The notes beneath the pieces are model-generated. The model had not been told where the DNA came from. It saw only the letters and a list, made by a program, of their open reading frames with translations, and did no database searches. Shown here in pieces: positions 1-64,000 of a stretch of 64,000 nt of DNA. The stretch's first letter is position 1. Every line of letters begins with the position of its first letter. The stretch is from the IMG/VR virus record IMGVR_UViG_3300050120_000230, positions 186,001 through 250,000 of that record; one strand, written 5' to 3'. Both the position numbers and the translations under genes were made by a program.

Positions 1-34
1 CCTGAAGCGCCAGTGCGGTGGCCCGGTAAGCGGC

Positions 35-499
35 ATGTCTGCCGAACTGCTCGATCAGTTTCTATTGGCGCCTCGCTTTCGAAACCCACCGTATCAATCC
101 ACGCCGGTGAAGAAAGAGGTTCGCTACCTCGGGGACAATAAGCTGGGATTTCGTTGCAAACGATCCGATGAGATCATGCACGACATCAAAGCCATGTCTA
201 ATCGTGGCCGCGATAGCACTTGGAAAGAACAACACCGCCCATACTTCAATCGGCAGCACAAGTTGTGGGTGATCTCCATCACCGCTGACACCTACCAAAG
301 CGTGGTCAAACTGATCGGCAGTCATGGCTTCGACGCTGACGACGCGGTGATCGAATATCTCGCATTGGCAGACAGCAGTCGAGGCCAAGCCAGCACCTTT
401 GTTCTCGATGATACGACGGGCTCCATTGTCGTCAACATCTGTGACAATCCTGTGCTCGAAAGCTGGGTCAAGCGCGTGATCTTTGGGGAAATCCTGTGA
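35..499 (+). CDS. hypothetical protein
   Basis: 154-aa ORF, translationally coupled (GTGA overlap) to the next gene. Confidence 0.6.
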   Translation: MSAELLDQFLLAPRFRNPPYQSTPVKKEVRYLGDNKLGFRCKRSDEIMHDIKAMSNRGRDSTWKEQHRPYFNRQHKLWVISITADTYQSVVKLIGSHGFDADDAVIEYLALADSSRGQASTFVLDDTTGSIVVNICDNPVLESWVKRVIFGEIL

Positions 500-1284
500 A
501 CCAAGATTTTCTCATCTCTGGTTCACCGGGCATGGCACGCCGTCTTGTGCAATTGGCTTCCGTTTGCACAATCAATCTCGATCCTGCGGTCGTCGCTCTG
601 GCTGGCACTGGCTTCCTGACTGACGAAGATTTCGCGCCATATCCGAAGCTTTCGCTGACCGAACGCTCAGCCGTTCAGCGCATCATCGACTTCGAATTCC
701 GTTGTGTGTTCCCGGCCCAAGGAACAGTCGGTGGCATGGTGCTATTGGCGGCAGCGAAACTCGCCAAGATCGAACCGATCTTCGTGCTCACGCGCCGTGA
801 ACGCTACTGGCAATCCTTCGCCGAAGAGATGAAAATCCCGCCCGAGAATCTCGTGATGATGACGCGCATTGATCGTCGCAAAGGGCCGGACCCCGACCTG
901 ATCCGTGACCGTCGCCATGGTCTATTGATCGTGGACGAGATGATGGACTCACTGGAATCCTCGATCCTCGCCATGGATTTCCAGAAGACGGTTATTCTCT
1001 CCAATCGACGACTCATCACCGATCTCACACAGGCGATCACCGTGCTCTCGCCGGACTCACCGACCGACCTTCTCACCAACATCAATCCGTATTTCAAGAA
1101 AGACTTGGCGGCGGCTGGCTTCAAGACGACACGCCGCGAAGATTTGGCGTTCATGCTGGGTGTCGTCACCGATCTCATGGTGTTCACCTCCGAGCCTGAT
1201 CCCGAAGACATCGAGATCGACCCCGAACTGTTTGCCCGGTTGGAGCGCAATGTGGCGCTCGGCCACCTCCGTTTGGACGGCTGA
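496..1284 (+). CDS. hypothetical protein, possibly a degenerate SF2/SNF2 helicase N-terminal domain
   Basis: 262-aa ORF; LLIVDE Walker-B-like motif but no Walker A. Confidence 0.55.
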   Translation: MNQDFLISGSPGMARRLVQLASVCTINLDPAVVALAGTGFLTDEDFAPYPKLSLTERSAVQRIIDFEFRCVFPAQGTVGGMVLLAAAKLAKIEPIFVLTRRERYWQSFAEEMKIPPENLVMMTRIDRRKGPDPDLIRDRRHGLLIVDEMMDSLESSILAMDFQKTVILSNRRLITDLTQAITVLSPDSPTDLLTNINPYFKKDLAAAGFKTTRREDLAFMLGVVTDLMVFTSEPDPEDIEIDPELFARLERNVALGHLRLDG

Positions 1285-1424
1285 TCTTCATAAATAAGTA
1301 TATGTAAAAGCTCGATATTTTCGAGCAAAGGTCTAGCTAGTATTTCTGACTAGACAGAAGATATTGCATTTCAAGTTCCTCAGCAATTACGCTGAGGCTA
1401 TTCATTTTTACTGGTATATTTTAA

Positions 1425-2882
1425 GTGAAAACTGCTGTTCTCAAGATCAGCGACCAAGTCAACTGCAAGCTAGAGGGCCTAGAGCCTGAAGTTCGCCGCA
1501 AGATTTCGGACGCCTGCAAATATTTCGTGCCCTACGCTCGCCATATGCCCGCTTTCAAGCTCGGGCGGTGGGACGGGAAGATTGCGTTCGCGTCCATCGG
1601 CGGCAGCACGTTCATCAATATGCTTGATCGCATCCTGCCGTTGGTGATCGAAGCGGGTTACGACATTCAGGTTGATGATCGTCGTCCGAGCTACAGTTTT
1701 GAGTTCCCTGAGATCACGGAAGACATGCTGGCCGAAAAGGTCTGGCCGGAAGGTCACCCTATTGCTGGGCAGTCGATCATGCTGCGCGACTATCAGGTGC
1801 AGGCGATCAAGACCTATCTCGACAACCTGCAATCCATTCAGTCGATCTCTACCGGCGCCGGTAAGACGCTGCTGACGGCCACGCTGTCGTCGCTGATTGA
1901 GCCCTACGGCCGCTCCATTGTCATTGTGCCGAACAAGAGCCTCGTCGAGCAAACCGAGGAAGATTACCTGAACCTTGGCCTCGACGTGGGCGTGTTCTAC
2001 GGCGACCGCAAGGAATGGGGCAAGACCCACACCATCTGCACATGGCAGAGCCTCGGAGCGTTTTCCAAGAAGACCAAAGCAGGCGAAGCCGACATTCCGA
2101 TTCACGACTTCCTTGACGGTGTGGTCTGCGTAATGGTGGATGAAGTGCACTCGGCCAAGGCTGACGTGCTGAAAGACCTGTTGACTGGGCCGATGGCTCA
2201 CATCCCGATCCGGTGGGGCCTTACCGGCACCATCCCGAAGGAAGACTTCGAATATATGTCGCTGGCGGTTTCGCTCGGCCCGGTGGTCGGTGAAATCAAG
2301 GCATCGGACCTGCAAGCGCAGGGTGTCCTTGCACAGTGTCAGGTTGAAGTGCTTCAACTTCAGGACGAGGGTGAGTTCGGGACCTACCCAGACGAATACG
2401 AGTTTCTCACGTCTGACAAGACGCGTCTCGATTACATCGCCGCCCAGTGCAAGAAATTTGCGCTCGAAGGCAACACCCTGATCCTCGTGGATCGTATCGA
2501 GTGCGGAAAATATCTGCGCGACGCAATTGGCGATGAAGCGGTGTTCGTCTCTGGCGAAGTGAAGACCAAAGATCGTCGCAAGGAATACAAGGAAGTCCAG
2601 ACTTCCGAAGGCAAGATCATCATCGCCACTTATGGCGTTGCGGCGGTCGGTATCAACATCCCGCGCATCTTCAATCTCGTGCTGATCGAGGCTGGAAAGA
2701 GTTTTGTCCGCGTCATCCAATCCATCGGCCGGGGCATCCGTAAGGCAGAGGACAAGGACTTCGTCCAAATCTACGACATCACGTCGTCGATGAAGTTCTC
2801 GGCACGTCACCTCACCAAGCGGAAGGGTTTCTACAAAGACGCCAACTATCCGTATCACGTCACGAAGGTGAACTACCGGTGA
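1425..2882 (+). CDS. uvsW: UvsW-like SF2 DNA helicase
   Basis: LRDYQ Q-motif, TGAGKT, DEVH, LTGT, YGVAAVGINIPRI and QSIGRGIR motifs. Confidence 0.92.
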   Translation: MKTAVLKISDQVNCKLEGLEPEVRRKISDACKYFVPYARHMPAFKLGRWDGKIAFASIGGSTFINMLDRILPLVIEAGYDIQVDDRRPSYSFEFPEITEDMLAEKVWPEGHPIAGQSIMLRDYQVQAIKTYLDNLQSIQSISTGAGKTLLTATLSSLIEPYGRSIVIVPNKSLVEQTEEDYLNLGLDVGVFYGDRKEWGKTHTICTWQSLGAFSKKTKAGEADIPIHDFLDGVVCVMVDEVHSAKADVLKDLLTGPMAHIPIRWGLTGTIPKEDFEYMSLAVSLGPVVGEIKASDLQAQGVLAQCQVEVLQLQDEGEFGTYPDEYEFLTSDKTRLDYIAAQCKKFALEGNTLILVDRIECGKYLRDAIGDEAVFVSGEVKTKDRRKEYKEVQTSEGKIIIATYGVAAVGINIPRIFNLVLIEAGKSFVRVIQSIGRGIRKAEDKDFVQIYDITSSMKFSARHLTKRKGFYKDANYPYHVTKVNYR

Positions 2883-3301
2883 CCATTGATCTAAGCAAAC
2901 TGGCTTTGAAACCCGGAAGCCCTCCCGTCCACTTGTGGCGTGATCCGAACCCAGTTCCTTTTCCAAGAAAAACAACGCCCGTGACTCGAAAGGCTCCGGC
3001 TTTCGTCATAAGCACAAAATCATATTCCGACGATGATCTTGTGCGAGATGAGATGGGATTGAGGCAAGTATATGCATCCGCCGTGATTTTGGTTTTCGAT
3101 CACGAAGGAAATGGCAAATACGTTTTTCGGTTCGTGAAAAACAGACATGCGTCCGATTTTGTAGAGACGGAGTATTACGAAAGACTTCGATCTACTATCA
3201 CCGGAAATTTGACGTTTTATCCAACCTCTGCGGAATACGAGTTTGGGTCCTTGGTAATGGACGTGGTTGCGTTCATTGACATGAGGGCAAAATATCCATG
3301 A
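2879..3301 (+). CDS. hypothetical protein
   Basis: 140-aa ORF coupled to both neighbours; more AT-rich than surroundings. Confidence 0.6.
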   Translation: MTIDLSKLALKPGSPPVHLWRDPNPVPFPRKTTPVTRKAPAFVISTKSYSDDDLVRDEMGLRQVYASAVILVFDHEGNGKYVFRFVKNRHASDFVETEYYERLRSTITGNLTFYPTSAEYEFGSLVMDVVAFIDMRAKYP

Positions 3302-3678
3302 CCCGTGAAAACTCAGTCGAACGTCTGCTTGCCCGCGTAGATGAGATCGTGGACTTCACGCCGTATTTTCCGAACACGATTGTTGTCGTGCCGCACAGCG
3401 ATTTTCGTGGAGTGGTGGCCAATGCGTTGATCGATGCATACACCAAAGCCGGGCAATATCTGAAGTGGGCCAGAATTGGCACCGTGGGCAACTACGATTT
3501 CTTGACCCAGATTTTCACCGTCTCCACGAATGCACTGCGCGGGCGGACGGTCGATACTCTCTACATGCCACCGCCGGATGGACTGACAAAAAATCAACTT
3601 CATCACTACAATGAGATGATGAACTCCATGTATCCCGTCATATCGTCGATGCGCTTCTCAAGACTATACGTGTATTAA
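3298..3678 (+). CDS. hypothetical protein
   Basis: 126-aa ORF with ATGA overlap. Confidence 0.6.
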   Translation: MTRENSVERLLARVDEIVDFTPYFPNTIVVVPHSDFRGVVANALIDAYTKAGQYLKWARIGTVGNYDFLTQIFTVSTNALRGRTVDTLYMPPPDGLTKNQLHHYNEMMNSMYPVISSMRFSRLYVY

Positions 3679-3750
3679 ATTGCACCGGAGTCAACGACTT
3701 AGTATAGTCAACTCTTGTTCGGGCAATATTCCGCCCTTTCTAGGAGTAAC

Positions 3751-4254
3751 ATGAGAATCCTTCTTCCTGATAACATCTCCTTCAACATGGAAGAGGTGCC
3801 TAACCAAGTAGACGATCTTCGGTATTGTGTCCTTGATTACTCAAACCAAGCCGATGTTGATTTCTACTTCATTCCGTTGATTTTCTTGGACCAGTTCCCT
3901 CGTCCGGCGGCCGATCTTCAGATTGGAAATTATCGAATCCAAATGCCACTCGATTGGTCGATCATCATCGCGGACAAACATCTTGGCGCCATGGAGATCG
4001 TGGAACTCAAGCACCTCAACGACCGTGACTTCGACGCTTTCGTGCTCAATCCGATCAATGGCTACATGCCGCAGTTCCTTGAGATCACGATACAAAACGT
4101 CTTTCCAGACGTGACGTGGAATATCCCGAAGTTGAAGCGCGGCCACATTCTAGCTGTCCCACTGTCAGACACGCCGGGAGCACCCTGTGCTTTCTTCGTG
4201 AAAGACACCAACAAGTTGCCCGATGGGCTCGACATCTCAAAGGTCTTCGCATGA
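3751..4254 (+). CDS. conserved-looking phage hypothetical protein
   Basis: ATG at 3751 preceded by AGGAG; beta-rich 167-aa ORF. Confidence 0.75.
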   Translation: MRILLPDNISFNMEEVPNQVDDLRYCVLDYSNQADVDFYFIPLIFLDQFPRPAADLQIGNYRIQMPLDWSIIIADKHLGAMEIVELKHLNDRDFDAFVLNPINGYMPQFLEITIQNVFPDVTWNIPKLKRGHILAVPLSDTPGAPCAFFVKDTNKLPDGLDISKVFA

Positions 4255-4442
4255 CGAACTCTGACATCACCTTCCAACAGTGGCTTGCTGAAATCGACAA
4301 GCTTGCCGCCGCCGAAGGTTGCACCACTCCCTACACTCAACAGACCGGTTACGAATGCTGGGCAGACGCTTACGCCGATGGTGTCAGCGCAGCCGAAGCA
4401 TGGTCCGAAGAGAAGGCGTGCGGCGCCTACGACGTAGCTTAA
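4251..4442 (+). CDS. small acidic hypothetical protein
   Basis: ATGA overlap; 63 aa; phage-like codon usage. Confidence 0.65.
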   Translation: MTNSDITFQQWLAEIDKLAAAEGCTTPYTQQTGYECWADAYADGVSAAEAWSEEKACGAYDVA

Positions 4443-4464
4443 CCTCCAACCCCGAAAGCAAGAC

Positions 4465-4953
4465 ATGACACGCACTGAACTCGAAACGCTCATCACCCAA
4501 TACGAAAACCAAGTCGGTCGGGGCAAGATGGACAACGCGGCGCTGACACTCGCCGAAATCATCCGCAGTCTTGCGGATGTGATCCTCCCCCAAGAGGCCA
4601 AGCTGAACCCGCCGCCGTGCGCGCCGTGTGACGTGTCGATCCCGAACAATCCGGTCTTGATCGATCAGTTCAAGTCCACGATCAGCGTGGACGTGCCTGA
4701 AGCCGAACCTGTCGTTGAACCGGTGGTTGAGCCCGAACCTGTGATCGAACCGGTCATTGAAGCACCGGCCGAACCCGTTGTCGAAGTTGAGACAGTGATC
4801 GAAGCGCCGGTCGAAGAGACGGCTGACTCGACAGTCGATGCAGCGGACGAAGAGCCCACTGAAGAAGCGGCGGCTGAAGAGCCTGCCGCTGAGGTCACTG
4901 CCGAAGACGGCGTCGATCCCGCACCCAAGACGCCGAAAAAGCCGAAAGCCTAA
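4465..4953 (+). CDS. acidic low-complexity protein (EPV/EPA repeats)
   Basis: 162 aa; Glu/Pro/Val/Ala-rich C-terminal half with basic tail. Confidence 0.7.
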   Translation: MTRTELETLITQYENQVGRGKMDNAALTLAEIIRSLADVILPQEAKLNPPPCAPCDVSIPNNPVLIDQFKSTISVDVPEAEPVVEPVVEPEPVIEPVIEAPAEPVVEVETVIEAPVEETADSTVDAADEEPTEEAAAEEPAAEVTAEDGVDPAPKTPKKPKA

Positions 4954-4966
4954 CCCGGTTGGAAAA

Positions 4967-5005
4967 CATCTCCCCGCGAGAAAGAATGATCCTCGCGGGG
5001 AGATG
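4967..5005. repeat. perfect 14-bp inverted repeat (hairpin, possible terminator)
   Basis: CATCTCCCCGCGAG-N11-CTCGCGGGGAGATG; no U-tract. Confidence 0.7.
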
Positions 5006-5105
5006 GAGCAACCAAACAGCGGGAGACTGTCGGAAAAATTGACACTGGCGTCTACCGGTATTTATGCTGATATGGTAAACGAGTTTCGATAAGGCGTATT
5101 TTCCC

Positions 5106-5636
5106 GTGGCAGCCCACAAGCTAGACATCTTCGAAACGCTCGCAGCTATCGATAAGCGAGACGGGGAGTTCTACGCCCGCCTGCCTGAAGAAATGCAAAA
5201 AGGTTTCGCGCCACCGGTGGTGCTTCGCTGGGCAAGCGCCGCTGAAGGCCCGGCCGCCGAGCATTACATTTGGCTGGTCAACGACCGGGCCAATGTGAAC
5301 TTCCACGACATTTGGGAACACCCCGAGCTTCAATATAAGCTCTTGGCCTCCTGCGGCTATGGCCGGGGTCAGCGCCACCAGTGGATTCCGATGGTCGGAA
5401 AAAATGCTAAATCCGATCAGGTGAGGGAGTTCCTCTGGCAGTTTTGGCCCGATGCGAACGCCATGGAATTGGACATCCTGTTCAAGCAATTCACTGACGA
5501 AACGTTTGAAGATTTTGTGCTGTCGAGCGGATGCGCGCCAGACGAAGCCAAGGAGATTTTGAAAGCATATGGGCGTCTCACAGGTAAGACCGCAGCTAAA
5601 CCCAAAGGCAAAAAAGGCAAGTCCGCCATCGCCTGA
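5106..5636 (+). CDS. probable clamp-loader small subunit (T4 gp62-like)
   Basis: FAPPVVLRW...HPELQYKLL...G.G..HQWIP pattern resembles gp62-like proteins; upstream TTGACA at 5039. Confidence 0.55.
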   Translation: MAAHKLDIFETLAAIDKRDGEFYARLPEEMQKGFAPPVVLRWASAAEGPAAEHYIWLVNDRANVNFHDIWEHPELQYKLLASCGYGRGQRHQWIPMVGKNAKSDQVREFLWQFWPDANAMELDILFKQFTDETFEDFVLSSGCAPDEAKEILKAYGRLTGKTAAKPKGKKGKSAIA

Positions 5637-6306
5637 GTTTACCTGTGACTACTGTAAGAAGTCCTACGTGAATGAGAGGACGTTTCTCGTTCATATGTGC
5701 GAACCCAAGCGCCGTTGGCTCGATCAAGACGCCAAGCATGTGAAGCTCGGGTTCTTCGTTTTCCAACGGTTCCACGAGGTGAACTACAAGGGTCGCCGAG
5801 AGAAGACATTCGACGATTTCATGCAGAGCCAATTCTACACATCGTTCACAAAATTTGGACGATATCTGCTGAACGTCAATGCCATCAATCCCAAGGGGTT
5901 CATCGACTTCCTAATCAGGACGGAAGTGAAGCTCAACAAGTGGGAAAGCCCTCTCGTCTACGAAACCTACGTGAGGGAGTTGAACAAGAAAGAAACGCCT
6001 GACGCGGCCATCGAGCGGAACTTCCTCTTGATGCAGCAGTGGGCGAATGACACCGGCGAACCTTGGACGGATTTCTTTCGCAAGATCGAACCGGCCTTGG
6101 CCACCAATTGGATCAGATCGGGCCGTATCAGCCCGTGGATTTTGTTCACTGCGTCGAGCGCGAAAGACCTGTTCGCTCGGCTGTCGGATGAGCAATTGGC
6201 TCTGGTCCAGAAAAACATCGATCCAGACTTTTGGAGCTTCAAGCTCGAAAAGGCCGGAGACGATGTGGGATTCATCCGCGAGCAGCTAGACGCAGCGGGT
6301 CTGTAA
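5569..6306 (+). CDS. zinc-finger protein of unknown function
   Basis: FTCDYCKKSYVNERTFLVHMC (C2H-C type finger); overlaps the upstream gene by 68 nt. Confidence 0.7.
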   Translation: MGVSQVRPQLNPKAKKASPPSPEFTCDYCKKSYVNERTFLVHMCEPKRRWLDQDAKHVKLGFFVFQRFHEVNYKGRREKTFDDFMQSQFYTSFTKFGRYLLNVNAINPKGFIDFLIRTEVKLNKWESPLVYETYVRELNKKETPDAAIERNFLLMQQWANDTGEPWTDFFRKIEPALATNWIRSGRISPWILFTASSAKDLFARLSDEQLALVQKNIDPDFWSFKLEKAGDDVGFIREQLDAAGL

Positions 6307-6316
6307 GGGGACGACT

Positions 6317-6724
6317 TTGACACCGGAAGAGAAGGCCGCGCTGCTGGCCATGATGTATGAGCAGCCGGACGAAACCGAAAATACGGAAGACGGTCTGGAC
6401 ATTTTGAAGCGAGTGCGGCCGGACGTGGATTACGATGATCCCAATCCTCCACCACTGGCGAGGCCGTTGACTGAGCCTCCCGGTGTCCGATTCGAAACGG
6501 ATGGTCGATACGTCACATTGACGGTCGATGGTAAGAAGGTGAGCGTCGCCAGCGGGACCTATTGCAAGTCGCTCGAAAAGCGCATCGAGCAACAGGATCG
6601 ATTGTTTCTGCAAATGAAATCGCAGGTTAAGGCAATGCGGCAATTGGTGAACCAGCACGTCGGTGAATTGAGCGACGTGTGGCGGGAACTGGATCGCAAG
6701 ATCAACCTGCGTGATTTGCCATGA
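6317..6724 (+). CDS. hypothetical protein with C-terminal coiled coil
   Basis: 135-aa ORF with heptad-like C-terminus. Confidence 0.65.
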   Translation: MTPEEKAALLAMMYEQPDETENTEDGLDILKRVRPDVDYDDPNPPPLARPLTEPPGVRFETDGRYVTLTVDGKKVSVASGTYCKSLEKRIEQQDRLFLQMKSQVKAMRQLVNQHVGELSDVWRELDRKINLRDLP

Positions 6725-7185
6725 CCACGGTCATCTTGAACGATTTCGTTACGGATAGCCGAACGGCTATCCTGTTCAACTACCCGCAGGACTTCCAGCG
6801 GGTGAACACTTTTTGGGAGACGGAGGATCAGCTTCTCACCAACCTGCAAGGTAACGAAGCGTTCAAGGATCGAACGCGATGGTGTGATCTGTCGCCGACC
6901 CATTTTCGTTTCCTCATCATGTCGAACCTGAACAAGGTTTCGGCTCTGAACGACGACGAACGTGGCGACCCGAACAACATCATCATGGCCAGCCTGACGT
7001 TCCTGCTGACGGGCTTCATCAAGTGCCTTGAGACGCGGACGGAGAGCACGCTCGAACTCATGCGTATCAATCGTCTTGGCGATCATGAGGTGCTCTACGA
7101 CTATGCCGGGAGCATCAACATGAGCCTCGAATCACTTCGCCCAAAATCCGGCCTTCGGGTCATCGTGGACAATACCGGGGCCTAA
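6721..7185 (+). CDS. hypothetical protein
   Basis: 154 aa; ATGA overlap. Confidence 0.7.
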   Translation: MTTVILNDFVTDSRTAILFNYPQDFQRVNTFWETEDQLLTNLQGNEAFKDRTRWCDLSPTHFRFLIMSNLNKVSALNDDERGDPNNIIMASLTFLLTGFIKCLETRTESTLELMRINRLGDHEVLYDYAGSINMSLESLRPKSGLRVIVDNTGA

Positions 7186-7569
7186 ATGTCGATCAAAGAT
7201 ATGCCGATGGGTGGCAACGTTAAGATTTTCACGATGACGAAAATCCCACCCAAGGTTGGCGTCCGCAGCCCCATGAATCGCGTGGGCAAGCCGTTCTACG
7301 ACACGACGAAGGGCCACGACACGATCACTGACATCACCAAAGAAATGTTCGAGAATTATTGGGGCGCCTCGATGCTTCGCAATGTGGGGTTCGAAGTTGT
7401 CCGAGTTTTTTCTATCCCGAATGGTGAGCGCGACAATCAAGAAACGATCATCAAGACCGTGAGAGCAGCGTGCAAAGGTAAGCTCGCTGCACTCGTGACC
7501 GATACCACCTTGAAAATCGCTCTCGAAAAAGAAGAGGACTCTGTCCTCCTGAAGATGTTCCTTGGATGA
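7186..7569 (+). CDS. hypothetical protein, FKL-motif family
   Basis: ends IALEKEEDSVLLKMFLG. Confidence 0.65.
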   Translation: MSIKDMPMGGNVKIFTMTKIPPKVGVRSPMNRVGKPFYDTTKGHDTITDITKEMFENYWGASMLRNVGFEVVRVFSIPNGERDNQETIIKTVRAACKGKLAALVTDTTLKIALEKEEDSVLLKMFLG

Positions 7570-8000
7570 CCTACGCCGTCAGCATCGCTGGCAACCAAGA
7601 CAGCGTCCATTGGGATAGCATCACCCGATGGGTCGAAGCCGTCGCTGGTCCACCCGGCGAACGCTGGTGTCTCTCCAACGACGACGAAGCCTCCATCTAC
7701 ATTTTCAAGCACCGAGCCCACGCCGAGCATTTCAAGCGAGTGTGGTCCTTCACGCCGCTGATTTTGGGTTACGAAGTGTGGGAAGAATTTTGCAATAGCC
7801 GTCTCAGCCGTGCAAGAGTGGATGATTATTGGAGGCATCGAAAGTGGCTCCCGAAAGTGGTCTTGTTTTTCGACCGACCAAAGGCGGTAAGTTCGACATT
7901 CGGCGGACAGAGACATTTTTCGATGCGGCATAAGTGTTGGTTCTTCGAAAACTACACCGATGCATGGCTATTCTGGATTGAGCATTACGAGGGCAAATAG
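7566..8000 (+). CDS. hypothetical protein, two FKL-like modules
   Basis: YIFKHRAHAEHFKRVW and FFENYTDAWLFW. Confidence 0.6.
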   Translation: MTYAVSIAGNQDSVHWDSITRWVEAVAGPPGERWCLSNDDEASIYIFKHRAHAEHFKRVWSFTPLILGYEVWEEFCNSRLSRARVDDYWRHRKWLPKVVLFFDRPKAVSSTFGGQRHFSMRHKCWFFENYTDAWLFWIEHYEGK

Positions 8001-8596
8001 TGCGCGTTACGACCGACATCGACATCGATTTTGCCGACCGCGATATGGCGCTGGTTGGTCTGATGCATGTCGCCGCCAGCATGGAGCAGAAAGGTCAGCT
8101 TTCTCGTCACCCGACTGGGGTCTACTTCCAGAACATCCCCACCGATCCGATCACGGGCTACTCGTCATTCAACTACGAGCAGGCGGCCGACAACGGCTAT
8201 TTCAAGATCGACTTCCTCAACAACTCGATCTACGGCGACGTGCGCGACGAAGAGCACCTCATTGCGTTGATGGCCGATCCCGACTGGGAAATGTTGGAGG
8301 TCGAAGAGATCGTGTCGATGCTCGCACACATCCACAACAGTTTCGGGTTGGTGAGCCAAATCCGACCCAAGAGCGTTGACGATCTGGCCGTTATCCTCGC
8401 GCTGATGCGGCCGGGCAAACGCCACCTGATGAGTCGTTCACGCGAAGAAATCGCCGCCGAAATCTGGAAGACCGGACAAGATGGTTTCGTCTTCAAGCGT
8501 GCCCACGCGATTGCATATGCGGTTAGCATTGTCGTGCAACTCAATTTGCTTTGCGAAAAAACCGCCGCAGCAATCGATGAGGCTGCTGGCCAATGA
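8000..8596 (+). CDS. miniature DnaE (Pol III alpha, family C) catalytic-core-like protein
   Basis: DIDID, HPTGVY, FKIDFL, LMRPG and FKRAHAIAYA correspond to DnaE palm/finger motifs; only 198 aa. Confidence 0.75.
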   Translation: MRVTTDIDIDFADRDMALVGLMHVAASMEQKGQLSRHPTGVYFQNIPTDPITGYSSFNYEQAADNGYFKIDFLNNSIYGDVRDEEHLIALMADPDWEMLEVEEIVSMLAHIHNSFGLVSQIRPKSVDDLAVILALMRPGKRHLMSRSREEIAAEIWKTGQDGFVFKRAHAIAYAVSIVVQLNLLCEKTAAAIDEAAGQ

Positions 8597-8955
8597 ACAC
8601 TTGCTACGTCGAGAATACCACTAGACGCCCGATGACACTCTGTTATGACGTGATGAAGGGATGGCATCACCTCTACACAATGGAGATGATGAAACTCCAA
8701 AGTGGTGAACTCACACTCAACGCGGGGCGCTTTGCTTCGTTCGTCAGAGATGAGCAACCGCACACTGTCACTTTGCGCGTGGATGGCAATGGCGATCAAA
8801 TGCAACGCCGTCTCGCGGAACTCATCACATGGATCGCGGGCCAGCCGGGACTATGGTCTTTCACGTTGAACGCCGAAAGTGTCGGCCGCACGTCGATCAC
8901 GTTTAGCTTCAATCACGTCACGACCGCCGTGACGTTCAAACTGGTCTGGTTTTGA
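8593..8955 (+). CDS. hypothetical protein, FKL-motif family
   Basis: ends FSFNHVTTAVTFKLVWF. Confidence 0.65.
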   Translation: MNTCYVENTTRRPMTLCYDVMKGWHHLYTMEMMKLQSGELTLNAGRFASFVRDEQPHTVTLRVDGNGDQMQRRLAELITWIAGQPGLWSFTLNAESVGRTSITFSFNHVTTAVTFKLVWF

Positions 8956-9674
8956 TGGGCAAAGTCATTCTCGTCCCCGCGATGTCGCGATTTGAAATCC
9001 CTGTCCCGGCCAATGGTGGCCAGTTCACCGGAATGTCGCACGTCTATCCAGTTCAGATGAACATGACATCGGGCTACAACGACGTGGTCGCTGGCGTGCA
9101 GTCGCATGTTCTGGCAGCGTCGGTGACGATTCAAGACCCGAAGACTGAATACCACTACCATGATCCAATGCTCAGCTATGCTGCGTTCTACAGCTTTTCA
9201 GGGTCTTCGGGCGGCACCAACATAACCAGTCGAGCACTCGGCGGCGCCTCGCCGCTGATTCACCGGGTTGATGCGACCATGGTCCCGCGCATGTTCTGGG
9301 ATCACACCGAAATTGAAGACATCGTCCACGAACGGTTCCATGGTCATTTGCTGGTTCAAATCAACAACCAGTCATCCGATTACCGTGAGCCATCGACTTG
9401 GAATTTCTGTGCGGCCGATGGTCGAGATAACGCGGCCTTGTCTGATATGTTGACCCGCCGCAAATCGAACAAGCTGGAATCGCACAAGGGACTGAGAACT
9501 GAGGTCGCCGCGTGGCTTCGAGCTAATGCGACCGACTACGATCTCTTCGATGCGGCCCATTTCGCCGAGCCGAATGACGAGGTTTACATTCGCAACGCGA
9601 CCGAAGCGATCCACTTCAAAATGAAGTGGCACAAACAAGAGCCGGACCCCGAGGAAATCGAGGTTCCGTTCTAG
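8955..9674 (+). CDS. hypothetical protein, FKL-motif family
   Basis: C-terminal YIRNATEAIHFKMKW. Confidence 0.65.
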   Translation: MGKVILVPAMSRFEIPVPANGGQFTGMSHVYPVQMNMTSGYNDVVAGVQSHVLAASVTIQDPKTEYHYHDPMLSYAAFYSFSGSSGGTNITSRALGGASPLIHRVDATMVPRMFWDHTEIEDIVHERFHGHLLVQINNQSSDYREPSTWNFCAADGRDNAALSDMLTRRKSNKLESHKGLRTEVAAWLRANATDYDLFDAAHFAEPNDEVYIRNATEAIHFKMKWHKQEPDPEEIEVPF

Positions 9675-9737
9675 CGATTTTGGTTGACCAAAATCATAAT
9701 TGTGAGAAACTGATCCTTCAATCGCAGGAGGGATCGC

Positions 9738-9992
9738 ATGGCCGTTTTCGCAGAGAAGATCGCGCGTCCCATCGGCCCGGCCGACATGGAATTCTACTAT
9801 GGCGGCATTGTTTTACGGATGGCGCTGTTGCTTTCCGGCTACGACGACGCTGGATGGGTCGCTGCGAGCGTCAGGACGCGCATACGCTGGCTTAATCGTG
9901 CAGCACGGGCAACGTGCAGCCTTTTCAATGATTCGGCTGTAGCGGCTCGCCTGCCCCTTCTGGCGCGTAACCTTCAAGAGCGTTCGAAGTGA
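9738..9992 (+). CDS. hypothetical protein
   Basis: AGGAGG RBS; TTGACC promoter-like element at 9684. Confidence 0.65.
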   Translation: MAVFAEKIARPIGPADMEFYYGGIVLRMALLLSGYDDAGWVAASVRTRIRWLNRAARATCSLFNDSAVAARLPLLARNLQERSK

Positions 9993-10528
9993 TCGACTAC
10001 GAAGACGGCATGGACGACGATGATGTGCGGCAGGCCGAAGACGAACGCCTCCGAGTCATGCGCGCAAGGCAAGCCGAGGTGGATTTCTGCGAGACCCTCT
10101 GTGGGATCGCCCCGTCAGAAGTCATGGGCCTGTTGGCCAAGATGATGCGGCAGGAGTTCTATCTCTTCCGCACGTCCACCGGCGGCAAGCGGGTTCGCAA
10201 ATGGAAAGGCGAGCTTCTCGGCATCAACGTCGAAGTGACCGAGGTGGATACCGGCAGTATGCCCCTCATGGGCTTTGATAACCGCATGTCGTCCGTGGAC
10301 TACCACGTCGAAAACGTCGAGTGGGAGTTTCGAGTTTGCGTGGGCGGCTCCGACAGCTATGTTCGTGACGACGTTCCGCAAGGCAACGCGAAACTGGGTA
10401 AGCATCGCGTCAAGGTATCCTATCCGTGGTTCGAGGGCGATGAAGACACCTATCGCAGCGACATGTCGTTGATCCGACTCATGGGTCTGAACAACGATGA
10501 CGAGGATTCGAAGGAAGTCATGATTTGA
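9989..10528 (+). CDS. hypothetical protein
   Basis: 179 aa; GTGA overlap. Confidence 0.65.
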   Translation: MIDYEDGMDDDDVRQAEDERLRVMRARQAEVDFCETLCGIAPSEVMGLLAKMMRQEFYLFRTSTGGKRVRKWKGELLGINVEVTEVDTGSMPLMGFDNRMSSVDYHVENVEWEFRVCVGGSDSYVRDDVPQGNAKLGKHRVKVSYPWFEGDEDTYRSDMSLIRLMGLNNDDEDSKEVMI

Positions 10529-10773
10529 AGCCGACTAAGCCGCTTCCGACACACGCAGTTCGCCTGAATCCAATCGACCACGGTTATGCTCTCCGATCCG
10601 TTGCCGCAAGCTGGCGAGGCGTTCGGTATGACATTCGACCGGAAATCAGAACTTGGATGAGGGCCAATTTCAAGCACTTCCGCTACGACCGCGTTCATCG
10701 ACGGTATGGCGAAGTCATCATCCGTTTCGATGACCCCAGAGACGCGGTGCTGTTCAAGCTCTTCATGTCCTAA
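10525..10773 (+). CDS. hypothetical protein, FKL-motif family
   Basis: ends IRFDDPRDAVLFKLFMS. Confidence 0.7.
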   Translation: MKPTKPLPTHAVRLNPIDHGYALRSVAASWRGVRYDIRPEIRTWMRANFKHFRYDRVHRRYGEVIIRFDDPRDAVLFKLFMS

Positions 10774-10780
10774 ATATGGG

Positions 10781-11185
10781 ATGCGCGCGCGAGAAATCTT
10801 CGAGGCCCCGGAACAACTGCGTCTCTCGATAGAGCGCACCAGCGACACTGCATGGCTCATCACGGCGACCATGGGAGATGAACTGGCGGGAACACTGAGC
10901 ATTGCCCCATCCCGCTCTGGCTACGGCCTGCCGGGCAGCTATTCTGTCATGAACGTCGGCGTGAACCCGCAATATCAGCGCAAGGGCATCGCCACGGCCA
11001 TGTATGATTTCGCCTACAAGAAGGGTTTCGCGCCCTTGACGCCTGATCCGAAGCAATCGCCGGACGGGCAGGCATTCTGGGCGAGGGCATACGAGAAAAA
11101 GCTGAGACTCGGTAAACCGCGTCCGACCCATGAGTGGGGCAAACTTCGTGGTTTCCGCAAGCCTCGCAATGGGCCGCCGGAATGA
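10781..11185 (+). CDS. GNAT-family acetyltransferase with capsid-targeting-like N-terminus
   Basis: VGVNPQYQRKGIATAMY (GNAT motif A, QRKGIA); starts MRAREIFE; TAAATA 4 nt upstream. Confidence 0.8.
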   Translation: MRAREIFEAPEQLRLSIERTSDTAWLITATMGDELAGTLSIAPSRSGYGLPGSYSVMNVGVNPQYQRKGIATAMYDFAYKKGFAPLTPDPKQSPDGQAFWARAYEKKLRLGKPRPTHEWGKLRGFRKPRNGPPE

Positions 11186-12228
11186 AGCTCTTCGAAGTCC
11201 ACAAGCAGGGCCAGACGTTCTACGAGACGGATCACCGGTATCTCTACCACCTGACCGATCATCACGGGTTCGCTTACACCGTGGATCAAAACGCGTTGCG
11301 CGCAATGCGACAGGGCTACGTCAGCACGACGTATGATGCCAACAAGAACGGCGTTTTCGGTTACTCGCATTACGACTTCAAGTTCGTGCTCGACGGCAAG
11401 GCGCTCGTGTCAGAATACGGCGGTTTCAACTACGACCACCACATCATGGTCGGCGACGCAAAGAACATCGAGTCGTTGGATGAACGCGAGATCGGTATCG
11501 AGACGGGCGAGATTGAACCGTTCAGCCAATACCTTCTCGGCACCCAACTTCTGTTCCCGATTTTCAGTCAGAAATCTATCCAATGGCTGCTCTACGACAA
11601 CAAGGAAATGTCGGGATGGGGCACGAAGCGGACGCAGGCTCCGCGCACCATCGAGACGCTCTACAAGGTCATGGTCGAGTGGAAGAAACCGATCTGGGTC
11701 TACGACACCAAACCGCGCAAAATGAACGCCCACGAGATGCAATTCATCGAAGATGTCCTGAAGCTCCACAACGCCGGTGCGAACTTCGACGAGGGGATGC
11801 GAGAGCTTTCCGCGAAATACCCGATCAAGGATCACTGGGACAAAGATTTGGATCGCCGGATGGTGGAACGCCGCCAGCAATCCGAGGTGATCTACAAGGC
11901 CCTGAACAAATATTATCAGGGGCGCCCATACCAGAAGGTGGACACGAGCGTCGTTCGCAATCTCATCACCAAAGCGATCAATGTGCTCGGGCTCGGGAAC
12001 AACATCGAATCTGTTGTGCTTGGAGCAATTGAAGAGCAGGGCTTGTTCCACCAGATGATGGCCCCTGTGGATTGGGGAATTATCCTCAAGCCGCTCATGG
12101 ATGGCGATGTCGAGGACGCTCTAGAGCATATCCAGTGGACCGGCCGTGAGAAGGCCAGCCACAAGCGTCGATATGATGCCGACCCGGAACAATTTGCCTA
12201 TTCGAACCACGTTGGAACGCGTTTCTAA
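11182..12228 (+). CDS. ADP-ribosyltransferase-like protein (putative)
   Basis: YLYHLT, YVSTTYD and DEREI resemble the H-S-ExE ART triad; starts MKLFE. Confidence 0.5.
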   Translation: MKLFEVHKQGQTFYETDHRYLYHLTDHHGFAYTVDQNALRAMRQGYVSTTYDANKNGVFGYSHYDFKFVLDGKALVSEYGGFNYDHHIMVGDAKNIESLDEREIGIETGEIEPFSQYLLGTQLLFPIFSQKSIQWLLYDNKEMSGWGTKRTQAPRTIETLYKVMVEWKKPIWVYDTKPRKMNAHEMQFIEDVLKLHNAGANFDEGMRELSAKYPIKDHWDKDLDRRMVERRQQSEVIYKALNKYYQGRPYQKVDTSVVRNLITKAINVLGLGNNIESVVLGAIEEQGLFHQMMAPVDWGIILKPLMDGDVEDALEHIQWTGREKASHKRRYDADPEQFAYSNHVGTRF

Positions 12229-12246
12229 TTTTTGGTTAACGAGATT

Positions 12247-12275
12247 TTGACTTCAGTGCGATACCTGCCTATTGT
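12247..12275 (+). promoter_or_regulatory. sigma70-type promoter of the OMP gene
   Basis: TTGACT-N17-TATTGT. Confidence 0.6.
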
Positions 12276-12327
12276 GCGGAGATCGGGCGGTGACGCCTGA
12301 ATTTCACTGAAGGAAGACAAAAAAACT

Positions 12328-12867
12328 ATGAAGCAATTTATTGCGACTTTGGCCGCTGTGGCGGCTTTCGCGGTTGCCGGTTCGGCTGCTGCGGCTTCTC
12401 CGGTTGCGGGCTATTACGTCCAAGGCTCCGGTGGTCAGAACTACCAATCCGACCGTGACAGCGGCACTGCCCTGTCCGCGTCGTTCGGCAAGGACTTCGG
12501 CAAGGTCCGGGTTGAAGGCGAATACCTCGCGACTCGCGGCACCAACTCCGCGACGCTCGGCGACACTGCCGCCAACCTCGTGAACGCCAACGTGTTCTAT
12601 CAGCCGATCACGTTCGCGAACATCACCCCGTTCATCGGAGCGGGCGTCGGTTACGGCGAACTGTTCCGCAGCGGCGTGGTGGGTGACCAAAATGGCGTCG
12701 TGTTCAACGGCACCGTGGGCGTCTCCTATCCGATCAGCGGCAAGCTGAGCGCGGTTCTGCAATATCGTGAGTTCCTCGCGAACTCGATCCAGTTCCGCAA
12801 GGCTCCGGGCAACACCGACAACTACAAGGCGTCGGTTGCCACCATGGGTCTGCGCTACACCTTCTAA
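12328..12867 (+). CDS. 8-stranded outer-membrane beta-barrel protein (Omp25/RopB/opacity-like)
   Basis: signal peptide ending AAA; amphipathic strands RVEGEY, PFIGAGVGY; C-terminal GLRYTF BAM signal. Confidence 0.85.
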   Translation: MKQFIATLAAVAAFAVAGSAAAASPVAGYYVQGSGGQNYQSDRDSGTALSASFGKDFGKVRVEGEYLATRGTNSATLGDTAANLVNANVFYQPITFANITPFIGAGVGYGELFRSGVVGDQNGVVFNGTVGVSYPISGKLSAVLQYREFLANSIQFRKAPGNTDNYKASVATMGLRYTF

Positions 12868-12894
12868 GGTTAACGCCCCATTGAAGTAGTTATG

Positions 12895-12929
12895 AGGGGC
12901 GGGGGCAAGTTCTCCCGCCCCTTTTTCTT
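12895..12929 (+). terminator. intrinsic terminator
   Basis: AGGGGCGGG.../...CCCGCCCCT stem followed by TTTTCTT. Confidence 0.8.
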
Positions 12930-12937
12930 GACACGAC

Positions 12938-14155
12938 ATGGAACTCTTCTATGGTGTGTCGTATACAGTCTCGGAGGCTCACTTGCCAGAACCGCTCTTG
13001 TTCGGGATCATTTTGATCCCCGTCGCGATTTCGTTGTTCTGCAAGTATGCCTTGCGGTTCGAGATTTCGTGGCTCGAATTCGCCGCGCAACTGGTGATTG
13101 GTTTCTGCGTCTTCAGCCTGATTTGGGCTGTCGGTCGCTACTCGGCCGCCGGAGACACCGAAATCCTCAATGGCACGGTGCAGTCGAAGAACGCATGGCG
13201 TTTCTCCTGTCCGACCAACACCAGCAATCCGTGCCGCAACGGCTATTCCTGCCACTCGCACCAAGTCTGCTCGACCGTTGGTAGTGGCAAGGACGCCCAT
13301 GAGTCGTGCCATGAAGAGCACGATACCTGCTACGAATACGACTGGGAGCAGAACTGGTATGTGAAGTCGAACGTGCCGACCGCTTCCGAGATCGAGATCA
13401 AGCGCGTGGACGCGCAGGGCGCCTATATGCCGCCGCGCTACGACAAGGTTCAGGTCGGCGACCCGGTCTCCGGCACACATGCCTACAAGAACTGGGTGAA
13501 GGCTTCGGTCAACTCGCTCTTCAAGGAAGATGCGGGCAAGGACGAGACCTACAAGGCGCTGATGAAGCCCTATCCCATCGGCATCGTCGATTACTACAAC
13601 ATCGACCGGATCGTGACGCCCAATTTCCCGCTCGCCAACAAGCAAGCTTGGAACTGGGAACTGTCCAAGATGCTGGGCAAGCTCGGCCCGAGCCGTCAGA
13701 TGAACATGGTGGTGGTCATCGCCAACAACGTTCCGCGCGACTACGCCTATGGCGTTCGTCGTAGCTGGCAGGGGTTCAAAAAGAACGACGCGATCATCGT
13801 GATCGGCCTGCAAAATGGCAAGGTGTCGTGGGGCGAAACGATGTCGTGGTCGAAAAACTCGATCTTCAACATCGAAATGCGTAATATGGTGACCGATCTG
13901 CAAGGGACGGACATCAATGCGGTGAACCCCGCGACGTTCTTCGCCAACGTTCAGACGATCTCCACCAAGGACTTCGTCCGCCGCCCGATGAAAGAATTCG
14001 AGTACCTCAAGGGGGACATCCCGCCGCCGGTTTGGTTGATCGTCCTCTCCGTCATTCTCGCCATCCTGTTTGGCGTGGGAACCAGCGTGCTTTTCAACAA
14101 CGTCGATCTTGACGCCGCGATCTTCTCCGGCCGTCGCAACCAGAATTGGAGCTAA
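12938..14155 (+). CDS. membrane protein with TPM-like domain
   Basis: two N-terminal and one C-terminal TM helix; Cys-rich loop; SWQGFKKNDAIIVIG resembles the TPM W-x-G-K...N-G-hydrophobic motif. Confidence 0.6.
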   Translation: MELFYGVSYTVSEAHLPEPLLFGIILIPVAISLFCKYALRFEISWLEFAAQLVIGFCVFSLIWAVGRYSAAGDTEILNGTVQSKNAWRFSCPTNTSNPCRNGYSCHSHQVCSTVGSGKDAHESCHEEHDTCYEYDWEQNWYVKSNVPTASEIEIKRVDAQGAYMPPRYDKVQVGDPVSGTHAYKNWVKASVNSLFKEDAGKDETYKALMKPYPIGIVDYYNIDRIVTPNFPLANKQAWNWELSKMLGKLGPSRQMNMVVVIANNVPRDYAYGVRRSWQGFKKNDAIIVIGLQNGKVSWGETMSWSKNSIFNIEMRNMVTDLQGTDINAVNPATFFANVQTISTKDFVRRPMKEFEYLKGDIPPPVWLIVLSVILAILFGVGTSVLFNNVDLDAAIFSGRRNQNWS

Positions 14156-14157
14156 CT

Positions 14158-14784
14158 TTGTCCGACACCACCGCAACTCGTTCGGGGCCGAACGGCCTCA
14201 TCATCGGCCTCTGCGTCGCCGCAGCCGTCGTGGCCGTGCTCTTCGTCATGCTGTTCAGCAGCTACACCGGCGCCGTCGCCTATGGTGCTCAGTCCGAGCA
14301 GCAGATCAACGCGACGTGGGAGAACAACAAGCAAATCCTCGGGACCTACACGACCAAGATCGGCGAAATGGCCCAAGTCCCCGGCATGGCTCGCGGCGAC
14401 CTTCAGAAGGTCATCCAGACCAGCATGTCGGCGCGCTACGGCGAGGATGGGTCCAAGGCCACCGTGCAGTGGATTCACGAGAACTATCCGGGCTCCGTTG
14501 ACCCCGCGCTTTATCGCAACATCCAGACCGCTATCGACGCGGGCCGTACCGACTTCTCGGAGAACCAGAAGCGCCTTCTGGACCAGAAGCGTGAATACCA
14601 GACCCACCTCGCCTACGTGGTGCAGGGGTTCTGGCTGCACGCCGCTGGCTATCCGAAGATGGACCTGAACAAGTTCAACGTGGTCACCTCGACTTCGGCC
14701 GAACACTCGTTCACCACCGGCGTCGATGACGGCGTGAAGCTGCCGAGTTCCGACCCGGCGCCTGCGGCTCCGGCCAGCAAGTAA
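14158..14784 (+). CDS. LemA-like membrane-anchored helical protein
   Basis: TTG start 6 nt after GGAG; single N-terminal TM then helical EQQINATWENNKQIL segment; adjacent to the TPM-like gene. Confidence 0.55.
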   Translation: MSDTTATRSGPNGLIIGLCVAAAVVAVLFVMLFSSYTGAVAYGAQSEQQINATWENNKQILGTYTTKIGEMAQVPGMARGDLQKVIQTSMSARYGEDGSKATVQWIHENYPGSVDPALYRNIQTAIDAGRTDFSENQKRLLDQKREYQTHLAYVVQGFWLHAAGYPKMDLNKFNVVTSTSAEHSFTTGVDDGVKLPSSDPAPAAPASK

Positions 14785-14811
14785 GCGTTCACCCATCGGC
14801 AATACTGGGAG

Positions 14812-14836
14812 AGGCGGGGCATGTCCCCGCCTTTTC
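14812..14836 (+). terminator. intrinsic terminator
   Basis: AGGCGGGG-N5-CCCCGCCT followed by TTTCT. Confidence 0.8.
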
Positions 14837-14843
14837 TATTTGG

Positions 14844-14871
14844 TTGACGAGAATCACTTCTGGGGTAAACT
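14844..14871 (+). promoter_or_regulatory. early/host-type promoter
   Basis: TTGACG-N16-TAAACT. Confidence 0.65.
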
Positions 14872-14904
14872 GTAGGCATAAGGGAACAACCCGGAGGCAC
14901 AACT

Positions 14905-15342
14905 ATGACCGAGCGCATGACTTTCACCACCGTCAATGGCTACAAGGCTTCCGCTGCGGATCAGGTCGATACCATCCGCAAGCTTCTCGAAGGCTTCGGC
15001 TCCATCGCCTACATGTCCGGCACGCGCGGCATCGAAATGAAGCTCGGCGCCGAAATCAACATGCGTCTGGCCATCCTTCACAATCTGTTCGCCCGCATGA
15101 CGGTCGCTGACCAGATCGACGAAGAAGAACTCGAAGGGAAGGGCGCGCGCATCGACCGCCTCGACAAGCAAGGCCGCGAAGTTCTCCGCGAAGAACTGGC
15201 CTTCATCGCCGGGACCGTCAACGACCCCTATCTCTACGCCTCGGAACCGGTCAACTACCAGCAGGCCGCCGTCATCAACCTCCACAAGGCCCGCGACATC
15301 CTCGCCTATCGTGTGGAACGCAACACGCGCGACCCGGCCTGA
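14905..15342 (+). CDS. hypothetical protein
   Basis: GGAGG RBS; 145 aa; strong codon bias. Confidence 0.75.
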   Translation: MTERMTFTTVNGYKASAADQVDTIRKLLEGFGSIAYMSGTRGIEMKLGAEINMRLAILHNLFARMTVADQIDEEELEGKGARIDRLDKQGREVLREELAFIAGTVNDPYLYASEPVNYQQAAVINLHKARDILAYRVERNTRDPA

Positions 15343-15524
15343 TGCGTCGCGAAGTCGTAACCGTGGGGGCGCTTTTGCGTCGTGGCTTCCGGCGAATGCT
15401 GGACCAAGAGGGTGTTTCCTATTCGGAAGACAGGGGGTTCCTCGACAGCCAGTTCATCGTCAAGGGTGAACCCGAGGCGATGGCCCGCGTCGAAAAGCGC
15501 ATCAAGGACACGCTCGGGAAATGA
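15342..15524 (+). CDS. small hypothetical protein
   Basis: TGATG coupling; 60 aa. Confidence 0.65.
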   Translation: MRREVVTVGALLRRGFRRMLDQEGVSYSEDRGFLDSQFIVKGEPEAMARVEKRIKDTLGK

Positions 15525-16090
15525 AGGCCATTTCCAAAGCCATCAAACGCGTTGAGGTAAAGGCCACCATCGAACGCAAGTATGAGGTGGTTCTCACGAA
15601 CAGCGAGAACCAGACCATTTGCGCGCTGCTGACCAATTCGCTCCGCGAGGCCCTCACCGAGGCAGCGGAGTGGGCCGACTTCTGTGGCATCGTTCTAACG
15701 CCGTATCGCGTCATGGGTAAGATCGTAGAGCCGGTCACCAAGGACACCTACAAGCAAACCACGCTCAAGACGTTCGCGCAGCTTCATGCGGAATATCGGA
15801 CGAGCGGTGGCGAACTGAATTGGAACAAGCTGATGCATTGGGAGTGGCAACGCTTCCGGGGCACCTACAAGGACAAGGAAGCCATGAAGTTGTGGCTCCT
15901 GCCGCATTTCATGGAGAGCAAGCCGCCGACGTTTGATGAGGCGGTGGCCCGTGCAGGGACCAAAGACTCCCCGGCCGTCGAATGGCTGAGCGCCAACGCC
16001 ACGGGCTCGTGGATGCCTTCCAAGGGCGGCTATCGGTTCTCCGATGATCGAGATGCCGCTCTGTTCAAACTGTTTTTCGCTGGAAACTAG
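15521..16090 (+). CDS. hypothetical protein, FKL-motif family
   Basis: ends YRFSDDRDAALFKLFFAGN. Confidence 0.7.
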   Translation: MKAISKAIKRVEVKATIERKYEVVLTNSENQTICALLTNSLREALTEAAEWADFCGIVLTPYRVMGKIVEPVTKDTYKQTTLKTFAQLHAEYRTSGGELNWNKLMHWEWQRFRGTYKDKEAMKLWLLPHFMESKPPTFDEAVARAGTKDSPAVEWLSANATGSWMPSKGGYRFSDDRDAALFKLFFAGN

Positions 16091-16099
16091 GAGGATCGC

Positions 16100-16489
16100 A
16101 TGTTCGAGATTCACGGCGAGGCCGATTCGAAAGTTCTCTACGATCTGTGCACCGAGCTTGGCGCGGATTACCGCAAGACCGCCGTCGTGCCGCTGGCGAG
16201 CGACATTGACACACGCATCGCCGCCGCACTGGCCGTGCCTGTGGCGCCCTACGCCAACTCCTTGGAAGCGGCTTTCGCGTTGAGGGACATCGTTTTCCCG
16301 AACGTCGAATATCTGAACGTGGATTTTCGCGAATATTTCTATGCGGATCACGGCATGTCCTATCATTGTGACGTGCGACATGAATACGGAGAAGGCTGCG
16401 GCCGGGGCTCCACCCGCGCCCGCGCGCTGGTGTGCGCTATCCTGATGCACGTCATCTATGCGTTGGATGAGCAACGGACTTCACGCTGA
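16100..16489 (+). CDS. hypothetical protein
   Basis: AGGAGG RBS; 129 aa. Confidence 0.7.
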   Translation: MFEIHGEADSKVLYDLCTELGADYRKTAVVPLASDIDTRIAAALAVPVAPYANSLEAAFALRDIVFPNVEYLNVDFREYFYADHGMSYHCDVRHEYGEGCGRGSTRARALVCAILMHVIYALDEQRTSR

Positions 16490-16911
16490 TGTTCTACGAG
16501 AAGGCCCTGCGTGGCCTCTCCATCGATGAGATGCAAAAGCTCATCAACATCATCGTAGCCGAAGGTCAGCGAAGCCAACCCCTCCTGACCGACTACGGGA
16601 AGATTACCAACGACGTTGTGTGGCTGCATAGCATCATGGGTATCGCGTTGCAGTTCACCTACCACAAGGGCAACGTGAACGTGCCGTCGTTCCGTCTAGA
16701 GGGTTCAGAGTGGGCGATCACTTTCAAAGGGTCGCGAAGCTCATCGCTGATGCCGCGCTTTCACGATTACATCGAAATCAGGATCGGGCCTCTGGAACGT
16801 ACCATGCGTCCGCCGCCCACCGCGACTAAGTTTTTCGCGCACCAATTTCGGCGGCGTGGTAAACTGTCGGACTTCAAGCACGACCTGACTTTGCTGAGGC
16901 TGACCCTGTGA
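16489..16911 (+). CDS. hypothetical protein
   Basis: TGATG coupling; ends SDFKHDLTLLRL, similar to the end of 9989..10528. Confidence 0.65.
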   Translation: MFYEKALRGLSIDEMQKLINIIVAEGQRSQPLLTDYGKITNDVVWLHSIMGIALQFTYHKGNVNVPSFRLEGSEWAITFKGSRSSSLMPRFHDYIEIRIGPLERTMRPPPTATKFFAHQFRRRGKLSDFKHDLTLLRLTL

Positions 16912-17207
16912 CCAGATATCGATTGAACATCGAAAGCGTAGCTCGTGTCGGCGGCTTCGTTGCGATGCTGTCTGTGTTTTTTATTTTGATGGGAACAACA
17001 CCGGAAGATAGTGTGCCGCCGTGGTGGGCCATCGCTCCCATGATCGTGTTGTTTTTGATGAGCGTCATCTATCTCTCTGGCGGCAACGCAGGCATGAAGT
17101 ATTTCGGAGACTGCCTCGCCAAGTTCTTCCTCATCAAGATCGAACCCGCCGATGAGATTTCCGAGATCGACGAGGATCGCTGCAAGGGCCGAGAGGTTCC
17201 AGATTGA
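16908..17207 (+). CDS. small membrane protein
   Basis: two hydrophobic helices. Confidence 0.6.
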   Translation: MTRYRLNIESVARVGGFVAMLSVFFILMGTTPEDSVPPWWAIAPMIVLFLMSVIYLSGGNAGMKYFGDCLAKFFLIKIEPADEISEIDEDRCKGREVPD

Positions 17208-17512
17208 AGCTCTTCCTCGACGATGAACGGTTTCCTCCGAACGATGGTGCGTTCTGGATCATCGTCAGAGACGTGGGCGAAGCCGTGACGTTGATGGAGC
17301 AGACCGGCTGTCCGGGTTTCCTGTCGTTCGATCATGATCTCGGGAAGAACGTCCCCACGGGTTATGATCTGGCTCACTGGATGGTTGAGCGAGACATGGA
17401 CCAAGATGGCAAGTTCATCCCCGCCAATTTTGAATACTACGTTCACAGTCAAAACCCACCGGGGGCCGCGAACATCAAGGCTTTGCTCGACAATTACTTG
17501 AAACAGCGGTAA
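17204..17512 (+). CDS. cyclic-phosphate-processing receiver-domain protein (cREC-like)
   Basis: KLFLDDER, LSFDHDLG, TGYD and VHSQNPPG motifs. Confidence 0.75.
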   Translation: MKLFLDDERFPPNDGAFWIIVRDVGEAVTLMEQTGCPGFLSFDHDLGKNVPTGYDLAHWMVERDMDQDGKFIPANFEYYVHSQNPPGAANIKALLDNYLKQR

Positions 17513-17538
17513 ATAGGGTCTCCACCAACGGAGAACCC
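17510..17538 (+). promoter_or_regulatory. TAAATA late promoter overlapping an RBS-sequestering hairpin
   Basis: TAAATA at 17510-17515; GGGTCTCC (17516-23) pairs with GGAGAACCC (17530-38). Confidence 0.6.
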
Positions 17539-17540
17539 CG

Positions 17541-17753
17541 ATGAAACAGAAGCAGCCGCGCAAGGCGCGGAACATGGTGGCGAAGGCAATGCACGAGTGC
17601 AAGCTGTTCGCCCCGAAAGCCATCCCCTCCAAAAAGGGCAAGGGCACCATCTACAACCGTAAGAGCCGGAACGCCAAAGAGCCTTCCGGCTCTTATTATT
17701 TTGGACTACTGGTTCGCTCCGACATATACTTTGGGCATGGCGTTTGCATTTAG
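17541..17753 (+). CDS. arfA: ArfA-like alternative ribosome-rescue factor
   Basis: RNMVAKAMH...LF...KKGKGTIYNRK aligns by eye with E. coli ArfA NAIEALLHDPLF...KKGKGSYMRK; 70 aa with hydrophobic tail. Confidence 0.7.
   Translation: MKQKQPRKARNMVAKAMHECKLFAPKAIPSKKGKGTIYNRKSRNAKEPSGSYYFGLLVRSDIYFGHGVCI
17660..17702 (+). terminator. intragenic intrinsic terminator within the arfA-like ORF
   Basis: AAGAGCC-TTCC-GGCTCTT plus ATTATTTT; alternative stem 17660-70/17685-95. Confidence 0.7.
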
Positions 17754-17916
17754 AAACTTCGTGATTGCTATCGGTTGCTTGGGCGTTGTGCTCGGCTTCG
17801 GCGGCATGATCGTGGATTGTTTCTTCAATGCCGTCTGGCCGGTCACCGCAGTGGGGTTCTTGCTTTGGTGGATCGCTGGCGAAACGCTCTGCAAAATAGA
17901 CGGAGACGAGGATTAA
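17737..17916 (+). CDS. small membrane protein, probably leaderless
   Basis: two TM helices; TTGGAC-N18-TATACT ends 6 nt before the ATG. Confidence 0.6.
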   Translation: MAFAFRNFVIAIGCLGVVLGFGGMIVDCFFNAVWPVTAVGFLLWWIAGETLCKIDGDED

Positions 17917-17917
17917 C

Positions 17918-18190
17918 ATGCCATCCATGGAACTAGATGCATCTGACATTCAATTGCTGGCCAAGGCCAAGCAAGGCCCCGTATATCGCGGGCTGTTCGG
18001 CTGGCCGATCAACTCGATGATCGGCCCCATGCGAATCCAACACATGGTAGACTACGGCTACCTGCAATTCATTTACGACTGGGGTAAGGATCGCCCGGCC
18101 GTCCGCATCACGTCGCTGGGAGACTGTCGCCTGCGAGAAGAGTTGGAGCGCGACGTGCAGATCGTTCGGGGCGTCGATATTCGCGTCTAA
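17918..18190 (+). CDS. hypothetical protein
   Basis: 90 aa; follows GAGGA. Confidence 0.65.
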   Translation: MPSMELDASDIQLLAKAKQGPVYRGLFGWPINSMIGPMRIQHMVDYGYLQFIYDWGKDRPAVRITSLGDCRLREELERDVQIVRGVDIRV

Positions 18191-18238
18191 GCGAAGAAAA
18201 ATATTGCAGCCCAATCTCGTATACCATATATTCAAATC

Positions 18239-18502
18239 TCGGGTCGGCCAAACGTGCACGTTCGGCTTTTCCGAGTTACGCCCGTCCAAGCGACCGCATG
18301 AGGACGTTAAACTAAAGGGTGGTGGCTTTTAGCCCGGTTGGGTCGAAACCGGCTCTTGTTTAGGGGACCAAGTTCAACATCCTCTGCGCTCGCTTGTGGC
18401 GCGATGGCGCTAGTCATCATTACAGGTCGGCCCCGCTCTGGGCCGCATTATGGGGTAAGCTACCCCTTGAAAGGCCCCGGCGTATGGCATCGCCGGGGCT
18501 TT
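18239..18502 (+). ncRNA. candidate structured non-coding RNA (~260 nt)
   Basis: TTGCAG-N17-TATATT promoter (18204-32), several hairpins, terminator 18474-18502, no credible ORF. Confidence 0.5.
18474..18502. terminator. probable bidirectional terminator
   Basis: AAAG-GCCCCGGCG-N8-CGCCGGGGC-TTT between convergent units. Confidence 0.7.
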
Positions 18503-18508
18503 GGCATG

Positions 18509-18757
18509 TCAGGGCGGATAATCCACCCAGAACCCCAGTTTGAACATCACGCCGTGTTCCGCTTCCGTGAAGAACATGAACGTGTTGTTCCATTCGGCAT
18601 CATAGCCACTGTGATCCGCCCAACGCAGAGCGCGCCCAATTTCTTCGGTAGTCGCCCTTCGACAGAGTATGTCGAAAAATGCGACGCGAAACGGATACTT
18701 CTCCGCGAACTCGCCCGTCGCTTCAGCCGTCCAAGAGACTTTGTAGGACGGAATCAC
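18509..18757 (-). CDS. hypothetical protein, FKL-motif family
   Basis: GTG start overlapping the upstream stop; ends FFTEAEHGVMFKLGFW. Confidence 0.6.
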   Translation of the reverse strand: MIPSYKVSWTAEATGEFAEKYPFRVAFFDILCRRATTEEIGRALRWADHSGYDAEWNNTFMFFTEAEHGVMFKLGFWVDYPP

Positions 18758-19152
18758 GCGGCCAGTTCCAACAGATCGTCTTTCAGATCGTTCATGAACT
18801 GGTTGGCCAACCGCACGGCATGATCGGAGTTGGCTTTCACGCCATCCGCCCAAACCTGCTGAAGCTTCGCATCGGTGAACACCTCGTCGGCACACGATGC
18901 ATGTAGCGCGTCTCGGCGTTTCTGAATGATCGCGACGGCCTGCCGCACGTCGCTCATCGTAAACTGGCTGGTGGCGATTTTGCCGAACAGTTTTGCTTCC
19001 AAAGCGGCCGGGCCAAGTTCATCTCGGCGGCGAGACTGCGCTTCGTGCTTGGCGCCATGGCGATTACCTCCCACGAGGTTCCACGCGTTCGACAGGTGGC
19101 TCAGGCGAGCCCGGTCGGAACTGGACAAGGTGATGACGGTTTCGATCTTCAT
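18754..19152 (-). CDS. hypothetical protein
   Basis: GGAGG RBS before the ATG at 19152. Confidence 0.7.
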   Translation of the reverse strand: MKIETVITLSSSDRARLSHLSNAWNLVGGNRHGAKHEAQSRRRDELGPAALEAKLFGKIATSQFTMSDVRQAVAIIQKRRDALHASCADEVFTDAKLQQVWADGVKANSDHAVRLANQFMNDLKDDLLELAA

Positions 19153-19203
19153 GGCGGCCTCCTTCATTTCCAGTATACCCCACATTCTGGAAATGATGAC
19201 CGC

Positions 19204-19536
19204 CTAGTAGGATTTTAATTTCGGAGGGTTTTCCATACCGGGCCAATGTGTCGGCTCCGGCATGGACTCGTCACTGAAGAACAGCCTGAACATCGCGCGG
19301 TCACGTTCGTCTCTAAAGGAGAACGATCCGTAGCGATTGCTCCACACCATATGGCTCTTCAAGTTGCGGTCGCACCAGTCGAGCATCTCGTTCATTTTCA
19401 CGCGACTGTAGGGCTGAGCCATCGACATCTTGTCCGTCGATGTCCAATATTCACAGGCCGGATAGAGACCGAACTCAAGCGAACCTTTGCGCTGCTGAAG
19501 TTCGTTGATCGGTTCGAGATACCAGAACTTGGCCAT
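19204..19536 (-). CDS. hypothetical protein, FKL-motif family
   Basis: FSFRDERDRAMFRLFF. Confidence 0.7.
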   Translation of the reverse strand: MAKFWYLEPINELQQRKGSLEFGLYPACEYWTSTDKMSMAQPYSRVKMNEMLDWCDRNLKSHMVWSNRYGSFSFRDERDRAMFRLFFSDESMPEPTHWPGMENPPKLKSY

Positions 19537-20186
19537 CAGGCTGCTTCCGGCTGTCTGAAGTCGAACGTCAGCCTGAACTCGACCATGTCGGTCAGGTTCT
19601 CGAACATGAAGCGATACGGTTGTTTCGCCTTGGAGTCCTCAATCTCGTCTTCATCGGGAAGCCAGACGGTCCACCGCCCGCCGTGACGGGTCCTGCCCCA
19701 AATATCGCGCGCGACTTGCCCGGCCGTGGCATGGCCGACCAAGAATACGGCGGTGTGGAACTCGACACCCGCCTTGATGGCGTCCTTGAGATGATCTTCA
19801 GGGATGAAGCCCGAATGTGGGTCCGTCCAGAACGGCGTCTTGAAGTCGTTGAAAACTGGCGGCAGGCCGCTGTTGAAACGTATGATCCGAACAGTCTGCA
19901 AGCGGTTCCTCGTGCGTTTCTTCAAATCCACCATCGGATCATGCCCTTTGGCGATCAACGCTTTGTCTATCTGCCGGTCGCGAGAGATGTCATTGAACAT
20001 ACCGAACGCACTGTCGCGCATGGTCTTTTCCAAGACCATCGTCTTGATGTATCTCTTGATCTCCTGCTTTTGAGCATGGAGATTGTTGATGCCGGGCGAG
20101 CGCCCGTATTCCATCAGTTCCGCGATCTCACGACCGCGAGTAGCCTTGCCTCTATACCATTCGAGGATTTCTTTGCGGTAAGGCAT
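19536..20186 (-). CDS. hypothetical protein, FKL-motif family
   Basis: TAATG coupling; ends FMFENLTDMVEFRLTF. Confidence 0.7.
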   Translation of the reverse strand: MPYRKEILEWYRGKATRGREIAELMEYGRSPGINNLHAQKQEIKRYIKTMVLEKTMRDSAFGMFNDISRDRQIDKALIAKGHDPMVDLKKRTRNRLQTVRIIRFNSGLPPVFNDFKTPFWTDPHSGFIPEDHLKDAIKAGVEFHTAVFLVGHATAGQVARDIWGRTRHGGRWTVWLPDEDEIEDSKAKQPYRFMFENLTDMVEFRLTFDFRQPEAA

Positions 20187-20788
20187 TAGGGGAACATCGA
20201 GACGGAAATGCCGTTCGCGGTCGCGATGTCCGCAGCATCTTTGAATTCGATTTTCTGCGACCAATACTCCCCACGATTGAACGACCACCCCACGCGGTTC
20301 CAGATCGCTTCACAGACCTCGGAGTCGGTGATGCCGGGGAACTTGTCTTCGAGGGGCGCCAGCTTGTCACGGGCCACGACGTAGGCCACCGTGGCTCGGG
20401 CTTCATCGTCCAACGCGACGGTGATGCCCTTGGCGGCACTCACGGCGTCTTTGACGATGGCGGCCACGGCCTTATCACCGGCGGGGCTACCGGCCGAGAA
20501 ACGGGTGGCTGACGGCGCGCGGTAGACCGGCGCGGGCGCTTCCATCAATTCGGCGACCCGGCCCGGCAGGCGGTCGATGGTCGTGGTCATAAGCCCCGAC
20601 ACGTCGAACTGTCCGGTCCTGCCATCAGGGAGAGTCCATTCGACGATGCCCTTCAGGCTGTAGGGCCGGATATATTCGATGGGGAACACGTCTTCGCCGA
20701 TGGTGAAGGTGATCTTCTCGCCGTCTACGAGCAGGATGATGGGAATGACGGTTTGACCGATGACCGCTTGGGTCTTCCACTCTCGCAT
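20186..20788 (-). CDS. hypothetical protein
   Basis: GGAG RBS; TTGACG-N16-TATCTT promoter at 20854-20827. Confidence 0.7.
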   Translation of the reverse strand: MREWKTQAVIGQTVIPIILLVDGEKITFTIGEDVFPIEYIRPYSLKGIVEWTLPDGRTGQFDVSGLMTTTIDRLPGRVAELMEAPAPVYRAPSATRFSAGSPAGDKAVAAIVKDAVSAAKGITVALDDEARATVAYVVARDKLAPLEDKFPGITDSEVCEAIWNRVGWSFNRGEYWSQKIEFKDAADIATANGISVSMFP

Positions 20789-20874
20789 TGTTTGCTCCTA
20801 GTTGGGCCGGACGTGCTTCAACGATCAAGATACCATTCTTCCTATTTCCGTCAACGAAAACGCTAAATAGGTAT

Positions 20875-21465
20875 ATGCGTGCTTTTGAAGTCCTGTGTGA
20901 AGGTTATCGATACGTCGGCAATTGCACAGACCGATCTACGGCTCCCCATCTTCAAGACATGATGGACAAGGCTCGACAAATCACCTACCGAACTTTTGTA
21001 AAGGCCGTGGGGCTGGACAGCCTGCGCGGTATCTTTGCTGACTATTCGTGGGGTCATCATCGCGGTGACCTTCGCATGAAGAACGATCCCTACGTCACGT
21101 ATTTCCGTAGTGTCTTCAACGGCGAGCAATGCTATTATGTCCGGCATTCGGGCATCGAATACATCTTCATCGACGACAAAGATGAGGTTGAGGACGCCGA
21201 TGCACCGGCCGCCATGCCGGTCTCGGCCAACGACTGGTCGATCACGGGCGATGGCCAACTTCATCGCGGTTTGGGACGTGCTCCGACATTCTACGGCACG
21301 AAGACCCCCACCTCGTTGACGATCAACAGCACAGAGCAGCCGAGCAAGAATGCGTCGCTGACCATGATGCGGATGATTAAGCAGTCGAAACTTGAAACGG
21401 TGACCTTCGCGGACGACGAAGAGCCCGCCAAAGAGACCCTACGCTGGCTCAACCAGTTCGTCTGA
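20875..21465 (+). CDS. late protein with capsid-targeting-like N-terminus
   Basis: TAAATA 20864-69, 5 nt before the ATG; starts MRAFEVLCEG. Confidence 0.7.
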   Translation: MRAFEVLCEGYRYVGNCTDRSTAPHLQDMMDKARQITYRTFVKAVGLDSLRGIFADYSWGHHRGDLRMKNDPYVTYFRSVFNGEQCYYVRHSGIEYIFIDDKDEVEDADAPAAMPVSANDWSITGDGQLHRGLGRAPTFYGTKTPTSLTINSTEQPSKNASLTMMRMIKQSKLETVTFADDEEPAKETLRWLNQFV

Positions 21466-21747
21466 GTCTTTCATCTTCTCGAAAATAAAGCTCGACAGGA
21501 GCCGTCCCTCAAAATTGGGGATGTGACGGTTCATCTCGGCTGTCGATTTTTGATGGATCGAGATTTCTTGAGTGCGCTGCATGTTCTTCAGCGCCGCAGT
21601 CTCGTTGCGATGACAGAACCACTTCAGGCTCAGTTTGTCGCCATCGGGGCGCCACTTGCCGAAATATTCCCAAATTTGCCCGTCAACTCTACCCCAGCCC
21701 CAAACGGTAGCGGTTTCGCGATCATATAGATGAAAATGCCAGTCCAT
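21439..21747 (-). CDS. hypothetical protein
   Basis: 102 aa; GGAG upstream. Confidence 0.55.
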   Translation of the reverse strand: MDWHFHLYDRETATVWGWGRVDGQIWEYFGKWRPDGDKLSLKWFCHRNETAALKNMQRTQEISIHQKSTAEMNRHIPNFEGRLLSSFIFEKMKDSDELVEPA

Positions 21748-21794
21748 TAGACTCCCCTTGCGGCAAAACTACAGCAAAGATTGTGCCAAGCAAG

Positions 21795-22172
21795 TTAGTC
21801 TGGACGGCGGACCAATGTCACCTGACGCTTGCGAACCCGGCGAGCGATAGTTTCTTGGAGGCTGACACATGGGCCAGCTTGGAGATCGAAGTTCTTACGG
21901 TCGAAATGCTTCAGGTAGGGGCGGAACGGTTTGAAGCGATCCTTCAGGAAAATGTTGATAGGAATTTGGCGGTTGCTACCCCACCACCATTCGAGCCCGT
22001 AGTTGAGGAATTGACGACGCAGTTTCTCGTCAGGAATCGAATCCAGCACATACATCGAGAGAAGTTGGTTATCCGAGTTCTGAATGATCCCAAGGTAGGG
22101 TGTGTCCAACAGCACACCATAGCTCAAGAATGGGAACTTCGTCAGGATAAGGGCGATGCGCTCGTCTTCCAT
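21795..22172 (-). CDS. conserved-looking phage protein
   Basis: start reassigned to the ATG at 22172; minus-strand TAAATA at 22201-06; KFPFLSYG...YLGIIQN. Confidence 0.65.
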   Translation of the reverse strand: MEDERIALILTKFPFLSYGVLLDTPYLGIIQNSDNQLLSMYVLDSIPDEKLRRQFLNYGLEWWWGSNRQIPINIFLKDRFKPFRPYLKHFDRKNFDLQAGPCVSLQETIARRVRKRQVTLVRRPD

Positions 22173-22249
22173 AAGACCAATACTGAAAGCTTTGTGGGGG
22201 TATTTATACTCGCACAAAACCACAACCTTTCGTCTCAAATAAATATCGG

Positions 22250-22846
22250 ATGCGCTATCACGAGATCATCAGAGAAGACACCGCCGTAGACGGCTTGATG
22301 AGCTATTGGGACCTCGTGGATTACTATGATTTGAAGGACGCTGCCGACAAACTACACGACGCATCGCTTCCATGGATTAATCGTAATGCGACTTCAGCAA
22401 TCGCCCGGCTCGCCACCAACAAAAAGATGCGTCTGCTCTCAAAGTTGAAACTATTTTGCTCCCTAGAAGGTCCGCGCAGCTATAGCGACAAATGGACGAC
22501 CCCCGAGGTGTTCGAGCACGTCTTGCACCAGCCCGTGACCATGTGGCGCGGCGGTGGTGGGGTCTACGATCCCAATTATGCCTACCCTCTGCCGTGGACG
22601 AGTTTCACGGTGAAGGAAGCCCGTTCGGAAACATTTTCGAAATATGACGGCACCCGCGCAACGCGAACTTTCAGGCTGCCACTCCGCGATCAATATTGGA
22701 TAATCAAGCTGACGATTCCCCTCGACAGCATTTTGCTTTATCTGCCCCACGGCTCGGATGAAGAAGTGATCGTCAGCACAGAGATCGCACGCGCCGCCGA
22801 ACTCGTTACCCAGACCAATACCGGGATGGCCAATGAGGTATCGTGA
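22250..22846 (+). CDS. ADP-ribosyltransferase-like protein (R-S-E type)
   Basis: MWRG, WTSFT, SDEEVIV; starts MRYHEIIRED; TAAATA 4 nt upstream. Confidence 0.6.
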   Translation: MRYHEIIREDTAVDGLMSYWDLVDYYDLKDAADKLHDASLPWINRNATSAIARLATNKKMRLLSKLKLFCSLEGPRSYSDKWTTPEVFEHVLHQPVTMWRGGGGVYDPNYAYPLPWTSFTVKEARSETFSKYDGTRATRTFRLPLRDQYWIIKLTIPLDSILLYLPHGSDEEVIVSTEIARAAELVTQTNTGMANEVS

Positions 22847-24071
22847 ACTCGTTGAGAGCCGCTCGGCTCCGCTCTACCACATCATGGAGTTCAAGAAGGC
22901 GATCAGCGTTTTCGAAGCAGATATGATGCCCGCCCGCTGGGAGCACTTGGTGCCGAAGATCGGCAAGCTGCTCGGGAACAGTTTCACCCGCAACAAAGAA
23001 TTCAAGAACCGGCTCGTGCGGATCACCGTTGACCAAGCCAGACTGGCACATACCCATCGCATCATCCCGGTCGATGGCGAACGCATTTTCATGCACACCA
23101 CGAAGAGCGCCGAAGACCCGACACCGGAGCGTGGTGAACTTTCTCTCGGCCGCCGAGGTGACCGCGATATGAACACCACACCACTCGCCGAAGAGTTCGT
23201 GGTCGGCGACATCAAGCAGCTTCACCGGTTCATCACCAAGATTGAAATCGGCACACCCAATTTCTCGGTTATCTCCGGCGCCAACGCCATTCACTTGTTG
23301 GAAACCACACAGGCATATGCCGCAAAATACGGTATCGAACTGGTCGTTTCCCAGCGGTTCATCGACAACGTGGAAGAGATCAAGCAACGGTGGGCCGATG
23401 AGGCTGCCGAAGACGAACTTGATGAGATGGCGCCGACCGATCAAATGCGCTCGACCACGTTCTACCATGGCACTGGCGGGACTGTGAACGCCAAGGCTAT
23501 CATGAAGCAGGGCCTCAAAGGGCGTGAGACGCAGGGCAAGAGTCACTTGGCCCCGGTCGCAGGTAAAGCCTATCTGTCGCAAGACCTACGCTATGCGATC
23601 ATCTATGCGCTCGGTGGAGACTATCTAGGCCATGCCACACCGAAGTTCGCCACCGAAAGCGGCGATCCGTATGGCTATCTGTTCGTGGTCAAGGGTGACA
23701 GCTTGGAGACGGCCCAGCCGGATGAAGACTCTGTCGGACAGTTCCTCTACGATTTCTATCACAAGTCCAAGGATGAGCAGATGGCTGATCCGCACGGCGT
23801 CTCAGTGGCGACTTTCATCGCCCAGTCTGTCACGGACGGCCAGCGCCGCGCCATTCGCGATGGAGAATACTCCTACTTTGCGGCCGGTGGGAAACGTGCT
23901 CTCAAGAAAATGCCAGATTGGATCAAAGAGTATCTGATAAAGCACGGCGCGCATGTTGCGGCGACTGGCAAGCTCATGCCGTCAGAAGTCTGGCGGATCG
24001 ACCGTCGCAAATCGGACAAGCTGGCCAAGGATGGTTCCAATTTCTTCGAGATCGCCAAACGAGTGAAGTGA
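22833..24071 (+). CDS. tandem ADP-ribosyltransferase-like domains
   Basis: domain 1 PLYH/NSFTR/AEEFV; domain 2 FYHGT/AYLS/YAIIYA; starts MRYRELVES; internal LDE-M junction. Confidence 0.6.
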   Translation: MRYRELVESRSAPLYHIMEFKKAISVFEADMMPARWEHLVPKIGKLLGNSFTRNKEFKNRLVRITVDQARLAHTHRIIPVDGERIFMHTTKSAEDPTPERGELSLGRRGDRDMNTTPLAEEFVVGDIKQLHRFITKIEIGTPNFSVISGANAIHLLETTQAYAAKYGIELVVSQRFIDNVEEIKQRWADEAAEDELDEMAPTDQMRSTTFYHGTGGTVNAKAIMKQGLKGRETQGKSHLAPVAGKAYLSQDLRYAIIYALGGDYLGHATPKFATESGDPYGYLFVVKGDSLETAQPDEDSVGQFLYDFYHKSKDEQMADPHGVSVATFIAQSVTDGQRRAIRDGEYSYFAAGGKRALKKMPDWIKEYLIKHGAHVAATGKLMPSEVWRIDRRKSDKLAKDGSNFFEIAKRVK

Positions 24072-24110
24072 CTTACATATCAGTCACAACGGCCTCTTAT
24101 GACTGATATG

Positions 24111-24404
24111 TCAGTCAGCGAAAAAATAGTGCCGGTTGGTGTCCTGATCGTAGATGATGTAGACACCATCGGCTTCTAGAAACTCGCACTCATGGCCGTC
24201 GATTTCTTGCTCAATATGTTCGTCCGGTGGGACGTTGGCATAGAACTCGTTCTCGGTGATGTGCTCTGCCTGTTGATCCGCGTATTGGAAGTCTTCTTCC
24301 GTAGCCCACGGCAGTTCGGGAACAATGCACCGTCCGGCATCGTCGAATGACGTAACGCACGTTCCAACGCAGTGATAGCCTTCTGCGATGATGACCGTCC
24401 TCAT
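24111..24404 (-). CDS. acidic hypothetical protein
   Basis: 97 aa; TAATG coupling. Confidence 0.65.
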   Translation of the reverse strand: MRTVIIAEGYHCVGTCVTSFDDAGRCIVPELPWATEEDFQYADQQAEHITENEFYANVPPDEHIEQEIDGHECEFLEADGVYIIYDQDTNRHYFFAD

Positions 24405-26188
24405 TAGAGCATGGTCATCAGCTTACGCCAGTTGTCCGTCAGACGCAGATCGAAGCACTGCTGGACAAGGCGGAAGTTGACCTGACGCTTGAGCTTGCCG
24501 GTCGTGTAGAGTTCGCGCAGATAGTCCATGACTTCCTGCTTCATTTCGTCGGTCAGACCGGGCGTCTTGATGTGTCCCTTGATCTTGTCGATGTAGTCCA
24601 ACATGTCAGCCGACGAGAAGTTCATGTTGATCGAGAAGGCGCGCGTCAGAATCGCGCTGTCCCACTCGGACTCATCCATGTTGGAAATGAAAATGATCCG
24701 GCCACGGAAGTCGATCTTGTTCGGAAGGTGACGTTCCAGATAGGCTTGTGTCTTCAGCAACAGGTTGTAGCTGTAGCGATACTTGCCGGTGCCGCCTTCG
24801 GCCTCGTCACCTTCCGGGGTTTCATCGTCATCGGGGATGTCGTCGAAGTCATCTTCATTCTTGCTGTTGATGACGTAGCGTTCGAACGTTTCCAGATCGC
24901 CTTCTTCGGGCTTGCCGCGCAGGATGCGGGAAATCTTCTCGACGTAGATGTCACGTTCTTTGGGTTCGAGAACGCCAGTGTTGATGGTGCCGCGAACGTC
25001 ATATGAGATTTCGCGAACAGGATCGGTGTCAAGCGCGCCCTTGAGCATGTTGACGGCGTTCTTGTCGTCCACGACGCTGTCGCAGTCATCGAAGATGACC
25101 ATGCCGTCGATCTGTTCGATCAGCGTGCGATAGAGGGCGACCGTGGTGATACGGCCCTTCTTGACGATGTAATTGACGCCGGGCTTCAGACCAAGTTCGT
25201 TGATCGTCTTCATGACGACGAACGTCTTACCCGATGACGGGGCGCCGGTGATGAGCAGGGACTTGATGAAGTTCGATTCGCCACCGGCGACCAGCTTCAC
25301 CTTGTCGTGCAGCATGTCATATTGTTCATCCATGCTGTCGCCCTTGCCACCGGTGGTTTCAAGTTCACGACCCAACATGCGCTCAAGCTGAGCAGAATAG
25401 TCTTCGAGACCGGGGATGCGGAACCACGCGCCCTTGGGTTTGCGGCCCATCAGATAGATTTTGCCCTGACCGGCAAGGCGGCGGACGGTCTTGGCCTTGG
25501 CCAGCGCCAAAGCATCTTGATAGGCCGGATCGACGGATGCGTCAGGCGCCTCGACCGGACCACCCATGGCTTTGCCAAGTTCGGTGTCGGTCTGATCGGG
25601 TTCACCAGCACCGTGACCGGAAAGGTTCCAGTGGTGGGCGTCCACTTTGTATTCGTTGCCCATGCGAACGTCGCCGGGAATTTGCACTTCGTTTTCGGCC
25701 GCCAGAGCCATCATCTGAGGCATCGTGATCTTGGACGCGCCAGCGTCGCCGAACTTGGCGACGGCCATACGCATGAACTCTTGGGCGTTCGAACGTCTCG
25801 CCATTTCATCGAGTTCGACGCTTTCGTTCACTTCGCCCTCTTTGCCAACGCTGGGATGATTGATCCATTCAGCGACTTGATCTGCCATTTGCAGGAAAGA
25901 ACCTGTCACAGGAATATCCAGAACATAGTCCGGTTCACGGCTGATGTCGAACTGTTCCCAGACATAAATGCTGTCAACTCCAATGGCGCCAGTCGAACGC
26001 GACCAAGCAAGACCAATGGCCTTGGTAGAGTTGCCGAGAACGTAAACAACACCAAGATGATCTTCGCCAAGTTCGTAGACGCGCTTCGGACCACCGACGC
26101 GTTCAAGTTGACCCAGCTTGTTTTGCAGGATGTTAGCCACGCTAAGCGGGAGACGAGAACTGTCACCTTGGAATTCAACTAGACGCAT
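24404..26188 (-). CDS. AAA+ ATPase with long N-terminal extension
   Basis: GAPSSGKT, VIFDDCD, IIFISN sensor 1, LTRA arginine finger; starts MRLVE; TAAATA at 26220-25 (minus). Confidence 0.85.
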   Translation of the reverse strand: MRLVEFQGDSSRLPLSVANILQNKLGQLERVGGPKRVYELGEDHLGVVYVLGNSTKAIGLAWSRSTGAIGVDSIYVWEQFDISREPDYVLDIPVTGSFLQMADQVAEWINHPSVGKEGEVNESVELDEMARRSNAQEFMRMAVAKFGDAGASKITMPQMMALAAENEVQIPGDVRMGNEYKVDAHHWNLSGHGAGEPDQTDTELGKAMGGPVEAPDASVDPAYQDALALAKAKTVRRLAGQGKIYLMGRKPKGAWFRIPGLEDYSAQLERMLGRELETTGGKGDSMDEQYDMLHDKVKLVAGGESNFIKSLLITGAPSSGKTFVVMKTINELGLKPGVNYIVKKGRITTVALYRTLIEQIDGMVIFDDCDSVVDDKNAVNMLKGALDTDPVREISYDVRGTINTGVLEPKERDIYVEKISRILRGKPEEGDLETFERYVINSKNEDDFDDIPDDDETPEGDEAEGGTGKYRYSYNLLLKTQAYLERHLPNKIDFRGRIIFISNMDESEWDSAILTRAFSINMNFSSADMLDYIDKIKGHIKTPGLTDEMKQEVMDYLRELYTTGKLKRQVNFRLVQQCFDLRLTDNWRKLMTML

Positions 26189-26212
26189 GTTTTGCCCTTG
26201 ACAGAAGTATAG

Positions 26213-26443
26213 ATGGTGATATTTATGTTAGATTGGAGGGATACAAACGTGTCCAGCTTCGAAAACTGCTCGCCGGAAGAAATCGCGGTCTTTGCGAAGA
26301 TCGCCGATGGGGAACCTGTGGAAAAACAGGACCCCGAGATCGTTCAACGACTGTTAGAACGAAATCTTCTGACCCACATCACATCGACAGACCTGACGGT
26401 CCCAGCCATGGTCTGGAACCAGTGGAATCACTTCAAGGGATGA
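26213..26443 (+). CDS. small hypothetical protein
   Basis: 76-aa ORF; TTGACA at 26198; exact start uncertain. Confidence 0.55.
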   Translation: MVIFMLDWRDTNVSSFENCSPEEIAVFAKIADGEPVEKQDPEIVQRLLERNLLTHITSTDLTVPAMVWNQWNHFKG

Positions 26444-26515
26444 CGTTCCAGAGGCGCTGCCCAAGGCCGCCTCCGTAGAAGTCTCTCAAGCCGTCTCCCT
26501 AGTCTAAATAAGGGC

Positions 26516-28276
26516 ATGACGGCCACCATCAACGTTTTCAACATGCCTCAAGTCGTGACGTTGACTCTGGGTGGCGACACCGGAGCCACACTCATGAACT
26601 ACCCGGTCAATAGGACTGACTTCAAGCTCGCCAAGGGCGTCACGACCGAGATCATGTTCTTCGTGAAGGACACGGATCGGCATCCGATTACTGTCTCCGG
26701 TCTGGCAAATGCTGGAATCGTTGGTCTGCGTTTGATTGTCACCGACATCGACGACAACGTTTTGCTACTTGGTAGCCAGAACTCGACCACGACGACGTAC
26801 ACCATTTCGCAGGGCGAGACGGTGACGACATATTCGAACAGTGCGATGTTCACGTCGAACACGGTCACCATTTCCTCGACTTCCAATTCTTCTGGTTCGA
26901 ACTCGATTGTCAGCAACACGACGATGACCACGGTTTTGACCGTCTCTCCGGGCGCTGGTGATTACGTGGTCCCCGACTTCGTCAATGCCATTGTGGTTGA
27001 GACATGGGGTCCGGGCGGCGCGGGTGTGCTTTCTCCCGAAACTGGCGCCGGTGGCGGCGCCTACGCGCTCAAGAACTTCACGGTCACGTCCGGCGAAACG
27101 TTCCCGTTTTTCGTCGGCAATTCGTCTGCACCTGAAAAGGCGACGTTCTGGGGCAACTCGACTGACCACAACGCCGCGACTTTTGGTGCGTTCGGTGGTG
27201 CTTGGGTCGCGAACAATGTCACCGACGTTTCAGCCCAACTCGGTTCCCCGTTCGGCGCTTACGACGTGGGCTACTACGGCGCCCCGCCGATCACCGGGCA
27301 ACTGGACGGCCGCGCATCGGCGTGGTCGGGCGGCAACGCTTCTACCAATCCGGCTGGGGTCAATGTAAGCACAATCGAAGGCGGCGGCCAGAGTAACGGC
27401 GTTGTGGGCACCTCGCCCGGCGGCGGCGCCCCGGCATCTATCAGCAACAGCACGATGTATGGCGGCAATGGCCAGCTTCGCATCACGGAATACTACGATC
27501 AAGAGGCTATCGCGAACGCAATTGCGAACGCGCAGTCGAACTCCAATTCGATCTCGAACACCGTGACTTCCAATTCGAACGTGACGACCAATTCGGTGAC
27601 GATCACGAACACCGTCACTACCTCGGTTACTTACTTCAGCAACGTCGTGACCCTCGACCCGAGCGTCTTGGTCCCGGCTCCGGGTATCGACCCCGCCAAG
27701 GGCGTTTGGATGCTTCGTCTAAAGGCCACCGACATCGTCGATTGGCCGCTGGGCTTCCTGCGTTACTCGGTGATTGCCGACCGGATCGGTGGAGATCAGG
27801 TGATGCTCTACACCGACCGTGGCTACGGACCTTATAGTTCGCTGCTAGTGATCGATGGGCCGTTCCCGATGCCAAACGAAGCCACGAACGTTACGGCCAA
27901 CAGTATGGTCATGCTCGGCCAAAGTCTACAGAGCGGCGCCTACGCGGGTCCTGCCCAAGTCCGCAATTTGAGTGGACTGTCGAGCGTTGTCTATCACATG
28001 GGTGGCGTTGGTGACGGGTTCACTGGCTCGGTTACAATTCAAGGTTCATTGGATAATTCCATTTCGCAAAACGACGCGGACTGGATGCCAGTGGAGATTA
28101 CCGATTCCACCGGTCAAGGCACCATTTCTGGCGGGACGATCACCTTCAATACCCCACCGACTCTAACGGATTTTAACGTTACTGTGCGTGGCAACTACAT
28201 GTGGCTCCGTTTCATCGTCACTGAAATGACCATTGGCGCCAAAGCGTTCACCAGCCTTGACTTCCGAGCAGACTGA
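26516..28276 (+). CDS. probable virion structural protein with Ser/Thr/Asn-rich linkers and a Gly-rich insert
   Basis: TAAATA 5 nt upstream; WGPGGAG...GAGGGAY Gly-rich fibre-like segment. Confidence 0.7.
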   Translation: MTATINVFNMPQVVTLTLGGDTGATLMNYPVNRTDFKLAKGVTTEIMFFVKDTDRHPITVSGLANAGIVGLRLIVTDIDDNVLLLGSQNSTTTTYTISQGETVTTYSNSAMFTSNTVTISSTSNSSGSNSIVSNTTMTTVLTVSPGAGDYVVPDFVNAIVVETWGPGGAGVLSPETGAGGGAYALKNFTVTSGETFPFFVGNSSAPEKATFWGNSTDHNAATFGAFGGAWVANNVTDVSAQLGSPFGAYDVGYYGAPPITGQLDGRASAWSGGNASTNPAGVNVSTIEGGGQSNGVVGTSPGGGAPASISNSTMYGGNGQLRITEYYDQEAIANAIANAQSNSNSISNTVTSNSNVTTNSVTITNTVTTSVTYFSNVVTLDPSVLVPAPGIDPAKGVWMLRLKATDIVDWPLGFLRYSVIADRIGGDQVMLYTDRGYGPYSSLLVIDGPFPMPNEATNVTANSMVMLGQSLQSGAYAGPAQVRNLSGLSSVVYHMGGVGDGFTGSVTIQGSLDNSISQNDADWMPVEITDSTGQGTISGGTITFNTPPTLTDFNVTVRGNYMWLRFIVTEMTIGAKAFTSLDFRAD

Positions 28277-28545
28277 TGAGGCAATATATCGACATCGTTT
28301 CTGAAGAGAATTCGCAATTGGACGAACGTTCGTTGTCAAATCGGACGGTAAAAATACGTTATGTTGTCGAGAGTTACAACAAAACGACGGGTGAAGTCAT
28401 CTCTTCCAAGGACTGCGAAGACAACAAGGATTTCGCATGGGAAGTCGGTCATTCCTTCAAGCGCCTCGCGCACGCTCATATCGGAGTCCGGGTGGTTGAA
28501 TTTCAGACCGTTAGTGTAACCGAGCGCAAGGTTCGTAACTTCTGA
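28276..28545 (+). CDS. small late protein with capsid-targeting-like N-terminus
   Basis: starts MRQYIDIVSEE...LDE. Confidence 0.65.
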   Translation: MRQYIDIVSEENSQLDERSLSNRTVKIRYVVESYNKTTGEVISSKDCEDNKDFAWEVGHSFKRLAHAHIGVRVVEFQTVSVTERKVRNF

Positions 28546-28587
28546 ATCTGGTTGACGAAACGCACAGTTTCGTGCCAGAGGTAGATC

Positions 28588-29004
28588 ATGAATTATGATC
28601 TCATCATCTCCCGTCTCAAAGACGCCTCTGGCTATTATGACGCCAATCGTGAGGCGATGTATGTCGTTCGGTCGGACGAAGATCAATATAGTTTTCGTCG
28701 ATACAACGACTCCGCAGAACGATTGGCGTTGACTGCCAAATGCGATGCGGTCTTTGCATTGTTGGTTGAGGCGAAGGTGGACATTACACTCGCCGAGGTT
28801 CCGACACCGCTCGAACAACTCGCAGTCGATTTGTTTGATCCGACGATATTGCGCGAACAAAAAGAAGCCGTCACCGCCATTTCTATTGCCCGATTCATGA
28901 TGGACACCAAATACGGTGGTCTCGGGCTTCCCATGGTGACTACCGAAATGGAACATTTCGTGACGTTCGCCGATAAGTTCAAGAATTTGGTCCTCCCGAA
29001 ATAA
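28588..29004 (+). CDS. hypothetical protein
   Basis: GAGGT RBS; GTTGACGAAA element at 28551. Confidence 0.7.
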   Translation: MNYDLIISRLKDASGYYDANREAMYVVRSDEDQYSFRRYNDSAERLALTAKCDAVFALLVEAKVDITLAEVPTPLEQLAVDLFDPTILREQKEAVTAISIARFMMDTKYGGLGLPMVTTEMEHFVTFADKFKNLVLPK

Positions 29005-29056
29005 TTTCGTAAACCAAATTTGGACTGCGAGACGCCCTGCATGATAAACAGGGTTA

Positions 29057-29812
29057 ATGCGTATCCATTTGCTTTCCGACCTTCATTTCGAATTCGCCAA
29101 AATGCCCCGAACTTACACACCGCCTGAGTGCGACGTTGTGGTGCTGTCCGGTGATATTTCGGCTGGGCTGCCCGGCGTGATGTGGGCTGTCGATACGTTC
29201 ACCGTGCCCGTCATCTATATCCCCGGCAATCACGAATATTACGTGCGGCGGCCGTGGCGGGATCATCTGGCAAAGATGAAGGCGAAGGTTGCTGGCACAA
29301 ACGTTCATGTCCTCCATAACGAAACGGTGGACATCGACGGCGTGCGTTTCATCGGCGCCACCATGTGGGCGGATTTCGATCTCTTCGGCCAAAACTTCTT
29401 CCACCAGCAAGTCGCGCAGCGCGGCATGAACGACTATGCCTGCATTTTCACGGATGACAGAGGCACGAACTTCACGGCAGATGAGTCTTTGGCCGAGCAC
29501 CAGTTCAGTCGTCAGTTCATCACCGATGAGTTGGTCAAGCCGTTTGAGGGCAAGAAGGTGGTCTGCACGCATCATGGGCCGACTGAGTTATCGGTGGCCC
29601 CACGTTGGCAGAACCACCCGCTGACGCCTGCTTACACTTCGCGTATGGCGAACCTATTGCTCGACCACGGGCCGGTTCTGTGGACGCATGGGCATGTGCA
29701 CGACACGTTCGATTACGTGATCGGCGAGACGCGAGTCAGGACAAACCCTCGTGGCTACGAAGGCCACGAGATCAACCCTGCCTACGATATGCATCTTGTG
29801 CTCGATGTTTGA
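29057..29812 (+). CDS. calcineurin-like metallophosphoesterase
   Basis: SDLH, SGDI, GNHE, THH and HGHVH motifs. Confidence 0.92.
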   Translation: MRIHLLSDLHFEFAKMPRTYTPPECDVVVLSGDISAGLPGVMWAVDTFTVPVIYIPGNHEYYVRRPWRDHLAKMKAKVAGTNVHVLHNETVDIDGVRFIGATMWADFDLFGQNFFHQQVAQRGMNDYACIFTDDRGTNFTADESLAEHQFSRQFITDELVKPFEGKKVVCTHHGPTELSVAPRWQNHPLTPAYTSRMANLLLDHGPVLWTHGHVHDTFDYVIGETRVRTNPRGYEGHEINPAYDMHLVLDV

Positions 29813-30065
29813 AATCTATGTTCCCTTGGAAGTCGTTTTGGTTGATGGGGACGAGGAAGAATTTTTGAACGCCGCGTTGAGAGAAGTATGGGACGATGTG
29901 CGGTGGCGTTTCGTCGTAGACGAAAATTGGGAAAATAAAGGTGTGGTATTCAAAATACCCACAGAGAGTTGCGCGATCAAGCTGTTGTTGGTCGGTGGTA
30001 TGCGTGACGTTCCCAATGGGATGATAGTCGAAGAAACAATCCACGACTTGTCTACGAAAGATTAG
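29805..30065 (+). CDS. hypothetical protein (degenerate FKL-like)
   Basis: ATG at 29805 overlapping the upstream stop; VVFKIPTESCAIKLLL. Confidence 0.5.
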   Translation: MFEIYVPLEVVLVDGDEEEFLNAALREVWDDVRWRFVVDENWENKGVVFKIPTESCAIKLLLVGGMRDVPNGMIVEETIHDLSTKD

Positions 30066-30724
30066 ACGCTCTTGACGTGGGCTCGTCGGATCATCGCGTA
30101 GGTATCGGACACTTCTTTCATGTCTTTGTCGTCGTCGATGATGTGATATTCTTGGCGCTCGGGGTTACCGTATTTGTCGCCACGACGGCCGTCGTATCCA
30201 CCGCAAGAGATGTTGAAGCCGATACCTCGATCATCCCAGTTGTTCAGATGGGTGGTTCGCAGGCCACTGCGGCTAGGCTGATAGGCTCCGAGCGGAGAGT
30301 CTTCGCGCCCGGCGAAGAGTTCCTTGGCGGTGTTCAGGTCGATCACTTTACGAGCGAACGGACCCAGTGGGTCTTGTCTCGGGTTCTCTTTAGGCTCGTG
30401 GCCCTTGGCCCACTTCGTATAGGTGACTTGGAACTTTTGTTTGCGGAGTTCTGCGATCAACTGTCGCGCATCGGGTGCGGGTCGGAAGTCTCGAAAGTTT
30501 ACGTCCAAGATCAGTTCAGGGGCGTATTCCTTGTCAAAATCGTGGGCAATGTAGCTTTGCGCGAAGGGGGAGAACTTCCCACTTGCAAAAAACGCCTGTT
30601 CGCCTTGCAGAATGCCGCCAATTGCGTCGGCGTAGCTGTTCATCGCCTTCTCTGTTTTGTGCGCGCCGAGGCTCACTACGTCACCTTCGACGAGAAGCTT
30701 AACGATGTCGATCAGATCACGCAT
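30062..30724 (-). CDS. late protein with capsid-targeting-like N-terminus
   Basis: minus-strand TAAATA 30729-34, 4 nt upstream; starts MRDLIDIVKLLVEG. Confidence 0.75.
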   Translation of the reverse strand: MRDLIDIVKLLVEGDVVSLGAHKTEKAMNSYADAIGGILQGEQAFFASGKFSPFAQSYIAHDFDKEYAPELILDVNFRDFRPAPDARQLIAELRKQKFQVTYTKWAKGHEPKENPRQDPLGPFARKVIDLNTAKELFAGREDSPLGAYQPSRSGLRTTHLNNWDDRGIGFNISCGGYDGRRGDKYGNPERQEYHIIDDDKDMKEVSDTYAMIRRAHVKSV

Positions 30725-30804
30725 CCAGTATTTAGGCGTAAATTGACACTGTGGCGCCCGGTCGTCATATTGAGTTTGGTTAACGAGATTTCCGGGGACG
30801 ATCC

Positions 30805-31884
30805 TTGAGCAATATGCTGTCCAAAGTGGTGCATGACGACTTCGTGTGGTCAGCCATCACGGGCGCGCTCTCGGGCAAGCGCCGCGTGTCTAACACGCAA
30901 TTCATCAACATCAATTGCCCTATGTGCGTTCTGCGTGGGGAAAGCGCCGACCGCAAGCAGCGGTGCGGCATCAAGCACAATCCCGATGGAGTGGGTGTGT
31001 CATGCTTCAACTGCGGGTTCGCCAGTCGCTTCAAGACCGGCGAGACCCTCAGCAAGAACATGAAGCTGTTTCTGGGCGCCATCGGGGTGCCGTCTCGTGA
31101 AGTCCAGCACATCAATCACAAGGCGCTGCAATATCGCCGCCTGATCGCCAACAGTCCAGAAGCTATGGCGATCATACCCACGATCAACAGGCCACAGTTC
31201 CAACCATCCAGCTTGCCGCCGGGCGCGAAGACCTTGTCGCAGTGGGCATCGGACGGCGTAACAGACCCGGATTTCTTCGCGGTGGTCGAATATCTGTTCG
31301 GGCGCGGCGAGGCCATTTCCGAGGCTATGGACTACTATTGGACGCCGGACACCGACAACGCCATGAACCGGCGTATCCTGATCCCGTTCAAGTTCAACGG
31401 CCAGATCGTCGGTTGGACCGGGCGCCTTGTGGATCGGGCGACAGAGAAAATGCCGAAATATTGGAGCAGTGTGCCGTCGAACTTTTTGTTCAACCACGAG
31501 ATGCTCGAATCCGACTGCAAGTTCATCATCCTCGAAGAAGGTCCATTCGACGCCATTGCGACAGATGGGGTCGCGACGTTGGGAGCCAAGCTGACAGATG
31601 AGCAAGCCCACTGGCTGAACACCACCGGCAAGACGATCATCGTGCTCGCCGACCGTGACAAGGGCGGCCAGAGGCATATCGATCATGCCTTGCAGCACAA
31701 TTGGATGGTGAGTTTCCCGAAATTGAAAGATGGCCACGGTTTTCAGAACTGGTGGCACAGCGATGTAAAGGATGCGGCCGAAGCTTCGAAGCGTTATGGT
31801 AAGCTCTACACCGTGCGTTCCATCATCGAGAGCGCCACTTCGTCGAAGATCGAGATCGGCGTGAAGCGAAGGATGCTGTTCTGA
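30805..31884 (+). CDS. DNA primase (T4 gp61-like)
   Basis: CPMC...CFNC zinc ribbon; TOPRIM EEGPFDA and ADRD. Confidence 0.88.
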   Translation: MSNMLSKVVHDDFVWSAITGALSGKRRVSNTQFININCPMCVLRGESADRKQRCGIKHNPDGVGVSCFNCGFASRFKTGETLSKNMKLFLGAIGVPSREVQHINHKALQYRRLIANSPEAMAIIPTINRPQFQPSSLPPGAKTLSQWASDGVTDPDFFAVVEYLFGRGEAISEAMDYYWTPDTDNAMNRRILIPFKFNGQIVGWTGRLVDRATEKMPKYWSSVPSNFLFNHEMLESDCKFIILEEGPFDAIATDGVATLGAKLTDEQAHWLNTTGKTIIVLADRDKGGQRHIDHALQHNWMVSFPKLKDGHGFQNWWHSDVKDAAEASKRYGKLYTVRSIIESATSSKIEIGVKRRMLF

Positions 31885-32147
31885 TGAACGACGACGGTTT
31901 TGATTACAATGATGCGCTCGAATATATGTTGGCTTCTTCCTTCCTGTCGAAGAAGTTCAAGATTAAGTTCATGTCCACTGCGGACATGGAAAACGATGGA
32001 AAATGGGCCGCGCGGCAACGCGCAGACCAACGCGATAGTGATTGGACTATCTACGTTGCAGGTTGTCGAAAAATTGCATTCGCGGCCAGTCTTTTCGTCG
32101 CCGTATCAATTTTGACTTCGGTCGTTTTGATGCGTTACGTTCACTAA
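31884..32147 (+). CDS. small membrane protein
   Basis: C-terminal hydrophobic helix. Confidence 0.5.
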   Translation: MNDDGFDYNDALEYMLASSFLSKKFKIKFMSTADMENDGKWAARQRADQRDSDWTIYVAGCRKIAFAASLFVAVSILTSVVLMRYVH

Positions 32148-32151
32148 TTCT

Positions 32152-32343
32152 ATGAGCCAAACTTTCAGTCATATTCGACACAAGCTTGGATTAAAACCCG
32201 CCAACGTGACTGACCACTACAACAAGCAGAGAGACAACGACTGGAATGAATATCGCAGGAAATGGGAGATATTTCTCTTCCTGACCTTCGAGGCAATTTT
32301 CTGTTCATACATACTTCTTCACGTCATTTTTCACGCCATTTGA
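32152..32343 (+). CDS. small membrane protein
   Basis: C-terminal hydrophobic helix; AT-rich. Confidence 0.5.
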   Translation: MSQTFSHIRHKLGLKPANVTDHYNKQRDNDWNEYRRKWEIFLFLTFEAIFCSYILLHVIFHAI

Positions 32344-32417
32344 TTGCATAACTAAGAAGCCGAAAAGTTCAAGAGAGGTGGTAATTCGGCCACCCGGTAT
32401 ATTTTAAGAGATTTTAC

Positions 32418-33875
32418 ATGAGCGATTCTAACGAGGAATTCGGTTCCGAATTCCAACAACTGATGCTTGCTTTCATGATTAGCGACCCGGAAGCGTTCGC
32501 ACAGAGCCAAGACATCATCAAGGCCGAGTATTTTGACGACAGGTTGCGTCCGGCTGCCCGGTTCATTCTTGAATACGCTGACCAATATCGTCAGCTTCCG
32601 AGCCCTGAACAAGTTCAGGCGATGTCCAAGGTCACCGTCATGGCCTATCCGCAAGCCATGACCCAGAGCAAGTGGTATCTGGATCGCATCGAAGCATTCT
32701 GCAAATACCGTGCTCTTGAGTCCGCTATTCTCGAAGGCGTCACCCTGCTCGAAAAAGGTGAAGGTGCCAAGCTGCAAGAGTTGGTCAAGGAGGCGATGGA
32801 AATCAGCCTCGTGAAAGACCTTGGAACGTCTTACTTCCACGATCCAGTCACCCGGCTCGAACGCCTGAAAGACAACTCCAATTTCGTCCCGACCGGTTGG
32901 AAGGTTCTCGACGACAAGCTCTACGGCGGTTTCACCCGTGGCTCTCTGAACATCTTCGCCGGTGGCTCCGGTTCCGGCAAGTCACTGTTCCTTCAGAACC
33001 TCGCGAAGAAGTGGGCGCTCACTGGTCTGAACGTGATCTACATCACGCTCGAACTGTCAGAAGACCTCGTCAATTTGCGTCTCGACGCCATGGTCACCGG
33101 CAAGGGGACCAAGGACGTTCTGCGGAATGTGCGTGACACGGCCAATCAGATTGGCGTGATCGTCAAAACGAAGAAGCCGGGCGACCTGAAGGTCAAGAAG
33201 TTCCCCGAAGCCGGGACGACTTGCAACACCGTCCGCGCCTACCTCAAGGAATACGAAATCCAAGAGGGCCGCAAGCCCGACGTGCTGCTCATCGACTACC
33301 TCGACCTGATGCACCCGAACAATGCAAAAATCGACGTGTCCAGCATGTTCACCAAGGACAAGTATGTCTCGGAAGAGATGCGCGCCATCGGCTCGGATTG
33401 GAACATCCCGGTAGTGTCCGCTTCCCAGTTGAACCGCCAGTCCGTGGAAGCTCAGGAGTTCGATCACAGCCACATCGCGGGCGGTATTTCGAAGATCAAC
33501 ACCGCCGACAACGTGTTCGGTATTTTCACCTCCATGTCGATGAAGGATCGCGGCGTCTATCAACTCCAATTCCTGAAGACCCGTTCGTCGTCGGCAACCG
33601 GTCACAAAATCGAGCTTTCCTACAACCCGGTTTCCATGGCAATCGAAGACCCGGATGAGGGAGATGCCGCAGTCCGGCCGAGCACCATGGACGAGATCAG
33701 GCAACAGTTCAAAAACAACCCGACCGCGACGCGGGGGGACGGAGAAGTCAAGATGACCGCTCCTGCGGAGGTTCCTGCTGGCCGAAAGATCAGCGAAATG
33801 GCCACACCGCAGGCCGGGCCGCTGCGTGCCGATCTGTCAAGCTTGATCGCTCGAACGCGTAAGAGTGAAAACTGA
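32418..33875 (+). CDS. replicative DnaB-family helicase (T4 gp41-like)
   Basis: GGSGSGKS, ITLELSE, IDYLDLM, SQLNR and KTR motifs. Confidence 0.92.
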   Translation: MSDSNEEFGSEFQQLMLAFMISDPEAFAQSQDIIKAEYFDDRLRPAARFILEYADQYRQLPSPEQVQAMSKVTVMAYPQAMTQSKWYLDRIEAFCKYRALESAILEGVTLLEKGEGAKLQELVKEAMEISLVKDLGTSYFHDPVTRLERLKDNSNFVPTGWKVLDDKLYGGFTRGSLNIFAGGSGSGKSLFLQNLAKKWALTGLNVIYITLELSEDLVNLRLDAMVTGKGTKDVLRNVRDTANQIGVIVKTKKPGDLKVKKFPEAGTTCNTVRAYLKEYEIQEGRKPDVLLIDYLDLMHPNNAKIDVSSMFTKDKYVSEEMRAIGSDWNIPVVSASQLNRQSVEAQEFDHSHIAGGISKINTADNVFGIFTSMSMKDRGVYQLQFLKTRSSSATGHKIELSYNPVSMAIEDPDEGDAAVRPSTMDEIRQQFKNNPTATRGDGEVKMTAPAEVPAGRKISEMATPQAGPLRADLSSLIARTRKSEN

Positions 33876-34162
33876 TGTCGTCTCTAAGCATGGTTCTCTT
33901 CAACAAGCTCATTCTGGACGTGGCCGTCTGCCAACTGGCGGTGGATGATTTCGAAGTGATCGCCGGGCAAGACAACCCGGCGGCTTTCGCTGCGGCCAAT
34001 TTGGAACTCGACACCGTCAAGCTTGCACTGATTCGGCATGTGCTTCGGGAAGGCAATCTCCTGACACTCAACATTGTCGCCGAACAGTTGGAGAGGGCGA
34101 TAAAACCGCCATCGCTCCCAACTTCCTCTGGCAAAGCAGGGATTTGGAAGTCCCAACTCTGA
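33875..34162 (+). CDS. hypothetical protein
   Basis: TGATG coupling; 95 aa. Confidence 0.5.
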   Translation: MSSLSMVLFNKLILDVAVCQLAVDDFEVIAGQDNPAAFAAANLELDTVKLALIRHVLREGNLLTLNIVAEQLERAIKPPSLPTSSGKAGIWKSQL

Positions 34163-34503
34163 TCTGCGAAATTGCTCGTCGGCTAAATATGTCAATGGAC
34201 GAGCTTGGCGAAGATCAGCTTCAGATGAGAGGCTTCATCGAGATCACGGAACAGTTGCTCTGTGCGTATGCGCGGGTGACTCGACCGGAGACGATGCTTG
34301 TAGAGAGCGTCCTAGAAGAAAGCGTTGAAACTACGGAGCATCCAATTGTCTCGGAAGCCCGTGACCTCGTTTTCAAACTGCGGGCCTTCATGGAAGATTC
34401 GTCAGGAGAATACGCGCTTGGTGTCGAAAACGGGATGCAGCGCGCCGCCGATATGATCGAGAACCTCATTCGGCGGCACGAGAAAGGTGACGGACTTGGA
34501 TAA
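34144..34503 (+). CDS. hypothetical protein
   Basis: 119 aa, acidic and helical; start uncertain. Confidence 0.65.
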   Translation: MEVPTLICEIARRLNMSMDELGEDQLQMRGFIEITEQLLCAYARVTRPETMLVESVLEESVETTEHPIVSEARDLVFKLRAFMEDSSGEYALGVENGMQRAADMIENLIRRHEKGDGLG

Positions 34504-34750
34504 AAAATTTCGCAGCTTGATTGAGGAACTATCGGACTATGCCCCGACCCACAATCGCGATCTCTTCATTGAAGGTCGTGCTGAGATGGTCATGGCCAGC
34601 GTCAAGCATCTGATGCACCTGATCCGTGAAAACTACGACGAGGCCACGGCAGACGATTTGACGAAGCGCCTCGTGAACTCAATCAAAACGGAAGACGAAA
34701 ACAAGTTTCGCCGACGCATCCGTCAAATCAGGGAGTCTCGGGGGAAATGA
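34487..34750 (+). CDS. conserved-looking phage helical protein
   Basis: 87 aa; AAAGG RBS. Confidence 0.7.
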   Translation: MTDLDKKFRSLIEELSDYAPTHNRDLFIEGRAEMVMASVKHLMHLIRENYDEATADDLTKRLVNSIKTEDENKFRRRIRQIRESRGK

Positions 34751-35886
34751 GCACGATCTTGAACGAAGCAATGTTCGCCGAAGGTCTCGGCGATATGGTC
34801 AAAAACGGTGTGGCGAACGCTGCTGACCGCGTGCGTTGGGCGTTCAAGGACGATAAAGCGCGCGGCCGTCTTGGTCTGCGTGCTGCCACGAAGCACATCT
34901 ACAAGGACTGGAACGCCTACATCGGCCGCAAGCAGCTTGCCGGTTCGGGCGCCAAGAACACGCTCGGCAATCTAGCCCAATTTTTGGAATTCCAATACGG
35001 CATCGAAATCGGCCAAGACGTTCTGGATCGCATCGCGGGCGCGCAAGCTGCCCCGGAAGCTGAACCGCAAGGCGGCAACACTGCTGACGGTCGAGCCAAG
35101 GCAGCCATCGGCCAGATGTCTCAATCGGAAATCGACGCTCTGCGGAAGAAGAAAACTGAAAGCATCAACGAGTCCGCCGAAACCACTTTCGATCCTAGGA
35201 AGCTGTTCCCTCGTCTTGCCGACGTGCTGATCGATCACGGTCTGATGGCTGTGTCTCGCAACGGTGAAGTCATGGGCGGCAATCGTCGTTCTCCGGCATC
35301 TAGCAAGTCTGAGCCTGCCAACCCGGATGGTTCCGCACCGGCTGATCCCAACTCCATGTCGTCAAAAATTACCAGCGATGGTCATTCCATTGACGCCAAG
35401 AAAATGTCGGAACTGCTCGAACAGGATCGTGTGACCAAAGAGCAGATGGACGAACTCCGTACTATCCTGCAACTGGGACAAAATGCGCTGGCCGGGCGTG
35501 TTCGCCGCAACGCGAAAATCGCAGCCCTGATCGCATCCGTCGTGAACGCCACGCTGAAATCGATCAGTTCGGATAACGATCCGGCGAAAGTCATCAGCAG
35601 CAACATCACCGCGAGCGGCAACACCATCAGCATCTCGAAGATGAAAGAGTTGCTTGAAAAAGATGGCATCTCTGGGTCCAAGATGAATGCAGTTCGTTCG
35701 GAACTCGATGCCGGTGGCGAAGGCGCCATCAGCAAAATCCTTCAGAATGGTGGCGACGGAGCAAAAACCGTCATCGCCATCACCAACGCCGTCATCAACG
35801 CGACGACTAATGTCGGAGCCAAGAAGAGGCCAGTGGGCCGCCCGGCCGCTGCTGCCGCCGCCCCGGCTGCTGAACCGACTGCGTAA
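34747..35886 (+). CDS. probable head-internal protein with internal duplication
   Basis: starts MSTILNEA; repeated SxITxxGxxIxxxKMxELLE module. Confidence 0.65.
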   Translation: MSTILNEAMFAEGLGDMVKNGVANAADRVRWAFKDDKARGRLGLRAATKHIYKDWNAYIGRKQLAGSGAKNTLGNLAQFLEFQYGIEIGQDVLDRIAGAQAAPEAEPQGGNTADGRAKAAIGQMSQSEIDALRKKKTESINESAETTFDPRKLFPRLADVLIDHGLMAVSRNGEVMGGNRRSPASSKSEPANPDGSAPADPNSMSSKITSDGHSIDAKKMSELLEQDRVTKEQMDELRTILQLGQNALAGRVRRNAKIAALIASVVNATLKSISSDNDPAKVISSNITASGNTISISKMKELLEKDGISGSKMNAVRSELDAGGEGAISKILQNGGDGAKTVIAITNAVINATTNVGAKKRPVGRPAAAAAAPAAEPTA

Positions 35887-35889
35887 GTC

Positions 35890-36651
35890 ATGTCGTTCGA
35901 GTTCATGAGCACATTGGCCGAGAGCAAGCTCATTCCGGCCGAAGACATGACGCGCCGTTGGCGTGCCCATGAACTTGCCGATCTCGTGGTGCTCTATGTC
36001 AGCGCGCTCTACATTCTCTACTCCTACCCCGAAAGCCAGAAATTTGCCGTCACATACGCCCGTAGGACGGTGCAGTATGGGGTGAAGTTCGAGAAATGGC
36101 AGTCGGGTGGCACAGACATCTATGTCCTGCTCTACGGCCTTAAATCCGGCCATGCTTCGCTTAAGGATCAGGCCGAGAGTGACAAGTTCAAGAAGCAAAT
36201 GCCGTTCGGAGAGCCGCTACTCGTTAAATGGCTCCGCGAGATGTCCGGCGGGCGCGTCTTCGCGCCGACGCACCGTTCACTGTTCAGCCGTCTGGATTTC
36301 AACTTCAAGATCAACACTTCCTCGATCCGTGCCGTGCGTCGCATGGCCATGGATTGGGACAGTCTGGAAAATCACGACAAACGCCTGACGATGACGCGCC
36401 TTCTTCAGCTTTTGAAGAACCGTGCACCGAAGTGTGAACTCCTGACCGAGCTTCACAAAGTCGCCGATACTCATGATTTGGAGATCGACGGCGTGTGCGA
36501 CCGAGAGTCGGGCGAAGGCTGTCAGTCTGCTGCCGACGTGCTGCGCGCATCGACCAAGGACAAACCGTCCAAGACGGGTAAGTTCCTCGTTGCCCTAGCA
36601 GGCATTGCGGCCGGGGTCGCCGTTTCCAACGCCCTAGATCGGAAGAAATAA
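35890..36651 (+). CDS. probable virion/head protein
   Basis: starts MSFEFMSTLAES; hydrophobic C-terminus. Confidence 0.65.
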   Translation: MSFEFMSTLAESKLIPAEDMTRRWRAHELADLVVLYVSALYILYSYPESQKFAVTYARRTVQYGVKFEKWQSGGTDIYVLLYGLKSGHASLKDQAESDKFKKQMPFGEPLLVKWLREMSGGRVFAPTHRSLFSRLDFNFKINTSSIRAVRRMAMDWDSLENHDKRLTMTRLLQLLKNRAPKCELLTELHKVADTHDLEIDGVCDRESGEGCQSAADVLRASTKDKPSKTGKFLVALAGIAAGVAVSNALDRKK

Positions 36652-36652
36652 C

Positions 36653-36829
36653 ATGCGCTGGAAAGAGATCATCGCAAACGAAAGTGCATCCTGCGGCGCT
36701 ACTTGCTCCGCAAGCATTGCCACGGCTCCGACCGCTCTAGGCGGCATTGGTGTTGGTTTTGACCCCAACGGCGACAAGGGTATCTATCAAGCAGCCAAGA
36801 AGAAAAAACCCGTTATACTTCGACGTTGA
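36653..36829 (+). CDS. 58-aa late protein absent from the ORF track
   Basis: MRWKEIIANESASCGATCSASIAT...KKKKPVILRR; same N-terminal motif class. Confidence 0.7.
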   Translation: MRWKEIIANESASCGATCSASIATAPTALGGIGVGFDPNGDKGIYQAAKKKKPVILRR

Positions 36830-36913
36830 AGATCATTAAATTGGCTTTGTGCACCGTCCACGAGTTATGTTGATAAATACTTCTATCAACCTCCTCTTGG
36901 AAGGATCATTTCT

Positions 36914-37288
36914 ATGACTTACAATGCAAACAAGGTCAACGGCCACGTCGCTTCGGGCGAACACCTGACCTCCGCAATCGACTACTTCACCGTGACCACC
37001 CCGATCAACCTCGGCGACACGGCGAACACCACGGTTTCCGGTCTGTCCGCTCTGGACAAGCTGGTCGAAATCGTTGCTCAGCGTGGCCAGCCGGTCATTC
37101 AGGGCGCCGTCACCGGCACCGGTCCATACGCCCTGAAGTTCGCAACCGAACACAAGGGTTCGTGGAACGTCACCGGCAACGCCGTCACTGACAACTCCGC
37201 AGCCGACCTGAAGGCCGCAATCCTCGCCGCTGGCGTTGACTACGGCTTCGACGCGAACACCTCCGTCACGGTTTCGGCTTCGCTGTAA
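36914..37288 (+). CDS. probable abundant virion structural protein
   Basis: TAAATA at 36874-79; extreme codon bias; own terminator. Confidence 0.7.
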   Translation: MTYNANKVNGHVASGEHLTSAIDYFTVTTPINLGDTANTTVSGLSALDKLVEIVAQRGQPVIQGAVTGTGPYALKFATEHKGSWNVTGNAVTDNSAADLKAAILAAGVDYGFDANTSVTVSASL

Positions 37289-37328
37289 TGCGACGCCTGT
37301 AGGCTTCTACCCTACAGCACACAAGTTT

Positions 37329-37363
37329 AAGGCCCCGAGGGAAACTTCGGGGCCTTTTCTTTT
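37329..37363 (+). terminator. intrinsic terminator
   Basis: AAGGCCCCGAGG-GAAA-CTTCGGGGCCTT followed by TTCTTTT. Confidence 0.85.
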
Positions 37364-37418
37364 GGACAACGAGAAATATTACCGGCTACTGTGGGCTATT
37401 CATCCAAGTGATTGACCC

Positions 37419-38105
37419 ATGTTCCTGCTGCTCATCGTCGCTCTATTCGCCACCGCGTTCAGTCAGCCAATCGTAACCACGATTCCGAGCGAACGTTTCA
37501 TCGCCGTGCAGGAAATCACTTGCCCGGTTGGCAAGCACGGCATGTCTCAGGGTACGGCCGTAGTCGTTGGCGATGGCGTTATCATGACGGATGCCCATGT
37601 CGTCGAGCATCGATCCGGCGCGTGTGGGTTCAATGGCGATGAAACCACGGTCGTTTACGAAGACCCCGTCCAAGACATCGCATTCGTCGAGGCCGACACC
37701 ACAGACATCACGCCGATGACGATCTCTTGCGAAGGAATCAAGGCAGGAAAATCGTATGTGGCAATTGGTTTCCCCGGCTTTTTGAATAACAAGTCGGAAA
37801 TCAAGATCGTCCTACCGCACAGTGATTTCCCGAACTTCATCTTCACGATTGAAACGGAAGACAATCCGCAACCTGTCAAAATCGCCGAAGTGCTGAGTGG
37901 AACTGGCGAATATCGAGATTTCAAAGAAGGGCCAGATCACCATTTCCCCTCTCCGCATCTCGCGATCATGCGAGGTTCGCTCTATCAAGGAATGTCGGGT
38001 GGGCCGATTATCAATGAAGCGGGAGAAATCGTCGGCCTGAACACGTCGATCTATGGCGTGGACTTGGCCAATCGGGATTTGAAAGACACTCCGCTTTGCC
38101 GCTGA
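37419..38105 (+). CDS. exported trypsin-like serine protease
   Basis: signal peptide; triad TDAHVV, QDIAF and GMSGGP. Confidence 0.85.
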   Translation: MFLLLIVALFATAFSQPIVTTIPSERFIAVQEITCPVGKHGMSQGTAVVVGDGVIMTDAHVVEHRSGACGFNGDETTVVYEDPVQDIAFVEADTTDITPMTISCEGIKAGKSYVAIGFPGFLNNKSEIKIVLPHSDFPNFIFTIETEDNPQPVKIAEVLSGTGEYRDFKEGPDHHFPSPHLAIMRGSLYQGMSGGPIINEAGEIVGLNTSIYGVDLANRDLKDTPLCR

Positions 38106-38163
38106 AAGTCTCTGTCCCCGCATAAATACTCAAATAGTGCGTAGGGATACAGGCTTAGCCACC

Positions 38164-38316
38164 ATGACGGTAGATCAAATCTTCGAAAATGCGGGCACAC
38201 GAAAGACAGTGTGGACCAAGCGCGGGGACACTGTGTCGAAGCGTGATGTCTCGGCTGTCTCATCTGTGAAACCCCGCGTCAAGATCGAAACCGTGAAGGA
38301 GGGACGCAAGTCATGA
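38164..38316 (+). CDS. 50-aa late protein absent from the ORF track
   Basis: MTVDQIFENAG...; TAAATA at 38123-28; ATGA overlap with the next gene. Confidence 0.55.
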   Translation: MTVDQIFENAGTRKTVWTKRGDTVSKRDVSAVSSVKPRVKIETVKEGRKS

Positions 38317-39914
38317 GCCTTTACGAAGATGAGATGTCCGCCATGGACTTCGATTTCACATCCACTCTCACCAAGCTGCTCGGCATCAGCGAAGACGAAG
38401 TCTCCGATTTGATCGAAAAGTTGGATGTGGATGACCTCACCGATCTGGTGGATGCGTGCGTCAAAGGCAATGCCGACGAAGCTCGTAAGATCATCGGTTC
38501 TGAGACCGAAGAACTCGAACCGGCTGCGGACAAAGACGAGGGTGAGGAAGAGAAATCAGACGAACCCGAGATCGGCGATCTCATCGCGCCCAAGGAAAAA
38601 CTGCGAGCGCAACGTAACAAAAAGAAGGCTCGTATCCTTCGCAAATCAGAAACCGAACTTGGCGAGGACACCGCCCCCGACGTGATTTTCAACATTGGCG
38701 ACCCTGTCGCCGTCGATGGTGAAGAAGCAACGGTCAAGGTGCCTTCTGGCCCCGGAGACACTGTCGGTGTCCTCATCAATGGAGAACTCAAAATGGTCAA
38801 TAAAAATAGCGTGCACCCGATCACTGAAGGTGTCCTCGGAATGACTCCGATGCCGGGCCTTAAGCCGTCTGGCGATCTGCAACGCATCCGTGAACTCGCC
38901 GGTCTACCGAGCGATTACGAAACTGATTCGATGGATCAACCGCCGATGACGCCTCCGCTGGAAGCAGGCGAACCCGAAGTCGGTTTGCCCGATGCGATGG
39001 CCGATGAGCCCGCAATGGACGAGCCTGCAATGGATGGTGGCATGGACGACGGCATGGATGGCATGGGCGATGTCGCCGACGTGCATCATAGCACCGGTAT
39101 GGAACCGGACGTAGACGCAGGTATGGAGCCCCCGGCTCCGATGGGCGGCCCTGACATGGCGGCTCTCCCGGCTCCCGAAGCTGAACCTGCCCTGCCCGGT
39201 TCTCTGGAAGATGCGGCTGCACTCGACGCGGCGATCACCAACATCGAAGACATGATCCCCAACGTCAAGATCAGCGAATACAAGACGCTGGTCGCCCGTC
39301 TGGAAGCCCTCGTTGCCATGGCCAAGTCGGCTGGTAAGACGGCCCTCGCCGAGTCGTCCCTGAAAGTGAAGCCGGAGATGAAGGCCAAAATCGCGGCATT
39401 CGCTGCTGGTCGCAAGCCGAAGACCGAAGACAAGATCGCTCCGAAGCCGGAATTCTCCAAGCCTGCTCCGCTTGCCAAGATCGATGGTCCGAAGCCGCAG
39501 TCTGCTCCGAAGGTGGCTGATGCCGGGGTTGGCGAGAACACTCGCAAGACCCTGATGGACTATGTTCGCGAGGCTGACGGTGATGGTTCGGAAACTCTCG
39601 GCGCCAACCGCATCGAGGCTATGAAGAACCTGCAAACCCGCATGGGTCCGGGCACCACGCCGCAAGCTGCTTCGGCCGCTTTCGATGCGATGATGAAGGA
39701 TGGCGGCGTGAAGCAAATGGGTTCTGCGTTCACGATGGCTCCGATGAGCGACGACAATCTGAAGACCAATGTCGCTGCGATGAAGAAGCCGACGCAGACG
39801 CCGACACAATCTGACGCCAGCACCACCGACACCACCACTTCAACCGGGTCCACCACCACGAACCCCGGCGCGAACGTTCAAGGTGCACCGAACTCGTCTT
39901 ACCAAGGCGGCTAA
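38313..39914 (+). CDS. acidic prohead core/scaffold-like protein
   Basis: 533 aa, D/E/P/M-rich; multiple [LIV]xE-[GSDA] sites. Confidence 0.6.
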   Translation: MSLYEDEMSAMDFDFTSTLTKLLGISEDEVSDLIEKLDVDDLTDLVDACVKGNADEARKIIGSETEELEPAADKDEGEEEKSDEPEIGDLIAPKEKLRAQRNKKKARILRKSETELGEDTAPDVIFNIGDPVAVDGEEATVKVPSGPGDTVGVLINGELKMVNKNSVHPITEGVLGMTPMPGLKPSGDLQRIRELAGLPSDYETDSMDQPPMTPPLEAGEPEVGLPDAMADEPAMDEPAMDGGMDDGMDGMGDVADVHHSTGMEPDVDAGMEPPAPMGGPDMAALPAPEAEPALPGSLEDAAALDAAITNIEDMIPNVKISEYKTLVARLEALVAMAKSAGKTALAESSLKVKPEMKAKIAAFAAGRKPKTEDKIAPKPEFSKPAPLAKIDGPKPQSAPKVADAGVGENTRKTLMDYVREADGDGSETLGANRIEAMKNLQTRMGPGTTPQAASAAFDAMMKDGGVKQMGSAFTMAPMSDDNLKTNVAAMKKPTQTPTQSDASTTDTTTSTGSTTTNPGANVQGAPNSSYQGG

Positions 39915-39917
39915 GTC

Positions 39918-40196
39918 ATGGCGTCGATCAGAGAACACATTGATCTCGTGGAATCGGTCCACGGGAACGCTACACCGAAAGTCATTCGACTGGTATTCCG
40001 TGAAGACGGAAGTGGTTCCGATGGCTTGATTCTTACGGGCGTGCCGGTGCAACTCATCGACGGCGGCCGGTCACTCAAGCTCTTCCTCATCAGCAGCACG
40101 TTCGAAGATGGTTCGGAAGAATATGACTACGCAGAGAAAGCCGGACAGATTGTGATGATCGGCGGCGAACTCTCCCAATGGTATGTGATCCCCTAA
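39918..40196 (+). CDS. small late protein
   Basis: starts MASIREHIDLVES. Confidence 0.65.
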   Translation: MASIREHIDLVESVHGNATPKVIRLVFREDGSGSDGLILTGVPVQLIDGGRSLKLFLISSTFEDGSEEYDYAEKAGQIVMIGGELSQWYVIP

Positions 40197-40199
40197 ACG

Positions 40200-40634
40200 A
40201 TGTCAGACCATATTCTACTCGGCGATACGAGGCGTGAAGCCATCAACCGTGTTCAAGAACGTCTTGGACCGGCGACTTCACGTCCGCTCGCCGAGCAGAC
40301 TTTCTGGGCTCTGGCGAAACGCGGCCAGATCACCATGGACCCGTCTGATGGGACCTATTTGATTGAGGCTGAACTCGAAGACGAGTCGATCAAGGACGTA
40401 GCCACTGCTGTTCAAAAGACCCAGACTCAGCAACGTGGCGTTCAATACAACGTCAACCGCAACCACTTCCATCGTGCCCGCGTGGCATACAAATGGAGCG
40501 CCAAGGCATCTTCGGTGATGAGCCCTTCGCTCCAAGGTTCCGAGGGGTATCATCATCCGTCAGCAGCCGGTCAATCGGAAGAGGACTTGAATATCATCCT
40601 CGATCCACCGCCCCCTCCAACAAGCACGGATTAA
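40200..40634 (+). CDS. hypothetical protein
   Basis: 144-aa ORF. Confidence 0.6.
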   Translation: MSDHILLGDTRREAINRVQERLGPATSRPLAEQTFWALAKRGQITMDPSDGTYLIEAELEDESIKDVATAVQKTQTQQRGVQYNVNRNHFHRARVAYKWSAKASSVMSPSLQGSEGYHHPSAAGQSEEDLNIILDPPPPPTSTD

Positions 40635-40684
40635 TATTGCAACGAGTGACCGCTAAATAGATAATTGGTCATCAAAGCAGCATC

Positions 40685-40912
40685 ATGCGTTTTTTCGAAA
40701 TTTCAAGTGGACTCCGTATCCCGGTGTCAGAAGAAGAGCAAGAAATTCTCGATCTGATCTCTCCTGAGAATCGGATCGCGAAATCGAAGCTCGACGAACG
40801 ACAGAAGGAAGTCGCCCGAAATATGGTGACGAGGGGTCTCCTTGTGCGCGAGCGCGAGGACGATGTTACGTTCCTCCGCACGAATAGCGCAGCCGACATT
40901 TGGAGATTTTGA
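40685..40912 (+). CDS. small late protein, possibly winged-helix
   Basis: TAAATA at 40654-59; starts MRFFEIS. Confidence 0.7.
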   Translation: MRFFEISSGLRIPVSEEEQEILDLISPENRIAKSKLDERQKEVARNMVTRGLLVREREDDVTFLRTNSAADIWRF

Positions 40913-40914
40913 CT

Positions 40915-41577
40915 ATGAATCCGCCGAACCCCCAAGACGTTGGCGAAATGGCTCGCCTTATTCGAATGATGAACGAAGGCGTTACCTTCGAAGACGACGC
41001 ACCGGAACAGCCGCAGTCGCGGTCACGCGCATCGATCATCGAAGGCGTCGTGGACTCATCTCCTACCAGCCTCGATCCGTCTGTCGCCGCCATGAAGTCT
41101 ATCTTGGAAGCGTTCAACGGCACCGGCAGCCCGGCCGATGCACTGGCAGATCGTTCCGTCATCGACCGCGAGTTGCGCGAAGCCCTGATTACCGAAGCGA
41201 CCCAGACAGGCACGCGCATCGGTAGCTGGGAGATCATCGTCAACGAAAACGATCAAGGTCTCAAGAGTTTCGACGTGACGAATGTCCACACCGGCGAACC
41301 CATCGCCACCGACCTGAGTCTCTATGACGCCGCCCACGGTATCGTGCGTGCGCTCAACGAAGGTCTGATGATTAACAGCAGCCGCGTGCGCGACATCCTG
41401 TCGGCTGAATCTGAATACGAACGTGCCCGTCAGAATGCAGCCGAGTTCCGCGAACGTGGCCGCGTCCTCGAAAGCCGTGGAGATCAACGTGCCGCCGTGA
41501 TGGAAGATCGTTTCGACGTGGCGCTCAGCCAAGCCAAGGATGCTCGCTCGCGTCTGATGAGACTAGCTAAGCTCTAA
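40915..41577 (+). CDS. probable head-assembly protein with C-terminal coiled coil
   Basis: GGAG RBS; acidic N-terminal half; helical C-terminus. Confidence 0.65.
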   Translation: MNPPNPQDVGEMARLIRMMNEGVTFEDDAPEQPQSRSRASIIEGVVDSSPTSLDPSVAAMKSILEAFNGTGSPADALADRSVIDRELREALITEATQTGTRIGSWEIIVNENDQGLKSFDVTNVHTGEPIATDLSLYDAAHGIVRALNEGLMINSSRVRDILSAESEYERARQNAAEFRERGRVLESRGDQRAAVMEDRFDVALSQAKDARSRLMRLAKL

Positions 41578-41841
41578 GTCTTCGGTCTCGCCGACCCACC
41601 GCATTTTGAAATGCAGTCTGTCCGTTTCGGACCTGAACCACATCACGAACCGCCCGGTTTCACCCGGCGGCAACGCATACCGAATATGCAGTTTCCAGTC
41701 GTCCTTTGGGATGGTGTCGTTGCACCACGCCTCGATCTGCGGCTTGAGCATCGGGTCATGATGTAGGTCTTCTGGCTGGAAGACAAACGATCCATCAATC
41801 GCCATCCGATGCGGATAGTAGGCGCCGATCCTATGCGGCAC
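41563..41841 (-). CDS. hypothetical protein, FKL-motif family
   Basis: MWFRSETDRLHFKMRW. Confidence 0.65.
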   Translation of the reverse strand: MPHRIGAYYPHRMAIDGSFVFQPEDLHHDPMLKPQIEAWCNDTIPKDDWKLHIRYALPPGETGRFVMWFRSETDRLHFKMRWVGETEDLELS

Positions 41842-42181
41842 CGAATTGTTCTTTCAGCGCCGCGTCAATGACAATATCACCAAGAGCTTCGAGTTCGCGC
41901 GCGTGACCAAAGTAGTTGATCTCCCGCAGAATGTCGTTGATCGACCCAACCCGGTGCTTATAGAATCGGGACACGGTGCGGAGGTACTTGCCCTTGTGGT
42001 CCCAGTTTCCCGCCCCGTTGTTGTAGATGTCGTAGTAGGCGTTGGAATACTGTCGGAACAATTCGAGGTGCATGTTGGCCGGATTGAACACCACTTCGCC
42101 AGTCGCGGGAACCCGCGCGTCCAGCACGATCAGGTCGGCCTTCCGGCGATCACCCCACAGGGAGTTGTCATACTTACCCAC
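41831..42181 (-). CDS. hypothetical protein
   Basis: 116 aa; YYDIYNNG motif. Confidence 0.65.
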   Translation of the reverse strand: MGKYDNSLWGDRRKADLIVLDARVPATGEVVFNPANMHLELFRQYSNAYYDIYNNGAGNWDHKGKYLRTVSRFYKHRVGSINDILREINYFGHARELEALGDIVIDAALKEQFGAA

Positions 42182-42485
42182 TGACCTTCACTCCGATCAT
42201 TTTGAACGCCGCCTTGATCGCAGTGCGAGCATCCGGCGCGGTTTCGAAGAACTTCACCTCGGTTTCCTTGAGGCCGAAACGCGCGGCGCCGTGGCCGGGG
42301 ATCGTTTCGAACTTGAAGCCGACGATCTTGACGAACCAGCCTTGGGCGTTTCCTGCCCGCCGCATAGAACCAACCATCTTGCCGCCCTTCATGATCGAAT
42401 ACGCACGATAGGGCCTGCCCGCCAAGACGACATCACCTTGGGGAAGCAGACCTACCGAGCGTTCGTTCCAGTGGCCCAGCATCAA
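42174..42485 (-). CDS. hypothetical protein
   Basis: 103 aa, coupled operon. Confidence 0.6.
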   Translation of the reverse strand: MMLGHWNERSVGLLPQGDVVLAGRPYRAYSIMKGGKMVGSMRRAGNAQGWFVKIVGFKFETIPGHGAARFGLKETEVKFFETAPDARTAIKAAFKMIGVKVSG

Positions 42486-42718
42486 GATACCCAGATCGGT
42501 TTATTGGGGCGAAGACGATAGGCGATGCAACCGATCACAAGGACAGTATTGATGATCGGGCAAACGGAGAGCCCGGCGAGTCCAACCGCCAAACTGCCCT
42601 CGGGCCATGGGCTGCGATAGTAATCTACGCGGGCGTGCCAGTGGATCATGCGGGCAATAATGACCCAACACGAAATTACCGAAACCGCCCAGACGATCAG
42701 CAGCAGGCCGCCCATCAC
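42482..42718 (-). CDS. small membrane protein
   Basis: two TM helices. Confidence 0.6.
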   Translation of the reverse strand: MMGGLLLIVWAVSVISCWVIIARMIHWHARVDYYRSPWPEGSLAVGLAGLSVCPIINTVLVIGCIAYRLRPNKPIWVS

Positions 42719-43128
42719 GCGTCGGCCATGTCGGCGACGAGGGCGTCATAGTCCGTGTGATAGTGGAAGTTCAGGGCCACGTCGCGGACCAGTTCCCCAC
42801 GCCGAATCGCGCGCTGTTGGATGAACTGGGATTCCTGAAGCGACAGGCCGCAAAGCTTGGTCAGCGTCAGATCGATGGCGATCTGTTCGGCGCTGATACC
42901 ATCGGCGGTGCGTTGATCGATCAGAGCGAGGTTGTTCAGGACCATGCTGGTCGCATGAGCGGTTTCGAGGCGGCCGACATCGCAGAGTTGTTCACGAACG
43001 TCCAGTTGGACCGGAGTCGGCTGATGATAGCGACGAACCGGCACATAATCGGCGGCGACATCGGCTTGGTGGGCCGCTTCAGCTTGGCTGTTGGCGATGC
43101 TGTCGGCGTGGGCGGTGAGAGCGATCAT
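42715..43128 (-). CDS. hypothetical protein
   Basis: GGAGG RBS; TTGACG-N16-TAATTT promoter at 43186-43159. Confidence 0.75.
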   Translation of the reverse strand: MIALTAHADSIANSQAEAAHQADVAADYVPVRRYHQPTPVQLDVREQLCDVGRLETAHATSMVLNNLALIDQRTADGISAEQIAIDLTLTKLCGLSLQESQFIQQRAIRRGELVRDVALNFHYHTDYDALVADMADA

Positions 43129-43226
43129 GTGTGTGCCTCCGGTTTCCGGTGTTGACTTAAATTACCACCGATCAGCATCTCGTCAACAATATTGCGCTCC
43201 GAATCAGCATCCATCAGAATACAATT

Positions 43227-43352
43227 GCTGCGCGAAAAAGGCACTGTAGTAGGCCGGATGTCGAGTGTGCCCGAAATACCCTCAGCCGAAAGGTCGTTGA
43301 AGCTCTAGCTCCGGTATGCAGCAGGCCCCCGGTCGAATGGTCGGGGGCTCTT
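43227..43352 (+). ncRNA. candidate small structured RNA (~125 nt)
   Basis: TTGCGC-N17-CAGAAT promoter; GGCAC/GTGCC and CC-GAAA-GG stems; terminator 43325-52. Confidence 0.4.
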
Positions 43353-43400
43353 CTGCTTGGAATAAATACCTAATACAGCGTTTGTTGCCCGGAGTGCCTA

Positions 43401-43682
43401 ATGAAAATTCGCGAGACCCGCGACCTCGCCATTCGAAAACTGACACCACTGAACGAGCGTCTGTCTCGTCAGTATGGGGTCAGCATCGACTTGGCGTCGG
43501 ACGAGGATCATCTCCGACATATTCTTGAGCACTACAATTCGAAGCGGGAGATCATGATCTTCCAACAGGGTGAAATGGCAACGAGCGATCCAGATTACGC
43601 GAAAGCGGTCCTGATTAGCGAAACTGTCAGGCTGCTGCTGCGCGAAATCGCACCGAAGCGTTCGCGCAGAAAGAAACACTAA
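43401..43682 (+). CDS. small late protein
   Basis: TAAATA at 43363-68; GGAG RBS; starts MKIRE. Confidence 0.7.
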   Translation: MKIRETRDLAIRKLTPLNERLSRQYGVSIDLASDEDHLRHILEHYNSKREIMIFQQGEMATSDPDYAKAVLISETVRLLLREIAPKRSRRKKH

Positions 43683-43683
43683 G

Positions 43684-45708
43684 ATGGCAATCGGTTACGT
43701 TGTTTATATGGGGAAAGGCGATCCAGTCGGAGACACTATCAAAGTGCCGCTCCGTCCTCATGCTGACCTTGCCTCTGCTCAGGCAGCGGCCGGAGATCAT
43801 TCTCGCGTTTTCGAAGTGAATGTCGAAAATCCCGATGAAACGGGCAAGGGAACGTGCACCATCATCAAGCAAATCGATGGAAACATCGAAGAGGGCTTGC
43901 GTGCATGGCCCGACATGACTTTCGATGACACCGAAGACGCACAAAGTGCTCTGGATTGGCATGACCGTCATGCGAAAATCCATGCGGGCAAAATGAAATC
44001 CGAGCCGGGTCGTAGAACCAGCCACGCAGATTTCGTCAATATTCACAAACGCAAGGCCAAGGCCGCCAAAGAATGGCTTGCCAAGAACGGAGCCGCGAAG
44101 GAGCCCATGAAAGAAGACGCAAACGCCGAACACTATCACGGTCTTACTGGCTGGGTTTCTGATTACAAAGCCCAGCGCAAAGCTGGCAACGTTGCGGACG
44201 CCAAGCAGACTCGCGACAACATCAAAGCCGTCATCAAGAAACACAATCTCGATGCAACCAAAGTCTGGGGCGAAGACCCCGATCAACCGAAGGAACCCAT
44301 GAAAGAATCCAAAGCAGTGAGCGGCCTCGCCTTTCTCGTCGAGAGCGAACTCGAAAAGGCCCAAGTCGTTATTGCGGCGAAGGGTATTCTGGACAAGCTT
44401 CAGAAAATGGCTGAAGACCTCGCCAAGACCGAAGCCGACGATATCATGCCCATGCTCGACAGTATGCGTCTGACGTTTGGCCCGGAACTGACGGACAGCT
44501 TCAACGACATCACCACCGCGAAGATTCGCCAGACCATGGAAGCCGTCAAGGGCGCCAAGGAAGCGATCACGCGTGAAGTCGGCCGCCTTGAAAACGAAGT
44601 CAACGGCGACATGACCAATGACATTGGCATGGGCGACCAAGACAACGGCGAAGATATGGATGCAGGCGACATGGGTGCGGAAGCTCCCGAGGGCGAACTG
44701 AACATGGGCGACGACAACATGCCCCCGATGGATGGTGCGGAAGCTCCGATGCCGGGTGACGACGAAGAAGTTCCCGATCCGGCCGCAGATGGTGGTTTGG
44801 ATGCAGCGTTCGACGACGCTGCCGCAGACACCACGGCCGCCGGTCGTGCAAAGAAGGAAAGTGTTCAGCGCAACGTGAAGGCGCTCAGCGAGTCCAAGAA
44901 CCCGGATCGCCTCGTGTTCGAAACCTTCCGCCGCACTCTGAAGGAATCGAAAGACGCCGTTCGTGCTGCTCAAGCTGTGGCACAGGCATTCGCCATCGAT
45001 TTCGCCGACGTGGTCGCCATCGTGAAGGAAGGCAAGACATTCAAGGACGAAAAAGGCAAGACCGACAAGAACAAGGATCGCGCCGAAGACCGCAAGGAAA
45101 AGAAGCGCAATCGTCCCTCCGATCTCGACGAGGATTTCGGCGACAACAAGGCCCCTCCCTTCGGCAAGAAGGCCGATAAGGACGAAGGTGAGGACAAGAA
45201 AGACGACAAGGCCGACAAAAAGCCTGCCGCTTCCAAGAAGCCTTGGGAAAAAGATGACGAGAAAGTCGAAGAAGGTAAGACCTTCAAAGACGAAAAAGGC
45301 AAGACCGACAAGAACAAGGATCGCTCCGGCGAGCGCAAAGACAAGAAGCGCGAACGTGAAGAACTCGGGGAGGGTTCCAAGCGCCCTTTTGACTCTGCCA
45401 GCCCCCCGGACGTGCACCAGAAAAAGATAGCTCTCAAGACTTTGAAGATGTCGGACGTTGGTGCAGATGTCATGGGTGGCATGAGCAAGGTTGAAGCCCG
45501 CTCGTTCCTCAAGAACCGGTGCGGATACAGCGATGCTCGAATCGCAAAACTCGAAGAGGGTGCGATTATGAACATTGGTGAGGCGACTATTGAGCAGTTG
45601 CAACGACGCGAAGAAGACCTCGCTCGTGCAGCCGCCGCCCGCCGCGCCAAGGGCTTCGGCGCCATGGCTGATGCCAAGGAAAAGCAGAAACCCGCCGAGA
45701 AAAAATGA
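43684..45708 (+). CDS. prohead core/scaffold-like polyprotein
   Basis: 674 aa, highly charged; repeated xxE-[GSD] junctions; central coiled coil. Confidence 0.65.
   Translation: MAIGYVVYMGKGDPVGDTIKVPLRPHADLASAQAAAGDHSRVFEVNVENPDETGKGTCTIIKQIDGNIEEGLRAWPDMTFDDTEDAQSALDWHDRHAKIHAGKMKSEPGRRTSHADFVNIHKRKAKAAKEWLAKNGAAKEPMKEDANAEHYHGLTGWVSDYKAQRKAGNVADAKQTRDNIKAVIKKHNLDATKVWGEDPDQPKEPMKESKAVSGLAFLVESELEKAQVVIAAKGILDKLQKMAEDLAKTEADDIMPMLDSMRLTFGPELTDSFNDITTAKIRQTMEAVKGAKEAITREVGRLENEVNGDMTNDIGMGDQDNGEDMDAGDMGAEAPEGELNMGDDNMPPMDGAEAPMPGDDEEVPDPAADGGLDAAFDDAAADTTAAGRAKKESVQRNVKALSESKNPDRLVFETFRRTLKESKDAVRAAQAVAQAFAIDFADVVAIVKEGKTFKDEKGKTDKNKDRAEDRKEKKRNRPSDLDEDFGDNKAPPFGKKADKDEGEDKKDDKADKKPAASKKPWEKDDEKVEEGKTFKDEKGKTDKNKDRSGERKDKKREREELGEGSKRPFDSASPPDVHQKKIALKTLKMSDVGADVMGGMSKVEARSFLKNRCGYSDARIAKLEEGAIMNIGEATIEQLQRREEDLARAAAARRAKGFGAMADAKEKQKPAEKK
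45028..45324 (+). repeat. two near-identical 54-bp direct repeats encoding EGKTFKDEKGKTDKNKDR
   Basis: copies at 45028-45081 and 45271-45324. Confidence 0.9.
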
Positions 45709-45908
45709 CCGAACGAACCTTCAATTTCGACCCCGGCACAGCCAAGGCCATTCATGACCTTAAAGCTGTGTTCGGGGTCGCGTCCGGTCTCGAAGTGATA
45801 CGCAAAGCCGTCGCTCTGGCCCGGATCGCTGAACGCAATTCCACCGATCACACCATCACTATGGTGGACTCGAAGGGGACGGCGACTACAATTTTACTGA
45901 ACGGGTAA
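45705..45908 (+). CDS. small putative DNA-binding protein (ribbon-helix-helix-like)
   Basis: short strand plus two helices, EVIRKAVAL. Confidence 0.5.
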   Translation: MTERTFNFDPGTAKAIHDLKAVFGVASGLEVIRKAVALARIAERNSTDHTITMVDSKGTATTILLNG

Positions 45909-45911
45909 CCG

Positions 45912-46298
45912 ATGAGACTGTTTGAACTTTTTGATGATGATAGTCTCGATGTCACCGACGACATCAAGCAGAGTCTTATGGATATCCTGACACCAATGGT
46001 TGCCTCGCGGGTGCCATTCGTCACGATTCAACAAATCATCGAAAAACTCACGCAGCTTCGCACCGGAGTCATGATCGACAGAAATCTCATCATGACCCTT
46101 CTAGACCCCGACCAGATCAAGATCATCAGCAAGATTGAAGGTGATCGCGTCTATCTCAGCAATCCAAACTCCCCCGACCGAAGCCTCGGCAAAGACGATG
46201 CCGAGAAAGAAGCCGAGCACGTTGATGACATGGCCCAGAAACAGGCTCAGAAAGCCATGGGAGCCGGGAATAAGACCGGTGGGGACGCTCCGCTTTAA
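45912..46298 (+). CDS. late protein with capsid-targeting-like N-terminus
   Basis: starts MRLFELFD. Confidence 0.7.
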   Translation: MRLFELFDDDSLDVTDDIKQSLMDILTPMVASRVPFVTIQQIIEKLTQLRTGVMIDRNLIMTLLDPDQIKIISKIEGDRVYLSNPNSPDRSLGKDDAEKEAEHVDDMAQKQAQKAMGAGNKTGGDAPL

Positions 46299-46696
46299 GC
46301 GGTCGGCCTGATCCACGTATCGATGCCGCTGATCCGGCCATCTTCTGACGTGTTCACGTAGAGTTCGCCCGGCATGGCATTCGGAGCGCCCCTGTTAGGG
46401 TGCAGGAGCAGCACGAACTTCGTAATGGGGTTTCGGGCCGTTTCGAACGGCGAACGCCCCCTGATGGCCTCTGAAGCCTCTTCAGCGGTCATTCCAACGA
46501 GCTTTCCGAAGATCACTTGCGGCCGGGCGTCGAGAATCGCCTGAAGGCCCTGCTGCAAATCATTCGCATCGATCACTTCCATCGTTTCGCTTGAGCGCAT
46601 CCATTCGGCGCCGTGGTCATCTTCACCGAGCGTGATCGTCCGGCGGCACGAGCTAACAAGTTCCATCAGAGCTTCGACTGTGAGCGGCGTGGACAT
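46295..46696 (-). CDS. hypothetical protein
   Basis: GGAGG RBS; TTGACG-N16-TACTCT promoter at 46748-46721. Confidence 0.7.
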   Translation of the reverse strand: MSTPLTVEALMELVSSCRRTITLGEDDHGAEWMRSSETMEVIDANDLQQGLQAILDARPQVIFGKLVGMTAEEASEAIRGRSPFETARNPITKFVLLLHPNRGAPNAMPGELYVNTSEDGRISGIDTWIRPTA

Positions 46697-46810
46697 GCGG
46701 TGCCTCCTGTTGTTGAGCACAGAGTATCTTCGATCTCTATTTCGTCAACGAAAGAAATTGCTGAACAGTCATTAACCAATCTATGCTGACTCATATTTTA
46801 AGCATTTGCA

Positions 46811-47560
46811 TTGGCATTCATAGTGTTCATCAATAAGCTCCACGAGTATCCTACGCTTGACCGCACGACGGCCGCAGACGGAACCCGGTTCTACCTTGAC
46901 CCGAACAATGGTCAGCCGCTTCCCAGCGTGACCACCATCCTCTCGCATACTTCCGACAAGACTTTCTTGATCGAATGGCAAGCCCGCGTCGGTCAACGGA
47001 AAGCGGATGCGATCCGAGATGAGGCGGCGGCGCTTGGCACGCTTCTGCACACGCACATGGAATGCCATATCCAAGGCATTCCGCGCCCCGGTGGCAACAA
47101 CCTCGCCCGCCAGATGGCGACGAGGATGGCAGACACGGTGATCCGCGAAGCTTTCCCCAAGCTCGATGAGGTTTGGGGCTACGAAATCCCCTTGTGGTAT
47201 CCCGGCCTCTATGCCGGGACCACCGATCTCGTGGGTGTCTATGACGGAGCCCCGGCGATCATGGACTACAAAACGACCAAGAAGATGAAATCGCGTGACA
47301 AGATCACCGACTATTTCGATCAAACGGTGGCTTACTCACTAGCACACAACGAAGTGTTCGGAACGAACATCAGACGTGGTGTGATTTTCATGGTTGCTCG
47401 TGACCTTGAATACCAAACTTACGTGCTGGAAGGCGCTGAATATGATCGGCATGAAGCCTCCTTTCTCGACCGTGTCGGCCAATATTATGCGTCCAATCCC
47501 ACGGTGATGGAAGTTTCCGCTGGGTCCAAGACCGAACGAGTCACGCCGTCTGCGTCCTGA
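46811..47560 (+). CDS. PD-(D/E)XK exonuclease
   Basis: LPSVTTIL, GTLLH, E.PLWY, AGTTD, DYKT and Q..AY motifs. Confidence 0.88.
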   Translation: MAFIVFINKLHEYPTLDRTTAADGTRFYLDPNNGQPLPSVTTILSHTSDKTFLIEWQARVGQRKADAIRDEAAALGTLLHTHMECHIQGIPRPGGNNLARQMATRMADTVIREAFPKLDEVWGYEIPLWYPGLYAGTTDLVGVYDGAPAIMDYKTTKKMKSRDKITDYFDQTVAYSLAHNEVFGTNIRRGVIFMVARDLEYQTYVLEGAEYDRHEASFLDRVGQYYASNPTVMEVSAGSKTERVTPSAS

Positions 47561-47601
47561 CCGCATAAATACAGGACAAGATTGCGTAACGGATTTCGAT
47601 C

Positions 47602-48258
47602 ATGATTATCATCGTAGGCAAAGTGCAAGTTCGTCGAGACCCGCAAGCCCTGTTGCCGGGTGCTCCGATCTCGTCGAGCCCGCTTGCCTTCGGCCCCGGT
47701 CTCGACATCGGGGAACTGGGCTATGGTGAAGACACGGCTCGGCTTTTCATTGGCCACAGTCCGCAGACCGGTAATCCGAACTTCAATCGCACGGTCTTCC
47801 CGTATCAGAACGTCGAAGTCCTCACGGAAAACTCGCCGCGCAACGGCGAACTGTTCAGTCAATTCGTGCGCGATCAGGACCGGAATGACTTCTTCGTGCC
47901 GACCGTCATCCCGGCAAGCTATTCCGGCGCTCTGCTCTACACCGAATACGACGGTGGGATGGCGATCCCAACCATGCTGCGCGGTGCGGCCATCTCGGCG
48001 ACCATCGAATATCATGCCTTCCAGAACGACAGCCCGATCAAGCAGGGCATTGTTCGTATTTTCGGTGACGGCAATTTCACTCAAATCAGCGACACCGAAA
48101 ATCTCGTGAAGACCGGCGGGTCTCTGATCGATTTCTCGGTCAACGCTCGCAACACCGATAGCGAAGGCTATTTCTTCCAAATCAATGTGGTCAACCACAC
48201 TTCCACCCCGATCACTCTCTTGATCCGTCGCGCCATTCTCGTCGGACAATCTGCTTAA
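47602..48258 (+). CDS. probable virion (tail/baseplate-associated) protein
   Basis: TAAATA at 47566-71; IGELGYGEDTARLFIG motif typical of fibre/baseplate N-termini. Confidence 0.6.
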   Translation: MIIIVGKVQVRRDPQALLPGAPISSSPLAFGPGLDIGELGYGEDTARLFIGHSPQTGNPNFNRTVFPYQNVEVLTENSPRNGELFSQFVRDQDRNDFFVPTVIPASYSGALLYTEYDGGMAIPTMLRGAAISATIEYHAFQNDSPIKQGIVRIFGDGNFTQISDTENLVKTGGSLIDFSVNARNTDSEGYFFQINVVNHTSTPITLLIRRAILVGQSA

Positions 48259-48286
48259 TTTCCGTCCCTCTTAGCTCGGGCTAAAA

Positions 48287-48736
48287 ATGAACCCGTTCTT
48301 GATGTCGCCCCGACAATTGTTGGCCGACTGGAAGACTTTCCGAACCTCTTTGTCGGCGCTCCCCGAGGCCGAGCAACTTGATTCGGTTGCAGAATACTGG
48401 GCCAAGGCGCCGGTGAAGACGATGGCCTATGATCCCGAGGCGTTGGATACCTACCCCACGCCTTGGGAAATGATGGACGAGAACGACTGGTGCCGGAACT
48501 CCGTGGCCGTGGGCATGGATTTCACCCTGCGTTTGGCTGGCTGGTCCCCGGATCGCCTTCGCATCAAAATGATGCGTGACTACGACATTTCAGACCAAAA
48601 ACTCGTCGTCGAAATTGACGGCAACACCCTTCTTAACTACGATTATGGAATTGCAGTGGGTGTCCCGCAAACACGATTTGATATTCTTCAGACGTGGCGT
48701 TTTACGGGCAAGCATTACGAGAAAGTGGGCGGCTAA
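48287..48736 (+). CDS. conserved-looking phage protein
   Basis: 149 aa; YPTPWEM...WCRNS. Confidence 0.65.
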   Translation: MNPFLMSPRQLLADWKTFRTSLSALPEAEQLDSVAEYWAKAPVKTMAYDPEALDTYPTPWEMMDENDWCRNSVAVGMDFTLRLAGWSPDRLRIKMMRDYDISDQKLVVEIDGNTLLNYDYGIAVGVPQTRFDILQTWRFTGKHYEKVGG

Positions 48737-48771
48737 ATACCTCCCCAAAATCATTTCAGGACGTAAAAAAC

Positions 48772-51246
48772 ATGCAAGTTCGTAAGAGGAACGGCAGCTA
48801 TGAGGCTGTTGACCTAAACAAAATCGTCGGCTCTATTTCTCGTGTTTGTGCCGATCTCGGCGATCTCGACATTTTCAAGGTAGCTACCAAAACGGTTGGT
48901 GGTCTGGTGGACGGAGTTTCCACCCGAGAGCTTGATTTGCTCTCCATCCGTAACGCAGTCGGCCTCATCATCGAAGACCCGGTCTATTCCAAGGTCGCCG
49001 CCCGTCTTCTCTCGAACTTCATCATCAAGGAAATCGACGGACAAGATATCCAGTCGTTCTCTCAATCCATTCAAATTGGATACGAGCAGGGCCTCATCAA
49101 TCAACAGACCTACGATTTGGTCACCGCGAACAAGCGCAAGCTGAATGCCGCCATCCGCAACGAGCGTGATTGGCTGTTCGAGTTCCACGGTATCCAGACG
49201 GTCTACGACCGCTATCTCCTGAAGCACCCCACGCTCGTGCTGCTTGGTGACGATGGTAAGAAGTCCCGTGCGGTCATCGAGACCCCGCAATACTTCCTGA
49301 TGCGCGTGGCTTGCGGTCTGTGCAACGACGCGGCCGAAGCCGTCGAACTCTACAATCTGCTGTCCAGCCTCGAATATATGGCTTCGACGCCGACCCTGTT
49401 CAATTCGGGCACGGTCCACAGCCAAATGTCGTCCTGCTATCTGCTCGATAGCCCGCTCGACAGCCTCGAAGACATCTACAAGCGTTACAGCGACATTGCG
49501 GCGCTCTCGAAGTTCGCCGGTGGTATTGGCGTTGCCGCCAGCCGCATTCGGTCGAAGGGCCGCCACATCAAAGGGACCAACGGCAAGTCCAATGGTCTCG
49601 TGCCGTGGCTGCATACCCTCTCCGGTTCAGTCGCCGCCGTCAATCAAGGTGGCAAGCGCAAGGGCGCGGCCTGCGTCTATCTTGAGACCCATCACCCGGA
49701 CATCATGCAGTTCCTCGAACTGCGAGACAACACCGGTGAGAAGGAGCAGCGCGCCTACAACCTGAACCTCGCGAACTGGGTGCCCGACCTGTTCATGAAG
49801 CGCGTTCAGGAAGATGGCCTGTGGTCTTTGATCGACCCGTCCGTGGCGCCGGAACTCACCGATCTCTACGGCGACGAATATGAAGCCCGAGTGCTTGAGA
49901 TCGAACGTGACGGGTTGTTCGTCGAACAAATCCCCGCCCGGAAACTCTACGGTCGCATGATGCGGACGTTGGCGGAAACCGGCAACGGCTGGATGTGCTT
50001 CAAGGACACGTCCAATCGTCGGGGTAATCAGGTCGGCGAAGGTGGCATGATCCACCTGTCGAACCTCTGCACCGAAATCCTCGAAATTACGTCCTCCGGC
50101 AAGCGCACCAATTTGTCGCGCACGGAAATGCTGGGAACTTCTGCCTCCGATCTGATCGAGAAAAACGTTCGCGTCACCGGGTTCGATCCGAAGTCCGACA
50201 CCTTCGAAGCCATTCAAGGCATGGAGACAGCGGTCTGCAATCTCGGTTCGATCAACGCCGGGCGTGGATACGTGAAGAACGGCAAGCTGAACGTCGAGAA
50301 GCTGCACAAGAACGTCGCCACCGCGATCAAATATCTGGACCGCGTCATCGACCGCAATTTCTACCCGATCCAAGAAGCCGAATCGTCCAACATGCGTTGG
50401 CGGCCGGTGGGTCTGGGCCTGATGGGTCTGGCTGATCTCTTCTTCCAACTGCGTCTGCCGTTCGAGAGCGACGAAGCTATCGAACTGTCGGCCACGATTC
50501 AGGAAGAAATCTACTACCAAGCTCTGAAGACTTCCAACGAACTGGCGAAAGCCTATGGCGCTCACCGTGATTTCAACCTCACGCGCGCCGCCAAGGGCGA
50601 TCTGCAATTTGATCTGGCAGGTGTCAAACCGAAAGACATGACTCGCTGGGACGCTTTGAAGGCGGACATCAAGGAGCACGGTCTTCGAAACTCGCTGGTG
50701 ATCGCCATCGCGCCCACCGCGACTATCGCGCACATCACCGGTGTCGAAGAATGCATTGAGCCGATCAAGTCGAACCTGCTCAAGCGCGAAACCCTCTCGG
50801 GAGAGTTCATCGCGATCAACCGCTATCTGGTTGACGATCTGAAGAAACTCGGCCGATGGGACGCAGAAGCGATCAACCTGCTGAAGCGCGACGAAGGGTC
50901 CATGCAGAAAATTCCGGGCCTGCCGGAAGAATTGTATGCACTCTACAAGACGGTTTGGGAGATCAGTCAAAAGAAGGTGATCGAACACGGCGCCGCCCGT
51001 GGCGCCTTCATCGATCAATCCCAATCGTTGAACACTTTCATCGACTTGAACAAATACCCCGAAGACAAGCGTATCGGAGTCCTTTCCTCTCTCTATATGT
51101 ATGCATGGGAAAAGGGTCTGAAGACCACATACTACTTCCGCAGTCGCTCGGGTTCTCGCATTGAGAAAGTCACCGTCTCTGGCACGACTTCCGTGGTGCC
51201 TGCCATGGCGGCCGAAGAACCGGAAATCTGCGAAAGCTGCACTTAA
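48772..51246 (+). CDS. nrdA: class Ia ribonucleotide reductase alpha subunit with ATP cone
   Basis: VRKRNGS ATP cone, TPTLFN, SSCYL, SNLCTEI, AVCNLGS, APTA, KTTYY and C-terminal CESC. Confidence 0.97.
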   Translation: MQVRKRNGSYEAVDLNKIVGSISRVCADLGDLDIFKVATKTVGGLVDGVSTRELDLLSIRNAVGLIIEDPVYSKVAARLLSNFIIKEIDGQDIQSFSQSIQIGYEQGLINQQTYDLVTANKRKLNAAIRNERDWLFEFHGIQTVYDRYLLKHPTLVLLGDDGKKSRAVIETPQYFLMRVACGLCNDAAEAVELYNLLSSLEYMASTPTLFNSGTVHSQMSSCYLLDSPLDSLEDIYKRYSDIAALSKFAGGIGVAASRIRSKGRHIKGTNGKSNGLVPWLHTLSGSVAAVNQGGKRKGAACVYLETHHPDIMQFLELRDNTGEKEQRAYNLNLANWVPDLFMKRVQEDGLWSLIDPSVAPELTDLYGDEYEARVLEIERDGLFVEQIPARKLYGRMMRTLAETGNGWMCFKDTSNRRGNQVGEGGMIHLSNLCTEILEITSSGKRTNLSRTEMLGTSASDLIEKNVRVTGFDPKSDTFEAIQGMETAVCNLGSINAGRGYVKNGKLNVEKLHKNVATAIKYLDRVIDRNFYPIQEAESSNMRWRPVGLGLMGLADLFFQLRLPFESDEAIELSATIQEEIYYQALKTSNELAKAYGAHRDFNLTRAAKGDLQFDLAGVKPKDMTRWDALKADIKEHGLRNSLVIAIAPTATIAHITGVEECIEPIKSNLLKRETLSGEFIAINRYLVDDLKKLGRWDAEAINLLKRDEGSMQKIPGLPEELYALYKTVWEISQKKVIEHGAARGAFIDQSQSLNTFIDLNKYPEDKRIGVLSSLYMYAWEKGLKTTYYFRSRSGSRIEKVTVSGTTSVVPAMAAEEPEICESCT

Positions 51247-51289
51247 AGGCTCGCTTGACCACCGTGACCCTTGCTCGCATAGTGTGAGG

Positions 51290-51567
51290 GTCACGGCGAC
51301 GTTGACGGTCGGTATTAAGGTTCAGCAGTTCGGGCAGCCCGCCCCCGCTTGAAGCCCAGAAAGCTGAGCACCAAAACTTACCCGAGTCGGGTGGTAGTGT
51401 CTTCTTTAGGCATCGGAAACGGTGTCACCGTAATCGCGAGTCGGCAGGCTGTGGATAATGCTTCCACGGATAAGGGTGAAGGTGCTGTAGGGACCGGGAG
51501 CTAAACCGGGCCGTGATTCGATGGTAGGATCGAAATGGGAAGGGCCGTCCGAAAGGGCGGCCCTTTT
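51290..51567 (+). ncRNA. candidate structured non-coding RNA (~275 nt) between nrdA and nrdB
   Basis: TTGACC-N17-CATAGT promoter (51255-83); multiple stems; GAAA-capped terminator 51540-67. Confidence 0.5.
51540..51567 (+). terminator. intrinsic terminator
   Basis: AAGGGCCGTCC-GAAA-GGGCGGCCCTT followed by TT. Confidence 0.85.
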
Positions 51568-51722
51568 CGTCACAAACATATTGAGATTCATCCGAGGGAT
51601 TCCGTAGGATGCATCATGGTAAACGATAATATCTCGTCCTCCTAAAGCCACTCAACCTGAGCCGTATTACCGGTTCTGGGGCACCTAAATACTCGCTCAT
51701 AATACTGCATTAGGAGAATATT

Positions 51723-52742
51723 TTGTCCGATTCTCAACACAACCTGCTGACGCCGGGTTTCGATCTCACGCTGCGTCCGATGAAATACCCCCAATTTTAC
51801 GATGCCTTCGTCAAGGCCCAAGACAACAACTGGACGGTTCAGGAAATCTCGTTCGGAACCGACATCGCCGATCTTCGTGAAAAGCTTACGCCCGGCGAAC
51901 GACACATCGTGTCCCGCCTCGTGGCATTCTTCGCTACCGGAGACTCCATCGTCGGCAACAATGCCGCGCTCACGCTCTACAAGCATGTGAACAGCCCGGA
52001 AGCCCGCCTCTATTACAGCCGCCAGATTTACGAAGAGGCGCTGCACGTCCAATTTTATCTGACGCTTCTCGACAACTACGTCACCGACCACGCCGAGCGT
52101 GCGGAAATGTTCGACGCCATCAACAACATCCCGAGCGTCAAGGCCAAGGCCGAGTGGACGTTCAAGTGGATGGATCAAATGAACGCCATCGACATCATCG
52201 AGACGGACGAACAGCGCAAGACATTCCTTATGAACCTGTTGGCGTTCACGATGGGCGTCGAGGGTCTCTTCTTCTACGCAGCGTTCGCATACGTCTACTA
52301 CCTGCGCGACCGTGGCCTCCTGCATGGACTGGCATCCGGTACGAACTGGGTGTTCCGCGACGAGTCGTGGCACATGCGATTCGGTTTCATGATCGTGGAT
52401 ACGATCCGCAAAGAGATGCCCCACCTGTGGGACGCGGATATGGAAGCCCGCGTCTACGCGATGGTTGAGGAAGCAATTCGCTGCGAGATGATGTTCGCGG
52501 AAGACGTGCTGTCGGTCGGCGCCATGGGCCTCAGCCTGAAGGACATGGAGGAATATCTTCGTTTCGTGGCCGATGGCCATCTGCGTCGTCTGGGCATGGC
52601 TCCTGCCTACAATGCGACATGCCCCTTCGACTTCATGCTGAAACAGGATGTGCAGGCGCTCACAAGTTTCTTCGAACGCACGGTGGCGGAATACACCGTG
52701 GGGATCGGCGGCGAAGTCGATCTGAAAGTCGAGGATTGGTGA
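51723..52742 (+). CDS. nrdB: class Ia ribonucleotide reductase beta subunit
   Basis: TGD, EALHVQFY (radical Tyr), VEGLFF and DESWH; TTG start with GGAG; TAAATA at 51686. Confidence 0.96.
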   Translation: MSDSQHNLLTPGFDLTLRPMKYPQFYDAFVKAQDNNWTVQEISFGTDIADLREKLTPGERHIVSRLVAFFATGDSIVGNNAALTLYKHVNSPEARLYYSRQIYEEALHVQFYLTLLDNYVTDHAERAEMFDAINNIPSVKAKAEWTFKWMDQMNAIDIIETDEQRKTFLMNLLAFTMGVEGLFFYAAFAYVYYLRDRGLLHGLASGTNWVFRDESWHMRFGFMIVDTIRKEMPHLWDADMEARVYAMVEEAIRCEMMFAEDVLSVGAMGLSLKDMEEYLRFVADGHLRRLGMAPAYNATCPFDFMLKQDVQALTSFFERTVAEYTVGIGGEVDLKVEDW

Positions 52743-53041
52743 TGACGGAAGAATTCGAGATCGATCTCGCAGACATTCCCAACATGGAAATTCCAGATAC
52801 GGAAGCCTTGGGCTGGGTTCTCGATCTCCCTTTGGGAAGCGTGGGCAGTCTGGTTGACAGGGAATTGGTGCTTTCTGAAGACGTGCAAGAATGGATGGAT
52901 ATCAACATCCGTGACCGATATTGGATTTTCAATCGGTTCGCCGCCGCCTTTGTATATCTAAGCACTCTTAACAGTATGCCCATCGAATTTAATTTCACGT
53001 CGGAGCGCGACTACATCGCCTTCAAGATGCGGTGGTCATGA
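52742..53041 (+). CDS. hypothetical protein, FKL-motif family
   Basis: ends FNFTSERDYIAFKMRWS. Confidence 0.7.
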   Translation: MTEEFEIDLADIPNMEIPDTEALGWVLDLPLGSVGSLVDRELVLSEDVQEWMDINIRDRYWIFNRFAAAFVYLSTLNSMPIEFNFTSERDYIAFKMRWS

Positions 53042-53370
53042 TGGACGATGAAATCCCGAAAGACATCGTCGATCTATACGTGGACGGTTTCGGCGCGGAC
53101 ATGGAAGTCCCCGATAGCGAGCCCATCGCCGGGTGGATGCTCATCGTCCCTCCTAATAGCGGGGCATTCGGTTTTTACCCGGTTGGATCGTTCGATAAGA
53201 ACGGCCGCCGCCGCCTTCAGCGTGGCCATGATCTCACCCCTGAAGCCGAGGAATGGGCCGAAATGAACCTACGTCATCGGTATTGGGTGCTTGGTGATGG
53301 GGCATTGGGGATGGAAGTGTATTTCACCGATGAGCATGACTACATCTATTTCAAGATGCGTTACGGCTGA
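53038..53370 (+). CDS. hypothetical protein, FKL-motif family; paralog of the upstream gene
   Basis: MEVPD..P..GW...RYW...VYFTDEHDYIYFKMRYG. Confidence 0.7.
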   Translation: MMDDEIPKDIVDLYVDGFGADMEVPDSEPIAGWMLIVPPNSGAFGFYPVGSFDKNGRRRLQRGHDLTPEAEEWAEMNLRHRYWVLGDGALGMEVYFTDEHDYIYFKMRYG

Positions 53371-53564
53371 GCCGAGTATAGGCAAGTATTTGCCTCCACC
53401 TAGACAGTAATTCCATACCGTCGATCTAATTGTTTACAAACAACAAAATCGAATACTGCAATATCAAAGTTCTGGCGTTGTTCTCTACATGTGATATAAT
53501 AGTCATATGCCGTGGGAACACTCCACGTCTTGATCTTTGATAATTGAAAAGGTATGTGCACACC

Positions 53565-53963
53565 ATGGAAAAACAGTCCAAGCACACCAAACTCATCACC
53601 ATGCGCTTGCTCAAGGGGCTTCTTACCTACGAGCAGGCGCGGGACGCTCTGGACAACCCGGAGAAGTTCAAGGCTGAAGAGAAGCGGAAATCTCTTTTGA
53701 AGAATCGCGCAGATGGACAGGCTTGGCCCGGCCGTTATCGCTGGGCCGGTAAAATCCGCACCGCTCGGATGAACGTTGGCTACTGTTGGATGATGAAACG
53801 CAACAAAGCTGGCTATTTTCTGGGCTGGCGAGAGACCTACGACACCAAAGGCGCTTTGATCGAAAGGGATCAATTTGTCGCACGAAAGTCAAAGAAACGC
53901 CTTTCCTTGCTCCAAAAGCGACGGACTGAGGCGCTAAAGAGCAAAAAATCGGTGGCTACTTAA
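53565..53963 (+). CDS. basic hypothetical protein
   Basis: K/R-rich, 132 aa; start uncertain. Confidence 0.6.
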   Translation: MEKQSKHTKLITMRLLKGLLTYEQARDALDNPEKFKAEEKRKSLLKNRADGQAWPGRYRWAGKIRTARMNVGYCWMMKRNKAGYFLGWRETYDTKGALIERDQFVARKSKKRLSLLQKRRTEALKSKKSVAT

Positions 53964-54119
53964 GCGATCAAGGAAAAGCGGCAACGGGGTTAATTTCCTG
54001 TTGTCGCTTTTTCGCGCTTAGGTTGGAGAAATCTCGTTGACGAAACCATTTTTTTCCTATTTGATCCGGTCATGCGCTCAGTAGTGAGCCGCAAGGACCA
54101 ATTCAGGGGATACGCCAAG

Positions 54120-54869
54120 ATGGCGCCAGCTAAGGGTAAAGGTTTCCTCGGAAACCTCGCAGACAAGATCAGCCACGAACTGCTCGAAGATGACGGTTCG
54201 GCTCCCAAGAGCACATCGGCCGCGACTGCCGCTCCGGCTCCCGCGCCTGCACCGGCTCCCACGAGCTATATGCCCGGCGTCTCCGGTCCCGCACCCACGG
54301 TTGCTTCCGGCACCATGCCCTATACCTTTGGGACGGGCGGCGTGACTGGTGCTCCCGAACCGCTGGACCCCAAGGCTCTCGAAGCCGTGCAAGCTGGTGT
54401 GTTCACCAATATCGGCAACCAGCCCTCTCGCTATCTTCTGTTCATGAAGATGTATGAGAACCTCGGCAAGCCCGCCGACCTCACCGTTCCGCTTCATGCC
54501 CTTCAGGTCATGGACCCGTCGCTGACGGCGGCGGCCATCCTGCAAGACATCCAAGCGCACCTGAAGATGCTGGACGATGTCGAGACCAAGGCGGGCACCG
54601 ATCTCGACGGCGCCGCCTCCGATGTTCTGGGCGGGGCCGACAAGCAGATCGCCGATCTGCAAGCCGCCAACGTCAACGCTCAAAGCGAGATCGAGCGTCA
54701 CCAAAAGGAAATGGCCGAACGGATCGGCCAGATCACGCAACTGCAAACGCAACGTGCGAACGACGACGCCAACATCAGCCGCGCCAAGGCTCACACGGCG
54801 GCGGCGGTCAGCGTCGTGCGGTCGCAACTGCAAAGTATGCAGACCACCTTCTCCAACCTCCCCGCCTAA
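54120..54869 (+). CDS. coiled-coil protein, first gene of the ABC locus
   Basis: AGGGG RBS; Pro/Ala linker then long heptad region. Confidence 0.75.
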   Translation: MAPAKGKGFLGNLADKISHELLEDDGSAPKSTSAATAAPAPAPAPAPTSYMPGVSGPAPTVASGTMPYTFGTGGVTGAPEPLDPKALEAVQAGVFTNIGNQPSRYLLFMKMYENLGKPADLTVPLHALQVMDPSLTAAAILQDIQAHLKMLDDVETKAGTDLDGAASDVLGGADKQIADLQAANVNAQSEIERHQKEMAERIGQITQLQTQRANDDANISRAKAHTAAAVSVVRSQLQSMQTTFSNLPA

Positions 54870-54884
54870 ACCGGACCCACACCC

Positions 54885-55904
54885 ATGCCCCAAGAAGCAA
54901 CTACGTGGCATCCGCCACAGGAAAAGATCGTCTCGCGTCTGTTTACGGGCGCTTCGATTTTCGCAGTCGTCGTCGGCGCCTCGTTGGTCATCAAGACCTT
55001 CGTGCCGACCATCAGTGATGCGTTGGCCCTGCTGCAAAAGCTGCTGGCCAATACGATCACCACGGCGATCACGGCGGGCGCCTTGGCGGCCACCCTATGG
55101 GTTCTCTATGAGACCTTCAGCCCCAAGGGCAAGATCAACGGCCTCTTCGCGCAAGCCTATTCGAGCTTCATCCACAACATCACGCTCGAACTGCTGAATG
55201 TCGATCCGATGTCGCCGCTGAAGGACAGCCTCGCCGCCGTCCAGAAGAAGAAGGCGTACTACGACGAGCAGTTCGCCGTGTTCGACGGTCAGATTTCCAA
55301 GCTGAACGAGTCCATCAACACGTTCACGGACAAGGCGAAGAAGTCGGAAAGCCGCGCCAAGGCCGCGCAAACGCAAGGCAACAAGACGGCCTTCGATCAG
55401 GCCGCCTATGAATCCGGCAGCGCCCGCGAAACCGCCGACGATCTCGCCAAGATGGCGGCCCGTCTGATTACGGTTCGCACCGTGATCGTGCGTCTGCAAG
55501 ACGCGGCCAACGATCTGATCTACAAGCTCGGCATCGACATCGAGTCCACGCAGATTCGCTGGGACACGGCCAAGAGCATGAGCGGCATCGAGGGCGCGGC
55601 GCGCAGCATCATCTCTTCCGGCGGCAAGAGCGATCTGGCCAAGGAAGCGCAAGCCATCGTCCAGTCGAAGTATGCCGTCGCCATCGGCCGCCTCGAAAAC
55701 CTGAACGATACGGCGATGCCCCTGCTGAACAGCATGGACATGGACAAGGCGACCTACAGCCAAGAACTCTTGGACAAGTGGGATGCCGAAGATCATTCGC
55801 CCATCGCGATCCCGATGACCGCTACCATTCTGGCCCCCGGCCAGTTGGCGGCGCCCGCTGCTGCTCAGGGTTCCAATTTCCGCGACCTGATCGGCCGTCA
55901 ATAA
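54885..55904 (+). CDS. 2-TM membrane protein with long coiled coil (PspA/IM30-reminiscent)
   Basis: two N-terminal TM helices; about 200-aa helical region. Confidence 0.7.
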   Translation: MPQEATTWHPPQEKIVSRLFTGASIFAVVVGASLVIKTFVPTISDALALLQKLLANTITTAITAGALAATLWVLYETFSPKGKINGLFAQAYSSFIHNITLELLNVDPMSPLKDSLAAVQKKKAYYDEQFAVFDGQISKLNESINTFTDKAKKSESRAKAAQTQGNKTAFDQAAYESGSARETADDLAKMAARLITVRTVIVRLQDAANDLIYKLGIDIESTQIRWDTAKSMSGIEGAARSIISSGGKSDLAKEAQAIVQSKYAVAIGRLENLNDTAMPLLNSMDMDKATYSQELLDKWDAEDHSPIAIPMTATILAPGQLAAPAAAQGSNFRDLIGRQ

Positions 55905-55964
55905 AACTGCGGAACGTTTTCACCCCGACCTACCATCGGAAAAACAAAGAATAGGAGCAGCCAC

Positions 55965-57749
55965 ATGGCTGGTTTGAAGACTCGATATAAAGTTGTCGGC
56001 ATCGGCATCTTGGCTCTGGGAGGCGTCTTCGGTCTGAAGTCTGCCGTTCAACATGGCCTGATCCCGGCTCCGGCCGCTCTCAAGGCGATGATCCCGCAGA
56101 AGGCTGACATCGCGACGCTGGGTGGCAACATCCAGATCGCGCCGACCCAGACCTATGACCTGTCCGCCGCGCCGGAAGCGAACGCGCCCAAGCGCACGTT
56201 CCTGATGATTCCGTGGCAGGGCGGCGGTGCGCTGACGCTCGCCAACGGCGGCGCCGGTGACGCCAGCGGCACGTTGATGCAGAAGTTCGCGGGTTCGAAC
56301 GTGAACCTTCAGCGGCAGGACGACTACGGCAAGATGCAAGAGCAACTGCTGAAGTTCGCCAGCGGCTTCAAGGCCGGTCAAGCGAACCCGGATGGTGCGG
56401 CCTACGTCCAGATCATGGGCGACGGTGGCCCGGCGTTCTTCGCCGGTGTCGAGCCCCAGATGGAGAAGCTCGGCCTTCACCTGAAGATCGTCGGCGTGAC
56501 CGGCTTCTCGCACGGCGAAGACAAGTGCATGGCGCCGGACGTGAACGGTGACCCGAACAAGGCCCGTGGCGACCTGATCGCCGCCGTGCCGCGCGACGGT
56601 GACTGGAACATCTGCGTCAAGTGGGCGTCGGACAACAACATTCCGATCAACACCGACAACACGGTCTACGATCCGACCGCCATCAACTTCGTCGATACGG
56701 ACAGCTTCACGCAAGCCGACGACAAGTTCATCGCGGGCGCCTACGAAGATCGTGACGAAGCCAAGAACGGCATCAAGACGGGCAAGCGCGTCCACGTCCA
56801 GATCAACGGCGTGGCGACGTGGACTCCCGGCGACGTGACCGTCATGGAGAAGAAGGGTGGCGTCGTTTCGCTGGCCTCGACCAAGGACTACGACCAGCAG
56901 ATGCCCGCCGTCATCATCGGCATCAAGGAAGAAATGGACAAGCACCCGGCGTTCGTCACCGGTATGCTTCGGGCCGTTGACCGCGCATCGTTCCAAGTCC
57001 GCACGACTTCGGATGGTGTGCAGAAGATGTCGGAAACTGAAGCCAAGGTGTTCGGCTCGGCGGGCGGCGACGAAGCGAAGCCGGAATACTGGGCACGCTT
57101 CTTCAACGGCTTCGACAGCCCGGACGGCAAGGTGAAGCTCGGTGGGTCGCGCGTTTCGACGCTGGCCGAAATCCGTGACTTCATGGGCATGGGCACCGGC
57201 ACCCTGAACGTCTACCAAGGCGTCTGGAACGTGTTCGGCGACTACGACAAGACCTTCTACCCGAAGCTGGTCCCCAGCTATCCGAAGTTCGCTGACGTGG
57301 TCGATACGAGCTACATCAAGGCCGCCCTCAACGGCGTCCAGATGACGGCTCCGACTTCGACGGCGTTCTCCACCCAGAAGACGATGTCGGCGACCGTGTC
57401 CAAGAAGGCCGTCTCCATCGAGTTCGACAACGGTAAGGCGACGATCCGCCCGACCAGCCGCGCTCAACTGGTGGACATCGCCAACCAGTCCGGCATGACC
57501 AGCCTGCTGATCCGCATCGAAGGTCACACGGACAACACCGGCAACCCGGATGCGAACGTCGCCCTGTCGCGGGCTCGCGCTCAAGCGGTGGCTACGGCGC
57601 TGACGAACATGGCCCCGGCCACGTTCCCGGCGACCCGTATGGAAGTGCGTGGCTACGGCGACACGAAGCCGGTCAACGATACGGCCGACCAGAACTCGCC
57701 GACCGAGCGCGCGAAGAACCGCCGCGTCGAGGTGATCCTCGGCAACTAA
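55965..57749 (+). CDS. ABC transporter substrate-binding protein (NitT/TauT-like) fused to a C-terminal OmpA-like peptidoglycan-binding domain
   Basis: N-terminal membrane anchor; IEFDNGK, EGHTDNTG, LSRARAQAV, GYG and NRRVEV OmpA motifs. Confidence 0.85.
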   Translation: MAGLKTRYKVVGIGILALGGVFGLKSAVQHGLIPAPAALKAMIPQKADIATLGGNIQIAPTQTYDLSAAPEANAPKRTFLMIPWQGGGALTLANGGAGDASGTLMQKFAGSNVNLQRQDDYGKMQEQLLKFASGFKAGQANPDGAAYVQIMGDGGPAFFAGVEPQMEKLGLHLKIVGVTGFSHGEDKCMAPDVNGDPNKARGDLIAAVPRDGDWNICVKWASDNNIPINTDNTVYDPTAINFVDTDSFTQADDKFIAGAYEDRDEAKNGIKTGKRVHVQINGVATWTPGDVTVMEKKGGVVSLASTKDYDQQMPAVIIGIKEEMDKHPAFVTGMLRAVDRASFQVRTTSDGVQKMSETEAKVFGSAGGDEAKPEYWARFFNGFDSPDGKVKLGGSRVSTLAEIRDFMGMGTGTLNVYQGVWNVFGDYDKTFYPKLVPSYPKFADVVDTSYIKAALNGVQMTAPTSTAFSTQKTMSATVSKKAVSIEFDNGKATIRPTSRAQLVDIANQSGMTSLLIRIEGHTDNTGNPDANVALSRARAQAVATALTNMAPATFPATRMEVRGYGDTKPVNDTADQNSPTERAKNRRVEVILGN

Positions 57750-57757
57750 GACGGCTT

Positions 57758-57790
57758 GGGGTGGGCTTCGGCCCACCCCTTTCCTCTTTC
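57758..57790 (+). terminator. intrinsic terminator between the binding protein and permease genes
   Basis: GGGGTGGGC-TTCG-GCCCACCCC followed by TTTCCTCTTT. Confidence 0.8.
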
Positions 57791-57815
57791 TCAGTAAGAT
57801 TTTCGGAGACCCGTC

Positions 57816-58625
57816 ATGGGCGTCCAATCCCTCCTGCTGCCTAACGAGAAGGTCAACGAGCGCGTTTCGCTGATCCTGACAGGCGGTTGGGTTTTGTTCA
57901 TTCTCGCCTTCTGGTGGGGTGTCCTGCCGCACGCTTCTGCGCTGATCCCCACCCCGCCCGAAGTGGCGAAGGCTGGGTTGATCCAATGGAACCAAGGCGC
58001 GGTCATCGTTGCCGACTCCAACGGTATTCATGCTGGCCAACTCATCATCAGCATTTTCACCAGCCTATCGGCGATCTTTTTCGCTCTTCTGTTGGGCCTA
58101 TCACTGGCCTATCTCTCGACGATCCCGTTGTTCAAAGCGCCGGTGCGCTTCATTGGGAGTGCGAGGGTTCTCAGCCTTACAGGCATGACCTTCATTTTCG
58201 TTCTGGCTACGCCCAATGGCTACTGGCTCAAGGTGTCGGTTCTGATCTTTGCCATCGTGGTTTTCTTCATCAACGCCATGCTTCAAGTGATCGAAGACAT
58301 TCCACAAGGTCGGTTCGACCATGCTCGAACCCTTGGAATGAATCACTGGGAAGTTCTTCGTGAAGTGGTCATCCGGGGAACACTTGCTTCCGCGTTTGAT
58401 ACGCTGCGGATGAATGCCGCCATGGCGTGGATGATGCTGACCATGGTCGAAAGCATGTCGCGTTCCGGCGGTGGGATTGGCATCGTGCTGGTCGAGCTTG
58501 CTCGGACGGCCAACTATGCCGCAATCTTCAGCGTTCAGTTGATGATTTTCGTCGTCGGTATCGCCCAAGACAAACTCGTGCAGTTCGCCAAATTGGCAGC
58601 CTGCCCTTACACGAAGGGTCAATAG
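57816..58625 (+). CDS. ABC transporter permease (SsuC/TauC-like)
   Basis: about six TM helices; EAA-like loop DHARTLGMNHWEVLREVV. Confidence 0.88.
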   Translation: MGVQSLLLPNEKVNERVSLILTGGWVLFILAFWWGVLPHASALIPTPPEVAKAGLIQWNQGAVIVADSNGIHAGQLIISIFTSLSAIFFALLLGLSLAYLSTIPLFKAPVRFIGSARVLSLTGMTFIFVLATPNGYWLKVSVLIFAIVVFFINAMLQVIEDIPQGRFDHARTLGMNHWEVLREVVIRGTLASAFDTLRMNAAMAWMMLTMVESMSRSGGGIGIVLVELARTANYAAIFSVQLMIFVVGIAQDKLVQFAKLAACPYTKGQ

Positions 58626-59510
58626 ATGAGCGGCGTCGTGGGTTACGAATACGAACTCAAAGACACGCTCTTGGACGTGCGCGACGTGAGCATGGTCTAT
58701 GGAGACAATGTCGTCCTGCGTGATGTGAGTTTCCAGATCAAAGATATCGTCCGGCCGGGTAAAACACAGGGTCAGGTCAATGCTTTGCTGGCGCCCTCCG
58801 GCACGGGGAAAACTCAGCTATTTCGATGTATCGCTGGGCTCCAAGTTCCGACCAACGGTGAAGTTTTCTTGAACCGCCATGATTGCACCGCTGATGGCAA
58901 AGCCGTCGTGGATGACAAGGGCCAGCCAATTTTGAAGCCGGTGACAGTTGGGTCAGTCGGCGTGGTTGCACAGGACTATCCGCTGTTCAATCACCTGTCC
59001 GTCTGGGACAATCTGATGATGGCGGCCGAAATCAAGATGAACAAGGCCGCCGCCACAGAAAAAGTCGAAGCGTTGCTTCAACGTTTCGGTCTCTCCGAAC
59101 GACGCACGTTCTATCCGCAGGCGCTTTCTGGCGGCCAGCGGCAACGCGTGGCGATCATCCAGCAAATGGTCTGCAATGGTAAATTGCTGCTGATGGATGA
59201 ACCATTCTCCGGTCTCGATATCATCATGAAGGAAGAGGTGCAGAACCTCATCTCCGACGTGGCCGCGTCCGACGAGTGGAATTCTGTCATCGTCACGACC
59301 CATGACATCCAAAGCGCCATCGCCGTGGCCGACACGATTCTTCTGTTGGGCAAAGAACGCAAGCCCAACGGTGAGATCGTCCCCGGCGCCTACATCAAGC
59401 ACACCTACAATTTGATGGACCTTGGGCTGACTTGGCACCCGGATATCGCTTCTCTTCCGGCATTTGCCGAACTTGAACGCGAAATCAAGGCGCGGTTTAG
59501 GGAACTGTGA
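58626..59510 (+). CDS. ABC transporter ATP-binding protein (SsuB/TauB-like)
   Basis: APSGTGKT, Q-loop VAQD, LSGGQRQR, LLMDEPFSGLD and TTHD. Confidence 0.93.
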   Translation: MSGVVGYEYELKDTLLDVRDVSMVYGDNVVLRDVSFQIKDIVRPGKTQGQVNALLAPSGTGKTQLFRCIAGLQVPTNGEVFLNRHDCTADGKAVVDDKGQPILKPVTVGSVGVVAQDYPLFNHLSVWDNLMMAAEIKMNKAAATEKVEALLQRFGLSERRTFYPQALSGGQRQRVAIIQQMVCNGKLLLMDEPFSGLDIIMKEEVQNLISDVAASDEWNSVIVTTHDIQSAIAVADTILLLGKERKPNGEIVPGAYIKHTYNLMDLGLTWHPDIASLPAFAELEREIKARFREL

Positions 59511-59758
59511 TGGATTACGAAACGGTCGTTCGAGCGAGTTTGGCCGGGACGCTCATTCTCGTCACCATAACGTTGGCCATCATGTTCGCAGATTGGTGGC
59601 GGCGGGGCCGCAGTAGTCATTGGGTTACGGTGGCTCAAATCGACGGCATCGTCTATCAACAACACAAAACGCGCCCCGAATGGCGGCGATGGTATCCGAC
59701 TTTCAGTGGATACCGGGTGCGGATCGACTGGATCAAGGGCAGAACCGACAAGCTCTAA
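59507..59758 (+). CDS. small membrane protein
   Basis: one N-terminal TM helix; GTGA overlap. Confidence 0.55.
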   Translation: MMDYETVVRASLAGTLILVTITLAIMFADWWRRGRSSHWVTVAQIDGIVYQQHKTRPEWRRWYPTFSGYRVRIDWIKGRTDKL

Positions 59759-59827
59759 TCCATTTTCGTTGACGAAATTATAATCTGGGGGCATGATGCT
59801 TGTAACAAAACAAGCACGAGGCACCCC

Positions 59828-60373
59828 ATGACCGACCGTTTCACGCGTCCCCAAACCGAATTGCTTCGTTCTCTCGACGAAGAGCCCGGTGTATGGGCCG
59901 AGTGCAACGAAAGCGAATGGCGGACTGCCGTGTCGCTGCAAAAGCGCGGCCTCGTCGAACTTGATCGCGATCCGAGCGACCATTCGCCTCGTCGTTTCGA
60001 TGCGCGCACCACTTCGGTCAGCCCGAACTACAACAACGGTGTTCGAGACATTCCCTACGACAAGCACGTCTTCGTGCTTGCACGGCCGATCAAGGGCGAC
60101 TGGAAGGAATACGACGGTTCGACCAGTGCACGCGGTCGCCAAGAGTTCCGCCCCTGCATGATCCAAGGCCACGACGGCGGCCAGCGCCTCTATGTGATCG
60201 GCAGCCAATACGCCTACGATCTGACCAAGTTCGAAATCCGCGAATTCGAAGCGTTCTCGGCCAAGCCGGTAAAGGACGATTTGCTGCACAAGCTGCTGGT
60301 CAATGGCGAGGCCGATGCCGAAGAACAGGCGGATGCGGCGAACTGGATTGGCCGTCTGGCGGGACAAGCCTGA
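59828..60373 (+). CDS. hypothetical protein
   Basis: GAGG RBS; TTGACG-N17-CATGAT promoter at 59769. Confidence 0.7.
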   Translation: MTDRFTRPQTELLRSLDEEPGVWAECNESEWRTAVSLQKRGLVELDRDPSDHSPRRFDARTTSVSPNYNNGVRDIPYDKHVFVLARPIKGDWKEYDGSTSARGRQEFRPCMIQGHDGGQRLYVIGSQYAYDLTKFEIREFEAFSAKPVKDDLLHKLLVNGEADAEEQADAANWIGRLAGQA

Positions 60374-60591
60374 TGGCTGGTCTTCGTCGTCTTGCAAAGA
60401 TGTTCGGCGGTCTCACCGCAATCAGCACCAATCCGGTCACCGGGGAAGTGACGAAGGTCGAACACGTTTGGGACTACGTCGCCGATGAACCGACCACTAG
60501 CGACGAGATGCCTGTGGGTTCTGAAAGATGGAAGGCGTCTGAACGCGTGAAATGGGCTAATGTCGGTGGCGGCGAAGACAAATTGATCTGA
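60373..60591 (+). CDS. small hypothetical protein
   Basis: TGATG coupling; 72 aa. Confidence 0.6.
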   Translation: MAGLRRLAKMFGGLTAISTNPVTGEVTKVEHVWDYVADEPTTSDEMPVGSERWKASERVKWANVGGGEDKLI

Positions 60592-60611
60592 GTCGTGAAG
60601 CCGACATTTAC

Positions 60612-60639
60612 TTGACGGAAATTGGTTTGCGAATAAGCT
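60612..60639 (+). promoter_or_regulatory. early/host-type promoter giving a leaderless argS mRNA
   Basis: TTGACG-N16-TAAGCT, ATG 7 nt downstream, no SD. Confidence 0.6.
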
Positions 60640-60646
60640 GCACCGT

Positions 60647-62236
60647 ATGGACATTCTAGAGCAACTTTTGAGTCAGGCATTCGCCGCCGAAGGTTTGGAC
60701 CCCGCACTTGCTGTGGTGTCGCCTTCGGAGCGGCCGGACCTTGCCGATTTTCAATCGAACGGAGTGTTTCTAGCGGCCAAGGCTGCGCGGATAAATCCTC
60801 GGGCTCTGGCCGAGCGGATCGTTGAACGGCTCAAACACCCAGACATCACGTTCGAAGTAGCCGGGCCGGGCTATATCAACATGACGCTGGGTCCGGCTCT
60901 GCTCGAAAAGATGCTGCTGGACAACAGTCCGATCCCACAGGTTTCCGGTCGGATCGTGTTGGATTTCGGTGGACCGAATGTCGCCAAGCCGATGCATGTG
61001 GGTCATATGCGGTCTCTGGTGATCGGTGACGCCCTTCAACGGATTTTGCGGTTCGTGGGCTACGAGGTGCTGTCCGACATCCACCTCGGCGACTGGGGCC
61101 TCCAAATGGGCCTGTTGCTGGCGGCCTTGGAAGGCACACCGCTACATGACTACAATATCGCGCTGTTGGAAAAAACCTATCCACAGGCGGCGGCTCTTGC
61201 CAAAGAGGATGAACCCTTCCGGTTGAAGGCACAGATGTTCACGCGCCTACTGCAACAAGGTGATCCCGAGCTTATGCAGCGGTGGCGGAAAATGGTCTGC
61301 GTGAGCATGACCACCGTCAATCGGGAGCTTGCTGCTCTGAAAGTCAATTTCACTCTCATGAAGGGTGAAAGTGACGTTCAGGACTTGATCCCCGATATGA
61401 TCGCGAGCTTCGTCGCCAAAGGGATCGTAGAGGAAGACAACGGGGCGCTCGTCGTCCGGGTTGGAGAACCTCCACTCATCCTGCGGAAGTCGGATGGTGC
61501 GGCTCTCTATTCCACGACCGATCTCGCGACGATCCTTGATCGGAAGGCAGCCTTCGATCCCGACAAGATCATCTATGTGACCGATGAACGGCAGCAACTT
61601 CACTTCAAGCAGGTTTTCGCGGCGGCCGAGATGGCTGGTTATCTGAACGGCAAGCTCGAACTCGAACACATCTGGTTCGGGACGGTGAACGACGCCAATG
61701 GCAAGCCACTCAAGACGCGGGCTGGTGGTGTGCCGAAGTTGCACGACCTGATCGAAGAAGCGATCACCAAGGCGTCCGAGAAGAATGCTGAATCGGCGAT
61801 CCCGGTGGCTATGGCGGCGTTGAAGTTCGCCGATCTACAAAACCCTCGGACAGGGTCGTATTCTTTCGATCTCGATAAGTTCCTGAGCTTCGAAGGCAAG
61901 ACCGGCCCATATCTGCTCTATCAAGCGGTGCGGATCAAATCCATCCTCGTCAAGTCGGTTGAACCCGGCCCGATTACGCTTGAGACCGCACAGGAGCGGG
62001 CTCTTGCGTTCAAGCTGGTGTTCGGTTTCCGGCAGGCGCTCGATGGCGCCGTGCGGCGATTGTCGCCCAAAGAGATCGCCGATCACGCCTACGATCTCGC
62101 GCAATCCTTCTCGAAGTATTATGCGAACACGCAGATCGGAGAATCACCGTCGAGGGTGGCCCTCTCTGCCAAGGTGTTGGCCCAACTGGAATGCTGCTTG
62201 GGTCTGATGGGTATCGATATCCCCGAGCGGATGTGA
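60647..62236 (+). CDS. argS: arginyl-tRNA synthetase
   Basis: N-terminal add-on domain (ADFQSN, VAGPGYIN), PNVAKPMHVGHMRS HIGH motif, GDWGLQMG, KSDG..LY.TTDLA, EGKTGPYLLY and DALR-type anticodon domain. Confidence 0.95.
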   Translation: MDILEQLLSQAFAAEGLDPALAVVSPSERPDLADFQSNGVFLAAKAARINPRALAERIVERLKHPDITFEVAGPGYINMTLGPALLEKMLLDNSPIPQVSGRIVLDFGGPNVAKPMHVGHMRSLVIGDALQRILRFVGYEVLSDIHLGDWGLQMGLLLAALEGTPLHDYNIALLEKTYPQAAALAKEDEPFRLKAQMFTRLLQQGDPELMQRWRKMVCVSMTTVNRELAALKVNFTLMKGESDVQDLIPDMIASFVAKGIVEEDNGALVVRVGEPPLILRKSDGAALYSTTDLATILDRKAAFDPDKIIYVTDERQQLHFKQVFAAAEMAGYLNGKLELEHIWFGTVNDANGKPLKTRAGGVPKLHDLIEEAITKASEKNAESAIPVAMAALKFADLQNPRTGSYSFDLDKFLSFEGKTGPYLLYQAVRIKSILVKSVEPGPITLETAQERALAFKLVFGFRQALDGAVRRLSPKEIADHAYDLAQSFSKYYANTQIGESPSRVALSAKVLAQLECCLGLMGIDIPERM

Positions 62237-62496
62237 TGCGCTGGTTCTGGGAAATGCTCTATCGCCGCCAAGCGGTAGAGGTTGTCCTTGATCGAGATTG
62301 CATCAGAGTTCTCGGCGGTGATGGTCCCACGACCTTGGCCAGACTACGAGATGTCGAGCGCGAATGGTGTCGTCACAACGTTCGCAGGCCATTCGGTCTA
62401 TATTGCCGATGGCGAGGCGTAGGGGGCGGATACCATGCGTATCTGTGGTTCATTGAGCCGAAAGATGCTGCACTCTTCAAAATGTTTCAAACGTGA
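62236..62496 (+). CDS. hypothetical protein, FKL-motif family
   Basis: ends LWFIEPKDAALFKMFQT. Confidence 0.65.
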   Translation: MRWFWEMLYRRQAVEVVLDRDCIRVLGGDGPTTLARLRDVEREWCRHNVRRPFGLYCRWRGVGGGYHAYLWFIEPKDAALFKMFQT

Positions 62497-62513
62497 CGTG
62501 TCCTAAATAGTGG

Positions 62514-63650
62514 ATGCGTGAGTTCATCAATCTCCTAGAGCAAGCCGACAACGTCACGCTCTATCGCGGCGACAGCGGCCCTGTGGAGAAGTTCGAACTG
62601 GCCAAGACCGATTCAGGAGCTTTGCTCGGCATCGGCATCTATCTCACCGATAGCCCGGAAGTGGCTGGCGACTATACCGTCAAGGGTTCCCAAGACATCG
62701 CCTATCCGTCAGGGCGCCGGGGCGAAGACAATTCGTTCAACGATCCGAAGCAATTGACCGCTGGGTATCTGCGGAAACTCATGAACGATGCTGGTTTCCA
62801 ACAGCAAATGGACGACACGAAAAATCAGTGGCAGGACAAATATTACAGCCTGTCGCGAGATATCGATTGGACCGACCATGAACGTGCTCGTAAGGAGCGC
62901 GACGAAATGCAAGCCAAGTTCCAAGCGGACTATCAGGTCGTCCGATCCAAGATGATCCGCGCCGCCGTGGCCAAGGCCAAGGCACAGTTCAAGGCGATTC
63001 GACCGAACCTACGGATGGTCAAGCTGACCACTGGGGAATACATCTTCACGAAAGTTGGCCGGGCGGCCAGCATCGCGAAGTTTATCGTGCCTACGGCCTA
63101 CCTCGAACGATGCCTTCATGCTGAGCGGCCTCTGCCTGATGATCTTCTTCCGATCATGAAAGCGGCTTTCGCTCGTGTGGCTCATGACAAAAACCCCGAT
63201 CAAAAATGGGACCTACGGGTTCGGAATCCCAAGGGGAACAACGGCGACGAAGACATTGGCCTTTCATTCGATGAGTTCATCGCAGGCTTTCGTAAAGCGG
63301 GCGCTCGCTACGCGTGGACGGACGAAGTTCGTGGCGGCAAGGGTGAGAACCCTTCGCTCGACATCCTCTGGAACGGCACGCACAGCGGCTATCACGTCTT
63401 CCAGAACAAAGAAGCACAAGAGACCCTCATGCATGAACTCATGGCCATGGGCTACGTCGGCTACGCCTACGACGGCGGCGTTCGTCTAGCTGGCACCGGT
63501 GCTCGTGGTGGCGGTGGCATTCGTCACAACGCCTACGTTCTTTGGGACGAAAATGCCGTTCATTCTTTCCGCGTCGAGGGCGGCGGGGTGACTGATGACG
63601 AAGTCGGTGACTTGGAAAAAGGTATCAAGGCAGCAAAAGTCCTGCGTTAA
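62514..63650 (+). CDS. ADP-ribosyltransferase-like (polyvalent-protein ART type) late protein
   Basis: TLYRGD, GIGIYLTD..EVAGDY; starts MREFINLLE; TAAATA 4 nt upstream. Confidence 0.6.
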   Translation: MREFINLLEQADNVTLYRGDSGPVEKFELAKTDSGALLGIGIYLTDSPEVAGDYTVKGSQDIAYPSGRRGEDNSFNDPKQLTAGYLRKLMNDAGFQQQMDDTKNQWQDKYYSLSRDIDWTDHERARKERDEMQAKFQADYQVVRSKMIRAAVAKAKAQFKAIRPNLRMVKLTTGEYIFTKVGRAASIAKFIVPTAYLERCLHAERPLPDDLLPIMKAAFARVAHDKNPDQKWDLRVRNPKGNNGDEDIGLSFDEFIAGFRKAGARYAWTDEVRGGKGENPSLDILWNGTHSGYHVFQNKEAQETLMHELMAMGYVGYAYDGGVRLAGTGARGGGGIRHNAYVLWDENAVHSFRVEGGGVTDDEVGDLEKGIKAAKVLR

Positions 63651-63664
63651 ACACTAAATAGTTC

Positions 63665-64000
63665 ATGTTTTCGATGCGTGAACTGATGTTGATGGTCGAA
63701 ACCGAGCGTCCGAGAGAAGGGCCGCCGGTTCCCGACACGTTGTTCCATGGCACCGGTGAAGAAGCGTGGAATAGCATCCAAGAGAGCGACACCATGTATT
63801 CGTCGGATCACAGAGACGAAGACGCTATTTCCTTCACCACCGATTGGCACACTGCAAATCGCTTCGCACAAGCCGTAGCCAAGCGAGAGGGCGGCGCCGG
63901 AGTCATCATCGAGTTCAACGGTGACGATCTGGCTCGCAAGTTCAACGTCGAGCCATTTTCAGATAGTGGGCTGGTTCACGCCGAACAAGAATGGCTAGTC
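63665..64000 (+). CDS. ADP-ribosyltransferase-like protein, 3'-truncated by the window edge
   Basis: own translation: MFSMRELMLMVE...LFHGT...ISFTTD...AEQEWLV; TAAATA 63655-60; not in the ORF track. Confidence 0.6.
   Translation, partial: MFSMRELMLMVETERPREGPPVPDTLFHGTGEEAWNSIQESDTMYSSDHRDEDAISFTTDWHTANRFAQAVAKREGGAGVIIEFNGDDLARKFNVEPFSDSGLVHAEQEWLV

Follow-up and report, generated by a model that had tools for sequence, protein, structure and literature searches.

In bacteriophage T4, the NAD-dependent modifier Alt and the internal proteins are late products that enter the prohead and are ejected together with the DNA, and the late promoters conform to the consensus TATAAATA. The T4 N-terminal address consists of about 10 residues and is cut after L/I-X-E (PMC9026906, PMC3012670); in the internal protein IPIII, the capsid-targeting sequence (CTS) comprises the first 10 residues, and the cleavage after L/I-X-E is performed by gp21 (PMC9026906). 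More generally, phage ADP-ribosyltransferases (ARTs) are often packaged in the head and occur in more than 40% of jumbo phages, and Bacillus phage G, one of the ART-rich jumbo phages surveyed, has at least 10 (PMC9503650). Other points of reference are the ART-PolyVal family (PF18760) of phage and conjugative-element polyvalent proteins, the RNA 2'-phosphotransferase Tpt1/KptA, and DarT, the DNA ART that is the toxin of the DarTG host defense system.

The window, that is, the whole 64-kb stretch of DNA that was analyzed, lies within a phage record of 415 kb obtained from a peat metagenome; this record is ~72% complete, and the phage, a jumbo phage from soil or peat, has a genome of no less than 415 kb. 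Five genes in the window encode six putative domains of the ART superfamily, and we favor the reading (with a probability of roughly 0.6) that their products are candidate host modifiers that would be made late, tagged, packaged and ejected. The relevant features are:

10771..10776, plus strand, TAAATA promoter-like motif, 4 nt 5' of the ATG of the tagged GNAT gene
10781..11185, plus strand, GNAT acetyltransferase (Acetyltransf_1, E=5e-6) with the N-terminal tag MRAREIFEA
11182..12228, plus strand, P0001, 348 aa, N-terminal ART-fold domain and helical C-terminal domain (AF2 model)
22240..22245, plus strand, TAAATA motif, 4 nt 5' of the P0002 ATG
22250..22846, plus strand, P0002, 198 aa, tag MRYHEIIRE, candidate R-S-E ART (R100, S118, D170-x-E172)
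22833..24071, plus strand, P0003, 412 aa, two ART-fold domains in tandem (AF2 model and structure searches)
22845-23357, plus strand, P0003 N domain, residues 5-175 (H16 / S50 / E120-E121)
23424-24068, plus strand, P0003 C domain, residues 198-412 (H212 / Y247 / D297-E298-D299)
62504..62509, plus strand, TAAATA motif, 4 nt 5' of the P0004 ATG
62514..63650, plus strand, P0004, 378 aa, tag MREFINLLE, ART-PolyVal-like split core
63655..63660, plus strand, TAAATA motif, 4 nt 5' of the P0005 ATG
63665..64000 (to 64063), plus strand, P0005, tag MFSMRELMLMVE, minimal candidate ART (H28-G-T / S56-F-T-T / E107-x-E109)

The five open reading frames (ORFs) proposed in the first-pass annotation were confirmed by an ORF check, with the last one running 63 nt past the window end, for a complete protein of 132 aa. 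The span of 11182-64000 that had been assigned to the set holds up only in part: the ART-like genes fill ~4.3 kb of it, and the rest consists mostly of unrelated genes, such as those for virion proteins and for an arginyl-tRNA synthetase (ArgRS) that adjoins P0004. The description of the set as expanded and diversified proved to be an understatement because up to five additional ART-like genes, three of them firm, are encoded elsewhere in the same genome, which brings the set to up to ten members. The previously noted motif triplets are located where they had been placed, and are invariant or nearly so among the homologs of each protein (30-80% identity). The assignment of all six domains to the ARTs fared unevenly, being strong for three (models and structure searches), good for P0004 and moderate for P0005, with motifs and weak embedding matches in the case of P0002. 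None of the five proteins reaches the Pfam thresholds for ART families, and four have no ART-family match in Pfam or PHROGs.

The predicted structures of three domains, namely, the N domain of P0001 and both halves of P0003, yield the ART fold in Foldseek searches, the check that the first-pass annotation had proposed. All three contain a conserved H, followed by [S/Y]-x-T and an acidic triad, and their best structural matches are Tpt1/KptA and DarT (Z around 8-10); the models thus strongly support their assignment to His-type, Tpt1/KptA-DarT-like ART folds. The P0001 model (pLDDT 91.9) consists of the ART-fold domain (residues ~8-174, window 11203-11703) and the helical C-terminal domain (residues 181-348). 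The former aligns with the NAD lobe of yeast Tpt1 over 117 of 120 residues (Z=10.4, VIA), with KptA, DarT and Scabin as the next matches (VIA/Foldseek), its AFDB and Atlas neighbors include 2'-phosphotransferase, DUF2971, Tox-ART-HYD1 and DarT, and H23, S48-T-T and E101-x-E103 reach a conservation of 90% or more (29 sequences). The stop codon of the GNAT gene overlaps the start of P0001, so the two genes likely form one operon.

In the case of P0003 (pLDDT 88.7), nearly all of the top 50 Foldseek matches are ARTs. The N domain scores Z=10.0 to yeast Tpt1 (NAD lobe) and ~8 to DarT, and the C domain ~8 to KptA/Tpt1, 7 to TreX and 6.8 to pertussis S1 (VIA). The Foldseek lists for the P0001 and P0003 models are dominated by DarT, Tpt1/KptA, the cholera, pertussis and CARDS toxins, and Scabin; in a Foldseek-independent, unbiased scan of 48,161 chains, ART folds account for each of the 14 highest ranks and dominate further down, with the outcome for P0003 in agreement with VIA. 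H16, S50 and E120-E121 of the N half are present across 10 full-length homologs; H212 of the C half is invariant, Y247 is at least 90% conserved, and the conserved acidic element of this half is D297-E298-D299 rather than the originally suggested third motif, YA. The C-domain profile matched Tpt1 in the PDB at the YHGT motif (E=0.016), and homologs of this domain elsewhere are fused with ART-PolyVal, NUDIX or GNAT domains. The start of P0003 overlaps the stop of P0002 by 14 nt, and the gene pair, the tag and the promoter motif are all preserved in a 570-kb relative.

Profile comparisons provide good support for P0004 as a divergent relative of ART-PolyVal. Its core is predicted to be split into an N-terminal part (residues ~14-60, with R18 where His is usual, and Y43-L-T45) and a C-terminal part (residues ~300-350), separated by an insert of ~240 aa. 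L16-Y-R18-G19-D20 and Y43-L-T45 vary little or not at all; no third motif had been proposed, and a conserved C-terminal block, GYVG...H338..YV.W344D, is the counterpart of the second half of ART-PolyVal. The Pfam ART-PolyVal score is 19-22 bits against a cut-off of 31.2 bits, and the family HMM matches the canonical ART-PolyVal gene of the same genome in two pieces (E=3.6e-10), with the C-terminal part also aligning with a second canonical member. Among the 242 homologs, some are located within polyvalent proteins of 1,700-2,300 aa, and the domain is also found fused to PARP and Acb1.

Judging from its sequence, P0005 is probably a minimal ART akin to the families of P0001 and P0003. Its three motifs are present in the two distinct relatives found, the Pfam Tpt1/KptA match is sub-threshold (17.5 bits, E=0.0045; 15.5 bits in a second search), and hhalign aligns it, with the H and ExE in register, to the families of the P0003 C domain (P=66%, E=5.6e-5) and of the P0001 N domain (P=52%, E=1.5e-4). 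P0002 is a possible ART of the R-S-E type: all 16 sequences have R100-GGG, S118-F-T, D170 and E172, and the R-to-S gap is short, 18 residues. HMM and hhalign searches produced no significant match of P0002 to ARTs, and its embedding neighbors in the Atlas, DRAT, ADPrib_exo_Tox and Mod_ADP_RT, score 0.84-0.88, short of the reliability level of 0.9.

The first-pass claim of a shared N-terminal tag holds for all five proteins, which start with ~5-12 residues of the form M-R/K-x-x-E-I/L-I/L-x-E and variants, ending in [ILVM]-x-E. A promoter-like motif, [C/A]TAAATA-N4-5-ATG, stands directly before P0002 (also in a relative with ~60% protein identity), P0004 and P0005. The record contains 48 TAAATA-N4-5-ATG sites, compared to ~3 (1-6) in shuffled sequences, and 45 of these open an ORF of 60 aa or longer. 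The tag is present in 23 of the 45 ORFs versus 4.4% at internal Met positions; the untagged ORFs encode tail-fiber and virion-structural proteins, whereas further tagged proteins include a cell-wall hydrolase, GNAT, ADPrib_exo_Tox and ART-PolyVal proteins. With only 4-5 nt between the motif and the ATG, the mRNAs would have no leader or almost none, and the occurrence of the motif in front of tail-fiber and virion-structural genes suggests that the ART genes are expressed late, alongside the particle components.

P0002, P0004 and P0005 would be driven directly by [C/A]TAAATA, P0001 via the GNAT gene, and P0003 via P0002. The tag resembles the T4 capsid-targeting sequence with its gp21 cleavage site; given this resemblance and the virion-gene promoter motif, packaging and injection of the tagged proteins are plausible on circumstantial grounds. 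By contrast, searches of the ~72%-complete record with Pfam PF03420 and the T4 gp21 protein detected no prohead protease of the gp21 type, a T4-type portal was likewise not detected, and the signal of the major capsid protein is in fragments; the tag might also serve a different localization. Most likely, the proteins would enter the prohead, lose the tag by cleavage and leave the particle together with the DNA. In the early phase of the ensuing infection, these enzymes would spend host NAD+ to ADP-ribosylate host macromolecules, with nucleic acids (DNA bases, or RNA or DNA phosphate ends) as the most plausible targets of the Tpt1/DarT-like domains, and possibly proteins as those of the R-type members. 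Host transcription, translation or defense, which the first-pass annotation had put forward, are speculative targets. Injected effectors are a known strategy of large phages, which the ART-like set fits.

A somewhat unlikely alternative is that these are genuine ART-fold enzymes that are neither packaged nor injected and act late inside the producing cell, by altering phage DNA or RNA ends, by Tpt1/KptA-like (tRNA) RNA repair, or by consuming NAD+/ADPr-derived immune signals as counter-defense. Such roles would be in line with the closest structures being Tpt1/KptA and DarT, with the fusion of homologs to NUDIX and Acb1, which degrade signals or ADPr, and with the investment of this phage in translation genes, such as the ArgRS next to P0004. 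The lack of a recognizable prohead protease in the incomplete record would also agree with them. However, the alignment with Tpt1 is confined to its NAD-binding C lobe, the N-terminal RNA-binding lobe being absent from the domains, the Pfam thresholds for Tpt1 and DarT are missed, and the virion-gene promoter together with the [ILVM]-x-E tag, shared with a cell-wall hydrolase, points to association with the particle.

It is also improbable that some domains have an ART fold but no catalytic activity, and function, for example, as decoys, binding modules, or inhibitors or chaperones of the active ones. P0002, with no detectable ART homology, would be the likeliest case, perhaps partnering or regulating the tandem ART P0003, with which it overlaps and remains paired in relatives; one half of P0003 could be another. 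ART toxins are commonly adjoined by immunity or partner proteins, as in DarT-DarG, which is compatible with such an arrangement. The invariance of the R/S/DxE residues of P0002, where WRG, SFT and D-x-E-V-I-V fit R-S-E ARTs, argues for activity, as does the retention of the H, S or Y, and acidic positions in both P0003 halves.

It appears quite improbable that the tag, rather than being a capsid address, arises from or assists the initiation of translation on leaderless TAAATA mRNAs. The co-occurrence of the tag with TAAATA-N4-5-ATG and the missing protease would be explained in this way, but half of the ORFs with the same geometry, the structural genes, are untagged, the codons of conserved tag residues vary (Arg2 is encoded by CGC, CGT, CGA or AGA), P0003 is tagged in the absence of its own TAAATA site, and the tag is retained in homologs from other phages. 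Finally, it is hardly credible that the triplets, short, judged by eye and accompanied only by sub-threshold Pfam matches, are chance resemblances among unrelated hypothetical proteins, because the residues are conserved family-wide and three domains adopt the ART fold, with profile links for two more proteins (P0004 and P0005); this reading is rejected for four of the five genes, all but P0002.

The favored, injected-modifier reading resembles T4 Alt and the internal proteins in that the tags are equal in length to the CTS and end in [ILVM]-x-E, and the TAAATA core resembles the T4 late consensus. Unlike T4, which has gp21, this incomplete record yielded no homolog of this protease. The modeled domains are His-type and Tpt1/DarT-like rather than R-S-E, with nearest structures that act on nucleic acids, unlike Alt-like protein modifiers; the Alt/VIP2 family (ADPrib_exo_Tox) is matched by none of the five proteins and only by a gene outside the window.

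P0004 shares Y-[H/R]-G, G-x-G-h-Y-h-T and the C-terminal GY.G...h-V-h-h with ART-PolyVal, to which the P0003 C-domain family is fused in other phages, but differs in the first-motif Arg in place of His, the long insert, the score below the cut-off, and in being a stand-alone tagged protein outside the polyvalent context. Tpt1/KptA is the top structural match of P0001 N, P0003 N and P0003 C (Z 8-10.4) and has the HGT motif in common with P0003 C and, at the sub-threshold level, a Pfam match to P0005; by contrast, the window domains carry Ser/Tyr and Glu/Asp motifs typical of transferases with other acceptors. DarT, the second-best match of the two N-terminal domains (Z 7-8 over ~130 residues), shares with them the order of H, an aromatic residue or Ser, and E. 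However, DarT is a host defense toxin, whereas the window proteins are phage-encoded and tagged; the DarT HMM has no match at E<=10 anywhere in the phage genome, and no DarG-like macrodomain partner was seen beside the window ART-like genes. A further parallel is with the ART-rich jumbo phages, which similarly combine a large, myovirus-type genome with many diverse ARTs, several in head-packaging-like contexts. Compared to the ARTs of those phages, the window set is united by the tag and the leaderless late-type promoter, and not by MuF or portal fusions. Multiple, often virion-packaged ARTs are already known in jumbo phages, and the window genes extend this known kind.

The first-pass annotation, a model's by-eye reading of the window, described five ORFs comprising six proposed ADP-ribosyltransferase (ART) domains, recognized by triplets of short motifs and sharing an N-terminal tag, and interpreted their products as injected modifiers of the host. 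An ORF check showed that all five are present as described, with the last one running on beyond the window:

P0001: window 11182-12228, ART-like gene, 348 aa
P0002: window 22250-22846, ART-like gene, 198 aa
P0003: window 22833-24071, ART-like gene with two proposed domains, 412 aa
P0004: window 62514-63650, ART-like gene, 378 aa
P0005: window 63665-64063, ART-like gene, 132 aa in full, extending 63 nt past the window end

The window covers positions 186001-250000 of an IMG/VR virus record of 415,409 bp, with an estimated completeness of about 72% and a G+C content of about 55% throughout; the only public run that contains the sequence is a peat metagenome (DNA run), and a megablast search of the region against GenBank phages produced no match. 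The five proteins yielded no PHROGs match and no Pfam match at threshold, with just two sub-threshold Pfam matches (P0004 and P0005), and the HMM for the Alt/VIP2-type ADPrib_exo_Tox family (PF03496) matched none of them; the DRAT and PARP HMMs recovered nothing in the genome. The PDB sequences yielded no significant match in phmmer or profile searches other than Tpt1, which the P0003 family reached with E=0.016. The five genes are not close paralogues of each other in BLAST comparisons among the ORFs of the genome, and hhalign comparisons between the five families are mostly insignificant, the exceptions being the N-terminal versus the C-terminal half of P0003 and the links of P0005.

Database searches recovered homologues of four of the five proteins, with the following conserved positions:

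P0001, 28 homologues: H23, S48-T-T, E101 and E103, each at least 90% conserved
P0002, 16 homologues: R100-G-G-G, S118-F-T, D170 and E172, invariant
P0003, 129 homologues; N-terminal half: H16, S50 and E120-E121, kept in 10 of 10 full-length homologues
P0003, C-terminal half: H212, P241, D297 and D299, invariant; Y247 and E298, at least 90% conserved
P0004, 242 homologues: L16-Y-R18-G-D20, Y43-L-T45 and a C-terminal block with H338 and W344, conserved

These residues follow the ordered pattern of an ART active site, that is, His or Arg on strand 1, [S/Y]-x-[S/T] on strand 2 and an acidic residue on a later strand, with the pattern residues in each family being either invariant or at least 90% conserved; the assignment of the third, acidic element is uncertain in P0004 and in the C-terminal domain of P0003. 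Given this family-wide conservation, the motif residues picked out by eye are under selection, except for the 'YA' third motif proposed for the second half of P0003, in place of which a D-E-D block is conserved.

AlphaFold2 models were built from homologue alignments for P0003 (pLDDT 88.7) and P0001 (pLDDT 91.9). In a Foldseek search of the PDB with P0003, the top 50 structures are almost all ARTs (DarT, Tpt1/KptA, CARDS, cholera toxin, LT and pertussis S1). Structure alignment with VIA superimposed residues 5-175 on the NAD lobe of yeast Tpt1 with Z=10.0 (112 of 120 residues, 2.8 Å) and on DarT with Z of about 8, and residues 198-412 on KptA/Tpt1 (Z about 8), the TreX/TreTu Rhs toxins (7), pertussis S1 (6.8) and PARP16 (6.4); in a Foldseek-independent comparison with 48,161 representative chains, ART folds occupied the top 14 ranks and dominated the remainder. 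The two halves of P0003 also align with each other at the His motif (hhalign, E=2e-4). Residues 8-174 of P0001 match yeast Tpt1 with Z=10.4 (117 of 120 residues, 2.5 Å), followed by human and archaeal Tpt1/KptA, DarT, Scabin, Tne2 and pierisin; the neighbours in the AlphaFold database and the ESM Atlas include 2'-phosphotransferase, DUF2971, Tox-ART-HYD1 and DarT, and the C-terminal 170 residues are modelled as a helical domain without an informative match. In the models, the His residue ends the first strand (H16, H23 and H212) and Ser or Tyr ends the second (S50, S48 and Y247), whereas E120/E121 begin a later strand, as does E103, with E101 located just ahead of it. This placement of the His, Ser/Tyr and acidic residues is the canonical ART arrangement, so that three of the six proposed domains, those covered by the P0001 and P0003 models, can be assigned to the ART fold. 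Thus, for the N-terminal domain of P0001 and both domains of P0003, the predicted structures, with the split beta-sheet NAD-binding fold (Z from 8 to 10.4), leave hardly any doubt that they are ART folds, and P0003 is, by its modelled fold, a tandem double ART.

Genome-wide scans identified further ART-like genes beyond the window, so that the expanded ART set that had been proposed is larger still:

Genome 106555-107604: canonical ART-PolyVal gene (passing the Pfam cut-off), 68.5 bits summed
Genome 267428-268036: canonical ART-PolyVal gene, 46 bits
Genome 369263-369913: ADPrib_exo_Tox (Alt-like) gene, 25.4 bits, the sole such match
Genome 309657-310229: paralogue of the P0003 N-terminal domain, E=9e-6
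Genome 7264-7737: weak, R-variant ART-PolyVal-like ORF

P0004 matches ART-PolyVal (PF18760) with 19.2-21.7 bits, below the gathering cut-off of 31.2 bits (E=0.002 at 19 bits in the Pfam scan and 6.8e-5 at 21.7 bits in the genome-wide scan). The P0004 family HMM recovers the canonical gene at 106555-107604 with E=3.6e-10, in two co-linear pieces, N-terminal and then C-terminal, and the C-terminus of P0004 aligns with the C-terminal half of the gene at 267428-268036 (hhalign, E=0.003), with the profile homology extending over both halves of the domain. Side by side, P0004 and the canonical members share the Y-[H/R]-G, G-x-G-h-Y-h-T and GY.G motifs. On the strength of these profile matches and common motifs, P0004 is a relative of ART-PolyVal and, very probably, an ART, with Arg in place of the first His and a core split by a helical-looking insert of about 240 residues. 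Among its homologues are segments of polyvalent proteins 1,700-2,300 aa long. Across three homologues (P0206, P0232 and P0245), the P0004-like module is joined to PARP and the anti-CBASS nuclease Acb1, is joined to the head domain of a poly(A) polymerase, or lies within a protein of 2,326 aa that matches ParB_N below threshold; these are counter-defence and polyvalent-protein contexts. Just upstream of P0004 lies a complete gene for arginyl-tRNA synthetase (window 60647-62236, plus strand; tRNA-synt_1d, E=9e-78), with the N-terminal and DALR domains.

P0005, for which viral and metagenome scans recovered just one distinct relative, under three records, shows a sub-threshold match to the Pfam Tpt1/KptA family (17.5 bits, E=0.0045). 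Profile-profile comparison links it to the family of the P0003 C-terminal domain (P=66%, E=5.6e-5), with H28 aligned to H212 and S56-F-T to Y-L-T, and to the family of the P0001 N-terminal domain (P=52%, E=1.5e-4), with H28 aligned to H23 and E107-x-E109 to E101-x-E103. These two links, together with the Tpt1 match, make P0005 a likely minimal ART.

The case for P0002 as an ART consists in the shape and invariance of its motifs (WRG, SFT and D-x-E-V-I-V), accompanied by language-model neighbours among DRAT, ADPrib_exo_Tox and Mod_ADP_RT (0.84-0.88, a level suitable for leads only). None of the 16 family members matched an ART family in Pfam or PHROGs, the PDB profile search was insignificant, and tblastn against phages gave no match. 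Local alignments to T4 ModA and ModB coincide with WRG and SFT, although the hhalign comparisons with these two proteins and with the ADPrib_exo_Tox gene of this genome are insignificant (E=0.15-0.22). The P0002 and P0003 genes share a 14-nt overlap, and relatives retain the two as a pair; a live alternative is that P0002 is a partner or regulator rather than an ART. On balance, we slightly favour the assignment of P0002 as an ART. About 330 nt downstream of P0003, on the opposite strand, there is an ORF of 594 aa that weakly matches AAA_16 (window 24404-26188, minus strand), and a 570-kb relative encodes a 591-aa protein at the equivalent position (L035:8046-9821), indicating that the P0003 neighbourhood is conserved.

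True orthology of any of these proteins with Tpt1 or DarT is rejected by both family thresholds and domain architecture. Only P0005 matches Tpt1/KptA (PF01885) at all, with 15.5-17.5 bits against a cut-off of 26 bits, and the DarT HMM (PF14487) has no match at E<=10 across the whole genome. Tpt1 contains an N-terminal RNA-binding lobe, whereas the domains described here lack it, with the structural alignments confined to the Tpt1 C lobe (chain residues of about 84-186 or 101-230). No DarG-type partner was found among the neighbours of the ART genes, which are a GNAT, the AAA-like ORF and ArgRS. Chance matches to short motifs are rejected on the grounds of conservation and fold. Residues 197-401 of P0003 also show weak similarity to chain B of PDB 9k3a, a protein of the cyanophage A4 pre-ejectosome (Foldseek E=0.018, VIA Z=4.2), which hints at an ART-like module within the structurally characterized ejection apparatus of that phage.

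The tag attributed to the five genes is present in every one of P0001-P0005, and the search for it revealed TAAATA directly upstream of nearly all tagged genes. Genome-wide, TAAATA followed by 4-5 nt and ATG occurs at 48 sites, compared to 1-6 in block shuffles; ORFs of at least 60 aa start at 45 of these 48 sites, and the base preceding the motif is preferably C or A. The tag was scored as a basic residue followed by [ILVMF]-x-E inside the first 14 residues.

Late motif, plus strand: window 10771, 20864, 22240, 26505, 34184, 62504, 63655
Late motif, minus strand: window 30734
Tag starts: window 10781, 20875, 22250, 22833, 30721 (minus strand), 62514, 63665; about 16 more ORF starts elsewhere

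The motif-bearing ORFs that lack the tag encode tail fibre, tail-fibre assembly and virion structural proteins, and for this reason we consider the motif to act as a late or virion promoter. [C/A]TAAATA resembles the TATAAATA element of T4 late promoters and lies upstream of virion structural genes. The 4-5-nt spacing between the motif and ATG implies that the predicted mRNAs would be leaderless or nearly so. P0002, P0004 and P0005 each have their own late motif, whereas P0001 and P0003 start within the stop region of a motif-bearing upstream gene, which, in the case of P0001, encodes a tagged GNAT (window 10781-11185, plus strand) that is translationally coupled to P0001.

The tag is found in 23 of the 45 late-motif ORFs, compared to 4.4% at internal Met positions, and has the form M-R/K-x-x-E-I/L-I/L-x-E (for example, MRYHEIIRE, MREFINLLE, MRDFINLVE and MFSMRELMLMVE); the gene at 369263-369913 starts with MFSMR, as does P0005. 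The codons for the conserved tag residues vary, which points to selection on the protein. Homologues from other phages keep the tag, and the 570-kb relative keeps both the tag and the promoter motif. The tagged set also includes a cell-wall hydrolase, a GNAT, the Alt-like ART and ART-PolyVal proteins; the majority of the tagged proteins contain no known domain.

T4 internal proteins carry a capsid-targeting sequence in their first 10 residues, which gp21 cleaves off after L/I-X-E, and Alt is processed likewise (PMC9026906, PMC3012670). The tags described here fit such a short propeptide ending in L/I-x-E, and by analogy with T4 we infer that the ART-like proteins could be injected, in line with the first-pass annotation. 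Searches for PF03420, Peptidase_S77 and T4 gp21 found no prohead protease match, and no T4-type portal (gp20) match was found either, in a record that is about 72% complete; prohead proteases of giant phages are very divergent (PMC9026906). The Gp23 signal consists of two fragments only, and no full-length Gp23 was found in the genome. The T4 Gp23-type capsid pieces map to genome 252032-252583 (minus strand, 65.9 bits), 2 kb past the window end, and 396617-397375 (plus strand, 57.7 bits), 146 kb further on; the capsid gene could be split, or fragments of it could have been duplicated; alternatively, the head module may reside in the missing part of the genome. Taken on its own, packaging of the ART set is a possibility to which we give slightly less than even odds. 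Small ORFs with a C-terminal D-A-[TA]-L-F-K-[ML] motif (window 62191-62496, plus strand; genome 251727-252035, 252032-252583 and 254303-254644, all minus strand) appear to form a local paralogous family that flanks P0004 and P0005.

Tpt1/KptA enzymes act on RNA 2'-phosphates and 5'-phosphate ends, and DarT, Scabin and pierisin act on DNA bases; the structures nearest to the modelled domains are thus those of nucleic-acid-acting enzymes. Homologues from the ART families are fused to NUDIX, GNAT, PARP and Acb1, and Tunturi_5, an isolated jumbo phage of Acidobacteriota that infects Tunturiibacter, encodes a related multidomain protein annotated as an ART toxin; these fusions and this annotation place the families in NAD/ADP-ribose conflict biology. 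The 853-aa gp205 of Tunturi_5 (L005:3494-6055) combines a module similar to the P0003 C-terminal domain with a C-terminal GNAT; along with the coupling of the GNAT gene to P0001, this suggests that an ART-GNAT partnership recurs. Collectively, we consider it probable, with a likelihood of roughly 0.6, that the genes encode a set of putative ARTs, late-made and probably virion-borne, which would modify nucleic acids or proteins of the host as infection begins. Should the Tpt1/DarT-like domains act on nucleic acids, this would make them phage effectors employing a chemistry so far known mainly from DarT defence and Tpt1 RNA repair. The promoter motif and the tag together offer a simple, testable means of predicting capsid-borne proteins in this phage lineage.

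A broader and far more speculative scenario, which we deem unlikely in its entirety, joins the M-R-x-x-E-I/L-I/L-x-E address, cut after [ILVM]-x-E, with the leaderless late promoters in a regulon comprising about 25 enzymes, including a GNAT, an HNH nuclease, a cell-wall hydrolase and up to ten ARTs, which would be loaded into the capsids of a peat/soil megaphage lineage, with the Tpt1/DarT-like members, including the tandem double ART, serving as offensive nucleic-acid ARTs that mark host DNA or RNA at injection. If correct, it would represent phage-side use of a chemistry known from the bacterial defence toxin DarT.

Although four of the five proteins lack a match to any Pfam or PHROGs ART family, the ART fold is clear in three of the six domains, and hence they add sequence families to the phage NAD/ADP-ribose repertoire; the family of the P0003 C-terminal domain alone includes more than 120 homologue clusters in metagenomes. 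ARTs have been reported in more than 40% of jumbo phages, often packaged in the head, with at least 10 in Bacillus phage G (PMC9503650). Given that systematic survey, the ART set described here comprises further members of a known phage-ART repertoire, among them sequence families unrecognized by Pfam and the tandem double ART, and the regulon defined by leaderless late promoters and the tag is the more original by-product.

What the first reader, a model, noticed from the sequence alone, without database searches (positions are those of the whole stretch)
17510..17540. RBS-hiding hairpin released by a late promoter upstream of the arfA-like gene
Seen: GGGTCTCC (17516-23) pairs with GGAGAACCC (17530-38), burying the GGAG SD. 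TAAATA sits at 17510-15, so initiation ~6 nt later would delete most of the 5' arm. Established: T4 e and soc are silenced in long early transcripts by exactly this layout. Inference: ArfA-like protein is restricted to late infection, a second control layer on top of the non-stop switch.
Basis: partly seen in the sequence, partly recalled or inferred. Interest (0 to 1): 0.65.

Follow-up and report, generated by a model that had tools for sequence, protein, structure and literature searches.

The report
Promoter-bypassed RBS hairpin before phage arfA
In a giant uncultured peat phage, a small ribosome-rescue (ArfA-like) gene is preceded by a hairpin that hides its ribosome-binding site. A conserved phage promoter sits so that its own transcripts should lack the hiding arm, a layout known from phage T4, though whether it acts "late" is unproven.

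Summary
TAAATA lies at 17510-15. GGGTCTCC (17516-23) pairs with GGAGAACCC (17530-38) in 8 bp with one bulged A, burying the GGAG Shine-Dalgarno (SD) 7 nt before the ATG at 17541. The hairpin folds at -12.1 kcal/mol (z -3).

The promoter reading is well supported:
- TAAATA is invariant 30-36 nt upstream of the start in 10 of 11 homologous loci, including four where the upstream gene differs.
- In this 415-kb genome, 114 of 140 TAAATA sites are non-coding and most sit just upstream of gene starts.

Transcripts starting 5-9 nt downstream (17520-17524) lose five to all eight arm bases. The predicted cost of opening SD..AUG falls from 9-13 to about 4-5 kcal/mol. Read-through RNA is expected from a sigma70-like promoter at 14844. 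SD occlusion in long but not short RNAs recurs across the family, using differently placed anti-SD segments.

Three parts are not supported:
- "Late" timing. TAAATA also heads the DNA polymerase and nrdA genes.
- A gp55 sigma in this 72%-complete record. A cultured relative does have one.
- A −35-less promoter. −35-like hexamers sit 17 nt upstream.

A terminating ribosome at the cREC stop codon (inside TAAATA) would also melt the hairpin, so translational coupling is a live rival. This is a new member of the T4 e/soc kind.

The parts
14844..14871 (+). Sigma70-like promoter (TTGACG-N16-TAAACT) just after a strong terminator (14806-14838). It heads the same-strand gene array 14905-17512 that runs into the arfA-like gene, and is the expected source of long read-through RNA.
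   Evidence: member of the genome's tt(c/g)gTTGAC class. No TAAATA lies between it and 17510, and the only terminator-like site between them on the + strand is a weak 5-pair one at 16318-16331.
17204..17512 (+). cREC_REC (cyclic-phosphate-processing receiver) gene. Its TAA stop codon is the first half of TAAATA.
   Evidence: Pfam PF20274, 1.6e-24. It lies directly upstream of the arfA-like gene in 6 of 11 loci and nearby in 3 more.
17487..17492 (+). TCGACA, a possible -35-like hexamer 17 nt upstream of TAAATA. It lies inside the cREC coding sequence (L-D-N), so its conservation may be due to coding alone.
   Evidence: The equivalent position is TTGAC(T/G/C) in L008, L004 and L010, TTGCAT in L011, and T(C/G)GACA in the cREC-adjacent loci.
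17510..17515 (+). TAAATA, the core of a T4-late-like promoter.
   Evidence: Invariant in 10 of 11 homologous loci at 30-36 nt from the start. Genome-wide enrichment and positioning are shown.
17516..17523 (+). 5' arm of the hairpin (GGGTCTCC). CTCC is the anti-Shine-Dalgarno segment.
17520..17524 (+). Inferred window for the transcription start. T4 geometry puts +1 at 17521. A17524 is the only purine in the window, and it follows a C that is conserved in 9 of 10 homologous leaders.
   Evidence: Inference (TATAAATA at -13 to -6; 48 genes with ATG at +5/+6; A at +8 in 21 of 38 leaders).
17530..17538 (+). 3' arm (GGAGAACCC). GGAG at 17530-33 is the Shine-Dalgarno sequence, and A17534 is bulged.
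17541..17753 (+). ArfA-like ORF (70 codons as written). Only the first ~50 residues are conserved.
   Evidence: Pfam ArfA matches all 9 family members at E <= 0.01 (best 3.4e-6; the window protein scores 19 bits against a cut-off of 25.5). A family profile aligns to solved ArfA over the KKGKG core (E 0.03). Alignment.
17660..17702 (+). Strong hairpin (17660-17695) plus a U-rich tract inside the ORF. It would end the mRNA at about codon 52-53, giving an ArfA-type non-stop message, and also ends the upstream operon.
   Evidence: -22.4 kcal/mol, z -5.14. Terminator scan. Conserved in all loci, with compensatory changes that alter the amino acids.

Best explanation
The arfA-like gene is the last cistron of a same-strand operon driven by a sigma70-like promoter at 14844, and it also has a dedicated internal promoter whose core is TAAATA at 17510-15. 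RNA reading through from upstream carries the complete 8-bp hairpin (-12 kcal/mol), which buries the GGAG Shine-Dalgarno. On that RNA, initiation at the ATG (17541) is poor, except when a ribosome finishing the cREC gene transiently opens the stem. RNA initiated at the TAAATA promoter starts at about 17520-17524. It therefore lacks five to all eight bases of the 5' arm, leaving the ribosome-binding site far more accessible. This is the T4 e/soc/49/I-TevI design. The holoenzyme that uses TAAATA is probably a T4-type gp55-like late sigma, as in the related phage Atu_ph07. The temporal class is inferred, not shown, and may be 'middle and late' or 'phage-specific' rather than strictly late. Shown here: the sequence elements, hairpin stability, conservation of TAAATA, genome-wide behaviour of the motif, and in-silico accessibility. 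Inferred: the start site, the timing, and the difference in translation.
For: (1) The hairpin is real and unusual: -12.1 kcal/mol, z -2.96, within the top 5% of SD leaders.

(2) TAAATA is conserved. It is invariant in 10 of 11 loci while the flanking leader diverges. This includes L004, L008, L010 and L011, where TAA is not the cREC stop codon. L010 and L011 carry the full TATAAATA. In about 36 kb of related loci, TAAATA occurs 12 times, and 9 of those are the arfA sites.

(3) The motif acts as a genome-wide signal. 114 of 140 sites are non-coding, with C or A at -1 in about 90%. 48 genes have their ATG 4-5 nt after the motif, and about 39 have an SD leader of 26-45 nt like this one.

(4) Geometry. 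The T4 late core lies at -13 to -6 (PMC1524935), which puts +1 at 17521. This genome's own leaderless genes give +5/+6.

(5) Accessibility. Opening SD..AUG costs 9.3-12.8 kcal/mol in RNAs that begin at or upstream of 17480 (7.5-12.0 with 5' ends at 17500-17516), against 4.3-5.5 for starts at 17520-17524.

(6) Family level. The median SD opening cost is 5.8 kcal/mol in long RNA and 1.9 in short RNA. Controls give 3.4 and 2.4 (p about 0.002; the family sequences are not independent). The anti-SD lies downstream of TAAATA in the window, L009, L032 and L004. In L002 and L007 it lies upstream of TAAATA (CCTCTCTC). Different sequences thus give the same outcome.

(7) Changes within the stem keep the pairing: U-A becomes U.G in L032, and U-A becomes G-C in L004.

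(8) A read-through source exists: a promoter at 14844 with no strong terminator before 17677.

(9) The relative Atu_ph07 has a gp55-like sigma (2e-20). Its TAAATA is depleted genome-wide yet concentrated 20-39 nt upstream of starts.

(10) The T4 precedent is documented in PMC3014915.
Against: No transcript data exist: the only public run holding this DNA is the source metagenome.

This site has G at the base before TAAATA. GTAAATA is not enriched in this genome (12 sites against about 28 expected from composition; 6 non-coding), although three other GTAAATA sites sit in exact leaderless geometry.

About two TAA-stop-plus-ATA coincidences are expected genome-wide by chance (my estimate).

If initiation is at 17520, the CUCC anti-SD is retained (-5.0 kcal/mol).

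Short RNAs still cost about 4 kcal/mol to open.

A local SD hairpin is absent in L006, L002, L007 and L011. In L008 and L010 the anti-SD lies downstream of any plausible start.

Hairpins are not enriched in TAAATA leaders as a class (18% against 12% at -8 kcal/mol or better, p 0.42).

Against 'late' specifically: TAAATA also heads the DNA polymerase and nrdA genes, no gp55 is found in the record, and -35-like hexamers sit at N17.
Confidence: 0.5

Rival explanations
1. The hairpin is a translational-coupling device. Its job is to make arfA-like translation depend on translation of the cREC gene. The cREC stop codon (17510-12) lies 4 nt before the 5' arm, so a terminating ribosome would unwind about 17516-17522 and free the SD. 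Under this reading the hairpin is not there to silence early RNA, and the promoter is a separate matter. This can coexist with the best explanation.
For: The stop codon sits inside TAAATA and the arm starts 4 nt later. cREC lies directly upstream, with a 28-33 nt gap, in 6 of 11 loci. In L002 and L007 the anti-SD CCTCTCTC lies in the last codons of cREC, again under a ribosome finishing that gene. The ribosome footprint and helicase reach of about +11 to +15 nt from the P site is established knowledge, not tested here.
Against: L004 and L008 have SD hairpins whose 5' arms begin about 31 and 21 nt after the upstream stop codon, beyond the reach of a terminating ribosome. Coupling does not explain why ATA after the stop, and TAAATA in non-cREC contexts, are invariant.
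Confidence: 0.3
2. TAAATA here is the -10 element of a host-sigma70-type promoter (T(T/C/G)GACA-N17-TAAATA). The gene's own transcript would then be made early or constitutively, not late. The hairpin bypass still applies, but the claimed temporal restriction does not.
For: All ten loci carry a -35-like hexamer exactly 17 nt upstream: TTGACT, TTGACG and TTGACC in L008, L004 and L010, TTGCAT in L011, and TCGACA or TGGACA elsewhere. GG precedes TAAATA even where no coding constraint exists (L004, L008), as in this genome's sigma70-like class ((g)ggTAnnnT). A conserved C-purine at +8/+9 fits a sigma70-type start.
Against: TAAATA has A, not T, at the sixth position, which sigma70 normally requires. 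The genome's TTGAC class uses TAnnnT. In the window the -35 is TCGACA inside a conserved coding segment (LLDNY). Across the genome's TAAATA sites no -35 signal is seen.
Confidence: 0.25
3. The hairpin is incidental. A purine-rich SD and a pyrimidine-rich promoter-proximal segment pair by chance, with no regulatory consequence.
For: The class-wide test is negative. 2 of 200 shuffles fold as well. The hairpin is not conserved in about half the family. About 5% of ordinary leaders are equally stable.
Against: Pairing is preserved through substitutions in L032 and L004. Family-wide SD occlusion in long RNA exceeds controls. The stem is a -12 kcal/mol structure centred exactly on GGAG.
Confidence: 0.15

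Closest known systems
T4 genes e (lysozyme), soc, 49 and I-TevI: RBS-sequestering hairpins bypassed by late promoters (Uzan & Miller 2010, PMC3014915)
   Same: The SD is buried in a stem in transcripts that read through from upstream. A TATAAATA-type promoter overlaps or abuts the DNA encoding the 5' strand of the stem. Its transcripts therefore lack that strand and are translatable.
   Different: Here the core is the 6-nt TAAATA, preceded by G. No late sigma was found in the record, and the timing is unknown. The promoter core contains the stop codon of the upstream gene, so ribosome-mediated unmasking is possible. The regulated gene is a ribosome-rescue factor whose mRNA is also non-stop. 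Nothing has been tested experimentally.
T4-type late promoters (gp55/gp33/gp45). Variants include CTAAATA in Aeromonas phage Aeh1 (Nolan et al. 2006, PMC1524935)
   Same: A single short A/T-rich element, (C/A)TAAATA, with no genome-wide -35. It heads virion structural genes. The cultured relative Atu_ph07 encodes a gp55 homologue and shows the same motif positioning.
   Different: In this genome the motif also heads the DNA polymerase and nrdA genes. About 48 genes start 4-5 nt after it, an apparently leaderless arrangement that Atu_ph07 lacks (I know of no description of it in T4). gp55 is not found in this incomplete record.
Bacterial arfA regulation: an intragenic hairpin or terminator gives a non-stop mRNA that is repressed by tmRNA (reviewed in PMC8012679)
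   Same: A small basic protein with a KKGKG core, conserved only over about 50 residues, followed by a strong intragenic hairpin plus U tract at about codon 40-53.
   Different: It is phage-encoded, linked to a cREC RNA-repair-type gene, and has an additional 5' layer (promoter plus SD hairpin) that, to my knowledge, has not been described for bacterial arfA. The Pfam score is below the family cut-off.
Translational coupling by unmasking of a sequestered RBS (for example the RNA phage MS2 coat-replicase/lysis genes)
   Same: The downstream SD is held in a stem that a ribosome on the upstream cistron would melt.
   Different: Here a promoter core coincides with the upstream stop codon, and hairpins persist in homologous loci that have no adjacent upstream stop.

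Membership tests
T4 e/soc-type RBS occlusion relieved by an internal promoter | SD and/or AUG sequestered in a stable helix in read-through RNA | tested here: met
   The hairpin is -12.1 kcal/mol with GGAG in the 3' arm. Opening SD..AUG costs 9.3-12.8 kcal/mol in RNAs with 5' ends at or upstream of 17480. In silico only.
T4 e/soc-type RBS occlusion relieved by an internal promoter | The promoter is placed so that its transcripts lack the 5' strand of the helix | tested here: inconclusive
   TAAATA abuts the 5' arm. The inferred start at 17520-17524 removes 4-8 of the 8 arm bases. The start site is not mapped.
T4 e/soc-type RBS occlusion relieved by an internal promoter | Upstream transcription reads through the region | tested here: met
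   A sigma70-like promoter lies at 14844-14871. The genes are tightly packed on the same strand, and there is no strong terminator before 17677. Prediction only.
T4 e/soc-type RBS occlusion relieved by an internal promoter | Long RNA is poorly translated and short RNA is well translated | not testable with these tools
   Needs reporter fusions or toeprinting.
T4-type (gp55-dependent) late promoter | TATAAATA-like core | tested here: met
   TAAATA is present and invariant in homologues. The full TATAAATA is present only in L010 and L011. The window has GG-TAAATA, a minority variant in this genome.
T4-type (gp55-dependent) late promoter | The phage encodes the late sigma gp55 (and gp33) | tested here: inconclusive
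   There was no hit with T4 gp55, Atu_ph07 gp55-like, phrog_234 or phrog_12791 in the 415-kb record. The record is about 72% complete, and the gp47-like gene that neighbours gp55 in Atu_ph07 is missing too. Atu_ph07 has gp55-like. gp33 was not searched for.
T4-type (gp55-dependent) late promoter | Drives late (virion) genes and not early or replication genes | tested here: not met
   TAAATA heads virion structural and tail-fibre genes, but also the family-B DNA polymerase and nrdA.
T4-type (gp55-dependent) late promoter | No -35 element | tested here: inconclusive
   No -35 signal is seen across the genome's TAAATA sites. All arfA-linked sites, however, have a -35-like hexamer at N17.
ArfA (PF03889) | Sequence match to the family model | tested here: inconclusive
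   The window protein scores 19 bits (E 9.6e-4), below the 25.5 cut-off. All 9 family members match at E <= 0.01, the best at 3.4e-6. A family profile matches solved ArfA at E 0.03 over the KKGKG core.
ArfA (PF03889) | Non-stop mRNA architecture (an intragenic hairpin or terminator that truncates the message) | tested here: met
   A hairpin of -22.4 kcal/mol plus a U tract lies at 17660-17702. It is conserved with compensatory changes, and protein conservation ends there.
ArfA (PF03889) | Recruits RF2 to stalled ribosomes | not testable with these tools
   Biochemical assay needed.
Translational coupling by RBS unmasking | The upstream stop codon lies within ribosome reach of the occluding strand | tested here: met
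   The stop is at 17510-12 and the arm begins at 17516. This is not so in L004 and L008.

The most novel reading that the evidence does not exclude
A lineage of uncultured soil and peat megaphages (relatives of Atu_ph07) carries a conserved RNA-damage-response module: a cREC gene plus an ArfA-like ribosome-rescue gene. On this reading the rescue factor is under three stacked controls: a dedicated TAAATA promoter, SD occlusion that is relieved either by that promoter or by cREC-terminating ribosomes, and a non-stop mRNA that senses tmRNA capacity. In the same phage, the TAAATA promoter class would produce some 48 truly leaderless mRNAs, a mode of late gene expression that I know of no report of for T4-related phages.
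Probability: 0.3. Interest if true: 0.65.

Novelty: new member of a known kind. Interest (0 to 1): 0.45.

Why it matters
If the layout works as inferred, the T4 trick of hiding a ribosome-binding site from read-through RNA and exposing it from an internal promoter has been reused in very distant giant phages. Here it would time or gate a ribosome-rescue factor rather than a lysis or capsid gene. That would place phage control of host ribosome rescue, probably a counter to RNA-cleaving defences given the linked cREC gene, under layered regulation. It would also give a concrete, testable handle on transcription signals in uncultured megaphages. The TAAATA motif analysis yields about 100 candidate promoters for this genome, including an unexpected leaderless class.

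Tried and rejected
- No DNA or protein match to the region in the 50,697 phage records. No relatives in IMG/VR viral contigs by single-protein or profile patterns.
- RNA evidence: the only run holding the DNA is the source peat metagenome, and there is no RNA run.
- Rfam gave no match in 17000-18200 at E <= 1.
- I tested whether hairpins straddling the start site are a general property of this genome's TAAATA leaders and rejected the idea: 18% against 12% at -8 kcal/mol or better (p 0.42), and Mann-Whitney p 0.86.
- The canonical TATAAATA is not enriched in the genome: 3 sites against about 5 expected.
- The hairpin is not an intrinsic terminator of the upstream operon. It has no U tract and was not called by the terminator scan.
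- Searches for gp55, sigma70 region 2, and RNAP beta and beta' in the record were all negative. Because the record is a fragment, this counts as no evidence either way.
- The 569-kb relative (L002's contig) could not be searched as a whole.
- Atu_ph07 has no arfA-like gene, no leaderless TAAATA class, and no TAAATA upstream of its DNA polymerase gene.
- A formal covariation count on the MAFFT leader alignment (A2) was not run, because the loops are misaligned. The pairs were compared by eye and by folding.

Full report
**Context**

The window is bases 186001-250000 of a single 415,409-bp, 55% GC virus record. The record is from IMG/VR, is linear, and is estimated to be 72% complete. Its only public DNA holder is a peat metagenome.

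Its family-B DNA polymerase is 52% identical to those of the jumbo myoviruses Sinorhizobium phage Phosso and Agrobacterium phage Atu_ph07. More distant hits are GAP32- and CBB-like phages. The record encodes 52 tRNAs and no tmRNA.

**The observation**

- TAAATA at 17510-15.
- GGGTCTCC at 17516-23, loop ACCAAC, and GGAGAACCC at 17530-38 with A17534 bulged.
- GGAG 7 nt before the ATG at 17541.

The stem-loop folds at -12.1 kcal/mol, with z -2.96 and 2 of 200 shuffles as good. Only 4.7% of 106 SD-led control leaders in this genome are that stable.

The TAA of TAAATA is the stop codon of a 102-aa cREC_REC gene (Pfam 1.6e-24).

The downstream ORF is ArfA-like:
- All nine family members hit Pfam ArfA and essentially nothing else. 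The best E-value is 3.4e-6. The window protein scores 19 bits, below the 25.5 cut-off.
- A family profile aligns to solved ArfA chains across the KKGKG core.
- Conservation stops at about residue 50, where a -22.4 kcal/mol hairpin plus U tract sits inside the ORF.

**Is TAAATA a promoter?**

Genome-wide evidence:
- The canonical TATAAATA is not enriched: 3 sites against about 5 expected.
- TAAATA occurs 140 times, and 114 of those are in the ~24% of the genome that my crude gene caller left non-coding.
- The preceding base is C (about 50%) or A (about 40%), and no -35 signal appears.
- CTAAATA and ATAAATA are 2.4-2.5-fold over expectation. GTAAATA, the form at this site, is not: 12 sites against about 28 expected.
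- The sites fall into two geometric classes. In 48 genes the ATG or GTG lies exactly 4-5 nt after the motif with no SD. In about 39 genes there is an SD leader of 26-45 nt, as here (31 nt from the T of TAAATA).
- Motif-headed genes include a 2,495-aa virion structural protein, a tail-fibre protein and other structural proteins. They also include the DNA polymerase and nrdA.

Comparative evidence is stronger. The word search found eight homologues, and a metagenome scan found two more loci. In 10 of 11 loci, TAAATA is invariant 30-36 nt upstream of the start, while the leader between it and the SD diverges freely.

This holds in L004 and L008, where the upstream gene is a different one. It also holds in L010 and L011, where the upstream genes are divergent. 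L010 and L011 even carry the full TATAAATA.

In about 36 kb of these loci the hexamer occurs only 12 times. Nine are the arfA sites and two more precede other genes. In the five cREC-adjacent loci, plus L032, the non-coding ATA after the stop codon is invariant although the next bases vary.

I therefore put the probability that this is a functional promoter core at roughly 0.75-0.8. Offsetting that, I estimate about two TAA-stop-plus-ATA coincidences per genome by chance, and the G at -1 is a minority variant. Three other GTAAATA sites do sit in exact leaderless geometry.

**Where would transcription start, and what would remain of the arm?**

In T4 the late core spans -13 to -6 (PMC1524935). 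That puts +1 at 17521. This genome's leaderless genes put the A of the ATG at the 5th or 6th base after TAAATA (21 and 27 genes), which corresponds to 17520 or 17521.

Leader-class sites show A at the 8th base in 21 of 38 cases (p 4e-4) and CA at positions 7/8 in 8 of 38. The arfA leaders conserve C-purine at positions 8/9 in 9 of 10 loci. A17524 is the only purine in the candidate window.

The effect of each start site on the hairpin:

| Start | What remains of the arm | Fold of the shortened leader |
|---|---|---|
| 17520 | CUCC, paired to GGAG | -5.0 kcal/mol |
| 17521 | UCC | -3.0 kcal/mol (from an unrelated weak CGG:CCG pairing) |
| 17524 | nothing | -3.0 kcal/mol (same unrelated pairing) |

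Opening SD..AUG costs 9.3-12.8 kcal/mol in RNAs whose 5' end lies at or upstream of 17480. It costs 7.5-12.0 with 5' ends at 17500-17516, and 4.3-5.5 for starts at 17520-17524.

**Is there read-through RNA?**

A strong terminator at 14806-14838 is followed by TTGACG-N16-TAAACT at 14844-14871. This promoter belongs to the genome's abundant tt(c/g)gTTGAC...TAnnnT class.

Eight tightly packed same-strand genes then run to 17512. There is no intervening TAAATA and no strong terminator until the arfA-internal one at 17677. Long transcripts carrying the intact hairpin are therefore expected.

**Is the occlusion conserved?**

Not as one structure:
- The window, L009 and L032 share the 5' arm. L032 changes a U-A pair to U.G.
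- L004 has GCUCC:GGAGC, a U-A to G-C change relative to the window (-8.7 kcal/mol, z -3.6).
- In L002 and L007 the anti-SD CCTCTCTC lies upstream of TAAATA, in the last cREC codons.
- In L008 and L010 a weak anti-SD lies downstream of any plausible start.
- L006 has none.

As a family, the cost of opening the SD is a median 5.8 kcal/mol in long RNA and 1.9 in RNA starting at +9. For 108 control genes the values are 3.4 and 2.4. Mann-Whitney p is about 0.002 for both the long value and the difference, but the family sequences are related, so the effective sample is about six.

Hairpins are not a general attribute of TAAATA leaders in this genome. The feature therefore belongs to this gene family rather than to the promoter class.

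**Late or not?**

For a T4-like late system:
- The motif resembles the T4 late core.
- Structural genes carry it.
- Atu_ph07 encodes a gp55 homologue (phrog_234, 2e-20) next to a gp47-like gene.
- In Atu_ph07, TAAATA is 2-3-fold depleted relative to same-composition hexamers. Yet 33% of sites lie within 80 nt upstream of ORF starts, peaking at 20-39 nt, against 8-11% for five same-composition control hexamers and 16% for ATAAAT, which overlaps the motif.

Against it, or untested:
- No gp55, sigma70-r2 or RNAP beta/beta' is detectable in this record. The gp47-like neighbour is also absent, which is consistent with that module lying in the missing ~28%.
- The DNA polymerase and nrdA genes carry the motif.
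- Every arfA-linked site has a -35-like hexamer exactly 17 nt upstream: TTGAC in L004, L008 and L010, TTGCAT in L011, and T(C/G)GACA within cREC codons elsewhere. Host sigma70 holoenzyme might therefore use these sites.

**Rival: translational coupling**

A ribosome terminating at 17510-12 should unwind roughly through 17520-22, given the established helicase and footprint reach. This would transiently free the SD on long RNA.

This fits the six loci where cREC is immediately upstream, including L002 and L007. It does not fit L004 and L008, where the arm begins more than 20 nt past the upstream stop. The two mechanisms are compatible, and both may operate.

**Verdict**

- The layout matches the documented T4 e/soc/49/I-TevI design (PMC3014915) in anatomy and in predicted energetics, and the promoter element is strongly conserved.
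- The start site, the timing and the translational consequence are inferred.
- I file this as a new member of a known kind of control, with about 0.5 confidence in the mechanism and lower confidence (about 0.35) in the "late-only" clause.

Noticed in passing
Genome-wide. In the window: TAAATA 26505 -> ATG 26516; 62504 -> 62514; 22240 -> 22250; 20864 -> 20875; 10771 -> 10781; 34184 -> 34195; 63655 -> 63665; minus strand 30734 -> 30724: 48 genes have their ATG or GTG exactly 4-5 nt after TAAATA with no Shine-Dalgarno. This implies leaderless mRNAs from this promoter class. The cultured relative Atu_ph07 lacks the class.
   Followed up: partly
window 22250-22846, 62514-63650, 30062-30724 (-), and about 10 more in the genome: An apparent family of genes shares the promoter-start block TAAATAtcggATGCG and N-termini of the form MR(D/E/Y)(F/L/H)(I/E)... 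There is no Pfam match. I judged them paralogous from the N-termini only and did not test this by alignment.
   Followed up: partly
window 14844-14871 and dozens of further sites genome-wide: A second, sigma70-like promoter class has an extended -35, tt(c/g)gTTGAC(c/g)aaa, and a (g)gTAnnnT -10. Of 337 GTTGAC sites, 102 are non-coding and many fit this form. One copy drives a tRNA cluster.
   Followed up: partly
window 17204-17753; loci L002, L004, L006-L009, L011, L032: A cREC_REC gene (predicted to process 2',3'-cyclic phosphates; PMC7824862) is linked to the arfA-like gene in 9 of 11 loci. This suggests an RNA-damage and ribosome-rescue module.
   Followed up: partly
window 17660-17702: The arfA-internal hairpin (-22.4 kcal/mol, z -5.1) plus U tract is conserved with compensatory base changes that alter the encoded residues (for example E-P-S-G-S becomes G-P-P-G-L). 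The RNA structure, not the peptide, is therefore what selection preserves.
   Followed up: partly
genome 373385-373472 (outside the window): A tRNA with anticodon CUA, which would read UAG, is among 52 tRNAs. No tmRNA is present in the record. No recoding was assumed or tested.
   Followed up: no
genome 67224-67259 (outside the window): A 36-bp divergent intergenic region holds two opposed TAAATA motifs. One heads the family-B DNA polymerase gene and the other heads the divergent neighbour.
   Followed up: no
window 17701-17916: A small hydrophobic ORF (71 aa) overlaps the untranslated tail of the arfA-like ORF. A sigma70-like match (TGGACT-N17-TATACT) lies at 17702-17730.
   Followed up: no

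What the first reader, a model, noticed from the sequence alone, without database searches (positions are those of the whole stretch)
17541..17753. Phage ArfA-like ribosome-rescue factor made from a built-in non-stop mRNA (possible tmRNA sensor)
Seen: the 70-aa ORF has a RNMVAKAMH..LF..KKGKGTIYNRK core. A hairpin plus U-tract (17677-17702) lies inside the ORF at codons ~46-54, 50 nt before the stop codon. Beyond it the DNA looks intergenic, carrying a TTGGAC-N18-TATACT promoter for the next gene. Established: E. coli ArfA (72 aa, KKGKGSY) is made from a truncated non-stop mRNA, is tmRNA-tagged and destroyed when trans-translation works, and accumulates as a ~55-aa form when it does not. B. subtilis BrfA uses an intragenic terminator the same way. 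Inference: the phage carries the whole feedback circuit and deploys a rescue factor only when host trans-translation is saturated or blocked, for example by anti-phage RNases.
Basis: partly seen in the sequence, partly recalled or inferred. Interest (0 to 1): 0.9.

Follow-up and report, generated by a model that had tools for sequence, protein, structure and literature searches.

The report
Huge-phage ArfA with built-in terminator
A 415-kb phage carries a divergent copy of the bacterial ribosome-rescue peptide ArfA, and a conserved transcription terminator sits inside the gene before its stop codon, so the peptide is probably made only when the host's main rescue system (tmRNA) is overloaded; this is a known bacterial design, seen here maintained in a phage lineage.

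Summary
ORF 17541-17753 (+, 70 codons) is real and lies on an IMG/VR viral contig of 415 kb.

**ArfA similarity.** The ORF matches Pfam ArfA (PF03889) at E=9.6e-4. That is 19 bits, below the 25.5-bit gathering score. All nine close relatives also match (best 3.4e-6). A profile built from the clade alone finds only the ArfA chains in the PDB. The Ala and Phe that E. coli ArfA needs for RF2 activation and recruitment are conserved, as is the KKGKG-x-Y-x-RK core.

**Hairpin.** In all 13 related loci the same hairpin plus T-run sits inside the ORF and ends at codons 52-55. The stops lie at codons 57-99. The stem shows compensatory changes. DNA and protein conservation collapse right after the T-tract.

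**Most likely mechanism (inferred, not shown).** A non-stop mRNA is produced. [quoted passage not shown]

**Limits.** The downstream promoter is not above chance. Phage ArfA genes are already annotated (RXM, HTVC027P, J2-1), so this is a new member of a known kind. The conserved cREC neighbour is worth following up.

The parts
17541..17753 (+). ArfA-like ORF, 70 codons as annotated (start ATG 17541, stop TAG 17751-17753)
   Evidence: Pfam PF03889 E=9.6e-4; clade profile hits only ArfA in the PDB
17530..17533 (+). Shine-Dalgarno GGAG, 7 nt upstream of the ATG
   Evidence: read from the sequence
17541..17702 (+). Codons 1-54: the part predicted to be present in the terminated (non-stop) mRNA. 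It encodes the conserved core (A16, F23, KKGKG 31-35, Y38, R40).
   Evidence: conservation in A1/A3; residue mapping to E. coli ArfA; T-run ends at 52-55 codons in all 13 loci
17659..17696 (+). Intragenic hairpin: 13-bp stem (17659-17671 with 17684-17696), inner 2 bp (17673-17674 with 17681-17682), 6-nt apical loop
   Evidence: z = -6.4; covariation: 96.8% of cells paired, 4 pairs changed on both sides, 0/500 shuffles reach the score
17693..17702 (+). T-rich tract TTATTATTTT; its last 6-7 nt follow the stem and it ends with codon 54. Predicted 3' end of the transcript at about 17700-17705.
   Evidence: a T-run follows the hairpin in all 13 loci
17703..17753 (+). Tail of the ORF (codons 55-70 plus stop): not conserved, probably rarely or never translated
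   Evidence: tails differ in sequence and length (56-98 aa ORFs); nucleotide identity drops to 41-55%
17204..17512 (+). Upstream neighbour: cREC (cyclic-phosphate-processing receiver-like) protein, 102 aa, same transcription unit. The linkage is conserved.
   Evidence: PF20274 E=1.6e-24; cREC lies within 1.8 kb of the ArfA-like gene in the window plus 10 of 13 loci
15521..17512 (+). Tightly packed co-directional genes upstream (15521-16090, 16100-16489, 16489-16911, 16908-17207, 17204-17512). The ArfA-like gene is the last gene before the terminator.
   Evidence: ORF layout; no other convincing + strand terminator in between
17702..17730 (+). Promoter-like TGGACT-17-TATACT: weak, not above chance, not part of the conserved element
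   Evidence: 2 found, 2.0 expected

Best explanation
The ORF is a divergent, phage-borne member of the ArfA family of RF2-dependent alternative ribosome-rescue peptides. It keeps the family's characteristic cis-regulatory design. An intrinsic terminator (13-bp stem 17659-17696 plus T-tract to 17702) ends the operon's transcript inside the ORF at about codon 54, so the mRNA has no stop codon (shown: sequence and conservation; inferred: that termination occurs there). Ribosomes stall at the 3' end. While host tmRNA-SmpB is available, the nascent peptide is SsrA-tagged and degraded. When trans-translation is saturated or disabled, an untagged peptide of about 53-55 aa accumulates. Such conditions could arise from mass mRNA cleavage during infection or from RNase-based host defences. 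The lysine/arginine-rich segment (KKGKGTIYNRKSRNAK) would then occupy the empty mRNA channel of non-stop ribosomes. F23 and A16 (the equivalents of E. coli F25 and A18) would recruit and activate host RF2 to release the peptide and free the ribosome. All of this last part is inferred from E. coli ArfA and B. subtilis BrfA.
For: ArfA similarity:
- PF03889 at E=9.6e-4 for this protein; 9 of 9 close relatives match, best 3.4e-6.
- The clade-only profile A3 finds only the six ArfA chains in the PDB (E 0.009-0.03) and nothing else below E=1.
- hhalign against E. coli ArfA gives 85% probability, E=6.5e-6. It aligns A16 with A18, F23 with F25, KKGKG with KKGKG, Y38 with Y39 and R40 with R41. These positions are at least 90% conserved in the clade.
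- A profile search of 1.84 billion proteins returns only 42 clusters, among them canonical-looking ArfAs.

Non-stop design:
- The hairpin folds with z = -6.4.
- The same hairpin plus T-run lies inside the ORF in 13 of 13 loci, at down to 42% protein identity.
- The T-run ends at codons 52-55, while stops lie at codons 57-99.
- The stem covaries: 4 pairs with compensatory changes, 96.8% of cells paired against 25-56% for slid registers.
- Conservation collapses after the T-tract.
- The predicted product length equals that of active E. coli ArfA (55-60 aa forms were used for the structures; PMC8012679).

The mechanism is established for ArfA and BrfA (PMC8012679, PMC6881298).

Phage origin: IMG/VR contig, PHROG virion proteins, and very few Pfam hits among the large ORFs.
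Against: - The Pfam score (19.0 bits) is below the gathering score (25.5), and the PDB hits are only E of about 0.01. The match covers about 33 residues of a low-complexity, lysine-rich peptide.
- The KH motif of ArfA/BrfA is not kept (R43-N44).
- No transcript, protein or activity data exist.
- The host is unknown, so neither terminator efficiency nor RF2 compatibility can be judged.
- AlphaFold gives a mostly disordered model (pLDDT 67, pTM 0.23). This is expected for ArfA but gives no support.
- Six of seven ArfA-like ORFs in GenBank phages have an ordinary stop and no hairpin, so phages do not need the non-stop design.
Confidence: 0.7

Rival explanations
1. The design and consequence are the same, but the hairpin acts mainly as an RNase III (or other nuclease) processing site or as a 3' stabiliser, as in E. 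coli arfA, rather than as an intrinsic terminator. The mRNA is still non-stop.
For: E. coli arfA uses RNase III cleavage of a long hairpin, and transcription termination as well (PMC8012679). The E. coli control hairpin folded here is comparably long. The 13-bp stem with an internal loop is long enough for RNase III.
Against: A T-run directly follows the stem in all 13 loci. This is the signature of an intrinsic terminator and is not needed for RNase III.
Confidence: 0.12
2. The terminator is just the leaky operon terminator, and the protein is made chiefly as the full-length 70-aa form from read-through transcripts. There is no tmRNA control.
For: An in-frame stop exists at 17751, and phage terminators are often leaky in long co-directional gene arrays.
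Against: The tail is unconserved in sequence and length (56-98 aa ORFs), and nucleotide identity drops to background right after the T-tract. In L006 the next gene starts inside the tail. A terminator would not be held at a fixed codon (52-55) with covariation if its position inside the ORF did not matter.
Confidence: 0.08
3. The peptide is an ArfA-derived blocker rather than a rescuer. It occupies the empty mRNA channel to keep tmRNA-SmpB (or a host defence that senses stalled ribosomes) off ribosomes, without productive RF2 activation.
For: ArfA and SmpB bind overlapping sites (PMC8012679). The N-terminus (MKQRxPRKARNM) and the KH position differ from canonical ArfA.
Against: The equivalents of A18 (RF2 activation) and F25 (RF2 contact) are at least 90% conserved in the clade. 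A pure channel blocker would not need them. The non-stop design makes expression depend on tmRNA failure, which makes little sense for a tmRNA inhibitor.
Confidence: 0.06
4. Chance ORF or chance similarity: a lysine-rich small ORF that happens to overlap an operon terminator.
For: The peptide is short and of low complexity, and its HMM score is sub-threshold.
Against: The N-terminal 45 residues are conserved across more than 25 clusters from different metagenomes. ArfA is the only family or structure hit repeatedly. Functional residues are kept.
Confidence: 0.03

Closest known systems
E. coli ArfA (YhdL; PF03889; PDB 5MDV, 5U4I, 5H5U, 5MGP)
   Same: Small (about 70-codon) ORF. Conserved A/F/KKGKG-Y-RK core. 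Hairpin inside the ORF before the stop. Predicted active product of about 54 aa. Unconserved hydrophobic tail. Expected tmRNA-dependent repression.
   Different: About 33% identity over 33 residues only, and below the Pfam gathering score. Different N-terminus. One-residue insertion in KGKG-T-I-Y. KH motif replaced by R-N. The hairpin starts earlier (codon 40) and is followed by a clear T-tract, so it looks like a terminator rather than mainly an RNase III site. Phage-encoded. Linked to cREC rather than to mscL/zntR.
B. subtilis BrfA (YqkK)
   Same: A rho-independent terminator inside the coding region gives a non-stop mRNA, tmRNA-controlled abundance and RF2-dependent rescue (PMC6881298). The regulatory logic is identical.
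   Different: BrfA is considered unrelated in sequence to ArfA. The phage protein matches ArfA, not BrfA.
ArfA-like genes already present in phage records: Citromicrobium phage RXM g10, pelagiphage HTVC027P gp30, Pseudoalteromonas phage J2-1, Pseudomonas pf16, Salmonella Arash, Ralstonia RsoM2USA, Erythrobacter XM05, Roseobacter CRP-212
   Same: Phage-borne ArfA homologs (PMC8953757; PMC12753301). RXM also has an 11-bp hairpin inside the ORF. The N-terminus of RsoM2USA (KNVVAKDL) resembles this clade.
   Different: Six of the seven inspected end with an ordinary stop 12-17 codons after KGKGS and have no pre-stop hairpin. They are pre-truncated and presumably expressed constitutively. None has cREC within 1.5 kb (tested for the four that were in the search set: J2-1, RXM, pf16, Arash). 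P0001 itself finds no relative among 50,697 GenBank phages and matches no PHROG.
tmRNA-SmpB and phage-encoded translation helpers of huge phages (tRNAs, aaRS, PTH2, IF3)
   Same: Part of the repertoire by which large phages buffer the host translation apparatus (PMC7824862). This window also encodes an arginyl-tRNA synthetase.
   Different: ArfA is not listed among the jumbo-phage ribosome-rescue functions in that survey (0 occurrences). It acts by recruiting host RF2.

Membership tests
ArfA (PF03889) | Match to the family HMM at or above Pfam's gathering score | tested here: not met
   19.0 bits against a 25.5-bit cut-off, E=9.6e-4, residues 15-44 on profile positions 15-43 of 44. All 9 close relatives match at E<=0.1, best 3.4e-6. 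This is an operational cut-off, not a biological feature.
ArfA (PF03889) | Specific, reciprocal profile-level similarity to experimentally characterised ArfA | tested here: met
   The clade-only profile A3 hits the six ArfA chains of the PDB (E 0.0086-0.03) and nothing else below E=1. hhalign gives 85% probability, E=6.5e-6. The profile search of 1.84e9 proteins retrieves canonical-type ArfAs (P0034, P0043, P0046). One search is circular because A2 contained E. coli ArfA, so it is not counted.
ArfA (PF03889) | Lys/Arg-rich KKGKGSY-RKGK segment that fills the mRNA channel | tested here: met
   K31 K32 G33 K34 G35 ... Y38 ... R40 K41 align with E. coli K33-G37, Y39, R41, K42. They are at least 90% conserved in the clade. 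There is a one-residue insertion (I37).
ArfA (PF03889) | Residues for RF2 activation and recruitment (E. coli A18, F25; PMC8012679) | tested here: met
   A16 and F23 align with A18 and F25. Both are at least 90% conserved in A3.
ArfA (PF03889) | KH motif in the C-terminal part (shared by ArfA and BrfA; PMC8012679) | tested here: not met
   The aligned positions are R43-N44, and relatives have R-N/R-D/R-E/R-S. The importance of the motif has not been established experimentally, according to the review.
ArfA (PF03889) | Made from a non-stop mRNA: stem-loop inside the ORF upstream of the stop, with a poorly conserved tail | tested here: met
   At sequence level only: hairpin plus T-tract at codons 40-54, stop at codon 71, conserved in 13/13 loci with covariation; tail unconserved. 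Transcript ends were not measured.
ArfA (PF03889) | RF2-dependent release of peptidyl-tRNA on non-stop ribosomes; synthetic lethality or complementation with ssrA | not testable with these tools
   Needs biochemistry or genetics. Only single-chain structure prediction was available, and it gave a disordered model.
Intrinsic (rho-independent) terminator | Stable G+C-rich stem-loop immediately followed by a U-rich tract | tested here: met
   13-bp stem (7 G-C, 5 A-U and 1 G-U pairs in the outer helix); MFE -28.8 kcal/mol for the 71-nt stretch 17645-17715 that holds it; then TTATTTT. A T-run follows the stem in all relatives.
Intrinsic (rho-independent) terminator | Actual termination of transcription at the site | not testable with these tools
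   No RNA data are available for this uncultivated phage.
BrfA (B. subtilis YqkK) | Sequence similarity to BrfA | not tested
   No BrfA hit appeared in the Pfam, NCBIfam or PDB searches. It was not compared directly. Only the regulatory logic is shared.

The most novel reading that the evidence does not exclude
In a lineage of very large phages (contigs of 415, 569 and 578 kb) the non-stop ArfA and the adjacent cREC enzyme form a coupled RNA-damage response. Host RNase-type defences, or the phage's own mRNA turnover, create 2',3'-cyclic-phosphate RNA ends and non-stop ribosomes. tmRNA saturation is read out directly by the non-stop arfA message, which then releases a phage-made RF2 recruiter. 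cREC meanwhile processes the damaged RNA ends. The phage would thus use the host's trans-translation capacity as a sensor for counter-defence.
Probability: 0.2. Interest if true: 0.75.

Novelty: new member of a known kind. Interest (0 to 1): 0.5.

Why it matters
ArfA's self-limiting design, in which the factor is made from a non-stop mRNA and so appears only when tmRNA fails, is a textbook bacterial feedback loop. This finding shows the design is actively maintained in a phage lineage: the stem covaries, the transcript end point is fixed at codons 52-55, and the downstream sequence is free to vary. Most other phage ArfA copies have instead switched to a plain stop codon. That contrast gives a natural experiment on when a virus benefits from gating a rescue factor on the host's trans-translation capacity. 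It also adds ArfA to the list of translation-buffering functions of huge phages. The conserved cREC neighbour offers a testable link between RNA-end repair and ribosome rescue. The practical value is modest: better annotation of small phage ORFs. Several GenBank phage ArfA ORFs are unannotated or mislabelled.

Tried and rejected
- NCBIfam gave no match for the ORF, and PHROGs gave none.
- blastn of the 6-kb neighbourhood against GenBank phages found nothing. tblastn of the protein gave only noise at E>4.
- The genome-contig scan with the clade profile found no cellular copy. The viral-contig scan found only the window's own contig. The metagenome scan found two loci.
- ARAGORN and Rfam found no tRNA, tmRNA or other known RNA in the 64-kb window. 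Whether the phage has its own tmRNA elsewhere in its 415 kb is unknown.
- The PDB search with A2 was discarded as circular, because A2 included E. coli ArfA. It was repeated with A3.
- AlphaFold2 on the clade alignment gave a mostly disordered model with one helix at residues 12-19 and pTM 0.23. No fold search was run, because a model of that confidence gives meaningless matches. No multimer or ribosome modelling is available.
- Six full-text literature searches found no paper that describes non-stop regulation of a phage ArfA. The library is limited to open-access papers and bioRxiv.

Full report
**What is there**

The window is part of IMGVR_UViG_3300050120_000230, a 415,409-bp viral contig. 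Its gene content fits a huge tailed phage:
- Most large ORFs have no Pfam family.
- PHROG virion structural proteins lie at 26516-28276 and 43684-45708.
- It also encodes ribonucleotide reductase, a DnaB-like helicase, a Toprim protein, an SF2 helicase and an arginyl-tRNA synthetase.

The ORF 17541-17753 (+) is the last of a run of tightly packed co-directional genes that starts at 15521. It has a GGAG 7 nt before its ATG.

**Is it ArfA-like?**

The protein alone matches Pfam ArfA (PF03889) at E=9.6e-4. The match covers residues 15-44 on profile positions 15-43 of 44. The score of 19.0 bits is under the curated 25.5-bit cut-off. NCBIfam and PHROGs give nothing.

Eight close relatives were found among 5.8 billion proteins. 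Two carry a precomputed PF03889 hit, and one is named ArfA by JGI. All nine members match PF03889, best E=3.4e-6.

A profile of the nine sequences was run against 1.84 billion cluster representatives. It returned only 42 clusters at E<=1e-3. Among them are sequences with the canonical proteobacterial ArfA look, P0034, P0043 and P0046.

A profile made only from the 28 nearest sequences, without any E. coli sequence (A3), was searched against all PDB chains. The only hits below E=1 were the six distinct ArfA sequences, at E 0.0086-0.03. An earlier search with A2 is disregarded because A2 contained E. coli ArfA.

hhalign of A3 against E. coli ArfA, taken from MG1655, gives 85% probability and E=6.5e-6. 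The residue alignment is:
- A16 with A18
- F23 with F25
- K31-G35 with K33-G37
- Y38 with Y39
- R40-K41 with R41-K42

According to the review PMC8012679, A18 is needed to activate RF2, and F25 contacts the RF2 beta-sheet. The basic C-terminal part fills the empty mRNA channel. All these positions are at least 90% conserved in the clade.

The KH motif shared by ArfA and BrfA is not kept (R43-N44). The N-terminus (MKQRxPRKARNM) is clade-specific.

AlphaFold2 with the clade alignment predicts one short helix (residues 12-19) and otherwise disorder, with pLDDT 67 and pTM 0.23. ArfA is unstructured off the ribosome, so this neither supports nor contradicts the assignment. I did not run a fold search on such a model.

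Conclusion: this is a divergent ArfA-family peptide. The similarity is short but specific and falls on the functional residues.

**The hairpin**

The stable structure pairs G17659-A17671 with T17684-T17696 (13 bp), has two further inner pairs, and is followed by TTATTTT ending at 17702. The 71-nt stretch 17645-17715 that holds it folds at -28.8 kcal/mol against -12.2 +/- 2.6 for dinucleotide shuffles, so z = -6.4, and 0 of 200 shuffles fold as well.

The T-tract ends exactly with codon 54. The stop codon is 49 nt further on.

I fetched DNA for every relative I could, 13 loci besides the window. Twelve of them differ from one another, and one (L005) breaks off before the hairpin; the count of 13 used in this report is these twelve plus the window. 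They go down to 42% protein identity and include contigs of 569 and 578 kb. Every one has a 10-13-bp G+C-rich stem followed by a T-run inside the ORF.

The T-run ends at nt 157-166, which is codon 52-55, in all 13. The stop codon lies anywhere from nt 169 to nt 295, giving ORFs of 56-98 aa.

On an alignment of ten loci:
- 96.8% of cells form standard pairs, against 25-56% when the 3' partner is slid by 1-3 columns.
- Four pairs carry changes on both sides, in 7 cells.
- None of 500 column shuffles reaches the observed covariation score.

The residues encoded by the 3' arm (PSGSY, PPGLY, SGPY ...) change as the pairing dictates.

Nucleotide identity to the window is 72-85% upstream of the hairpin in ten of the twelve relatives (62% and 66% in L021 and L020, the two most distant). 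It falls to 41-55%, which is background, in the 100 nt after the T-tract. In the closest relative, L006, the hairpin is 100% identical. The small membrane ORF that follows in the window is absent there, and the next conserved gene starts inside the ArfA tail.

So the element is real and under selection at the RNA level. Its position relative to the reading frame is fixed, and what lies between it and the stop codon is not.

**How it most likely works**

The anatomy is the one established for E. coli arfA and B. subtilis brfA.
- In E. coli arfA, a stem-loop inside the ORF gives a non-stop mRNA by termination and/or RNase III cleavage.
- In B. subtilis brfA, a rho-independent terminator lies inside the ORF.

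In both cases the product is SsrA-tagged and degraded. The truncated factor accumulates only when trans-translation fails (PMC8012679; PMC6881298).

The E. coli control folded here shows its known hairpin at codons of about 51-66. The phage version is more compact, spanning codons 40-52, and has a proper T-tract, so intrinsic termination is the more likely route to the non-stop end.

The predicted product of about 53-55 aa matches the active length of E. coli ArfA.

What is shown:
- the ORF
- the specific ArfA similarity
- the hairpin and T-tract with their conservation, covariation and fixed position
- the unconserved tail

What is inferred:
- termination at that site
- tmRNA tagging
- RF2 recruitment and rescue
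- the biological trigger

**Context and the cREC neighbour**

The gene immediately upstream (17204-17512) is a 102-aa cREC protein (PF20274, E=1.6e-24). A cREC gene lies within 1.8 kb of the ArfA-like gene in the window and in 10 of 13 other loci. This holds even where genes have been inserted between them (L008, L010, L021) and where the orientation is convergent (L013). The exceptions are short contigs.

cREC is predicted to resolve 2',3'-cyclic phosphates on RNA ends or cyclic ADP-ribose derivatives. It has not been characterised experimentally. It occurs in up to 18% of jumbo phages (PMC7824862; PMC9503650). Neither paper mentions ArfA.

Metal-independent RNases of host defence systems produce both cyclic-phosphate ends and truncated mRNAs, so a functional coupling is plausible. 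The loci are related phages, however, so shared ancestry explains much of the linkage. I rate the coupled-module reading at about 0.2.

**Comparison with what is known, and novelty**

Phage ArfA is not new as an annotation. tblastn with E. coli ArfA against 50,697 GenBank phage records finds ArfA-like ORFs in the following:
- Citromicrobium phage RXM (annotated; one sentence in PMC8953757)
- Pseudoalteromonas phage J2-1 (annotated)
- Pseudomonas phage pf16 and Ralstonia jumbo phage RsoM2USA (unannotated)
- Salmonella phage Arash (labelled ribosomal protein L2)
- Erythrobacter phage XM05
- Roseobacter phage CRP-212

Pelagiphage HTVC027P gp30 is reported as an ArfA-domain gene expressed early and late in infection (PMC12753301).

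I inspected seven of these. Six end with an ordinary stop 12-17 codons after KGKGS and have no pre-stop hairpin, so they encode the already truncated peptide. Only RXM has an intragenic hairpin.

The clade studied here differs in several ways:
- It is more divergent from canonical ArfA. It has no tblastn relative among the GenBank phages, no PHROG, and no copy in 185,579 representative bacterial genomes.
- It is found on very large phage contigs.
- It is linked to cREC.
- It keeps the non-stop design in every member examined.

I found no paper describing non-stop or tmRNA-dependent regulation of a phage ArfA, within an open-access library only.

Overall this is a new, divergent member of a known family that uses that family's known regulatory trick. 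The phage setting and the contrast with stop-terminated phage copies are the interesting part.

**Verdict**

- Observation: confirmed, with corrected hairpin boundaries. The promoter does not count as evidence.
- Interpretation: supported as far as sequence analysis can go.
- Mechanism confidence: about 0.7.
- Novelty: new member of a known kind.
- Interest: 0.5.

Noticed in passing
window 17204-17512 (+); L001 4659-4967, L006 856-1161, L007 949-1257, L009 219-527, L013 3157-3471 (-), L021 1160-1558 and others: A cREC (PF20274) gene, predicted to process cyclic phosphates, stays within 1.8 kb of the ArfA-like gene in the window and 10 of 13 related loci. This holds despite insertions and one inversion. 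It is absent next to the canonical-type phage ArfAs tested (J2-1, RXM, pf16, Arash).
   Followed up: partly
L018 (Pseudomonas phage pf16, about 1486-1638), L023 (Ralstonia phage RsoM2USA, about 1459-1656), L019 (Salmonella phage Arash gp99c): ArfA-like ORFs in GenBank phages are unannotated in pf16 and RsoM2USA, where an opposite-strand hypothetical CDS is called instead. In Arash the ORF is labelled 'ribosomal protein L2'. Six of the seven phage ArfA-like ORFs inspected have a normal stop and no pre-stop hairpin.
   Followed up: partly
window 17725-17737: The -10-like TATACT ends 7 nt before the ATG (17737) of the next small ORF, a 59-aa predicted membrane peptide at 17737-17916 with only a weak GGG upstream. 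If the promoter were real, the mRNA would be leaderless. The promoter match is not above chance.
   Followed up: no
window 17703-17917 compared with L006 1354-1389, L009, L004: The stretch right after the terminator is a variable junction. The 59-aa membrane ORF is missing in L006 and only weakly similar in L009 and L004. The following 90-aa gene (17918-18190) is conserved in six loci.
   Followed up: partly
window 60647-62236 (+): A full-length arginyl-tRNA synthetase (N-terminal, catalytic and DALR domains; E=9e-78). This is another translation-apparatus gene in the same phage.
   Followed up: no
window 55965-57749 (+) and 57816-58625 (+): A 594-aa protein with a C-terminal OmpA-family peptidoglycan-binding domain, followed by a protein with weak similarity to ABC-transporter permeases. 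This hints at a Gram-negative host. The local G+C content is raised, 0.60-0.63 at 54-58 kb.
   Followed up: no
L001 (GCA_040384025.1 contig JAWVHG010000015.1, 569,661 bp) and L021 (Ga0495625_0000006, 578,292 bp): Relatives of this locus sit on contigs of 569 and 578 kb with the same phage-like gene neighbourhood. If these are complete phage genomes, they are among the largest known. One is deposited in NCBI as part of a metagenome-assembled genome.
   Followed up: no
L013 708-1694 (-): An IS1595-family DDE transposase gene lies 1.3 kb from the ArfA-like gene in one related contig.
   Followed up: no
window 12938-14155 (+): A 405-aa protein with a very strong match to phrog_2087 (E=8e-95), a family of unknown function. 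It is a conserved phage protein with no Pfam family.
   Followed up: no
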